From: Candidatus Tremblayella phenacoccinincola
Lineage (GTDB): Bacteria > Pseudomonadota > Gammaproteobacteria > Burkholderiales > Burkholderiaceae
Reading direction: 5' to 3'
Length of the DNA stretch: 32,000 nt
Assembly: GCF_009805595.3 (NCBI RefSeq)
Contig: NZ_VMQO03000002.1
Coordinates: forward strand, 30,001-62,000
Position 1 is the stretch's first letter. Each line of letters opens with the position of its first letter. The notes beneath the pieces are model-generated. The model worked only from the letters and a program-made list of their open reading frames with translations. It had not been told where the DNA came from and did no database searches. The translations under genes and the position numbers were made by a program. Positions 1-32,000 of this stretch are shown here, piece after piece.

Positions 1-801
1 CTAATTAAAGGCTTATTTCTTGCTGGTCAAGTTAATGGTAGCACGGGTTACGAAGAAGCAGCAGGTCAAGGAATTATAGCAGGAATAAATGCTGCCAGAA
101 TGTGCTTTAATAAAGAAGCTTGGACACCTCGACGAGATCAAGCTTATTTAGGAGTATTATTAGATGACTTATGCACACAGGGAGTTGAAGAACCATATAG
201 AATATTTACTTCAAGGGCAGAATATAGACTAATATTACGAGAAGATAATGCAGACCTCAGGCTAACTGAAATAGGTCGGAAGCTAGGATTAATTAGTGAG
301 TCACATTGGAAAAGCTTTTGCGCAAAGGTTAATAATATAGAAGCTATACACCAAAAGCTAAAAGAAGCTTTCATCTATCCAAATACAAAAGCTAGTAACT
401 ATATAAATAAGCTTTTAGTAAACCCATTATTAAAAGAAACAAACTGTAAATGCTTACTAAAAAGACCAGCTATAAACTATAATATATTATTAACTTCAAA
501 AGGGTTTCCATATTTTGATGCAAAAGCTTTTAAAGAAGCTGAAATACAAATCAAATACTCTGGCTATATTGTACGTCAATATGAAGATGTTAAACGTAAC
601 ATAAGTAATGAACTAATAAAAGTACCTTATAATATTGAATATAATAATATCTCTGGTTTATCTAATGAAGTTACTGAAAAGCTAAAAAAGCATCACCCAT
701 CAACTATTGGCCAAGCTTCAAGAATAGCTGGCATTACACCTGTTGCCATTTCTATGCTTTTAATTTGGTTAAGGAAGAGCAATATGTTAAAACTACACTA
801 A
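1..801 (+). CDS. mnmG: tRNA uridine 5-carboxymethylaminomethyl modification enzyme MnmG (GidA), C-terminal 266 codons; 5' end outside window
   Basis: Frame 1 is open from base 1 (LIKGLFLAGQVNGSTGYEEAAGQG...) and runs into ORF 100..801. Motifs QAYLGVLLDDLCTQG, EPYRIFTSRAEYRLILREDNADLRLTEIGR, SGLSNEV and IGQASRIAGITP match MnmG; the DDLCT wording is as I recall for E. coli. Confidence 0.95.
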   Translation, partial: LIKGLFLAGQVNGSTGYEEAAGQGIIAGINAARMCFNKEAWTPRRDQAYLGVLLDDLCTQGVEEPYRIFTSRAEYRLILREDNADLRLTEIGRKLGLISESHWKSFCAKVNNIEAIHQKLKEAFIYPNTKASNYINKLLVNPLLKETNCKCLLKRPAINYNILLTSKGFPYFDAKAFKEAEIQIKYSGYIVRQYEDVKRNISNELIKVPYNIEYNNISGLSNEVTEKLKKHHPSTIGQASRIAGITPVAISMLLIWLRKSNMLKLH

Positions 802-851
802 TAATTAGAATTCATGAAGCATGTTGTTAAAGGCTGTCTAAGGTTCTTTTA

Positions 852-860
852 TGTTATAAT
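852..860 (+). promoter_or_regulatory. candidate extended -10 element (TGTTATAAT) 33 nt upstream of rlmE
   Basis: tgttataat read directly at 852-860, with no convincing -35. TATAAT-like strings are common by chance in DNA this AT-rich. Confidence 0.2.
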
Positions 861-892
861 GCTGCTTTTATAAGACCTATATAATAATACAT

Positions 893-1498
893 ATGAAACA
901 CCTAATTAAGACAAATAAAAGCATTGATTACTACACATTAAAAACAAATAAATTGGGTCTTCGTTCACGTGCTTGGTTTAAAATAGATGAAATACAAAAA
1001 GCTGTTAACTTATTAAAGCCAGGAATGTCAGTAGTTGAGCTTGGTTCAAACCCGGGTGGGTGGTCAGAATACGTCTTAGATAAAATAGGAAAACAAGGTT
1101 CAATCATAGCCTGTGATATTCTACCTATGAATAAACTAAAAGGAACATATTTTATACAAGGTAACTGCTTTGCTAAAAATACTCTAGAAATGCTATACCT
1201 AAAAACAAAAGGTTCCAAAGTTAATGTTATATTATCAGATATGGCTCCAGCTATTACGGGCATCTCTTCTATTGATATTCCTAACTCTATAGAACTTATA
1301 AAGCTATCTCTAAAAATATGTTTAGCTATTCTAAAACCAGGAGGTAGTCTTCTAGTAAAAGCTTTTCAAGGAGAAAGGTTTGCTAGTCTATATAATAAGC
1401 TAAGAACTATATTTAATAAGGTTAAGCTATGTAAACCAAAGGCTTCTCATTATTATTCAAGAGAGGTTTATGTTGTAGCTAAAGGACTAGCTGTATAG
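893..1498 (+). CDS. rlmE: 23S rRNA 2'-O-ribose U2552 methyltransferase RlmE (FtsJ)
   Basis: 201-aa ORF. GLRSRAWFKIDEIQ, KPGMSVVELGSNPGGWSEY, IIACDILPM, ILSDMAPAITG, LKPGGSLLVKAFQGE and SREVYVVAKG align along the whole length with E. coli RlmE as I recall it. Confidence 0.93.
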   Translation: MKHLIKTNKSIDYYTLKTNKLGLRSRAWFKIDEIQKAVNLLKPGMSVVELGSNPGGWSEYVLDKIGKQGSIIACDILPMNKLKGTYFIQGNCFAKNTLEMLYLKTKGSKVNVILSDMAPAITGISSIDIPNSIELIKLSLKICLAILKPGGSLLVKAFQGERFASLYNKLRTIFNKVKLCKPKASHYYSREVYVVAKGLAV

Positions 1499-1573
1499 GT
1501 TTATAGATACATTCTTTATTGTACTAAGGAACTGTTGTTAGAGACTCTAGAGGGAGAAGTACTTCTAGCATAT

Positions 1574-1656
1574 ACCGAGGTGGCGGAATAGGTAGTCGCG
1601 TTACTTTGAGGTGGTAATGCTTTATAAGCATACGGGTTCAAGCCCCGTCCTCGGTA
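1574..1656 (+). tRNA. leuU: tRNA-Leu (anticodon GAG), class II with long variable arm, no encoded CCA
   Basis: Hand fold: acceptor accgagg/cctcggt, D arm gcg..cgc, anticodon stem ttact/ggtaa with loop ttGAGgt, variable arm tgctttataagcat, T arm acggg-ttcaagc-cccgt, discriminator A. Very close to my memory of E. coli leuU. Followed by tta, not cca. Confidence 0.9.
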
Positions 1657-1684
1657 TTATATAATAAACATAATACACATCTAA

Positions 1685-1759
1685 AGCGGAGTGGAGCAGT
1701 TTTGGTAGCTCATCGGGCTCATAACCCGAAGGTCGTTGGTTCAACTCCAACCTCCGCAA
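1685..1759 (+). tRNA. metY: initiator tRNA-fMet (anticodon CAU), no encoded CCA
   Basis: agcggagtggagcag...tcgggctCATaacccgaaggtcgttggttcaactccaacctccgcaa. It has the three consecutive G:C pairs in the anticodon stem and an unpaired 1:72 position (A1 x A72), both typical of bacterial initiators. Near-identical core to E. coli tRNA-fMet. The metY symbol is only by position upstream of pnp. Confidence 0.9.
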
Positions 1760-1794
1760 CTACAGCTAACTTCCCTTCCTAGCTAGGAGCTCTT

Positions 1795-2003
1795 GGTTTA
1801 TTAGGAGAAGGTAGGAGAGGAGAGAGTTAACAGCTATAGCTATTAAAGAGCTTCTCTCTCCCCTCTCTTATATATACTTCTACTTCTAACTAACCTTCTC
1901 CTCTTCTCTCCTTTCCCTTTCCTTATTCTTATCCACCTTTCTCCTCTCCTTTCTCCCCCCAGGCTTCCCCCTCAACACATCCAAACATTCCTCTCCTTTC
2001 ATA
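1795..2003. repeat. C/T-rich low-complexity element, copy A
   Basis: A short purine arm (1803-1826, aggagaaggtaggagaggagagag) is followed by a ~150-nt polypyrimidine tract on the + strand (1851-2000) containing only about two G. Modules: tatatatac 1869-1877, ctaactaac 1886-1894, ccccccag 1955-1962, caacacatcc 1973-1982. Its composition contrasts sharply with the ~25% GC flanks. Confidence 0.8.
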
Positions 2004-2289
2004 CCGCTAACTATAGTTCCAATAGCTACAGCAGCTATAATAGATTCTAGAGACAGTATGTATGGTAGTTTAACACATATTAGGTTTATAGTTCTAGAAG
2101 GCTAGGTATTTAGAACGCAATAAGCCTTTTGTCTTTATTACTGAACATATAGAAAGTAACCAACCTTTTGTTTCTATTGGATCTGTATCTTTTGAGGCTA
2201 TATAGCTATGGTTTAAGGACATATTAGCTTTAGGTTTATTTAGCATATAATATAATAACTATTAACTAAACTGCACTAAGGATATTATA

Positions 2290-4404
2290 TTGTTAAACCC
2301 AACAAAACATAGCTTTAAATATGGTAAACATACTGTAACTATCGAAACCGGTGTAATAGCTAGACAGGCAGATACTTCAGCATTAGTTAATATGAACGAA
2401 ACAATCGTTTTAGTAACTGCTGTATATTCTAAACAAATAAAGCAACCTCAGGCTCTCTTTCCTTTAACTGTGAACTATCAAGAGCGAACATATGCAGCTG
2501 GTCGTATTCCAAGTGGTTTTTATAGAAGAGAAGGACGTCCTAGTGAATCTGAAATACTAATATCTCGCTTAATAGATAGACCTATTCGTCCTTTATTTCC
2601 AGATAGCTTCCTAAATGAAGTTCAAATATTTGCTACAGTATTATCTTTAAACCCTCAAGTTACTACTGATATAGTATCTTTAATAGGTGTGTCAGTAGTT
2701 CTTAGCTTATCAGAACTTCCATTTAATGGACCATTTGGAGTTGCAAGAGTTTGCTATGTTAATGACAAATATCTATTAAGTTCTGATATTACTGGCCAAA
2801 CAGCAAGCAGCTTAGACTTAATAGTTGTTGGTAGTTCTAATTCAATACTTATGGTCGAATCTCAAACAAAGCTTTTAAATGAACAACAAGTACTAGAGGC
2901 TATTCTATTTGGTTACAAAGAACAGCAAAAAGTAGTTAATAATATTAACGAACTAACTAAAAGACCATGTAATAAAAGCTGTATTCATAAAAACTATAGT
3001 TCTAATATAGAATACATATTCCTAAAAGCTAAAGTAACAAAACTAGCAGAACCTCGCATATTTGAAGCTTATCAAAATACAAACAAGAAGGAACGCTTTT
3101 CTTCAATAGAACTAATTAAGCTTGATATCTTAAATAGTATAACTGACTCTAGAATACCTAGTATAATTCTTAGCTTAGAAAGGAATATTATGAGTAGCTA
3201 TCTCTTAAAAAAAGGAATACGTATTGACGGTCGTAATAAAAAAGCTATTCGTAATTTAAACATTCGTATTGGCTTTTTACCTAGGACGCATGGATCTGCT
3301 TTATTTACTAGAGGAGAGACTCAAGCTTTAGTTACCGTTACTTTAGGGAATCAACGAAATGCTCAAAATGTAGACGAACTAAAAGGCGAACGCATAGATC
3401 GATTTCTTTTTCATTATAACTTTCCTCCGTTTTGTGTTGGAGAAGTTGGCATAATTGGTAGTCCAAAACGACGTGAGGTTGGTCATGGTTGGTTGGCAAA
3501 AAGGAGCTTACTACCTATTATACCTGAAGACAACATATTTCCATATACAGTTAGAATTGTATCAGAAATAACTGAGTCTAATGGGTCTTCTTCTATGGCT
3601 TCAGTATGCGGAGCATCCTTAGCTTTAATGGACGCAGGGGTTCCTATATGTTTTCCAATAGCTGGTATTTCTATAGGTCTAATAAAAGAAACCAATAACT
3701 ATTTATTACTCTCCGATATTATAGGTGATGAAGACCATTTAGGAGATATGGACTTAAAAGCTTCAGGTACAAAGGCTGGTATGACTGCTATTCAAATGGA
3801 TATAAAAATACAAGAGCCTGTATATAAAACCATTATAGACCTAGCCTTAAAACAAGCTAGATCTTCTATATATTTTATATTAGACATAATGAACAAATCT
3901 ATTAGCTCTTCTAGAAAAACTATAGGTAAATATGCTCCAAAGTTATACACAATCAATATAAGTCCTGATAAAATTAAAAGTGTTGTTGGAAAAGGAGGTT
4001 CAATAATAAAGTCTTTAATAGAAGAAACTAATACTAATATAGATATTTCAGATGCTGGCATGATTACTATATACTCTTCTAATGATAATATGGCGAACAT
4101 TGCCTTAAATAAAATAAAAGAAATTACTTCTGATATCAAAATAGGAAACACCTACTCAAGTAAAGTTATTCGTATTGTCGAGTTCGGAGTTTATGTTATA
4201 TATTGTGGTTATAAAGAAGGTTTAGTTCATATTTCACATATAGCTAATAGATATATATCTAAGGTTTCTGATCATTTAACCATAGGCCAAGAAGTACTAG
4301 TTAAAGTTCTAGACATAGATCGTTTTGGCAAAGTAAAGCTAAGCATAAAAGAAGCAAGTAACCCTGCAATAAGTAACATTTCTAATAAGCTTAAGCCTAA
4401 ATGA
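2290..4404 (+). CDS. pnp: polyribonucleotide nucleotidyltransferase (PNPase)
   Basis: 704-aa ORF starting at TTG. The N-terminus MLNPTKHSFKYGKHTVTIETGVIARQA...FPLTVNYQERTYAAGRIPSGFYRREGRPSE is close to E. coli PNPase. Two RNase PH-like halves, then KH (VVGKGGSIIKSLIEETN) and S1 (GLVHISHIANRYISKVSDHL..GQEVLVKVLDIDRFGKVKLS) domains. Stop is TGA. Confidence 0.97.
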   Translation: MLNPTKHSFKYGKHTVTIETGVIARQADTSALVNMNETIVLVTAVYSKQIKQPQALFPLTVNYQERTYAAGRIPSGFYRREGRPSESEILISRLIDRPIRPLFPDSFLNEVQIFATVLSLNPQVTTDIVSLIGVSVVLSLSELPFNGPFGVARVCYVNDKYLLSSDITGQTASSLDLIVVGSSNSILMVESQTKLLNEQQVLEAILFGYKEQQKVVNNINELTKRPCNKSCIHKNYSSNIEYIFLKAKVTKLAEPRIFEAYQNTNKKERFSSIELIKLDILNSITDSRIPSIILSLERNIMSSYLLKKGIRIDGRNKKAIRNLNIRIGFLPRTHGSALFTRGETQALVTVTLGNQRNAQNVDELKGERIDRFLFHYNFPPFCVGEVGIIGSPKRREVGHGWLAKRSLLPIIPEDNIFPYTVRIVSEITESNGSSSMASVCGASLALMDAGVPICFPIAGISIGLIKETNNYLLLSDIIGDEDHLGDMDLKASGTKAGMTAIQMDIKIQEPVYKTIIDLALKQARSSIYFILDIMNKSISSSRKTIGKYAPKLYTINISPDKIKSVVGKGGSIIKSLIEETNTNIDISDAGMITIYSSNDNMANIALNKIKEITSDIKIGNTYSSKVIRIVEFGVYVIYCGYKEGLVHISHIANRYISKVSDHLTIGQEVLVKVLDIDRFGKVKLSIKEASNPAISNISNKLKPK

Positions 4405-4432
4405 CGTTACAATAGGGGTTTCCTCAGAGTCT

Positions 4433-4515
4433 ACCGAAGTGGCGAAATGGGTAAACGCAGTTAACTCAAAGCTAACCACCTTGTAGGTTTATCGGTTCAA
4501 ATCCGATCTTCGGTA
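4433..4515 (+). tRNA. leuX: tRNA-Leu (anticodon CAA), class II, no encoded CCA
   Basis: accgaagtggcgaaatgggtaaacgcagttaaCTCAAAGctaac... Acceptor accgaag/cttcggt, anticodon loop ctCAAag, long variable arm, T arm atcgg-ttcaaat-ccgat, discriminator A. The 5' half is close to my memory of E. coli leuX. One A-C mismatch closes the anticodon stem. Confidence 0.85.
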
Positions 4516-4602
4516 GTTCTTAACATACACCCCCTATTGAATATACAATTGCTGTTAAATATAAAGACATTATAGAGAATACAAAAGCGAATAAACTCTC
4601 CT

Positions 4603-5184
4603 ATGAAATATAACATACTTCCTAAAAGCTACAATAAAGTTCATATCATTGGTGGAAAGCTTAAAAAAGCTAAACTAAATATAAGCAATGACTACAACTT
4701 AAGACCTACTTCTAATAGAGTTAGAAAAGCTATTTTTAGTTGGTTAGATCCCTTAGCAAAAGGTTATTATTGTTTAGACTGCTTTGCTGGAAGTGGTGTT
4801 TTAGGAATAGAAGCTATCTCAAGATATTCGTTAAATGTTACATTCTTGGAAATAAACAATAACTTCTTCAATAGTTTGATAAAAAACATAAATAGGCTAA
4901 AGCTAAATAATATAAGCTTAGTTAATATAAATGCTTTAGAATGGTTAAATAATATTAACAAACCTAAACCTTTTGATCTAGTTTTCATTGATCCTCCATT
5001 TTTCAGAGGAATGATAGCTAAAACCATAAACCTACTAGAAAGCCTTAATTACTTATCTCATAAGTCTATAATATACATAGAGTCTGAAATAGGTCAATCA
5101 AACTATAAAGTTCCCAAAAGCTGGTTAATATACAAAGCTAAAGACTCAAATAATCTATCATATAAACTGTATATAAGAAGCTAA
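4603..5184 (+). CDS. rsmD: 16S rRNA (guanine966-N2)-methyltransferase RsmD
   Basis: 193-aa ORF. IIGGKLKKAKL, LRPTSNRVRKAIFSWL, CLDCFAGSGVLGIEAISRY, FDLVFIDPPF and IIYIESE are collinear with E. coli RsmD (CLDCFAGSGALGLEALSRY, VFVDPPF, LIYVESE). Confidence 0.9.
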   Translation: MKYNILPKSYNKVHIIGGKLKKAKLNISNDYNLRPTSNRVRKAIFSWLDPLAKGYYCLDCFAGSGVLGIEAISRYSLNVTFLEINNNFFNSLIKNINRLKLNNISLVNINALEWLNNINKPKPFDLVFIDPPFFRGMIAKTINLLESLNYLSHKSIIYIESEIGQSNYKVPKSWLIYKAKDSNNLSYKLYIRS

Positions 5185-5211
5185 GGCTCCCGCATTCTGC
5201 TAGATTAGTGA

Positions 5212-5724
5212 CTACATTAAACAGCTAGTCTTATTCAATATTATATTATAGGGTTTTTTATTAACGTTAATTATCTTATTAAGCACCTTAAGATACAGCT
5301 TATTTCTTTCTTTTATTACAGAATCTAATATCTTATATAGGCTTATCCTAATAACTAATGTTAAAGGTCTTTGTTTAGCTACTACCCTTTTAGATTGTTC
5401 TTTAATACCTATCTTAACCCATAAGACAATATTAGAATCTAATAGGCTCTTACATATATCTATATGGACAACAGATCCACCTCCAGTAGCTAATATAATG
5501 TTAGTTTTTATTAGCATAGTTCCAATTAGGCTTTCTTCTTTTATTCTAAATGATAGTTCTCCCTCTAAATAATAAGTTAAGTCAATAGATGCTTTATATT
5601 TAGCTTCTACTTTTATATCTGAATCAATATAAAACAGGTTTAGATGTCTAGCTAAGAAGTTACCTATCGTAGTTTTTCCAGAACCCATTAAACCTACTAA
5701 AGCTATGCTTATTATTTCTTTCAT
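5212..5724 (-). CDS. aroK: shikimate kinase
   Basis: 170-aa ORF. It has the Walker A motif LVGLMGSGKTTIG, DSD, FR..E and ILATGGGSV, with the length of AroK. Confidence 0.88.
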   Translation of the reverse strand: MKEIISIALVGLMGSGKTTIGNFLARHLNLFYIDSDIKVEAKYKASIDLTYYLEGELSFRIKEESLIGTMLIKTNIILATGGGSVVHIDICKSLLDSNIVLWVKIGIKEQSKRVVAKQRPLTLVIRISLYKILDSVIKERNKLYLKVLNKIINVNKKPYNIILNKTSCLM

Positions 5725-5837
5725 TTAGCTATATAGTGTTTATCTAATAAAGAAGTCTAAAAGAGCTAAAGAAGCTAGTATTTAGGAACATTCTAGGTTT
5801 AACTACTAGCTACTCTACTTTTAAATGCTTTAGGTTT

Positions 5838-5858
5838 AGGTGAAGAGGAGAGGGAGAG
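5838..5858. repeat. short inverted copy of the C/T-rich element core (purine-rich on + strand)
   Basis: aggtgaagaggagagggagag followed by ttaggg. It parallels aggtaggagaggagagag-ttaac at 1809-1831. The reverse complement reads cctaactctccctctcctcttc, i.e. a CTAACT core plus a CT run as in copies A-C. The TAA of the core is the tsaB stop codon. Confidence 0.6.
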
Positions 5859-6587
5859 TTAGGGCCCTTTGTTCTTTGAGGTTAAAATATAACTAATACA
5901 ATATTCCTTCCTATAGATATCAAATACGTATTTTGGAGAAACTTGCTCAGATGATAGCTTTTCACCTTTGATAGCTTTATGAATACCTATTGGTAACATA
6001 CTTTTAGCTGTTAATAATATGGGCTTTTTTATAGTTATAGTTCTTAGTTCAAGGTTATCATCCAAATAAAACAATAAGTCAATATTACTAACTATTACAT
6101 ATTCTTTATATTGTTCTAGTTCTATAGATAGTTTCTTAAAGATGAGTCTAAGTCTATTTGGGTTAGTTCTTCTAAACCAGGTTATTAAACCAATATTGGG
6201 TTTATGGTAGTTTGTTAGATATGCTTCTTCATTAGCTTTTATAACTAATAGTATTTTGGGTTTAACAGAGAACCAGGGTTGAACAACAGCTTCTAATGTA
6301 GATATGTTAACTAAGGGTAGGTTTGTATAGATAGATAAGCCTTGAGATAAAGATATTCCTATCCGTATGCCAGTGTAGCTACCATAATTATTACTAAAAG
6401 AAAGGTATTTAATATCAGTTAATGAAAGGCCTACTTCTAACAAAGCGCTATCTATAATAGGTATAGCTAAATGAGGTTGTTTATATGGGGCTTTTGATAG
6501 GTATTCACTAATTATAACATTATTAATGGATAATGCGACAGAACAGAATATATTAGTTGTGTTAATAGCTAATAGACGTATATGCAA
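5859..6587 (-). CDS. tsaB: tRNA N6-threonylcarbamoyladenosine synthesis protein TsaB (YeaZ)
   Basis: 242-aa ORF. IRLLAINTT...CSVAL and GSYTGIRIGISLSQGLSIYTNLPLVNISTLEAV align with E. coli TsaB ([46 protein letters not shown]). The ORF-track start is a TTG, so the true start is uncertain. Confidence 0.82.
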   Translation of the reverse strand: MHIRLLAINTTNIFCSVALSINNVIISEYLSKAPYKQPHLAIPIIDSALLEVGLSLTDIKYLSFSNNYGSYTGIRIGISLSQGLSIYTNLPLVNISTLEAVVQPWFSVKPKILLVIKANEEAYLTNYHKPNIGLITWFRRTNPNRLRLIFKKLSIELEQYKEYVIVSNIDLLFYLDDNLELRTITIKKPILLTAKSMLPIGIHKAIKGEKLSSEQVSPKYVFDIYRKEYCISYILTSKNKGP

Positions 6588-6675
6588 GGGAGAAGAACCG
6601 TAAATACAGTTAAGTTAGTAGTTGGTTCTTGGTTCTGCTAATACTTTAGTATATGGTTTAGGTTAGACATAAGCT

Positions 6676-6912
6676 TTCCCCCCAGTTAAGACCAACACAT
6701 CATAACACAGATTCAAAGAGCTATCCTCTCCTTCCCCCATATATACCTACCGCATCTGTCTCATACTCTGGTTTTAATCCTTCAACAGCTTATTGATTAA
6801 CCGGACAACCAGTAGGTCTTTCCCCCTTTCTAGTTCATATTATTAACACTTCCTCCTTCTCCTTAAACACTAACTAACCCCCTCCCCCCCCCTTCCTTCC
6901 TTTCCTTTAGTC
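6676..6912. repeat. C/T-rich low-complexity element, copy B, filling the spacer at the compositional switch and running into the 3' end of rpsU
   Basis: Modules read directly: ccccccag 6678-6685, caacacatc 6693-6701, atatatac 6739-6746, ctaactaac 6870-6878, C9 homopolymer 6884-6892. The densest polypyrimidine part is 6851-6910. Confidence 0.8.
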
Positions 6913-7097
6913 TCAACCACCCTCCTGAAATACTTCTTTGCTGATGATGCTTTCTTTCTTTTCCGTTCAGAGGTTGGCTTTTCATAAAATAACCTAGAAC
7001 GCACTTCACTTAGTAAACCGCTACGCTCAACCATCCTCTTGAACCGACGTATGGCTATTTCAAATGGTTCGGCTTCTTTAATAAAAACAATACACAT
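6870..7097 (-). CDS. rpsU: 30S ribosomal protein S21 with an atypical Gly/Glu-rich C-terminal tail
   Basis: 75-aa [48 protein letters not shown] matches S21. AGGAG lies 5 nt upstream of the ATG (ctcct at 7103-7107). The last ~12 codons ([12 protein letters not shown]) are encoded by element copy B. Confidence 0.9.
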
Positions 7098-7212
7098 AAA
7101 TTCTCCTATACTATACGGGGGTTCATGTTGATATCTTTATTTAAATACAGCTATTGGTAACAGGTAATTCTTGGTAAGATGAAGCTGTTGAACCGACAAA
7201 TAAGACAAGAGA

Positions 7213-7370
7213 ACCTCTCCTTCCTTCTCTTTAAGTTCTAACTAAGAACTCCCCCTCTCAACACTCTCTCCTCTCTCCCTTCCTTTTTCCTATCTCTATA
7301 TATACCTCTCAAACGTACCTCCACATCATTCCTCCTCCTCCTCCCCCCCCCTACCCCCAAACGCTAGAAG
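7213..7370. repeat. C/T-rich low-complexity element, copy C (rpsU-aroB spacer)
   Basis: Modules: ctaactaag 7238-7246, ccccctctcaacac 7251-7264, tatatatac 7297-7305, cacatcattcctcc about 7322-7334, (CCT)4 7331-7342, C9 homopolymer 7343-7351. Confidence 0.8.
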
Positions 7371-7435
7371 ACCCATAATATCTTATCCTCACTACCATTC
7401 AAGCCTTCAAGTAACAACCTAAACCTAGGAACAAC

Positions 7436-8530
7436 TTAGGAACAACAAACCCCAACACTTCGACTTGTCAATAAAAGCTTTTCCAATGAAGAAGCGCTCA
7501 TTGTTAATATTAATGCTTGTCCTAAGTCTTTAACTAAAACAATGTTGCAGGAACGCACCAAAGAGTTAGTATTCTTCTTATCAACACTAATAGTTTTTAG
7601 GTAAGTCTCTACTTTCAACCCACTAGGCACAGATATAGGCAAACGACAGATGGATAACAAACGTATCAACCTACGCTGAACACTTAAATCAATTAACCCT
7701 AATCTAAAAGAGATGTCAGAAGCAATCACCATTCCACAGCTAACTGCCTCTCCATGTAACCACTTTTGATACGAAAGGTAAGATTCTATTGCATGTCCAA
7801 AAGTATGTCCAAAGTTTAAAACAGAACGCACACCAGCTTCTCGAGAATCTGTTGCTGTTACGTTTAACTTAAGCAAGCAAGCATGTTTAATCATGCTTAT
7901 TACAACACTCAGTTTACGCTTCAATATCTTAAACATCATTTTCTCAAGCCATTTAAAAAAGTCCCCATCAAGCGCAACACTTATCTTAATAATCTCTGAC
8001 AAGCCTGAGTGCCATTCTCGTTGAGATAAAGAGCTTAGGTTCGAAATATCTAATATTACTCTGTCTGGCAAATGTATTGTCCCAACAAGGTTCTTTCCAA
8101 GTGCGGTGTTCAGTCCATTCTTTCCTCCAAAAGCTGAGTCTACTTGAGCTAAAAGAGTTGTTGGGATGTGTATTAATTTAACACTTCGCATATAGCAGGA
8201 TGCAATAAACCCCGAAATGTCACCAACCACTCCACCTCCAAAAGAAGCAACCTTCGAGTCTCTGCTTAGTTCCTCATACAAAAGAACTTTGAGTATACCG
8301 ATGAAAAACCTTAACCGCTTATAACGTTCTCCAATTCCAATAATGACCTTTGTTACTTTAAGACTATTCTTATTTCTTTTGAAGCTTCGTAATCGCTTGA
8401 GCCTACATAAACTAGCAACTGAACTATTAGTGATTAGCACCAAGCTCTTGATGTTTTCATACGCTATAAAATCCCAATGCTTCTGAGACTGCATGCCTAC
8501 ATATCGAATGTTTCTTTTAGAAAAGCTCAT
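7436..8530 (-). CDS. aroB: 3-dehydroquinate synthase
   Basis: 364-aa ORF. GERYKRL, FGGGVVGDISGFIASCYMRSVKLIHIPTTLLAQVDSAFGGKNGLN, LGKNLVGTIHLP, SGLSEIIK, LNFGHTFGHAIE and WLHGEAVSCGMV are the AroB motifs in the right order. Confidence 0.9.
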   Translation of the reverse strand: MSFSKRNIRYVGMQSQKHWDFIAYENIKSLVLITNSSVASLCRLKRLRSFKRNKNSLKVTKVIIGIGERYKRLRFFIGILKVLLYEELSRDSKVASFGGGVVGDISGFIASCYMRSVKLIHIPTTLLAQVDSAFGGKNGLNTALGKNLVGTIHLPDRVILDISNLSSLSQREWHSGLSEIIKISVALDGDFFKWLEKMMFKILKRKLSVVISMIKHACLLKLNVTATDSREAGVRSVLNFGHTFGHAIESYLSYQKWLHGEAVSCGMVIASDISFRLGLIDLSVQRRLIRLLSICRLPISVPSGLKVETYLKTISVDKKNTNSLVRSCNIVLVKDLGQALILTMSASSLEKLLLTSRSVGVCCS

Positions 8531-8572
8531 AACAGGCTTTAGGTTGGTTTGTTATTGAAAGAAGAATGTTAA

Positions 8573-8587
8573 GTGAGAACTTCTCAC
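8573..8587 (-). terminator. weak hairpin downstream of rplQ / upstream of aroB (possible terminator or attenuator)
   Basis: gtgagaacttctcac is a 6-bp stem with a 3-nt loop, followed on the - strand by a moderately U-rich stretch (uuaacauucuucuuuc). It sits in the only sizeable spacer (8531-8672) to the right of 7436. The stem is short, so this is weak. Confidence 0.2.
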
Positions 8588-8672
8588 TAAATAATATGTA
8601 CACAAGAATGGGTTTCGGAATGTTGAGTTATTTAATGAGGTTTGGTGTGGTGTACTGGCATCTAGGCAGTTA

Positions 8673-9023
8673 TCATATTAGCTCCACCATACTAACAACT
8701 GCTTTATCACCTTTGCGTATGTGTGATTTAATAATGTGGCAGTAACCTCCCTTTGTTTGAAGATACCTGGGTCCTAGAATGTTAAAGACTTTCCTAACGC
8801 ATCTTTCATTATTTAATTGTTCCATCACTGACCTAATGTTAGCTACTGTTTTCTTTTTGCCTTGAGTAATTATTGGTTCAATGATTTTCCTAAGGCTTTT
8901 TGCTTTTACAAAACAAGTGCATATACGTTCCCTTGTTATAAGCGAATGTGCTAAGCTTTTAAACATCGATTGCCTATGGCTGCTCTTTCTATTCAGTTTT
9001 TTTAAGGATAGGTTGTGTTTCAT
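8673..9023 (-). CDS. rplQ: 50S ribosomal protein L17
   Basis: 116-aa ORF. LNRKSSHRQSMF, IIEPIIT, LGPRY and GGYCHIIK match L17. It is the last gene of an alpha-operon arrangement. Stop is TGA. Confidence 0.93.
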   Translation of the reverse strand: MKHNLSLKKLNRKSSHRQSMFKSLAHSLITRERICTCFVKAKSLRKIIEPIITQGKKKTVANIRSVMEQLNNERCVRKVFNILGPRYLQTKGGYCHIIKSHIRKGDKAVVSMVELI

Positions 9024-9024
9024 C

Positions 9025-9696
9025 TTAGACAGAAAGTAATGAGAACTGAGACTTTAGGATATGTATCGACTGTCTTAGTGCTTCTATCGGAGTAACTGAA
9101 CCATTTGTTTCAATGTTTAGAATTAGTCTCTCAGAGTTATAGTTAATGAGGCTGACAGAATAGCTAACGTTTTTAACTGGAGAATAAAAAGCATCCATAA
9201 TTAGTTTACCATTATTCCAACATAACCCATTGCTTTTAGGAACATAGCCCCAGCCTTTCTGTATTTTAAGATATGCACTCAACCTTCCTGAGTCCAAATG
9301 GCATATTATATGGTTGGGGTTAACTATCTGACATCTGTAGTCCGTTTGAATATCTCTAGCATATACTGTTCCTGGATTTGTTTTACGTAGAGTGAGAGTT
9401 AGTGAAGCAATATGTACGTCCAACTTAAAAACAACATTCCTTATATTTAATGCTAACTGCAAAGAATCCTCTGCTATACCGGTAACTGAAGAGAATTCAT
9501 TTGAAGAACCAACTATCTCAACTTCTGTAACAGCAGTCCCACATATTGAAGACAGCAAAGTACGTCTGAATGCGCAACCTAGAGTATCACCATAGCCTCT
9601 ATCAAGAGCTTCTATTGAGAACTGAGACACATTACAGCCTCGTGCAACAATGGATCTTATTTGAGGTATCAGCATTCTAGCACCCATATAGTTCAA
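9025..9696 (-). CDS. rpoA: DNA-directed RNA polymerase subunit alpha, N-terminal domain only (223 aa)
   Basis: ALDRGYGDTLGCAFRRTLLSS..GTAVTEVEI, HIICHL, KGWGYVP, MDAFYSPVKNVSY and LILNIETNGSVTPIEALRQSIHIL are collinear with E. coli alpha residues 1 to about 235. The ORF stops there (TAA 9025-9027), one base before the rplQ start. It overlaps rpsD by 20 bp if the first ATG is used. Confidence 0.92.
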   Translation of the reverse strand: MNYMGARMLIPQIRSIVARGCNVSQFSIEALDRGYGDTLGCAFRRTLLSSICGTAVTEVEIVGSSNEFSSVTGIAEDSLQLALNIRNVVFKLDVHIASLTLTLRKTNPGTVYARDIQTDYRCQIVNPNHIICHLDSGRLSAYLKIQKGWGYVPKSNGLCWNNGKLIMDAFYSPVKNVSYSVSLINYNSERLILNIETNGSVTPIEALRQSIHILKSQFSLLSV

Positions 9697-10291
9697 TGAT
9701 TAGTCTTTCGTTTAGCTCTATTGGAATCTCTTTGCGTGTTGGCTTTTGTTTAAATGTTCCTTCCATTTTAAAATGATCTACATTCAACCAACATGGAACT
9801 TTCTGATGTATCCTGATGGCATTTGTTATTCTGAGTTGGGTTTTTGACTTATCGTGGATTTTAATTGAATCTGCTGGCTTAACTAAAAATGAAGGAATGT
9901 TCACTACTCTGTTGTTTACCAAGATGGACCTATGTGCTATTAGTTGACGTGCTTCAGCTCTTGTTACACTAAAACCCATTCTGTACACAATATTGTCTAA
10001 CCTAGCTTCTAAAGTCTGTAGTAGAAGGGTTCCTATTTCAGAATTAGCTTTATAAACACTTCGTAGATAAATTAGGAACTGCCTTTCTGTAATTCCATAG
10101 ATTCGTTTAGCTTTTTGCTTTTCACGGAGTTGAATTCCATAGTTGGATACCTTCAGTACATGCTTACTCTGTTGTCCTGGTTTAGTTCTAGACTTACACT
10201 TCTCCTCAAACGAACGAATACCACTTTTTAGGAAGAGGTCACAGCCTTCTCTTCTGGAAAGCTTTTGTTTAGGTCCTATATATTTAGACAT
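9677..10291 (-). CDS. rpsD: 30S ribosomal protein S4
   Basis: 204 aa. YIGPKQKLSRREGCDLFLKSG, QLREKQKAKRIYG, LEARLDNIVYRMGF..TRAEARQLIAH, KMEGTF and IIELY match S4 throughout. Confidence 0.96.
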   Translation of the reverse strand: MSKYIGPKQKLSRREGCDLFLKSGIRSFEEKCKSRTKPGQQSKHVLKVSNYGIQLREKQKAKRIYGITERQFLIYLRSVYKANSEIGTLLLQTLEARLDNIVYRMGFSVTRAEARQLIAHRSILVNNRVVNIPSFLVKPADSIKIHDKSKTQLRITNAIRIHQKVPCWLNVDHFKMEGTFKQKPTRKEIPIELNERLIIELYGC

Positions 10292-10320
10292 TGGTATCTT
10301 CCTCCTTTTTAGGTTGTATA

Positions 10321-10710
10321 TTAAACTCTTCTACGCTTTGAGGAACGGCAACCATTATGAGGTATGGACGTGATATCTTCTAAAGAGACTATCTTGATGC
10401 CTGAGCTGTATAATGCTCTAATGGCAGACTCTCTTCCAGTGCCTGGTCCGTTTACTTTTACTTTTAACGTTTTCATTCCATATCCTACAGCTATTTTACC
10501 TACGGTTTCAGCAGTTACCTGTGCGGAAAACGGAGTTGACTTTTTGGATCCCTTAAAGCCATGTTTACCTGAAGCTGACCAAAACAGAACATCTCCATCT
10601 TTTGAAGTAATGGTTATGATAGTGTTGTTAAAGGTAGCATGGATATACGCAATACCATCCAGGTTCTTACTGTTAGTGGAACTTAGCTGTTTATCTTTTG
10701 TTTTGTACAT
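10321..10710 (-). CDS. rpsK: 30S ribosomal protein S11
   Basis: 129 aa. [48 protein letters not shown] and [20 protein letters not shown] match S11. Confidence 0.96.
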
Positions 10711-10724
10711 TGGCTGTAAATTCC

Positions 10725-11078
10725 TTAGTTGTTGGATGTTTTGCTTTTCTTTCTAGTCTTGGCATTTGTTCTCGTTCTTTGTCCTCTAGTTGGGAGCTTC
10801 TTCCTATGACGTATGCCTCTGTAGCAGCTAATGTTAACTAGCCGCTTAATGTTTAAAGATACCAAACGTTTAAGATCACCTTCTACTAAAAGTTTGTTCA
10901 CTGCTTCTTTTAGATCCACCAGCTTACTTTCGCTTAAGCTAGATATTTTGCAGTTAGGATCAATGCCAGTGACAGAACAGACTCTTCTCGATAAGCTTCT
11001 TCCAATACCATATATATATGTTAGGCCAACCTCTACAGATTTGTTACTTGGTATGTTAACTCCAATAAGCCTAGCCAC
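10725..11078 (-). CDS. rpsM: 30S ribosomal protein S13
   Basis: 117 aa, GTG start (cac at 11076-11078). [18 protein letters not shown] and [26 protein letters not shown] match S13. Confidence 0.95.
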
Positions 11079-11195
11079 TTATCCCTGCCTCTGTTTATGC
11101 TTTGGGTTAGAACTACATAAAACCCTAACAACACCTTTTCTCCTTACCACTCTACACAGCTTACATATTACTTTAACTGATGCTGACACTTTCAT
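11079..11195 (-). CDS. rpmJ: 50S ribosomal protein L36 (38 aa; too short for the supplied ORF track)
   Basis: Hand translation of the - strand from the ATG at 11195 gives [38 protein letters not shown], then TAA at 11081-11079. It fits the L36 pattern MKV.ASVK.IC..C...RR.G...V.C...PKHKQRQG. It sits between infA and rpsM and abuts the rpsM start. Confidence 0.92.
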
Positions 11196-11418
11196 GGTTA
11201 GGTTTAGTTCTGAATATTATTCTAGCTCTCAAAGGGTCATACGGACTAACCTCAACAGTCACCATATCTCCAGGTAAGATCTTAATAAAATGTATCCTCA
11301 TCTTTCCAGAAACGTAAGCTAAAACCACATGACTATTCTCCAACCTAACTCTGAAGTTGGTGTTTGAAAGGTTTTCGATCACTTCTCCGTGCATCTGAAC
11401 ATGTTTGGTTTTTGGCAT
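11173..11418 (-). CDS. infA: translation initiation factor IF-1 with a short C-terminal extension
   Basis: 81 aa. [62 protein letters not shown] matches IF-1. The extra tail [10 protein letters not shown] overlaps the first 23 nt of rpmJ in another frame. Confidence 0.93.
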
Positions 11419-11432
11419 ACACTCCTCATATA

Positions 11433-12581
11433 TTAACAGGTTTTAAAGAACTTGTTGAAACGTATGAAGTTAGCATAGAACTTCAATTGTTCTGTTAGAA
11501 CCAAAGTTGTAGTTATTAGGGAAATAGACGTGAACTCATTTAGTACAAGGACCTGCTTAGTAAATAAAGATAATAGTCTAATAACAGCACAACCTAAAAC
11601 TATACACAGAGACTTAGTAATGATTAATTCCCTAAATAAATAGTTTAAGCGTTCCTTAGTATTTAACCCAGGTCTAAGACTATCAATAAACGTTGCACTT
11701 CTTTTCATGTATCTTGAAACATTGTTAGCCTTCACATCCCATCTTGTGAATATAACGCAAAAGTAGAACATTAAACTAACATGGAACAAGACCTCACAGA
11801 CTGCCTCAATGGCTTTAATAAGTTCCTGAATGCACAACCATTTATAAAGCGGAACACAAGCTACACATATCTTCTCAAAGAAGTTAACCTGAAGTGTTGA
11901 CGTAACACAGGCTAGTGTTAAAGGAAAAAGGATTACTGGAACCAAACTAACAGAAAAGCAAGAGGAGTATATTCTGTCAGTCTTTTGACACCAGAATGTT
12001 AGTCTTTGTGATGCAAGCTCTGTTAAAACGCTAAAGTAAAACAGCAGGCTAAGGTCAGTTAGTAACAAGAAGCTAGGGGTTGGGGTCTTATCAATGGTTG
12101 TTTTCAGTATAAGCAACAACCTAGGAACATATGTTAATAGCCTAAACAGAATAATTAAAGAAGCTCCACTACCAATGCCAGACATGCTTATATGCTCAGT
12201 CAACCACATTAGAACCATTGAACCAACCGTTAACAAACCCACTAAACCCACAATGCCCACATATGGGTATCCAAATAAGGGTGTGAAATAATGCATACTA
12301 ACTGCAGACTCAATAGATGTGAAAAGTAGTGTTAGTAGCCTAGCTAGCAATATATAAACGCTAGTTAGTAAAGAGGTTTCAGGGTTTGGCTTTAACAAGA
12401 ATGTTAAAAAGACTTTCATAAGCAACTGCAAAGTCATTAACGGTGTTAACCTGATTGAGCTGGAATGTGCTTCTTTTGAAGGATAGCTTAGGGGAATGGG
12501 TATGTACATAATTAAGCGGCATATGAAAAGCATAACGAATGTTTTAAGAAGACGTTTCATCGAGTAATTACTGTAGTTCAT
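11433..12581 (-). CDS. secY: preprotein translocase subunit SecY, shortened (382 aa) and highly diverged
   Basis: The position between rplO and infA is right for secY. Recognisable anchors are [26 protein letters not shown] (E. coli [26 protein letters not shown]) and [25 protein letters not shown] ([24 protein letters not shown]). Most of the rest is hydrophobic but not alignable by eye. Confidence 0.8.
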
Positions 12582-12604
12582 GGGTCAGACACATGTAGAT
12601 TCTC

Positions 12605-12952
12605 TTACCCTTGGCTATATATTCTGATGACTTTAGCATTATTTCCAACCAAGTTAAAGCGGTTCAATAGTAGGTTTGAAACTGTGCCATAGAAAAGGTC
12701 TACTTTTAATACTTTGTTATAACTCAGACTAACAATATGGTTTCTTTTATATCTTGTGAACCCAAGCTTTGGAACTCTTCTTTGAATTGGAGTTTGTCCG
12801 CCTTCAAAGCTTGGTTTAACTGCGCCTCCTGTTCTAGATCTTTGACCCTTGTGGCCTCTACCTGATGTTTTCCCTTTCTTAGAACCCAACCCCCGACCAA
12901 CCCTAACATTTTGTTTGTAACGTGCATTTGGGATTAGCTCATTTAGTTTCAT
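12605..12952 (-). CDS. rplO: 50S ribosomal protein L15 (115 aa, shorter than the E. coli protein)
   Basis: [26 protein letters not shown] and [17 protein letters not shown] match L15, and the position is conserved. Confidence 0.92.
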
Positions 12953-13154
12953 TTCCTTCGGGGTGTTTAATGTTGAGGGTTTTTATCAAATATGGAACTT
13001 TCTTAATCAAACCTACGGTGAATCTATTATTCGGTACAACTCTGAAGGACCAAAGCTTACGCAGGCCTAAAGACCTAATGTATGTTCTATGCTTACTGCT
13101 AACTGAAATTAAGCTCCTTACTAACTGCACCAAGATCTTCTTATTTGTTGTCAT
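12939..13154 (-). CDS. rpmD: 50S ribosomal protein L30 with a C-terminal extension
   Basis: 71 aa lying between rpsE and rpl[29 protein letters not shown] resembles L30 (I.ITQTRS.IG....KATLLGLGLRR). The tail overlaps rplO by 14 bp. Confidence 0.8.
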
Positions 13155-13639
13155 TGGCTTTTGAATGGAGAAATGCCTCTTTTACGAAATATGTAGTTCA
13201 AGCTGTTCAGACTCATTAGACCATCTAATACTGCTGGAATAACATTGAACGGATTATTGGAGCCATGACATTTAGCGACCACATGGTTAATACCTGCTAC
13301 ACTAAACACAGACCTTACATGGTTACTCGCTATGATTCCTCTACCTTTTATTGAAGGAATTAATATAACAGTAGCAGCTCCGAATTTACCAACGGCTTTG
13401 TGAGCGATTGTATCTTCCAACATTGAAACTTTGATGACATTTCTTTTAGCATTGTTAACAGCTTTTTGTACGGCTAACGACGTTTCTCTTGACTTACCTT
13501 TACCAACACCAAGGTTACCACAACCGTCACCAACTACAACTAAAGCTGTGAAGCTAAATATACGTCCGCCTTTCACTACCTTCGTAACTCTATTGATGGT
13601 AATTAACCTTTCAAACACCAGTTCTAATGGCTTATGCAT
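13151..13639 (-). CDS. rpsE: 30S ribosomal protein S5
   Basis: 162 aa. INRVTKVVKGGRIFSFTALVVVGDGCGNLGVGKGKSRE and GRGIIAS match S5. Confidence 0.95.
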   Translation of the reverse strand: MHKPLELVFERLITINRVTKVVKGGRIFSFTALVVVGDGCGNLGVGKGKSRETSLAVQKAVNNAKRNVIKVSMLEDTIAHKAVGKFGAATVILIPSIKGRGIIASNHVRSVFSVAGINHVVAKCHGSNNPFNVIPAVLDGLMSLNSLNYIFRKRGISPFKSQ

Positions 13640-13662
13640 TTTAGTATATGGGCTTATGGGTT

Positions 13663-13688
13663 TATGTATATTGTCTATGTATATTGTC
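13663..13688. repeat. perfect tandem duplication of a 13-mer (tatgtatattgtc x2) in the rplR-rpsE spacer
   Basis: Read directly: 13663-13675 is identical to 13676-13688. The last base of the second copy (13688) is the first base of the rplR stop codon (13688-13690). Confidence 0.85.
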
Positions 13689-14050
13689 TAAAACTGAAGA
13701 CCATAGCACCTTGCTGACTCGGCCATGCTCTGTATTAAGCCATGGTATTGAAACCCAGATCTATCGAAAACAACCTTATTAACGCCAATGGAAACAGACT
13801 TTACAGCTATTAGTTTACCTATCAATGAGGCACCAAACTTGTTCTTTCTTAGTCTGAAGTCTATATATTTGAATGTTGCTATAGTAGAAACACCAGTAAC
13901 TATGTGATTACCTTCTTCTGAAATGACATACGCATAAAGATGTGTATTTGTTTTATATACTACCAACCTAAATAAGCCTATCTTTTTAAGCTTAGCTCTT
14001 GTTCTTTTAGCTTTTGTTTTTACTAGCCTCTTTACGTTTAAGTGCTTCAT
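13688..14050 (-). CDS. rplR: 50S ribosomal protein L18
   Basis: 120 aa. RLVVYKTNTHLYAYVI and VVFDRSGFQYHGLIQSMAESARCYGLQF match L18, and the position is conserved. Confidence 0.93.
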   Translation of the reverse strand: MKHLNVKRLVKTKAKRTRAKLKKIGLFRLVVYKTNTHLYAYVISEEGNHIVTGVSTIATFKYIDFRLRKNKFGASLIGKLIAVKSVSIGVNKVVFDRSGFQYHGLIQSMAESARCYGLQF

Positions 14051-14583
14051 TTCTTTTTTGTCCTCTCTTTCAAATTAACCGTCTCGTTAATAAACCTTAT
14101 TCCTTTGCCTTTGTATGGTTCGATTGGATGGAAACTCTTTATTTCTGCTGAGACTTGTCCAACCAGCTGTTTATCCACTCCAAACACTTCCAGCTCATTA
14201 GGTGATATAAGATGAAGTTTAACGTTCCTATTCACACAATAGATAATAGGATGGGAGAACCCTAACGACAAGGTTAACATATTATTTCTAATTGATGCTC
14301 GAAAGCCAACACCGTTTAAAACTAAGACCTTTCTAAAACCTACGGTAACCCCTGAAACCATATTCGAGATTAGTGCTCGAACAGTTCCTTGTATTGCAGA
14401 GGTTCTTTGATTGCTAAAGAATGGAATTACCTTTAGTATTGTTTGGTGGAGTTTAAGTTTTATTACCGAAGGCACATTTAATGTAAGAGATCCGAGTGGA
14501 CCGGTTACCTGAAATGGTTCTCCAACATTCACTTGCACATTGTTTAATGGTATGGGTTTTCTACCGATACGTGAGCTTTTCAT
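14047..14583 (-). CDS. rplF: 50S ribosomal protein L6
   Basis: 178 aa. SRIGRKPIPL, LVLNGVGFRA, GFSHPI and PYKGKGIRF match L6. It has a 4-bp overlap with rplR. Confidence 0.94.
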   Translation of the reverse strand: MKSSRIGRKPIPLNNVQVNVGEPFQVTGPLGSLTLNVPSVIKLKLHQTILKVIPFFSNQRTSAIQGTVRALISNMVSGVTVGFRKVLVLNGVGFRASIRNNMLTLSLGFSHPIIYCVNRNVKLHLISPNELEVFGVDKQLVGQVSAEIKSFHPIEPYKGKGIRFINETVNLKERTKKK

Positions 14584-14587
14584 ATTG

Positions 14588-14983
14588 CTATGAAATATGA
14601 CATATCACTTCTCCTCCTACATTAAGTTTCTTCGCCAGCTTATCAGTGATTGTACCTTTGGAAGTAGCGAGGATAGTTATTCCAAGGCCATTCAGATGAG
14701 GTTTTATATTGGTGTGTTTATTGTATATTCTCAGTCCGGGTTTGGATATTTGGTTTATGCAACTAATAACAGGCTTTTCGTCCATATATTTTAGCAATAT
14801 GTTTAGCTTTAAATACCTCTTGCTAGAGCTACATACAAAGAATGTTTTTATGTAACCTTCTCTTTTTAAAACTCTTACTATGGAACATACGGCTTCTGAA
14901 AATGGAACAACCACCTGAACCTTCTTTGTAGCTTGTGCGTTCCTGATGTTCGTTAAAAGGCTTGCAACGGAATCTCTGTTCAT
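14588..14983 (-). CDS. rpsH: 30S ribosomal protein S8
   Basis: 131 aa. DSVASLLTNIRNA, LKREGYI, ISKPGLRIY, GLGITILATSKG and VGGEVICHI match S8. Confidence 0.95.
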   Translation of the reverse strand: MNRDSVASLLTNIRNAQATKKVQVVVPFSEAVCSIVRVLKREGYIKTFFVCSSSKRYLKLNILLKYMDEKPVISCINQISKPGLRIYNKHTNIKPHLNGLGITILATSKGTITDKLAKKLNVGGEVICHIS

Positions 14984-14988
14984 CTTCG

Positions 14989-15294
14989 CTACCAGCTCGA
15001 AAGTGAAAGACCGGGTATTTCACCGTTAAAAGCAAGCTCTCTAATACACATTCGAGCAAGCCCAAAACACCTGAATACGCCTCTTGCTCGACCTGTAACA
15101 ACACAACGGCTTCTTCTTCTTACATCGCTTGAGTCTCTTGGTAACTTATGGAGCTTTGTACGTATGCATTGCTTTTCGGATGTGCTCACTGTGGAGCACC
15201 TAAGTAGGTTTTTTAGCAAGTTACGATAAGCGAAATGTTTTACTCTCAGCGTAGCCCGTTTCTTTTCTCTTTCTATTACAGAAGCCTTAGCCAT
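14989..15294 (-). CDS. rpsN: 30S ribosomal protein S14 (long, 101-aa form)
   Basis: MAKASVIEREKKR, LPRDSSDVRRRSRCVVTGRARGVFRCFGLARMCIRELAFNGEIPGL and SSW match S14. Confidence 0.95.
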   Translation of the reverse strand: MAKASVIEREKKRATLRVKHFAYRNLLKNLLRCSTVSTSEKQCIRTKLHKLPRDSSDVRRRSRCVVTGRARGVFRCFGLARMCIRELAFNGEIPGLSLSSW

Positions 15295-15895
15295 GTTCGG
15301 TGTCCTTAAATGGAAAGTTAAAGAGGGTTAACAAGTGTTTTGCTCGTTCTTGGGATTTGGTATTCGTTACTATGCAGATGTTCATTCCGCTGTCTACGTT
15401 ACCTTCTGCATAATTGAATTCAGGGAAAACCATCTGATCTAATATACCTATGTTCAAGTTACCGAACGAATCGAAGGACTTAGTTGGTATTCCTCTAAAG
15501 TCTCTTAGTCTTGGTAATGAAATGTTAACTAGCTTATTTAAGAAGTCAAACATCCGTTCATTTCTGATAGTTACTTTTAGACCGACTGCGTCTCCTTGCT
15601 TAATCTTAAAGTTGGCAATTGCCTTAGAGGCCTTTGTAACTACAGGCTTTTGTCCTGAGATATTGGCTAAGCTCTCTGCTAGCTTTTCTATCTTTATTCT
15701 TTCAGAAATAGCTTTACCAAGCCCCACAGTTAAAACAACTTTAACTAACCTAGGCACTTCCATAAATGAGTTGGTTTTAAACCTCTTGGTCAATTCAGAA
15801 GTGGTTGAACCTAAGTAATGTGATAAATATCTGAAGTTGTAATTCATGTTCTTAGCGCTTAACTTCGATATGGTTTCTTGTTTTGGGTTTAGCAT
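15287..15895 (-). CDS. rplE: 50S ribosomal protein L5 (the start may be the internal ATG at about 15847)
   Basis: VPRLVKVVLTVGLG, ISGQKPVVTKASKAIANFKIKQGDAVGLKVTIRNERMFDFLNKL, LPRLRDFRGI, KSFDSFGNLNIG and FPE match L5. The ORF is about 16-23 aa longer at the N-terminus than E. coli L5. Its first ATG shares an A with the rplN stop (TAATG). Confidence 0.93.
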   Translation of the reverse strand: MLNPKQETISKLSAKNMNYNFRYLSHYLGSTTSELTKRFKTNSFMEVPRLVKVVLTVGLGKAISERIKIEKLAESLANISGQKPVVTKASKAIANFKIKQGDAVGLKVTIRNERMFDFLNKLVNISLPRLRDFRGIPTKSFDSFGNLNIGILDQMVFPEFNYAEGNVDSGMNICIVTNTKSQERAKHLLTLFNFPFKDTEHG

Positions 15896-16263
15896 TACAG
15901 AACCTCCTGTGCTAAAGAAATTACTTTAACAAAGCTCAAGTCTTTAAGTTCTCTTGCCACAGGCCCAAAGATTCTACTTCCGATAGGTTCATATTTGCAA
16001 TTCAACAAGACAACAGAATTATCATCAAACCTAATAATTGAACCATCAGCTCTATATAAACCCTTTTTCGTCCTAACAATCAGCGCACTATGGACTTCCC
16101 CTTTTTTAACCTTTCCCTTTGGAACTGCTTCTTTAATACTTACTTTTATTATACATCCGATGTTAGCGTATCTTCGCTTTGAACCTCCCAACACTTTAAT
16201 ACAGGCTACCGCTTTAGCTCCTGAGTTATCAGTAACGTTTAATATAGACTCTGTTTGTATCAT
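15895..16263 (-). CDS. rplN: 50S ribosomal protein L14
   Basis: 122 aa. [61 protein letters not shown] matches L14. Confidence 0.97.
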
Positions 16264-16272
16264 ATTCTTGAA

Positions 16273-16509
16273 TCAGCTGTTAAAAGCAAACAACGCCGTC
16301 CATGACTTAGTTTTAGATATAGGCTTAACATTCACTATATGAACTATCTCTCCAACCTTAAACATATTGTTTTCGTCATGCACTTGAAGCCTTTTCTTTT
16401 TGGAAACATATTTATTGTACAGACTGTGTTTGTGTTTAGAGTTGACTGTCACGGTAATGGTTTTGTTACTCTTTCTTGAACTAACCACAGCTTTTATTGT
16501 ATGTGCCAT
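16273..16509 (-). CDS. rpsQ: 30S ribosomal protein S17
   Basis: 78 aa. KAVVSSRKSNKTITVTV, HSLYNKYVSKKKRLQVHDENN and PISKTKSW match S17. Confidence 0.92.
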   Translation of the reverse strand: MAHTIKAVVSSRKSNKTITVTVNSKHKHSLYNKYVSKKKRLQVHDENNMFKVGEIVHIVNVKPISKTKSWTALFAFNS

Positions 16510-16721
16510 GTTGTATTTCCTTTTAGTGTTAAACGACGTAATAAGTTGTTCAATAGGTTTAACCTAACATCCGAACTTCCAACTGTTTGAGCTTGCACCT
16601 GTTTAGTCTTAAATGCTTTGGTTCTGACTTTGGATGTTAACAGAAGACTCACTAGCTTATTGAGTTCTTGCTTCAACGTACGTACACAGTAGGAAAGAGT
16701 TCCAGAATAAACGCAGTTCAT
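16494..16721 (-). CDS. rpmC: 50S ribosomal protein L29 (diverged, N-terminally extended)
   Basis: 75-aa ORF exactly between rplP and rpsQ. It has only loose L29 resemblance (LKQELNKLVSLLL...R). The call rests mainly on the conserved operon position. It overlaps rpsQ by 16 bp. Confidence 0.72.
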   Translation of the reverse strand: MNCVYSGTLSYCVRTLKQELNKLVSLLLTSKVRTKAFKTKQVQAQTVGSSDVRLNLLNNLLRRLTLKGNTTWHIQ

Positions 16722-17129
16722 CTAAGCCCTACATACAAACATCGTCTTTAGGGGTAACTTAGCAGCGGCTAGTTTTAATGCTTTCCTGGCCGCAGTTGGT
16801 TCCGTACCGCATATTTCATACAATACTTTCCCGGGTTGTGCTACAAATACATAGTGTTCAGGATTACCTTTGCCATTGCCCATTCTAACTTCAGCTGGCT
16901 TTTTTGTAATTGGTTTATCAGGAAATACTCGGATTAATACTTTGCCACCTCTCTTCAGATGATGTGTAATAGACCGTCTTGCTGCTTCTATTTGTTTAGA
17001 AGTTATTCTACCTCTTGATACTGACTTCAAACCAAACTCACCAAATGAAACATTGTTTCCGCTTTGAGCTATACCTTTATTTCGACCCTTTTTGTCTTTA
17101 CGGAACTTTCTTTTCCTAGGCTGTAACAT
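16722..17129 (-). CDS. rplP: 50S ribosomal protein L16
   Basis: I place the start at the ATG at 17129 (cat at 17127-17129), giving [35 protein letters not shown]...[10 protein letters not shown]...[36 protein letters not shown], which is collinear with E. coli L16. The 30 extra codons in ORF 16722..17219 lie inside rpsC. Confidence 0.95.
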
Positions 17130-17763
17130 AAGACCAAACCTTAAGGTTACCCTTGTATATCCATACCTTAACACCAATAGTACCGTATGTTGTTTTGGCA
17201 TTGGACGTTGAATAATCAATATCAGCGTTCAGAGTCTGAAGTGGTATTTTACCTTCCTTATACCACTCTTTACGCGCTATTTCAGCACCACCTAGACGTC
17301 CAGCACACATTACTTTTATGCCTAGCGCACCTTGACGTATGGAACCACTAACAACTCGTTTAATGATTCGTTTAAATGATACTCTTTTTTCTAGCTGTTC
17401 TGCTATGCCTTCAGCAACTAGACTAGCATCAAGCTCTGGCTTTGATATTTCTTCTACTGATATATTTACTGGAACTTGCACCAGGTGTTTAACCTCGGAC
17501 TTTAAAGTATCGATATCCCCACCTTTCTTGCCAATGATAGTACCAGGCTTAGAGCTATGCACAATTATCTTTATGTTCTTAGGAAACCTTTCAATCATGA
17601 CCCTTCCTACAGATGTTCTCCTAAACTTATCTTTTAAGACCCGCCTTAACTTAATGTCCTCCTTTAGAAAAGATGGAAAAGTATAGCTATTCGCATACCA
17701 TCTGGAATACCAATTAAATCTAGCACACACCCTAAATATGTTAGGATTAACTTTTTGCCCCAT
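17116..17763 (-). CDS. rpsC: 30S ribosomal protein S3
   Basis: 215 aa. [68 protein letters not shown] matches S3. It overlaps rplP by 14 bp. Confidence 0.96.
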
Positions 17764-17769
17764 ATATCA

Positions 17770-18108
17770 TCAGCTAATCTCAAAGATAATAGAAACATGG
17801 CAGCTTTGCTTTTCTAGGTAGTTTATCCTGCCTTTTGCCCTAGGCCATGGTTTTAACCTGGAAGAAGCCTTATCAACACTAATAGTTTTAATCTTCAGGT
17901 TTGTAACGTTGGTATTGTGGCTGTACTTTATGGCCTGAACTGCGGATTGAATCAGTCTCTTAAGTAAGCAGGCAGCTTTTCTCTTGTGAAAAGATAATAG
18001 CTCTGTGGTCTTGGAAGCTGGTACATTGTTGAATTCCCTACTTAATGACCTAACCTTTTGTGCTGACATTTGGATACACCTGTATATTACTTTTGTATTC
18101 ATGCTCAT
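17770..18108 (-). CDS. rplV: 50S ribosomal protein L22
   Basis: 112-aa ORF between rpsS and rpsC. SAQKVRSLSREF, LIQSAVQAI, ISVDKASSRLKPWPRAKGR and SCHVSII follow the L22 pattern (S.QK.RLVAD.IRG, V.EGP..KR..PRA.GRA....R.SHITVV). Confidence 0.88.
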   Translation of the reverse strand: MSMNTKVIYRCIQMSAQKVRSLSREFNNVPASKTTELLSFHKRKAACLLKRLIQSAVQAIKYSHNTNVTNLKIKTISVDKASSRLKPWPRAKGRINYLEKQSCHVSIIFEIS

Positions 18109-18147
18109 TTGTTTTATTGGGGTTGGAGTTAAAGAACATTGTTTCCG

Positions 18148-18450
18148 TTACTTTTTCAACCTATCATGTCTCTCCTTGTTCCTTGGTTGCTTTTCCTTAG
18201 AATGTCCGTGAAATGTTCGGGTTGGTGCAAACTCTCCTAACTTATGGCCAACCATTTCTTCAAGTATTTGAATAGGAATATGTAGCTTACCATTGTGGAC
18301 AAGAACAGTTAAACCAACGAATTCAGGAATAATCACAGACTGTCTAGACCAGGTCTTAACCCTTTCTTTTAACTTAAGCTTTAAGATTCGGTTAACTCTA
18401 TTTAGAAGCGAAGGTGAACAGAATGGACCCTTGGATATCGAACGAGTCAT
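18148..18450 (-). CDS. rpsS: 30S ribosomal protein S19
   Basis: RSISKGPF, VKTWSRQSVIIPEFVGLTVLVHNGKLHIPI and MVGHKLGEFAPTRTFHGH match S19. It has a short basic C-terminal extension. Confidence 0.95.
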   Translation of the reverse strand: MTRSISKGPFCSPSLLNRVNRILKLKLKERVKTWSRQSVIIPEFVGLTVLVHNGKLHIPIQILEEMVGHKLGEFAPTRTFHGHSKEKQPRNKERHDRLKK

Positions 18451-18451
18451 A

Positions 18452-19207
18452 TTACCTCCTTTTGTTTATGATAAGCTTGTCAGTTTGCTTGTTGTTTCTA
18501 GTTTTAAAACCTTTAGTTGGGGTACCCCAAGGACTTACAGGATGTCGTCCAGCGGTTGTTTTACCTTCACCTCCACCATGAGGATGATCAATTGGGTTCA
18601 TTGCTACACCACGAACTGTTGGTCTTATTCCCAACCATCTTCTCTTACCTGCTTTTTCAAGACTAGATAAGTTGTGTTTAATATTACCTACGATACCAAC
18701 AGTTGCTCGACACTCTTTGTTTATTAGCCTCACTTCTCCTGACTTTAACCTAATCTGTGTGTAATGGCTAGTGTTTGAAAGAATAGTCGCGTATGAGCCA
18801 GCAGACCTAGAAAGCTTTGCGCCATTAGCTGGAGTTAATTCGATACAATGCACGTTTGTTCCTGAATATATGAGACCGATTGGCAAGCTGTTACCAACCT
18901 GAACAGGTACACATCTACCAGATACAATGACGCTTCCAATGGCTAAGCTGTTTGGGGCAATGATGTAGCGCCTTTCTCCATCTGTATATAGAATTAGTGA
19001 TATGTTAGCGCTTCTATTAGGATCGTATTCAGTTTTTTCTACCTTCCCTAAAATGTAGTCTTTGTTTCTATAGAAGTCTATTGACCTATAGCTTCTTTTG
19101 TGACCACAGCCTCTGTGTCTAACTGTGATCGTGCCAATGTTATTACGTCCTGAACACTTGCTTTCCGTTCTTAGTAGTTTTGGGTAAGGAATATTCTTGA
19201 TCAGCAT
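18452..19207 (-). CDS. rplB: 50S ribosomal protein L2 (about 20 aa shorter at the N-terminus than E. coli L2)
   Basis: [53 protein letters not shown] and [24 protein letters not shown] match L2. Confidence 0.96.
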
Positions 19208-19500
19208 TCATAGTCTCTTGGTAAGAAGTTATATAAACGAATGTATGCTTTCTTCATTATCTTTTTCCTTAAGAGCTTTTGATGTGTGTTCTTGTTCTTA
19301 AGTCTCCGTTTGTGAGTTGGCACATTAAGCGAGTTGATACTGACTTTGAAATGTATTGGATCGAGTGCTAAATGTAGTGCTTCTTTAAGTTTATGGTTGG
19401 TTGCTTTTTTGCTAACATCAAGTACAAAGTAACTGCTGTTTAATTTATTCGTAAGCTTTCGGTTCTTTATTATTGTGTATTGGGTGGGAGTTTTCATCAA
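19201..19500 (-). CDS. rplW: 50S ribosomal protein L23 (diverged)
   Basis: 99-aa ORF between rplD and rplB. Only weak motifs are visible (KKAYIRL against E. coli KKAYVTL), so the call is largely by position. Confidence 0.78.
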
Positions 19501-20129
19501 AGAGATTCCTGAAGCTTGAGGATGCCTTTTAGAGTGAAGAAGGCATTGTTGAACAGAAGCAGGTTGTATGGGTTAACTTCAGCATACGTCATAGTTGATA
19601 TTCCTCTGACATTCCGAAGGGCTAAAAACAACTCAACACACATTTCTGACTTTTCAACAACGACTAATGATGGAGTCTTTTGTAGATGTTTATTCGAGTT
19701 TAGGAATAGCCCAGCTTTAGTTGAAAGAGCTAGAACTTCATTTACAACGTAGAGCTTATCTTTTGTCACGAACTCAGAGAGTATGTATTGTAGCGCTTTC
19801 TTGTATACTTTCTTGTTAATCTTAACTGAATAGTTTTTATACAAGGAACTTGGAAAAGCTCTACCTCCACCTCTCCATATAGGACTAGAAGACATGCCTG
19901 CCCTCGCTCGTCCTGAACCTTTTTGGACCCAAGGCTTCCTGGTGCTGTGTTTCACACTGGCTCTGTTTTTCTGAACGCTTTGTGCTATCCTTGAGTTAGA
20001 GCGATAGGAGGTAACAACTTGGTGTATTAAAGGTTTGTTTGGCTTTAATAAAAATATAGAATCACTTAAGATTACAGAACCAGCATAGTTTAACCCACAA
20101 TCAAAGACTAATATATTTAACCTCATCAC
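19497..20129 (-). CDS. rplD: 50S ribosomal protein L4
   Basis: 210 aa. VVTSYRSNSR, STRKPWVQKGSGRARAGMSSSPIWRGGGRAFP matches L4. It has 4-bp overlaps with both neighbours. Confidence 0.93.
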   Translation of the reverse strand: MMRLNILVFDCGLNYAGSVILSDSIFLLKPNKPLIHQVVTSYRSNSRIAQSVQKNRASVKHSTRKPWVQKGSGRARAGMSSSPIWRGGGRAFPSSLYKNYSVKINKKVYKKALQYILSEFVTKDKLYVVNEVLALSTKAGLFLNSNKHLQKTPSLVVVEKSEMCVELFLALRNVRGISTMTYAEVNPYNLLLFNNAFFTLKGILKLQESL

Positions 20130-20749
20130 ACCAACCTCATTGAAAGCCTGCTGCCTTTGAAACCTGGAACGGCACCCTTCACTAGAACAAAACCTAGTGT
20201 TCTAGATACATAACAGATCTCTAAGTTTTTAACGGTAACTAAGTTTGTACCCAAATGACCTGGCATCTTTTTTCTTTTAAATACTTTACCTGGACTTTGG
20301 TTCATTCCTGTAGAACCAGGGACATTATGTGATTTAGAGTTTCCATGTGTTGCTCTACCAGAATTGAAGTTATATCGTTTAATTGTTCCAGCAAAGCCTT
20401 TTCCAATGCAGCGTCCTTTAACATTTATCTTTCTGCCAACGTACAAAGCTTTGCTCAGTGGGAAACCTTCATTGTTAAACAAGTCCTTACATAGCTCTTT
20501 GAGTGCTTTAGATACTTTTAAGGTATTTCCTAAACAACAGTTGTATTTTAGGTATTGTCCTAACTGAGCTCTATTCATTCTAGGCTTTGTTCTTTCAGAG
20601 AATATGAGGTGAACCTTCTGTTCAGTTGGGTTTCTCTGAGATAGAAAGTTACCTGAAGTGTTTAATATTGAAGCTGGAATTACTTCGCCGTCCTTTTTAT
20701 ATATACGGGTCATACCTAACTTAACGCAGGGTAAATACAGAGCTTCCAT
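20126..20749 (-). CDS. rplC: 50S ribosomal protein L3
   Basis: 207 aa. VKLGMTRIY, GKGFAGTIKRYNF and ATHGNSKSHNVPGSTGMNQSPGKVFKRKKMPGHLG match L3. Confidence 0.94.
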   Translation of the reverse strand: MEALYLPCVKLGMTRIYKKDGEVIPASILNTSGNFLSQRNPTEQKVHLIFSERTKPRMNRAQLGQYLKYNCCLGNTLKVSKALKELCKDLFNNEGFPLSKALYVGRKINVKGRCIGKGFAGTIKRYNFNSGRATHGNSKSHNVPGSTGMNQSPGKVFKRKKMPGHLGTNLVTVKNLEICYVSRTLGFVLVKGAVPGFKGSRLSMRLV

Positions 20750-20762
20750 AGGTTTGCCAAGG

Positions 20763-21083
20763 TTAAAGTTTAACGCTAATGTGTATTTCAGCTGGGATGA
20801 CCATTCTCATCAAAAACTCAACAGTGTTAATGGTTGGCTGTGTTATCAAAAGTAGTCTCTTGTGGGTTCGGATTTCTAGTTGGTCTCTTGCTTTTTTGTC
20901 GATATGCGGAGACCTAAGAACAGTAATCTTTTGTATTTTTCTAGGTAGTGGAATCGGACCGCTTAACTGTGAGCCAGTCTTTACGACCATATTAACAACT
21001 TGTTTTATATATTTACCTATAAGACTCCGATTAAATGATTTAACCTTTATTCTAATATTACTAGGAGTCGTTCCAATATTCAT
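20763..21083 (-). CDS. rpsJ: 30S ribosomal protein S10
   Basis: 106 aa. IRIKVKSFN, SGPIPLPRKIQKITVLRSPHIDKKARDQLEIRTHKRLL matches S10. It abuts the tuf stop with no gap. Confidence 0.95.
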   Translation of the reverse strand: MNIGTTPSNIRIKVKSFNRSLIGKYIKQVVNMVVKTGSQLSGPIPLPRKIQKITVLRSPHIDKKARDQLEIRTHKRLLLITQPTINTVEFLMRMVIPAEIHISVKL

Positions 21084-22274
21084 TTACTTTATGACTTTTG
21101 TGACTAAACCTGCCCCAATAGTCTTACCTCCTTCTCTAACTGCAAAACGTAGACCTTCTTCCATAGCAATAGGGGCAATAAGAGTAACGATTATGTGGAC
21201 GTTATCGCCTGGCATTACCATCTCAACTCCTTCTGGAAGCTCTATAGTTCCAGTGACATCAGTGGTCCGAAAGTAAAACTGAGGTTTGTAGTTGCTATAA
21301 AACGGTGTGTGTCTCCCCCCTTCTCCTTTATTTAAAATATACACTTCAGCTGAAAAGCTAATGTGGGGAGTTATTGTTCCTGGTTTAGATAACACCTGTC
21401 CTCGTTCTACATCTTCGCGTTTAACGCCTCTGAGTAAGATACCAACATTATCCCCTGCTTGGCCTAGGTCTAAAAGCTTTCGAAACATCTCAACTCCAGT
21501 ACAAATAGTTTTTATCGTGCTTCTTAGACCAACTATTTCTACTTCTTCTCCAGGTTTAACTGTGCCTCTTTCCACTCTACCAGTCACAACCGTGCCTCGA
21601 CCAGATATAGAAAATACATCTTCTACTGGCATTAGGAATGGTTTATCAATTGGTCTTTTAGGTTCTGGAATATAATTATCCAATGCTTCAGCAAGCTTCA
21701 GTATGGAACCTTCTCCTAATTCACCTTTGTCTCCATCCAAAGCTAACTTAGCAGAGCCTCTGATTATGGGAACTGATTCGCCTGGAAACCCGTATTTTGA
21801 CAATAACTCTCTAACTTCCATTTCCACTAATTCCAATAGCTCTTCATCAGTAACAGTATCACATTTGTTTAAATATACAATGATGTGAGGCACTCCTACT
21901 TGTCTAGCTAAAAGGACATGTTCTCTTGTTTGAGGCATAGGTCCATCAACAGCAGAACAGACAAGAACCGCTCCATCCATTTGTGCAGCTCCAGTGATCA
22001 TATTCTTTATATAATCCGCGTGGCCTGGACAGTCAACGTGCGCATAGTGTCTGTGTTTAGTTTCATATTCAATATGTGCTGTATTTATAGTAATTCCCCT
22101 GGCCCGCTCTTCAGGTGCTGCGTCTATATCTTCGTATCTCTTTACTTCTCCACCGAACTTGGAGGACAAAACGTTTGTTATTGCAGCTGTAAGTGTAGTC
22201 TTTCCATGATCTACGTGACCAATAGTACCAACGTTAATATGCACTTTCTTCCTTTCGAACTTTGGTTTAGCCAT
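21084..22274 (-). CDS. tuf: elongation factor Tu
   Basis: 396 aa and highly conserved ([22 protein letters not shown]). The segments [43 protein letters not shown] and [35 protein letters not shown] match the betaproteobacterial EF-Tu wording I remember rather than the E. coli one. Confidence 0.98.
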
Positions 22275-22293
22275 GTTTTTTAAAAGTTAAGGT

Positions 22294-24408
22294 TTAATAA
22301 AGGGTTTTAAGTTTAAGCCTCTCAATCATATCTTCTTTCACTTCATTGTAACATTTAAACTTCATTGAATATGTTGCTCGTCCTTGGGACATTGATCTTA
22401 AGGAAGTCGAATAGCCAAACATTGAGGACAATGGAACTTCAGACTTAACTACTTTTATATTATAGCTGGTTTCACTAGCAGACTGAACTATTCCTCTTCG
22501 AGCCAATATGTCCCCTACAATATTTCCAAGGTATTCATCAGGAGTTTCGATATCTACCATCATTATTGGTTCTAGTAGAACTGGGTTACAACTAAGTAAA
22601 GCTTTTTTACAAGCAATGGCTCCTGCCAACCTAAATGCATGTTCACTTGAATCAACTTCATGGTAAGAACCAAACACAAGAGAAGCTTTTACGTCTATGA
22701 CTTGATAACCAGAAACGACTCCAGCTCTTAGTGTGTCTTGGATTCCTTTACTGACTGATGATATGTATTCTTTAGGTATAACTCCGCCTTTAATTTGATC
22801 TTGGAATTCATAGCCTTTGTTCTTATTCGGTTCGACAATGATTACCACATGTCCATACTGACCTCTACCTCCTGACTGCTTAATATATTTACCTTCGACT
22901 TTACCACTTTTGTTTTTAATTGTTTCTTTGTATGAGACTTGAGGTTTTCCTACTTTAACATTCAATCCAAACTCACGTTTCATACGTTCAACTAAAATCT
23001 CCAAGTGAAGTTCACCCATACCTGCTATTATTGTTTGACCTGACTCTTTCTCGGTATAGGCTTTGAAGGATGGATCTTCTAGTGTTAAGCGACTTAATGT
23101 GGTTCCTAGTTTCTCCTGGTCGCTTTTTGTGTTGGGTTCTATTGCTTGTGATATTACTGGTGTTGGAACAGCTATTTGCTCTAAGACTATAGGGTTGTTT
23201 ATATCACTGAGCGTGTCGCCAGTGGAAACAGACTTTAACCCAACTACAGCTGCAATATCACCAGGTCTAACCTCGCATATGTCTTCTCTGGAATTAGCAT
23301 GCATTTGAAGTATTCTACCGATTCTTTCTTTTTTGTTCTTGGAAGCGTTTAACACAGAATCTCCTGTCCTAACTCTACCAGAATACACTCTCACGAAAGC
23401 TAACAAACCAACAAAAGGATCAGACATTATTTTAAATACAATGGCTAAGAAGCCTTCATCATCTGATGCTGTCCTGCTAACCATTCTTTTACCAATAGTT
23501 GACTCTCCTGTAATTGGAGGAATCTCTAAAGGTGACGGTAAGAAATCAATAACTGCATCTAGTAGCATTTGGATTCCTTTGTTTTTAAAAGCACTTCCGC
23601 ATAACATTGGTTGAGACAACCCACTGATGGTTTGTTTTCTTAATAAGGATATAATATCTTCATTGTTTATGCTATTGCTGTGTGTATCACTATATAAATA
23701 CTTTTCTAAAAAGCTTTCATCGTATTCTGCTATTGATTCTATCAGTTTCTTACGCCACTCTTCAGCATTCATTCGAGACATTTCTGGTATTTCTTTGTAT
23801 TCGAACCTTACGCCTTTTGAAGCTTCATCCCAAACGACTGACTTCATTTGTATTAAGTCTATTAAGCCTATGAATTGACCTTCGCTGTACAATGGAAGTG
23901 AGATTGGAACTGGATTGGCATTTAGCTTTGATTTAAGCTGTTGGTATACGTTGTTAAAGCTTGCTCCCTGTCTATCCATCTTGTTAACAAAGCATATTCG
24001 AGGCACCTTATGTTTTACAGCTTGACGCCATACTGTCTCAGATTGAGGCTGAACTCCACCTACTCCACAATAAACCATACACACACCATCAAGCACTCGC
24101 ATTGAGCGTTCAACTTCGATAGTGAAATCTACGTGGCCTGGAGTATCAATGATGTTAATACGGTGCAGTTCTTTACAGTCTGTCATGCCAGACCAGAAAG
24201 TGGTAGTGGCCGCAGAGGTAATAGTTATGCCTCGCTCTTGCTCTTGTTCCATCCAGTCCATAGTGGCAGTGCCTTCGTGTACTTCTCCGAGCTTATGGTT
24301 AACACCTGTATAATATAAAATCCGTTCAGTAGTAGTGGTTTTACCAGCATCAATATGTGCGCTGATGCCTATATTTCTACAATGCGTGATTGGTGTATTT
24401 CTAGACAT
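22294..24408 (-). CDS. fusA: elongation factor G
   Basis: 704 aa. [76 protein letters not shown] and GELHLEI match EF-G. Confidence 0.98.
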
Positions 24409-24417
24409 CTAATATAG

Positions 24418-24885
24418 CTAGGTCTTAAAATGACTGAAAGCCTTGTTGACTTCTGCTAACTTATGCATTTCATCTCGGTATTTTATAGCAGTACCTTTTT
24501 TGTTTAGCGCATCCATTAGTTCCTTGTATAGTTTTAAGCTCATTGTTTTTTCACTCCGAATGGTTGCTGCTGCCTTAATCCATCGTAAGGCTAAAGTTGT
24601 TCTTCTGGTGTGTTTGACTTCTACTGGAATACGATAGTTAGCCCCTCCAACTCTTTTACTTTTAACTTCAACTAATGGTTTAATGTTTTCTAAAGCTTGA
24701 AGAAAGAGCTCTAAAGACTTCTCCTGTCTAGGATGTAACATACTCAAGGTTGAATAAACTATGTTCTCTGCTTTCGGTTTCTTTCCAGACTTCATTATCA
24801 CGTTTATGAGTTTTGATATTTCTAAGCATCTATATTTAAAATCTGTGCAGGGTTGAGCTTTATAGGTTTTCTTTTTTCTAGGCAT
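24418..24885 (-). CDS. rpsG: 30S ribosomal protein S7
   Basis: 155 aa. GKKPKAENIVY, VEVKSKRVGGANYRIPVEV and RRTTLALRW match S7. Confidence 0.96.
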   Translation of the reverse strand: MPRKKKTYKAQPCTDFKYRCLEISKLINVIMKSGKKPKAENIVYSTLSMLHPRQEKSLELFLQALENIKPLVEVKSKRVGGANYRIPVEVKHTRRTTLALRWIKAAATIRSEKTMSLKLYKELMDALNKKGTAIKYRDEMHKLAEVNKAFSHFKT

Positions 24886-24901
24886 GTGGGTTTAGTTATG
24901 G

Positions 24902-25276
24902 TTAAGGATTATTCTTCTTTGTCCCATATTTAGAACGTGACCTTTTCCTATCTTTAACGCCCTTTGAATCTAAGTTTCCTCTAATTATATGATAACGAAC
25001 TCCTGGTAAATCTTTAACACGTCCACCTCTAATTAAAACCATTGAATGCTCTTGGAGATTATGTCCTTCTCCACCGATATAAGATATTACTTCAGGACCA
25101 TTAACAAGCTTTACTTTTGCGACCTTTCTTAAAGCAGAGTTTGGCTTTTTGGGCGTAGTGGTATACACTTTAGTACACACACCTCTTTTCTGTGGCGAAC
25201 CTTGTAATGCTGGACTTTTGCTTTTTTTCTTATACGAGCTTCTACCGTTTCTGACTAATTGGTTTATCGTTGGCAT
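24902..25276 (-). CDS. rpsL: 30S ribosomal protein S12
   Basis: 124 aa. [75 protein letters not shown] matches S12. Confidence 0.98.
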
Positions 25277-25281
25277 ATTCG

Positions 25282-28200
25282 TTAGTGGGTTTCCTTTTTG
25301 TATTTATGATAGATATAACCTGTTCCAGCTGGCACCAACCTACCTACTATAACATTTTCTTTAAGACCTAATAAGTAATCTTGTTCTCCAATACTTGCTG
25401 CTTTGGCTAATACTCTTGTAGTCTCTTGAAAAGAAGCAGCGGATATAAAAGACTCTGTAGATAAAGAAGACTTAGTTATTCCTTGAAGAACGTATTCATA
25501 GTTTATTATATTGTGTCCGATGCTCAATAGTTCTTTGTTTCCTTGAACTATTCTTGATCTTTCAACCTGTTCACCAATATAGAATGAAGAACAGCCTTTG
25601 GAGATAACCCTAACAAACCTTAGCATTTGTTTTACAATGACCTCTATGTGTTTGCTGTTTATGTTCACTCCTTGTGTTTGATATATGCTTTGTATTTCAG
25701 CAGAAATGGAGACCAGCAATACTTCAGACCCAAGGGCTTTTAAAACTACAAAGGGGTTTATTGAGCCATCAGTCAATGAATCACCTTTTTTAACATACTG
25801 TCCATCTTGAACTGTAATTCGATTCTCAGAGTTGAATGATAATATTTCAGCTTTTGTGTTATTAGTGTTAATATTGGTAATGACGGCCTTTAGGACAACA
25901 GTTGAATCAGCTTTAACGGAAACAAACCCTGGAACCGTAGTAAGCACTTTTGTGTCCTTTTGTACTCTTGTTTCAAAAGTGTCAGTAATACGCATCAAGC
26001 CACCTGTTATGTCTCTGTTCTTTTTAGCGTTAAATGGAACATAAGCTACAACCTGTCCAGCCGCTACATATTGTTCGTCCTCCGATATAACAATGGTCCC
26101 TGGTAACAATAATAGCTTCCTTGAATAACCGTTTGGATTGAGTATTTCAAGTGAAGGTCTTTTTGGTCCCTTTGTATTCTTTATTATATATATAGGCTTT
26201 GTCTTTCGAGTCTTAGTGGTTTGGGTCTGAACTGCTTCATTATCCACAAAATATCTAAGCTTAACCAAACCATCGAACTCTGCAATGAGTGGTTTATTAA
26301 ATTGATCCCATGTGTATATAACGTCCTTTCGATCCACATATTCGAGCTCTTTGAAAAATACCACAGAACCATACGGAACATAGAAATTACGTTGCACTTC
26401 CTTGTTTCTGGTTAGAATTATCAGCTTACCTGTCTTAGATATAGCCAACCTTTCCTGAGATCTATTCGACGCTAGTCTAAGCGAACAATGCAGATATATA
26501 ACACCTTTGCTTTCAGCTTTAACGTTCGACCAAGTTTCATATGAAGCCATCCCCCCAACATGAAAAGTTCGCATTGTCAGCTGAGTGCCAGGTTCGCCTA
26601 TAGATTGAGCAGCAACAACCCCTACTGCCTCCCCAACACTAATAGGAATTCCAGAGCTTACATCACATCCATAGCACATAGCACACAGACCATTCCTTGT
26701 ATTACAAGTTAGTGGAGAGCGAATGTGGAATGTTTCAATGTTGGGTTCCATTAAGGTTTCTAACGTAGCCTGCTCAATAAGAGTTCCAGCATCGCATATT
26801 ACTTCTCCGGTTGTTGTCTTAATTCCAGAAGAGCAGAACCTACCAAGAGACCATTTTGATACAAAACCTAACTCATGTTTGTTCTTTAAGGTGTTCAGAG
26901 CATTGATACCAGTGTTCGAACCGCAATCCCATTCTGTAACTACAATCTTCTGAGCTACATCAACTAGCCTGCGTGTTAAATAGCCTGAGTTAGCTGTTTT
27001 AAGCGCTGTGTCGGTTAATCCTTTTCTGGCACCGTGTGTAGATATGAAGTACTGTAATGTGGTTAACCCTTCTCGAAAGTTTGCAGTAATTGGAGTTTCA
27101 AGGATTGAACCGTCTGGTTTTACCATTAATCCTCTCATTCCTGTTATTTGTTTTATTTGATCTGTTGAGCCTCTAGAACCTGAGTTAACCATGGCGTATA
27201 TTGGGTTTGGTTTGTTTGTTTTAGATAGCTCAACCATCAATGAGTTCTTTACATATTCTGAAGCTTTGGACCATATTTCCATTAGGCTATTATAGCGTTC
27301 TAGTTGAGTTGTTAGTCTGTTATTGTATTGCGATTCCTGGACTTCAACCGCACCCCAAGCGCTTAACGTTATCCCATCTTTCTCTTTTGGTGTAAGCATG
27401 TCCTCAATGCTAATTGATATGCCAGATATGGTTGCTATGTTAAAACCACATTGCATCAGCTGTTCAATAAAGTTAATGGTGGTCTGTTTAAAGCTCCTGC
27501 GGATAGCCGTTTGAACAATGCCTGCTACTTCTTTCGTTCTTAAAGTCCTGTTTAGCCTATCGAACAAAATGTTTGCAGGTAGAAGTTTGGAGAGTATGGA
27601 TCTACCGACTGTTGTGGACCAAGCTTTAAAGAAGCTTTCGAGAAGTCCTCTGTGTTTTATGGTTTCCCTAATTCTAATTCTAATGTAGCAGCCTAGTCCC
27701 ATAATATCTTTAGCTTGAACATATATAGCTTCGTTGACATCGGAAAGAGGCATTTCTTTTCTAGAAACATTCTTAAGTAGCATTGAACATACGTATAAGC
27801 CTAAAACCATATCTTGAGCAGGTAGTATTATAGGACGTCCATTTGATACTGATGTAAGATTGTTGACTGGAGTGATGAGATGTTTAGCTTCCAATTGAGA
27901 TTCCAGTGATAACGGCACATGAACTGCCATCTGATCTCCATCGAAGTCTGCATTAAAAGCAGAGCATACGAGTGGGTTAAGTTGAATTGCATGACCTTCT
28001 ACTAAAACTGGTTCGAGTGCTTGAATACTAAATCGATGTAGGGTTGGTGCTCGATTCAGGAGAACATAACGACCCCGGGTTGCTTCATCCAATGCTTTCC
28101 AAGTTGCTAAGGTCCTGTTGTCAACTTCCTTCCTTGCAGCTTTGACATTTGCTGTTAGCCCGAGCCTTCCCAGAACCCCGAAGATAAATGGTTTGAACAA

Positions 28201-29343
28201 CTCTACGGCCATTGCTTTTGGTATTCCACATTGGCGCATTTTAAGGTTAGGTTCTACTGTTATTACTGAACGGCCAGAATAATCAACACGCTTACCTAAT
28301 AGATTCTGACGAAACCGACCAGCTTTTCCTCTCAGTAATTCAGACAAAGATTTTAAAGGCTTCTTGTTCGTGCCAAGTGTTGGGTTGCTTTTCCTGTTGT
28401 TATCAATTAAAGCATCAACCGATTCCTGAAGTATACGTTTCTCATTCTTTAGCATTATTTCAGGAGCTTTTAACTCTATTAACTTCCGCAGGCGGTTGTT
28501 TCTGTTTATTACCTTTTTGTATAACTCATTCAGGTCAGAAGTTACAAGCTTGTTTCCATCCAGAGGTATAATTGGTCTGAGGTCAGGTGGCAGAATTGGG
28601 AGAACACTAAGAACCATCCATTCAGGTTTAACGTTTAGCTTTTTAAATGCCGCTAAGGTTCTCAAGCGGCTCAACATAGGTTTCGTTTTAAACTGTTGGT
28701 GATGGGTTTCACTTGCAATGGCTTCTCTAATATTACTCATTTCTGATTCTATATCTATTAATCGTAGTAATTTCTTAACACCTTCAGGACCAGTTTCAGC
28801 TTTAAAGAAACCACTATGAAGCTTTGTTCTGTATTGAAATTCTTCTTCTGAAATGACTGAGCCTAACTTCAAAGAACTACTGCCAGGCTCAGTGACAATG
28901 TAAGCGTTCAAATATATTACTTTCTCAGCATCATTTGCTGTTACGTTAAGAATAGAACTTAGGTTAGAAGGAGATGACTTTAGGAACCACATATGGAAAA
29001 CAGGAACAACAAGTTCTATATGTCCTAACCTTTCTCTTCGAGTTTTTGATAGAGTTACTTCAACCCCACACTTCTCACATATTATTCCTCTGTATTTAAA
29101 ATAGCGATACCTACCACACATACATTCGTAGCTTTTAATGGGACCAAAGACCTTACAACAAAACAGACCTTCATATTCAGGCTTCAGGGTACGATAGTTG
29201 ATGGTGTCAGACGTTTTAACTTCTCCAAATGACCATGCTCTTATTTTGCTAGGAGACGCTAGACTGATTCTAACGGATTCAAACGTTTTATCATTCTCGA
29301 CTTGATATAGTGATTTTAAAAGGAATTGTTCAATGCTATTCAT
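25282..29343 (-). CDS. rpoC: DNA-directed RNA polymerase subunit beta'
   Basis: 1353 aa. It has the zinc-finger region [25 protein letters not shown], the catalytic motif [12 protein letters not shown], and the C-terminal [17 protein letters not shown]. Only 5 nt separate it from rpsL and 2 nt from rpoB. Confidence 0.98.
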
Positions 29344-29345
29344 GG

Positions 29346-32000
29346 TTAATCTCCAACATCCAACAGAACACCAAGTGATCTAATTTCCCTTAGCAAAACG
29401 TTAAAAGACTCAGGAACACTAGTTCTTAAGATGAAGCTGTCCTTAATGATGTTCTCATACATTTTAATTCTACCCCAAATGTCATCAGATTTAATGGTTA
29501 ACATCTCATGCAAAGTATAAGCTGCTCCATAGGCTTCCAGTGCCCAAACTTCCATCTCTCCAAACCTTTGACCTCCGAACTGGGCCTTTCCACCTAATGG
29601 TTGTTGAGTTATTATAGAATATGTGCCAGTAGACCTAGCATGCATTTTGTCTTCGGCTAGATGATGAAGCTTAAAGTAATACATGGTCCCAACGGTTGCT
29701 GGATATTTGAACCGCTTCCCTGTTACTCCATCAATTAGGAACAGTTGGTTCTTAGCTTGTGTGGTGTCTAACATGTAGGCTGTTTTCAATGGAAAAGCGG
29801 TTTCTGAAGTACGCTGAATGTCTTCTTCGTTGGTTCCGTTAAATATTGGAGTGTCACAAGGAATGCCATTTGTCAAAAGCTTCGCAGTTCTCAAAATGTC
29901 ACTGGCTACTAAGTTACTAATATTCTTACATTCTTTAGCTGAGTTAAAGATATGATATAGAACATCTCTAAGTGCAGAAGGCATTTTAATAGAGCTTTTC
30001 TTCAAGACTAAGTTGATGCGCGTTCCTGTGGATTTAGATGTTAGGCCTAAGTGAGTTTCAAACACTTGTCCAACGTTCATCCTAGAAGGCACTCCTAGAG
30101 GATTAAGAATTATATCAACAGCACGACCATCTTTTGTGTATGGCATATCTCTTACTGGAACAACTTTAGAAACCACACCTTTATTTCCATGCCTCCCTGC
30201 CATCTTGTCTCCAGGTTGGAGCGTACGTTTCGTCGCAAGTAATACTTTTACAACTTTTATAACCCCAGGTGAAAGAGCATAAACACCTGACGCTTTCTCA
30301 GTCTTTCTTCTCAGAACCAAATACAGGTCCGTTCTAGCATGTTCCATGATTGAGCGCTTTTCTTTGAATGTTATGTGGCACAAACTGTTGTTGGTCTCCA
30401 TTGTTAACCATACGTACGGGTCTATGGCTTGGAGTATTTCTACCTTTAGACTGCAACTACAGTTAATGAGAAGCCTCCCAATATATGAAAAGCTGTCTTG
30501 TTCAATGGTATGTATTTTGTCTCTCAGCTTGCCATTGAACATACTATGATGTTTGCTGTTGTGGTTAGTTGTAGTCTTTGCTTTGAAGGTTTGAGTGCTT
30601 ATAACAGTACCTTGAACACTTGGAGGAACACGAAGAGAAATGTCTCTAACCTCAGGTGCTTTCTCACTAAAAATGGCATTCATAAGCTTTTCTTCAGCTG
30701 TTAGAATTGCTGTTTCTTTAGGAATCACTTTACCAACCAGAATATCTCCAGCTTCAACTTGAGAACCAGCTCGTATTATGCCTTCATTGTCCAACTTATT
30801 CAACAGTGAATCTGAAAACCCAGGTATTGCATTGGTGGTTCTTTCTTTTCCAAACTTTGTGGCTTTTACGGTGACTGCGAATTCTTCAAGATGAACCGAA
30901 GTAAATATGTCTTTACCAACCAAGGTTTCTGACACTATAACTGAATCTTCGAAGTTATAGCCTTTCCAAACCATAAAAGCTACTAATATATTCTTACCCA
31001 AGGCCAGCTCACCTTTGCATGTTGAGGTACCATCTGCAATAACTTCACCTTTAGCTACTTTGAAACCATAGATAGCTGTAGGTCTAAAACTAGTGTAGGT
31101 GTTCTGATTTGTTCTCTCAGCCTTGACCAGCGTATGTATCTCAATGTGGCTGCTTTCAGAGTTTATGGTTGGTAAAGACCTGATAATAATTCTAGTTGAA
31201 TCCGCAAAGGCTATCACACCAGCTTCTTTAGCAACAACACAGGCTTTTGCGTCAATGGCTACAGGTTTCTCCGTTCCAGTGCCAATCAATGGACTTCTGG
31301 GGAGAATACAAGGAACTGCTTGGCGTTGCATGTTAGAACCCATTAGTGCTCTGTTTGCGTCGTCGTGCTCTAAAAAAGGAATCAATGAAGTGGCAACTGA
31401 TACTGTTTGTAGCGAACTAGCATCTATATACTGAACGTCAGCAAGCTTAGCTAGAGTTATGCCCTGTGTTCTTCTGGCTAATACTTTGCTATGGTTTCTT
31501 TGATCCAAAGAAGTTATTGTGAAACTCTCTTCTTCAGAAGCTGTTAGGAATTGAACACTTTTACTTATTCTTTCAGACGTTACCCTTCGATACGGAGCTT
31601 GCAAAAACCCATGTTCGTTCACTTGGGCATGGACAGCTAGAGAACTTATTAAGCCTATGTTCTGGCCCTCTGGGGTTTCAACCGGACAAACTTTGCCATA
31701 ATAGGTTGGATGTACGTCTCTAACCTCAAACCCTGCATGTTCTTTAGTTATTCCGCTTATGCCTATAGAAGTCAGACGTCTTTTATGAGTGACTTCGGAC
31801 AAAGGGTTAATTTGGTCCAAAAGCTGGGATAAGTGAGACGAAGCAAAGAAATCATTGAAAGCTTTGCATATTGGTCTGTAGTTTATGTTAGCAAAGGAAA
31901 GGTCACTATTGTTCTTGCAGTTATCTATAATGTTTTTGATTGCTTGTTCAACCGCTAAGAAGTTATTCCTGAACAAACTCTCTAATATTTCACCTACACA
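29346..32000 (-). CDS. rpoB: DNA-directed RNA polymerase subunit beta, C-terminal ~884 codons; 5' end outside window
   Basis: The reading frame stays open to base 32000; the M at 31976 in the ORF track is a TTG Leu codon inside the gene. LSQLLDQINPLSEVTHKRRLTSIG, GFEVRDVHPTYYGKVCPVETPEGQNIGLI, NMQRQAVP and GDKMAGRHGNKGVVSK match RpoB. Confidence 0.98.
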   Translation of the reverse strand, partial: CVGEILESLFRNNFLAVEQAIKNIIDNCKNNSDLSFANINYRPICKAFNDFFASSHLSQLLDQINPLSEVTHKRRLTSIGISGITKEHAGFEVRDVHPTYYGKVCPVETPEGQNIGLISSLAVHAQVNEHGFLQAPYRRVTSERISKSVQFLTASEEESFTITSLDQRNHSKVLARRTQGITLAKLADVQYIDASSLQTVSVATSLIPFLEHDDANRALMGSNMQRQAVPCILPRSPLIGTGTEKPVAIDAKACVVAKEAGVIAFADSTRIIIRSLPTINSESSHIEIHTLVKAERTNQNTYTSFRPTAIYGFKVAKGEVIADGTSTCKGELALGKNILVAFMVWKGYNFEDSVIVSETLVGKDIFTSVHLEEFAVTVKATKFGKERTTNAIPGFSDSLLNKLDNEGIIRAGSQVEAGDILVGKVIPKETAILTAEEKLMNAIFSEKAPEVRDISLRVPPSVQGTVISTQTFKAKTTTNHNSKHHSMFNGKLRDKIHTIEQDSFSYIGRLLINCSCSLKVEILQAIDPYVWLTMETNNSLCHITFKEKRSIMEHARTDLYLVLRRKTEKASGVYALSPGVIKVVKVLLATKRTLQPGDKMAGRHGNKGVVSKVVPVRDMPYTKDGRAVDIILNPLGVPSRMNVGQVFETHLGLTSKSTGTRINLVLKKSSIKMPSALRDVLYHIFNSAKECKNISNLVASDILRTAKLLTNGIPCDTPIFNGTNEEDIQRTSETAFPLKTAYMLDTTQAKNQLFLIDGVTGKRFKYPATVGTMYYFKLHHLAEDKMHARSTGTYSIITQQPLGGKAQFGGQRFGEMEVWALEAYGAAYTLHEMLTIKSDDIWGRIKMYENIIKDSFILRTSVPESFNVLLREIRSLGVLLDVGD

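Follow-up and report, generated by a model that had tools for sequence, protein, structure and literature searches.

Does a stretch of 32,000 nucleotides from Candidatus Tremblayella phenacoccinincola (GCF_009805595.3, NZ_VMQO03000002.1:30001-62000; hereafter the window) combine DNA from two classes of Proteobacteria, and if so, is it a case of its own? A first-pass annotation had read positions 1-6587 as gamma-like and 6870-32000 as beta-like, had likened the window to the genome that Candidatus Tremblaya phenacola PPER, a symbiont of mealybugs, carries, and had considered an independent fusion should the organism prove to be another one. For PPER a beta/gamma genome collage was reportedly described by Gil et al. 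in ISME J in 2018. Two proteobacterial classes are indeed found on one replicon, as judged by similarity, discriminating sites, a PNPase tree, gene order and shared losses, and the window is very probably a piece of the T. phenacola chimera, in which a beta- and a gammaproteobacterial chromosome would have merged and redundancy would have been deleted. Events in which the genomes of bacteria from two classes fuse into a single replicon are rare and striking; what is added here is confirmation and local detail, such as the exact junction (6588-6869).

The left block opens with the 3′ part of mnmG (1-801, plus strand, GC3 0.197), the frame of which runs beyond the left edge of the window; frame 1 is open throughout 1-102, where it reads LFLAGQVNGSTGYEEAAGQG. 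On the same strand follow rlmE (893-1498, GC3 0.193), encoding a 23S rRNA U2552 methyltransferase with 50% identity to E. coli RlmE, and two tRNA genes found with ARAGORN and Rfam, tRNA-Leu(GAG) (1573-1657) and an initiator-type tRNA-Met(CAT) (1685-1760). The likeness of the tRNAs to their E. coli counterparts, which had been remarked upon before, holds in alignment, position and strand: tRNA-Leu(GAG) aligns closely with leuU and has the same relative position and strand, and the initiator tRNA has the same GGG/CCC anticodon stem as metY and a mismatched 1:72 pair. A gap of 529 bp with a pyrimidine-rich low-complexity tract (1883-1973) then takes the place of rimP through rpsO in E. coli, and no rpsO open reading frame is left in it. 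After the gap comes pnp (2290-4404, plus strand), which starts with TTG and stops with TGA. The E. coli order and strand of rlmE, tRNA-Leu(GAG), initiator tRNA-Met and pnp are kept in this collapsed form.

The main gamma marker of the block is PNPase. Its 80 top-ranking relatives in GTDB all belong to the classical gammaproteobacteria, led by Serratia symbiotica (56% identity), and 54 discriminating sites are gamma-like versus 11 beta-like, the search for references having yielded one usable beta reference (P0259) and matches that are mostly unnamed representatives. In a distance-based tree, as are all trees here, with few taxa and long branches, the protein falls inside the enterobacterial-side clade in 499 of 500 bootstraps and with the betaproteobacteria in 0 of 500.

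Downstream of pnp lie tRNA-Leu(CAA) (4432-4516, plus strand; ARAGORN, Rfam) and rsmD (4603-5184, plus strand), encoding a 16S rRNA G966 methyltransferase in which the motif given by the first-pass annotation is present, and, on the minus strand, the shikimate kinase gene aroK (5212-5724) and tsaB (5859-6587), the final gene of the block. AroK has bit scores of 106 with E. coli, 79-101 with beta AroKB and 33 with the AroK of PAVE (CP003982.1), a non-chimeric betaproteobacterial relative, and alone is not class-diagnostic. The PNPase results and the rlmE-leuU-metY-pnp order mark an enterobacterial gene set, the comparisons with beta references being those of pnp and aroK; to judge from its sequence, the left block is of gammaproteobacterial (Enterobacterales) ancestry. 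Over the whole window Rfam found the three tRNAs only.

The right block, whose features given here are all on the minus strand, opens with rpsU (6870-7097, GC3 0.395), encoding S21, the 3′ end of which runs into a C/T-rich tract. It is followed by aroB (7436-8530), encoding 3-dehydroquinate synthase. AroB is 100% identical to KAH0998239.1/WP_159128916.1 of Candidatus Tremblaya phenacola and 46% identical to the PAVE protein; outside the chimeras its named matches are headed by PAVE, the rest being mainly Burkholderiales and mostly Oxalobacteraceae. The alpha, spc, S10 and str operons are contiguous (8673-25276) in the order rplQ-rpoA-rpsD-rpsK-rpsM-rpmJ-infA-secY-rplO-rpmD-rpsE-...-rpsJ-tuf-fusA-rpsG-rpsL, with rplX absent. 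Directly upstream of rpsL is rpoC (25282-29343), a beta-type linkage, and then the 3′ part of rpoB (29346-32000), which runs beyond the right edge of the window; on a near-identical Logan contig rpoB encodes 1342 amino acids.

The gene order of the operons, with the rpoB-rpoC-rpsL and secY-infA-rpmJ arrangements that had been taken to be beta-type, matches PAVE and Burkholderia and differs from E. coli, where tusB instead of rpoC is found upstream of rpsL. For all but one of 18 genes of the block the score with Burkholderia exceeds that with E. coli. The discriminating sites are divided 473:291 between Burkholderia and E. coli (p = 5e-11), and of 21 genes 19 lean beta (rpoC 100 beta versus 61 gamma, rpoB 46 versus 39). 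Every named match of EF-G is from Burkholderiaceae. The beta wording that had been noticed in EF-Tu is borne out by three motifs present in the window and in Burkholderia and absent from E. coli. These comparisons assign the right block to a betaproteobacterial (Tremblaya/Burkholderiales) ancestry.

With PAVE the window has in common the ribosomal-operon order, the secY-infA-rpmJ and rpoC-rpsL linkages, the loss of rplX, a short RpoA (about 223 amino acids in both) and the position of aroB after rplQ. The two differ in protein identity (37-72%) and in GC3, which is higher in PAVE (0.372), and above all in what lies beside aroB: PAVE has rplQ-aroK-aroB-hisGBHAF-IE and no gamma block, whereas in the window rplQ-aroB-rpsU is followed by the gamma block. 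Gene loss is thus locally complementary, the PAVE-type beta aroK and his operon being gone and a non-Tremblaya aroK being kept, which is an example of how redundancy is resolved. The gamma aroK functionally stands in for the lost beta aroK.

A chimeric genome of T. phenacola PSOL, assembled from Illumina and PacBio reads and deposited at InsectBase, was published by Bai et al. (ISME J 2024, PMC11014885). Its genes peg121-160 have the order pnp, rsmD, aroK, tsaB, rpsU, aroB, peg127, rpoA ... rpsG, rpsL, rpoC, rpoB, which is that of the window, the peg127 protein occupying the place of rplQ; the comparison is one of gene order and labels. The published labels agree with our assignments: gamma for pnp (peg121), rsmD (peg122), aroK (peg123) and tsaB (peg124), and beta for rpsU (peg125), aroB, rpoA, rpoC and rpoB, as well as for the ribosomal proteins that Table S1 gives (PMC11014885). 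The published label of rpsC, like that of rpsD, is gamma, whereas the rpsC sites in the window lean beta (24:15). PSOL is likewise a low-GC genome under the same NCBI species name. TsaB, like AroB, is 100% identical to an NCBI protein of T. phenacola, and both matches, which flank the junction, sit on one contig of 63,038 bp, which may be an earlier assembly derived from P. solenopsis. The window most likely comes from Phenacoccus solenopsis strain PSOL; its DNA differs by 1.3% from that of the independent run SRR13503347. In all this it behaves like the T. phenacola collage, as had been suspected.

A second T. phenacola assembly, GCA_002682985.1 (MKGN01), is presumably PPER, since the numbering of its contigs fits the 23 recorded for that genome. 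It has the gamma genes pnp-rsmD-aroK-tsaB in the same order, the same aroB-rpsU adjacency and rpsU/tsaB junction with an orthologous spacer, and the same step in GC3 (beta genes 0.335, gamma genes 0.236). It differs in being fragmented at the rpsU/tsaB junction and in sequence: DNA identity is 82-85%, AroB is 81% and TsaB 62% identical, so that it is a sister lineage and another organism; the rsmD orthologue, which is on its gamma contig, has 77% identity. The blocks have co-diverged, the divergence between window and sister at 4-fold sites being 0.21 for beta genes and 0.24 for gamma genes. The window is therefore not from the MKGN/PPER assembly, but the independent fusion that the first-pass annotation had held out for this case does not stand: the junction shared with the sister and the match to PSOL in order and labels point to one ancestral fusion, already described. 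The beta/gamma fusion has been published before, down to the genes of the window.

How the two blocks may have come together can be outlined as follows. Positions 1-6587 would stem from a co-symbiont of enterobacterial and reportedly Sodalis-allied descent and positions 6870-32000 from a betaproteobacterial Tremblaya ancestor, and the merger of their chromosomes would predate the split of the PSOL and PPER lineages. Deletions after the merger would have taken redundant and dispensable genes. In this region the aroK and the his operon of beta origin would have gone, with the gamma aroK kept, and the rlmE-to-pnp interval of the gamma part, about 20 kb in its E. coli-type form, would have shrunk to 3.5 kb. 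Each block would keep the base composition and codon usage with which it arrived. In the nested consortia of Tremblaya princeps, Tremblaya and a Sodalis-allied partner divide the genes for translation and amino-acid pathways between them, and the gamma part of T. phenacola is reported to be Sodalis-allied as well (PMC11014885, PMC5664097). In T. princeps, however, the two genomes, that of the gammaproteobacterium (e.g., Moranella endobia) being one, are in separate nested cells; in the window both gene sets are on one DNA molecule.

The difference in base composition had been the starting point of the first-pass annotation, and its hand counts of G+C per 60-nt line were exact in all six cases. 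Counted per 1 kb, GC is 0.29-0.33 over 1-6500 (the tRNA region excepted) and 0.35-0.41 from 7000 on. GC3 per gene ranges from 0.18 to 0.24 on the left (6 genes, mean 0.205) and from 0.26 to 0.43 on the right (31 genes, mean 0.332), without overlap (Mann-Whitney p = 9e-7). At 4-fold sites the left and right blocks have a GC of 0.12 and 0.24-0.25, respectively. The single best change point lies at ~6700 and was reached by 0 of 1000 permutations, so the left block is more AT-rich with an abrupt switch, as had been claimed. The left proteins, which had been called rich in Asn, Lys and Ile, contain 35.9% Asn+Lys+Ile+Phe+Tyr versus 28.5% on the right. In GC content and in codon usage the two gene sets bear separate signatures, both in the window and in the sister genome.

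We attribute the abrupt step to retained ancestral composition, amelioration being slow relative to the elapsed time. It appears unlikely that the blocks are instead held at different equilibrium compositions, e.g., through mutation or repair that differs between regions. At 4-fold sites the GC of beta genes is 0.24 and 0.22 in the two descendant genomes and that of gamma genes 0.12 and 0.135, which means that similar values persist after 21-24% divergence at these sites, and strong-weak changes have no net direction (71 versus 54, and 16 versus 22). As a rough expectation about 20% of the GC gap would have been closed over that divergence, so that the data fit slow amelioration and active maintenance alike.

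The junction itself is narrower than had been thought. The change point bears out the location of the switch at 6.6-6.9 kb; the supposed spacer, however, contains rpsU, so that the true junction is 6588-6869. Low complexity, which had been taken for a feature of the join, is not a signature of it, because pyrimidine-rich tracts are also found inside the gamma block (1883-1973) and inside the beta block (7248-7358). A promoter and terminator scan of the junction gave nothing above chance. Within the spacer 6628-6717 is conserved in the sister genome, where two contig ends each match it over 92 bp at 82.6% identity. Contig 22 of the sister starts with the 3′ end of rpsU, followed by the orthologous spacer and then tsaB, and its first 343 bp are the last 343 bp of the sister aroB-rpsU contig. 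There rpsU is tagged TPPER_00001 and aroB TPPER_00183. The region of rpsU in the sister genome may be repeated, and aroB-rpsU-tsaB may therefore be one of several arrangements there.

Could the join be an artifact, a co-resident Tremblaya and a separate gammaproteobacterium having been misjoined at a low-complexity tract? Short-read contigs from the independent run (Logan SRR13503347, L084) and from the sister (MKGN contig 19) both break off at the tract adjoining rpsU, as such a misjoin would allow, and physical continuity thus rests on assemblies. At the assembly level, the window, the NCBI contig of 63 kb and sister contig 22 with its overlap each have both gene sets on one molecule. An assembly chimera is nevertheless very improbable, since rpsU, spacer and tsaB are on a single contig of another lineage that was independently assembled, the published hybrid assembly has the same gene order, synonymous divergence is nearly equal across the two blocks, the two gene sets complement rather than duplicate one another, and the window has no repeat able to mislead an assembler, none of its repeats touching the junction spacer. 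The orthologous spacer in two lineages speaks against misassembly and favors a single ancestral fusion; the join between the gamma and beta blocks at 6588-6869 is real.

The gamma DNA could also be a small island acquired by a Tremblaya chromosome through ordinary horizontal transfer. The window shows at least 6.6 kb of gamma DNA, which alone fits an island as well as a fused genome. Such a transfer is highly unlikely, however: the block is a deletion-collapsed ~20-kb piece of enterobacterial core chromosome with housekeeping genes and tRNAs, its open reading frames are all housekeeping, integrase, transposase/IS and conjugation genes are absent from it, and no direct repeats flank it, the window containing only short repeats at chance level. 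Genome-wide, 45-46% of the genes in PSOL and PPER are of gamma origin (PMC11014885, PMC5664097). The collapsed enterobacterial order favors the integration of a large chromosome segment, and whole-genome fusion would account for it.

The GC3 step persists when conservation is controlled for: in the right block GC3 drops with rising conservation (rho = −0.58), the opposite sign, and pnp (55% identity to E. coli) has a GC3 of 0.18 and rplB (56%) one of 0.325, so that conservation is rejected as its cause; expression is rejected as well, the correlation being of the wrong sign. That a genome of a single lineage owes the step to expression, conservation or strand is next to impossible even though the right block consists mostly of highly expressed ribosomal genes on one strand, since the poorly conserved aroB has a GC3 of 0.337 versus 0.18 for the well-conserved pnp and phylogenetic and synteny signals assign the blocks to different classes. 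Recoding of TGA was rejected, internal stops being absent; the codon is a stop on both sides, as had been noted, ending pnp in the left block and rplQ and six further genes in the right.

Since the peg numbering published for the chimeric strain PSOL reproduces the exact gene order of the window, the beta/gamma fusion proposed in the first-pass annotation is supported and is already known. A beta/gamma genome fusion was reported for the strain PPER by Gil et al. (2018), as summarised in PMC5664097, and for PSOL in PMC11014885. In the supplementary tables of the PSOL study peg121 (PNPase), peg122 (RsmD), peg123 (aroK) and peg124 (TsaB) are gamma markers; peg125 (rpsU), peg126 (aroB), peg128 (rpoA), many ribosomal proteins from peg130 to peg158, peg159 (rpoC) and peg160 (rpoB) are beta markers (PMC11014885). 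Added here are local details: the exact coordinates of the junction, an orthologous spacer, an E. coli-type gene order in collapsed form and the disappearance of the aroK and his genes of beta origin.

The attribution to a Candidatus Tremblaya phenacola-like genome held. AroB of the window is 100% identical to KAH0998239.1/WP_159128916.1 and TsaB 100% identical to another NCBI protein, both named Candidatus Tremblaya phenacola, and both are encoded on the same 63,038-bp contig by genes that flank the junction region. The orthologues in GCA_002682985.1 (MKGN01), a second chimeric lineage (the sister genome), are 81% (AroB) and 62% (TsaB) identical; AroB of PAVE, a non-chimeric betaproteobacterial relative, is 46% identical. 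At the DNA level a Logan contig of SRR24008594 is 87% and one of SRR13503347 98.7% identical, the latter comparison spanning window positions 22191-32000 (against contig L081) and 7326-18532 (against contig L084). SRR13503347 is an independent run with the same symbiont; for one that is vertically inherited, 98.7% identity means a rather high within-species divergence, unless it is partly sequencing error in one of the records. In a published table of Tremblaya genomes PSOL has 7 contigs (GC 34.8%) and PPER 23 contigs (GC 35.6%), while PAVE is complete (GC 42.2%). The contig numbers 19 and 22 met in the sister genome fit a set of 23, so it is most likely PPER, and the window is then most likely from the P. 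solenopsis strain.

The left block (1-6587) starts with mnmG, whose reading frame is open through the window edge, followed by rlmE, tRNA-Leu(GAG), an initiator-type tRNA-Met, pnp (TTG start), tRNA-Leu(CAA), rsmD and, on the minus strand, aroK and tsaB. The right block lies on the minus strand, with rpsU (6870-7097), aroB, rplQ, rpoA, rpsD, rpsK, rpsM, rpmJ, infA, secY, rplO, rpmD and rpsE, continuing to rpsJ, tuf, fusA, rpsG, rpsL, rpoC and rpoB. The blocks had been described as joined in a low-complexity spacer. The join exists; the supposed spacer, however, holds rpsU, which narrows the junction to 6588-6869.

We consider it very probable that the chromosome of a Sodalis-allied enterobacterial symbiont merged with the Tremblaya chromosome in a common ancestor, that the merged genome was then rearranged and shed redundant genes, and that each block would have retained its original base composition because amelioration was slow. 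The junction also exists in the sister genome. On its contig 22 pnp, rsmD, aroK and tsaB, all of gamma type, stand in window order, and bp 1-343 of this contig recur without a mismatch at the end of contig 19 (11482-11824), the contig of aroB and rpsU; contig 22 itself therefore runs from the 3' end of beta rpsU through the spacer to gamma tsaB. The two spacers are orthologous (82.6% identity at 6628-6717, with further conserved blocks), so the fusion is not the independent case that the first-pass annotation had considered. The compositional step recurs in the sister genome, where GC3 is 0.335 for beta and 0.236 for gamma genes, and at four-fold sites the two genomes have diverged to almost the same extent in beta (0.21) and gamma genes (0.24), which fits a single fused genome having been passed to both lineages. 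That the window is an assembly chimera of two genomes is very improbable, given the common junction, the equal divergence in both blocks and their complementary gene content. At the level of the assemblies the junction reads as real and inherited.

No repeats involving the junction were found within the window. About 90 bp of the spacer (6628-6717) are as conserved as coding sequence, while the adjacent spacer is not alignable; this segment has no Rfam match, and promoter and terminator signals are at chance level. Two short-read contigs (sister contig 19 and L084 from SRR13503347) stop at the tract beside rpsU. The published tags of PPER are TPPER_00001 for rpsU and TPPER_00183 for aroB, and on this account the rpsU region may recur at several contig ends of PPER as a repeat and possibly serve as a substrate for recombination.

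The local order in PAVE, rplQ-aroK-aroB-hisG-hisB-hisH-hisA-hisF-hisIE, represents the ancestral one; in the chimeric lineage aroK and the his operon of beta origin are gone from this place, and the other aroK is kept. The his loss agrees with the published synthesis of histidine by gamma genes in chimeric genomes (PMC11014885; PMC5664097).

The left block had been read as E. coli-like, and it is indeed gammaproteobacterial. Of 567 PNPase relatives from GTDB species representatives, the 80 best are classical gammas without exception, the top one from Serratia symbiotica (56%). A bootstrapped distance tree that included a single beta reference (P0259, Burkholderiaceae) placed the PNPases of the window and the sister genome within the Enterobacterales/Pasteurellales/Alteromonadales clade in 499 of 500 replicates, grouping them with E. 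coli and Serratia in 344 and with the beta reference in none (0/500). Of the sites with one residue shared by E. coli and Serratia and another in the beta reference, the window matches gamma at 54 and beta at 11 (p = 6e-8). AroK scores 106 bits against E. coli and 79-101 bits against beta AroKB proteins and by itself does not discriminate between the classes; its score against PAVE AroK is 33 bits, which sets it clearly apart from the Tremblaya AroK of PAVE type.

Gene order is a second, independent line of evidence. In E. coli it runs rlmE-ftsH-folP-glmM-secG-leuU-(yhbX, argG)-metY-rimP-nusA-infB-rbfA-truB-rpsO-pnp, all on the same strand except argG. The rlmE, tRNA-Leu(GAG), initiator tRNA-Met and pnp genes of the window retain this order and orientation, and the two tRNAs are close in alignment to leuU and metY. 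The stretch looks like a segment of an enterobacterial chromosome collapsed by deletion. The 529-bp gap between the initiator tRNA-Met and pnp (1761-2289) retains a low-complexity tract and contains no rpsO open reading frame; rpsO, the immediate upstream neighbour of pnp in E. coli, has disappeared from this position. A small island acquired by horizontal transfer is an equally improbable source of the left block as an assembly artefact, in view of this collapsed core-chromosome order, the lack of mobility genes and the published gamma share of 45%.

The right block is betaproteobacterial, of Tremblaya type, by several comparisons. All named EF-G matches (about 65% identity) are Burkholderiaceae. 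Once the chimeric pair is set aside, PAVE gives the best score of all named AroB matches, the remainder being mainly Burkholderiales, mostly Oxalobacteraceae. Of 18 comparable genes, 17 score higher against Burkholderia than against E. coli and one scores equally; at positions where the two differ, 473 match Burkholderia and 291 E. coli (p = 5e-11), with a beta lean in 19 of 21 genes. The three EF-Tu motifs cited earlier as betaproteobacterial all occur in the window and in Burkholderia and none in E. coli. The gene order is likewise beta-type, as had been proposed: rpoB-rpoC is joined to rpsL-rpsG-fusA-tuf-rpsJ as in Burkholderia, where recQ alone intervenes, and secY-infA-rpmJ is linked as in PAVE. 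In E. coli, by contrast, the gene upstream of rpsL is tusB, rpsJ and tufA lie 17 kb apart with other genes between them, and secY is not followed by infA. Between rplN and rplE rplX (L24) is absent from the window (boundary 15895), the sister genome (contig 19, 2343-3307) and PAVE (1773-2728), but is present there in Burkholderia and E. coli, which looks like a gene loss common to Tremblaya phenacola.

In Table S5 of the PSOL study rpsC and rpsD are labelled gamma (PMC11014885). In the window both are located inside beta operons; unlike that label, rpsC (17116-17763) leans beta in its site count (24:15). RpsD (9677-10291) shares 53% identity with E. coli and 46% with PAVE, the one beta sequence compared. 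The gamma label is probably long-branch noise, though an in-place replacement may have occurred.

The abrupt compositional switch reported near 6.6-6.9 kb is found, and all six hand counts of G+C behind it were exact. In 1-kb windows GC is 0.29-0.33 over 1-6500, the tRNA-rich stretch excepted, and 0.35-0.41 from 7000 to the window end. GC3 per gene is 0.18-0.24 on the left (n = 6) and 0.26-0.43 on the right (n = 31), ranges that do not overlap (Mann-Whitney p = 9e-7); GC at four-fold sites is 0.12 and 0.25. The single best change point, at about 6700, was reached by none of 1000 permutations. Left proteins are, as noted before, rich in Asn, Lys and Ile (Asn+Lys+Ile+Phe+Tyr 35.9% versus 28.5%), and TGA is used as a stop codon in both blocks without internal stops. 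A step produced by expression or protein conservation can be dismissed as highly improbable: the correlation has the opposite sign and the phylogenetic signals contradict it. Within the right block GC3 falls with increasing conservation (rho = -0.58), and weakly conserved aroB has a GC3 of 0.337 against 0.18 in strongly conserved pnp; conservation thus does not explain the step. From the strong-weak differences between the window and the sister genome (about 0.12-0.13 per four-fold site) we estimate that amelioration since the two split would have narrowed the GC gap by only about one fifth.

C/T-rich low-complexity tracts (GC 0.45-0.68) lie beside or in rpsU (6874-6918), and also inside the left block (1883-1973) and the right block (7248-7303 and 7318-7358). 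They are a general spacer feature and not a mark of the join. Neither their length nor their sequence is the same in the window as in the isolate of SRR13503347 (98.7% identical), and short-read contigs end there; homopolymers may have been misread in sequencing. RpsU of the window has 75 amino acids versus 60 in the sister genome, and its Gly/Glu/Lys-rich C-terminal tail is encoded within the low-complexity tract it runs into; this extra length may be genuine, or it may stem from wrong homopolymer lengths in the record.

RpoA (9025-9696, minus strand) has 223 amino acids versus 329 in E. coli, 223 in PAVE and 220 in the sister genome; the C-terminal domain appears to be missing, with the same truncation in both relatives. 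SecY (11433-12581, minus strand) has 382 amino acids versus 443 in E. coli and is extremely divergent, its alignment with the E. coli protein being limited to a 68-residue stretch (25% identity); identity to the sister genome is 61%, well under that of neighbouring ribosomal proteins. At the place expected for rpmC (L29) an open reading frame of 75 amino acids (16494-16721, minus strand) shares 16 bp with rpsQ. The counterparts of this frame in related contigs lack a Pfam match, and it may be a highly degenerate L29.

Follow-up and report, generated by a model that had tools for sequence, protein, structure and literature searches.

Rickettsia palindromic elements are short repeats that are put in frame into genes. 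The mitochondrial conserved sequence block II (CSBII) consists of a G-run, an A and a second G-run, and an R-loop-forming sequence is expected to show a G-cluster initiation zone and then, on the RNA strand, no less than 100 nt in which G makes up at least 40%. In Portiera aleyrodidarum of Bemisia tabaci, spacer repeats have grown in a lineage-specific manner, coinciding with the loss of replication and repair genes (PMC3673631). These repeats have been discussed as a substrate for rearrangement (Sloan & Moran 2013, PMC3673631).

The window analyzed here is a 32-kb stretch that almost certainly comes from the beta/gamma chimeric genome of Ca. Tremblaya phenacola strain PSOL, and 32 kb of the 221-kb genome was examined. 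PNP, RlmE and AroB encoded here match NCBI proteins of this species at 100% identity, and the genes follow the TPSOL peg numbering. With a 60-nt sliding window, C-rich sequence of at least 80% pyrimidine was found only at 1848-2002, 6840-6943 and 7235-7358, and the pyrimidine-rich strand is the + strand in all three tracts. A preliminary description of this DNA had reported three polypyrimidine tracts with an excess of C over G; all three exist, and the limits given for the second (6676-6912) have to be redrawn. The C/G ratio on the + strand is 11-18 across 100-155 nt. The GC content of the tracts is 44-46% (C 42-45%) versus 8-33% at four-fold sites, with 8-12% in the gamma genes and 19-33% in the beta genes. 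Because their GC is far above that of four-fold sites, the tracts are not old neutral DNA; given this excess, they are either young or maintained.

Tract A (1848-2002, + strand, 155 nt; C 66, T 62, A 23, G 4) lies within the 529 bp of spacer that separate tRNA-Met from pnp. Its modules are TATATATAC at 1869, CTAACTAAC at 1886 and CCCCCCAG...CAACACATC at 1955-1981, and its pure pyrimidine runs span 1851-1869, 1894-1924 and 1936-1960. The E. coli gene order here is metY-(nusA-infB-rbfA-truB-rpsO)-pnp; in PSOL the metY...pnp interval has shrunk to 529 bp and the intervening genes are gone. Tract C (7213-7370, + strand; C 71, G 6) lies in the 338-bp aroB-rpsU spacer, a site at which the beta-type aroB-hisG order found in strain PAVE is broken. 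It carries CTAACTAAG at 7238, CCCCCTCTCAACAC at 7251, TATATATAC at 7297, (TCC)5 at 7330-7344 and a C9 run. In the C-rich window of tract B (6840-6943, + strand), 44 C face 4 G. Further pure pyrimidine runs of 19-31 nt are present at 6878-6908, 7264-7291 and 7329-7352.

Tract B as first drawn is heterogeneous, since it includes 18 G and consists at its left end of ordinary, conserved spacer. This end (6676-6712, minus strand) is identical to the sister strain PPER in 31 of 32 nt and carries, about 100 nt upstream of tsaB, an extended -10-like TGTTATGAT; it is probably a tsaB/aroK promoter. A pyrimidine patch at 6724-6748 (+ strand), TCCTCTCCTTCCCCC followed by ATATATACCT, occurs in PSOL only, within a segment that exceeds its PPER equivalent by about 45 nt. 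The core of the tract (6846-6920, + strand) is a 72-75-nt PSOL-specific insertion within the 3' end of rpsU (6870-7097, minus strand), which encodes the ribosomal protein S21 of 75 aa. In order, it comprises 16 nt of pyrimidines, AAACA, CTAACTAAC, 31 nt of pyrimidines including C9, and AGTCTCAACCAC, and is flanked on the minus strand by AGGAGG and AGGAAG, a 6-nt near-repeat where PPER has a single AAGAAG. The insertion is in frame. The inserted tract encodes the last 15 residues of S21, and the S21 of PPER is 15 residues shorter at this end. The ancestral last codons remain downstream of the insertion, and the relic of the ancestral double stop, TAATAA (6840-6845, minus strand), which is common to PPER, now follows the new stop. 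The neighbors of tract B are a gamma-derived aroK block and the beta-derived rpsU (Table S5, PMC11014885).

Sister strain PPER shares the tsaB-rpsU-aroB order without having the long tracts. In 27.5 kb of PPER, no 60-nt window reached 80% pyrimidine or purine (maximum 0.78), and a 78-nt scan of the PPER loci and 21 kb of PAVE found no window near the C/G asymmetry of the tracts. At the site of tract C there is no PPER counterpart and the PPER spacer is about 135 nt shorter; at tract A the PPER contigs stop inside the spacer, so that the absence covers about 440 bp. PPER does have purine runs of about 20 nt with G7-G9 at orthologous or similar spacers. Gain in PSOL rather than loss in PPER is demonstrated for the rpsU insertion only, as tracts A and C are without an outgroup. 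We lean towards the view that the tracts are young, lineage-specific, low-complexity filler that accumulated in the few long spacers of PSOL after the split from PPER.

That the tracts are errors of assembly or consensus is highly improbable. The sequence comes from a hybrid Illumina/PacBio Unicycler assembly of a low-complexity region, homopolymers such as C9 may have been given the wrong length, and an independent copy of the sequence was not found. However, both flanks are colinear with PPER, the rpsU insertion is in frame, the reported Illumina coverage is about 100x, and specific motifs shared in two orientations are not expected of artefacts.

The preliminary description placed the tracts at sites of altered genome architecture and proposed that triplex (H-DNA)-capable, recombinogenic sequence caused, or still causes, the local rearrangements and deletions. 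The placement is correct for A, B and C, and these same spacers hold the PPER contig ends. Moreover, the PSOL authors blame repeats for their contig breaks, and the repeat-rich spacers of Portiera correlate with structural variants (PMC3673631). The association is confounded, however: the window has only three spacers above 150 bp, and each of them holds one tract. We consider that the tracts are at junctions because non-coding DNA exists there. Since PPER has the same tsaB-rpsU-aroB junctions without tracts, the junctions are older than the tracts, which speaks against the tracts having made the rearrangements. Contigs 19 and 22 of PPER merely share an overlap of about 340 bp, and joined they give the order of PSOL; in addition, recA is not listed for this genome. 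On the gene orders compared, the ancestral junctions neither need the tracts nor arose from them.

The structural basis of the triplex proposal fared no better. The tracts have the purity of H-DNA-forming sequence (at least 90% homopurine or homopyrimidine), with pure pyrimidine runs of 19 nt and up to 31 nt. Mirror repeats with arms of at least 10 nt and a spacer of at most 8 nt are absent from the tracts, as are those with arms of at least 11-13 nt and 1-2 mismatches. The whole window holds two exact mirror repeats, both outside the tracts and neither pure in purine or pyrimidine, and the largest symmetric piece recognized by eye is TCCTTTCCCTTTCCT, about 15 nt. The H-DNA motif is therefore absent, because no mirror repeat in the tracts reaches arms of at least 10 nt, and a causal role of triplex-forming tracts is distinctly unlikely.

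The tracts share more than their composition, within limits. All the short modules quoted in the preliminary description are present at their positions. Most k-mers common to the tracts are low-complexity words of C and T only. Shared 8-mers with at least three purines exceed the expectation from dinucleotide shuffles in each pair: 6 versus 0.25 between A and B, 5 versus 0.17 between A and C, and 5 versus 0.48 between B and C (P <= 0.007 each), with 0-2 in the reversed-sequence control. TATATATAC, CTAACTAA, CAACACATC and CCCCCCAG occur on the + strand only and are nearly restricted to the tracts. In A, B and C alike, a pyrimidine run, CTAACTAA, another pyrimidine run and CTCAAC(C)AC are colinear.

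A short core is also dispersed in both orientations. TAACTNNC followed by 12 pyrimidines was found at four independent sites, 1829(-), 1887(+), 5861(-) and 6871(+), versus 0.56 expected, and had 0 matches in nine other loci scanned; its significance is inflated because the pattern was devised after seeing the data. The two inverted purine cores noted earlier were confirmed, and apart from their runs at 1813-1826 and 5842-5858, the 32 kb has no pure purine run of 14 nt or more. The first inverted copy (1804-1831, minus strand) reads TTAACTCTC and then a pyrimidine run on the minus strand, a purine run on the + strand, and pairs with 1891-1916 in an imperfect inverted repeat of 26 nt. The second (5838-5863, minus strand), whose minus-strand sequence is CTAACTCTCCCTCTCCTCTTC, shows 86% complementarity to 1886-1906, and its TAA serves tsaB as the stop codon.

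Such sharing might indicate decayed copies of one older repeat, a mobile element or tandem array of which the islands TATATATAC, CTAACTAA and CTCAACAC remain. The excess of purine-containing 8-mers over shuffles, the colinear module order in A, B and C with copies in both orientations, and the 6-nt repeat flanking the rpsU insertion are consistent with this. Yet full-length alignment among the tracts was not significant (Smith-Waterman, P 0.06-0.2); the rpsU insert gave P 0.02-0.03 against A and C, but the reversed control scored equally high. Terminal inverted repeats were not found, and the sole flanking repeat is the 6-nt near-repeat at the rpsU insert. Defined ends are lacking as well, and nothing similar was found in the 27.5 kb of PPER or the 21 kb of PAVE. 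A composition far from equilibrium also speaks against old age. We regard an older common repeat as unlikely. An alignable MITE-like mobile element is not supported, as there are no common ends, no terminal inverted repeats and no alignable copies.

The tandem unit of 130-170 bp suggested earlier was not recovered, the largest TRF period being 11 nt. Circular permutation of the modules, which had been read as excision from such an array, did not hold up either: chains under the best rotation scored 43-56, versus 39-47 for reversed sequence and 34-37 for shuffles, and three or four modules are too few for a matching circular order to be much more than a coin flip. Microsatellites within the tracts comprise (TCC)5, 15 bp, and an imperfect CTCTCTC array; exact short tandem repeats of at least 18 bp were not found in the tracts, which are cryptically simple rather than microsatellite.

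For the young filler that we favor, replication slippage would lengthen existing short purine/pyrimidine seeds. Candidate seeds are the Lys/Arg codons at the 3' end of rpsU and the purine runs of about 20 nt also seen in PPER. Polymerase template-switching may in addition copy patches of 20-75 nt between spacers as short templated insertions, which would yield TAACTNNC with its pyrimidine run on either strand, as well as the few other shared 8-10-mers. Such changes would persist because no mismatch repair, RecA or PolA is listed. The replication and repair genes in the published PSOL KEGG table are ligA, dnaB, dnaE, dnaN and dnaQ alone, and a text search of the supplements gave no match for mutS, mutL, recA or polA (PMC11014885); these absences come from that published table. 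Side effects are the new 15-aa tail of S21 and minus-strand transcripts with leaders rich in G-clusters. Slippage alone does not account for a C-rich product (42-45% C) when neutral sites are 70-90% A+T, nor for the shared polarity of the three long tracts although the flanking genes differ in orientation. True tandem repeats are also few.

The same composition raises the question of function in RNA. On the + strand, the tracts would give a C-rich, G-poor, unstructured RNA of the kind recognized as a Rho-utilization (rut) site, about 80 nt in length (C/G 66/4, 44/4 and 71/6, ratios of 11-18 over 100-155 nt; folding z = -1.4). No RNA structure signal was detected in the tracts (z = -1.4 and +1.3). 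Tract A might then terminate transcription after the tRNA genes, while B and C might stop antisense read-through from rsmD. We find this scarcely credible, since, by the indirect evidence of the published KEGG table, rho, nusG and nusA are unlisted for PSOL and PPER although pnp, groEL and dnaK of the same KEGG RNA-degradation pathway are listed, and PPER is without the tracts.

Transcribed from the minus strand, the tracts might instead act as cis-elements whose G-cluster RNA forms R-loops, giving a factor-free transcription stop or insulator, or a primer of DNA synthesis, by analogy with CSBII. G9AG5 (6878-6892) and G5TAG9 (7343-7358) are on the same transcribed strand as rpsU, tsaB and aroB. 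In terms of the R-loop criteria, the zone of at least 100 nt after the G-cluster has 44% G at 7343-7358, 41% at 1955-1971 and 34% at 6878-6892, and only the tracts pair a G-cluster with 40% G or more in the zone downstream. Intrinsic terminators are absent from 1400-8800 except for one weak match. The published PSOL KEGG table has no entry for rho, nusA, nusG, dnaA, dnaG or ssb, and a GC content well above neutral could reflect maintenance. Against this, the orthologous PPER sites are without tracts, the polarity of tract A is wrong for the flanking + strand genes, and no canonical G-quadruplex motif was found in the tracts. Such a function seems decidedly improbable to us. Organelle-style R-loop elements that would stop transcription or act as insulators where the beta and gamma blocks are fused, or would prime replication, are very doubtful candidates; if this were true, 44-46% GC despite strong A+T mutation pressure would mean selection.

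Among the known systems, CSBII and other R-loop sequences resemble the PSOL tracts in that G9AG5 and G5TAG9 lie on the transcribed RNA strand and are followed by G-rich sequence, in a genome of organelle-like gene content. Differences are that PPER has not conserved the tracts and that one of them is opposite in polarity to its neighbor genes. H-DNA-forming mirror repeats share with the tracts pure homopyrimidine runs of up to 31 nt, whereas mirror symmetry with arms of at least 10 nt, their defining requirement, is missing here. The rpsU insert recalls the Rickettsia palindromic elements, as it lies in frame in a conserved gene of an intracellular bacterium and adds residues. It differs from them in being non-palindromic and in having no full-length alignable family and just one in-gene case; moreover, translation ends at a stop codon supplied by the insert and does not continue through it. 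As in Portiera, PSOL is an obligate insect endosymbiont with unusually long spacers, in which spacer-confined growth is seen in a single lineage and repair genes are lost, the loss being taken from the published table. In Portiera, however, the repeats are true microsatellites that peak at 7-bp units in a background of 26% GC (PMC3673631), whereas the PSOL tracts are strand-pure pyrimidine with 42-45% C, far above neutral GC and with minimal tandem structure.

On the plus strand, the window carries the 3' end of mnmG (to 801), rlmE (893–1498), tRNA-Leu(GAG) (1573–1657), tRNA-Met (1685–1760), pnp (2290–4404), tRNA-Leu(CAA) (4432–4516) and rsmD (4603–5184). The minus strand carries aroK (5212–5724), tsaB (5859–6587), rpsU (6870–7097), aroB (7436–8530) and, from 8673, rplQ, rpoA, the ribosomal-protein operons, tuf, fusA, rpsG, rpsL, rpoC and rpoB. 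This order matches the TPSOL peg numbers of PSOL, the Ca. Tremblaya phenacola strain from which the window almost certainly comes: pnp 121, gamma aroK 123, beta rpsU 125, beta aroB 126, and rplQ 127 through rpoB 160 (Table S5, PMC11014885). PNP, RlmE and AroB of the window match NCBI proteins of this species at 100% identity. The PSOL genome is a beta/gamma fusion of 221,077 bp (7 contigs, 34.8% GC; a Unicycler assembly of Illumina and PacBio data), and its authors put the contig breaks down to repeats. Its closest relative in the species-representative collection is the sister strain PPER (identity 81% for AroB, 79% for PNP and 77% for RlmE). A public sequencing run holds a third T. phenacola-like lineage (Logan SRR33549362 contig, 2045 bp; RlmE 74% identical); this contig stops 86 bp past rlmE and does not have the tRNA-Leu present in PSOL and PPER. 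The rpoA ORF (9025–9696, minus strand) overlaps rpsD by 20 nt and encodes only 223 aa, covering 20–226 of a 320-position profile, so that the predicted product apparently lacks the alpha C-terminal domain; the rpoA of PAVE, a purely betaproteobacterial strain, likewise encodes 223 aa.

A 60-nt scan of the window finds three C-rich regions with at least 80% pyrimidine, at 1848–2002 (tract A, tRNA-Met/pnp spacer), 6840–6943 (tract B, rpsU 3' end) and 7235–7358 (tract C, aroB–rpsU spacer). In all three the pyrimidine-rich strand is the plus strand and G accounts for 1–4%. The tracts have 44–46% GC and 42–45% C, set against a GC content at four-fold degenerate sites of 8–12% in gamma-derived and 19–33% in beta-derived genes. 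A composition so far from the mutational equilibrium of the genome implies that the tracts are young, continually regenerated or maintained. Along the window the four-fold GC steps from the lower range (mnmG, rlmE, pnp, rsmD and aroK; 1–6600) to the higher (rpsU onward; 6870–32000), which shows that base composition has yet to converge between the fused gamma and beta parts. Pure purine runs of at least 14 nt occur in the window only in the two inverted cores at 1804–1831 and 5838–5863.

The preliminary description presented the tracts as related elements with shared, circularly permuted modules, as if cut from a tandem array. Every module it quoted is present where it was placed, and the tracts genuinely, if modestly, share more than their composition predicts. 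In searches of both strands of the window, TATATATAC has three occurrences, two of which fall in tracts; of the four occurrences each of its 8-mer ATATATAC and of CTAACTAA, three are in tracts; and CAACACATC and CCCCCCAG are confined to tracts A and B. The 7–9-mers common to the tracts exceed dinucleotide-preserving shuffles, the majority being C/T-only words; for 8-mers with at least three purines, 5–6 are shared per tract pair, compared with 0.17–0.48 in shuffles and 0–2 in a reversed-sequence control. The pattern TAACTNNC followed by 12 pyrimidines, which was composed post hoc after inspecting the sequence, matches four independent sites in the window, 1829(-), 1887(+), 5861(-) and 6871(+), where 0.56 are expected; nine other loci gave no match. 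Descent from a common unit fares less well. Aligning the tracts locally with one another gives no significant score, and the insert in rpsU described below aligns to tracts A and C no better than when it is reversed. In place of the proposed tandem array, TRF finds only small ones: (TCC)5, a CTCTCTC array and three repeats of 7–11-nt period that are not C/T. The module order is indistinguishable from the reversed control. For so small a number of modules (three or four), the odds of a matching cyclic order are about those of a coin toss.

Several structural and functional explanations were considered and set aside. The tracts had been likened to mirror repeats capable of forming H-DNA. The feature that defines this class is absent, as no tract contains a mirror repeat with arms of at least 10 nt, or of at least 11–13 nt with 1–2 mismatches allowed. 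Neither strand has a canonical G-quadruplex motif. Rfam recovers the three tRNAs only, and RNA folding z-scores are -1.4 for tract A (plus strand) and +1.3 for the aroB–rpsU spacer (minus strand). Consensus scans for intrinsic terminators and promoters give matches at or below shuffle expectation. A tblastn search of PAVE HisG and AroK against 5100–9100 returned nothing better than E = 2, which disfavors pseudogene remnants. A C-rich, G-poor plus-strand RNA would suit Rho/rut termination, but rho, nusA and nusG are missing from the published KEGG table for PSOL and PPER, which does list pnp, groEL and dnaK of the same pathway (PMC11014885). Beta-type spacer DNA inherited from Tremblaya is not an adequate source, given that PAVE spacers are not C/T-rich and tract A lies within a gamma block. 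Replication- or transcription-linked skew as the sole cause was also rejected: skews at four-fold sites are modest and inconsistent between genes, and the two short purine copies have the opposite polarity.

The preliminary description placed the tracts at sites of changed genome architecture and regarded them as candidate mediators of past or continuing rearrangement. Their location is correct but confounded with spacer length, because only three spacers in the window (529, 282 and 338 bp) exceed 150 bp, and all three carry a tract. We recovered PPER contig 19 (ribosomal-protein genes, rplQ, aroB, rpsU), contig 22 (pnp, rsmD, aroK, tsaB) and contig 2 (tilS, trpA, trpB, trpCF, trpD, fmt, def, mnmG, rlmE, tRNA-Leu, tRNA-Met). 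The end of contig 22 overlaps the start of contig 19 by ~340 bp, and the tsaB-rpsU-aroB order is therefore that of PSOL. The order in PAVE, rpoA-rplQ-aroK-aroB-hisG-hisB and onward, establishes the aroB|rpsU junction as a genuine rearrangement, and one older than the PSOL/PPER split because both strains have it. PPER spacers nevertheless contain no long tract. Across 27.5 kb of PPER, the pyrimidine or purine fraction of a 60-nt window peaks at 0.78, short of the 80% mark, and a 78-nt scan of the PPER loci and 21 kb of PAVE found no window near the C/G asymmetry of the tracts. The same junctions without long tracts conflict with a causal role. Present-day instability of the tracts is a separate matter and may occur, given that these spacers are where PPER contigs stop and that repeats are held responsible for contig breaks by the PSOL authors. 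All three PPER contigs terminate within spacers orthologous to those of tracts A and B.

At the tract A locus, PPER contig 2 ends 230 bp past tRNA-Met and contig 22 begins 210 bp ahead of pnp; neither stretch shows C/T enrichment, and alignment is possible only over the 240 nt adjoining pnp. In the aroB–rpsU spacer the 80 nt immediately upstream of rpsU are conserved, whereas the distal part, the site of tract C (7213–7370), cannot be aligned to PPER and the PSOL spacer is ~135 nt longer. Next to it, a tandem repeat, (AACCTAGGAAC) x 2.3, runs across the aroB stop codon at 7422–7446, and the aroB 3' end is unlike that of PPER here. On the other side of aroB, the beta-type aroK that PAVE carries between rplQ and aroB is lost in both PSOL and PPER (8531–8672, compared with 9377–10000 of the PAVE locus). 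Its place is taken by a G/T-rich spacer of 142 bp in which no remnant could be detected, and the aroK retained at 5212–5724 is the gamma copy.

Alignment of the PSOL and PPER spacers resolves the core of tract B (6846–6920) as a 72–75-nt insertion within the end of rpsU. The PPER gene ends ...CATATC AAG AAG TCC TAA TAA TATG, and the PSOL gene ...TATTTC AGG AGG [insert] AGG AAG TGT TAA TAA TATG. The reading frame is kept through the insert, which is flanked by AGGAGG/AGGAAG in place of the single AAGAAG of PPER and brings its own stop, a TAG within GTTAGTTAG. S21 (rpsU 6870–7097, minus strand) thus has a new 15-residue C-terminal tail coded by the inserted purine-rich tract, and the ancestral last codons and TAATAA double stop (6840–6845) are left as a relic just downstream. 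The retained codons and stops show that the PSOL lineage gained this sequence. A second PSOL-only patch, around 6724–6790, adds TCCTCTCCTTCCCCCATATATACCT. Tract B as first delimited is a composite whose left end is conserved spacer. There, at 6676–6712 (minus strand), a 32-nt element, CTGTGTTATGATGTGTTGGTCTTAACTGGGG, is identical to PPER at 31/32 nt (6680–6711) within a spacer otherwise scrambled between the strains. With its extended -10-like TGTTATGAT on the minus strand ~100 nt upstream of tsaB, it is probably a conserved promoter, not filler.

The minus strand of tracts B and C, transcribed with aroB, rpsU and tsaB, yields two G clusters, G5TAG9 and G9AG5, with G-rich sequence after them, and we considered whether the tracts could resemble mitochondrial CSBII elements, acting as R-loop-based transcription stops or primers. 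By R-loop-forming criteria, only the tracts in this window may qualify, and Rho, NusA, NusG, DnaA and DnaG are all unlisted for this genome. The absence of the tracts from PPER and the polarity of tract A make such a role very improbable.

On balance, and with moderate confidence, we favor reading the tracts as lineage-specific low-complexity DNA that accumulated in the few long spacers once PSOL and PPER had separated, and that was not the origin of the junctions. The tracts would lengthen by slippage on short purine/pyrimidine seeds and acquire sequence through short templated insertions at microhomologies, and template switching could generate the recurrent TAACTNNC plus pyrimidine-run motif in both orientations. 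Plausible seeds survive in PPER, whose spacers contain ~20-nt purine runs with G7–G9 at 11532–11551 of contig 19, orthologous to PSOL 6817–6831, and at 1472–1491 of contig 2. Runs of this kind, with G9 or G7 homopolymers, are improbable in so A+T-rich a genome. Slippage and templated insertion are plausible in a genome that appears to lack mismatch repair and RecA. For repair and replication the KEGG table of PSOL and PPER lists only ligA, dnaB, dnaE, dnaN and dnaQ, and a text search of all supplements found no mutS, mutL, recA, polA, dnaA, dnaG, primase or ssb (PMC11014885); this evidence, from table and text, is indirect. Growth of low-complexity DNA leaves the C-richness and single polarity of the three long tracts unaccounted for.

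If this reading holds, the tracts arose as a by-product of the beta/gamma collage instead of causing it, and a repair-poor 221-kb symbiont genome is still able to gain DNA. Since the sister strains split, one spacer has gained at least 72 nt, and a ribosomal protein gene has had its end rewritten as a result. The added DNA is strand-pure and C-rich in a genome whose neutral sites are 70–90% A+T, implying that it originated very recently and turns over fast, that insertion is biased, or that selection maintains it. In Portiera from Bemisia tabaci, short repeats proliferated in enlarged spacers in a lineage-specific manner once genes for replication and repair had been lost (PMC3673631). Although the Portiera repeats differ in being true microsatellites, and structural variants were demonstrated there (PMC3673631), they are, by analogy, the closest documented parallel to the tracts of PSOL.
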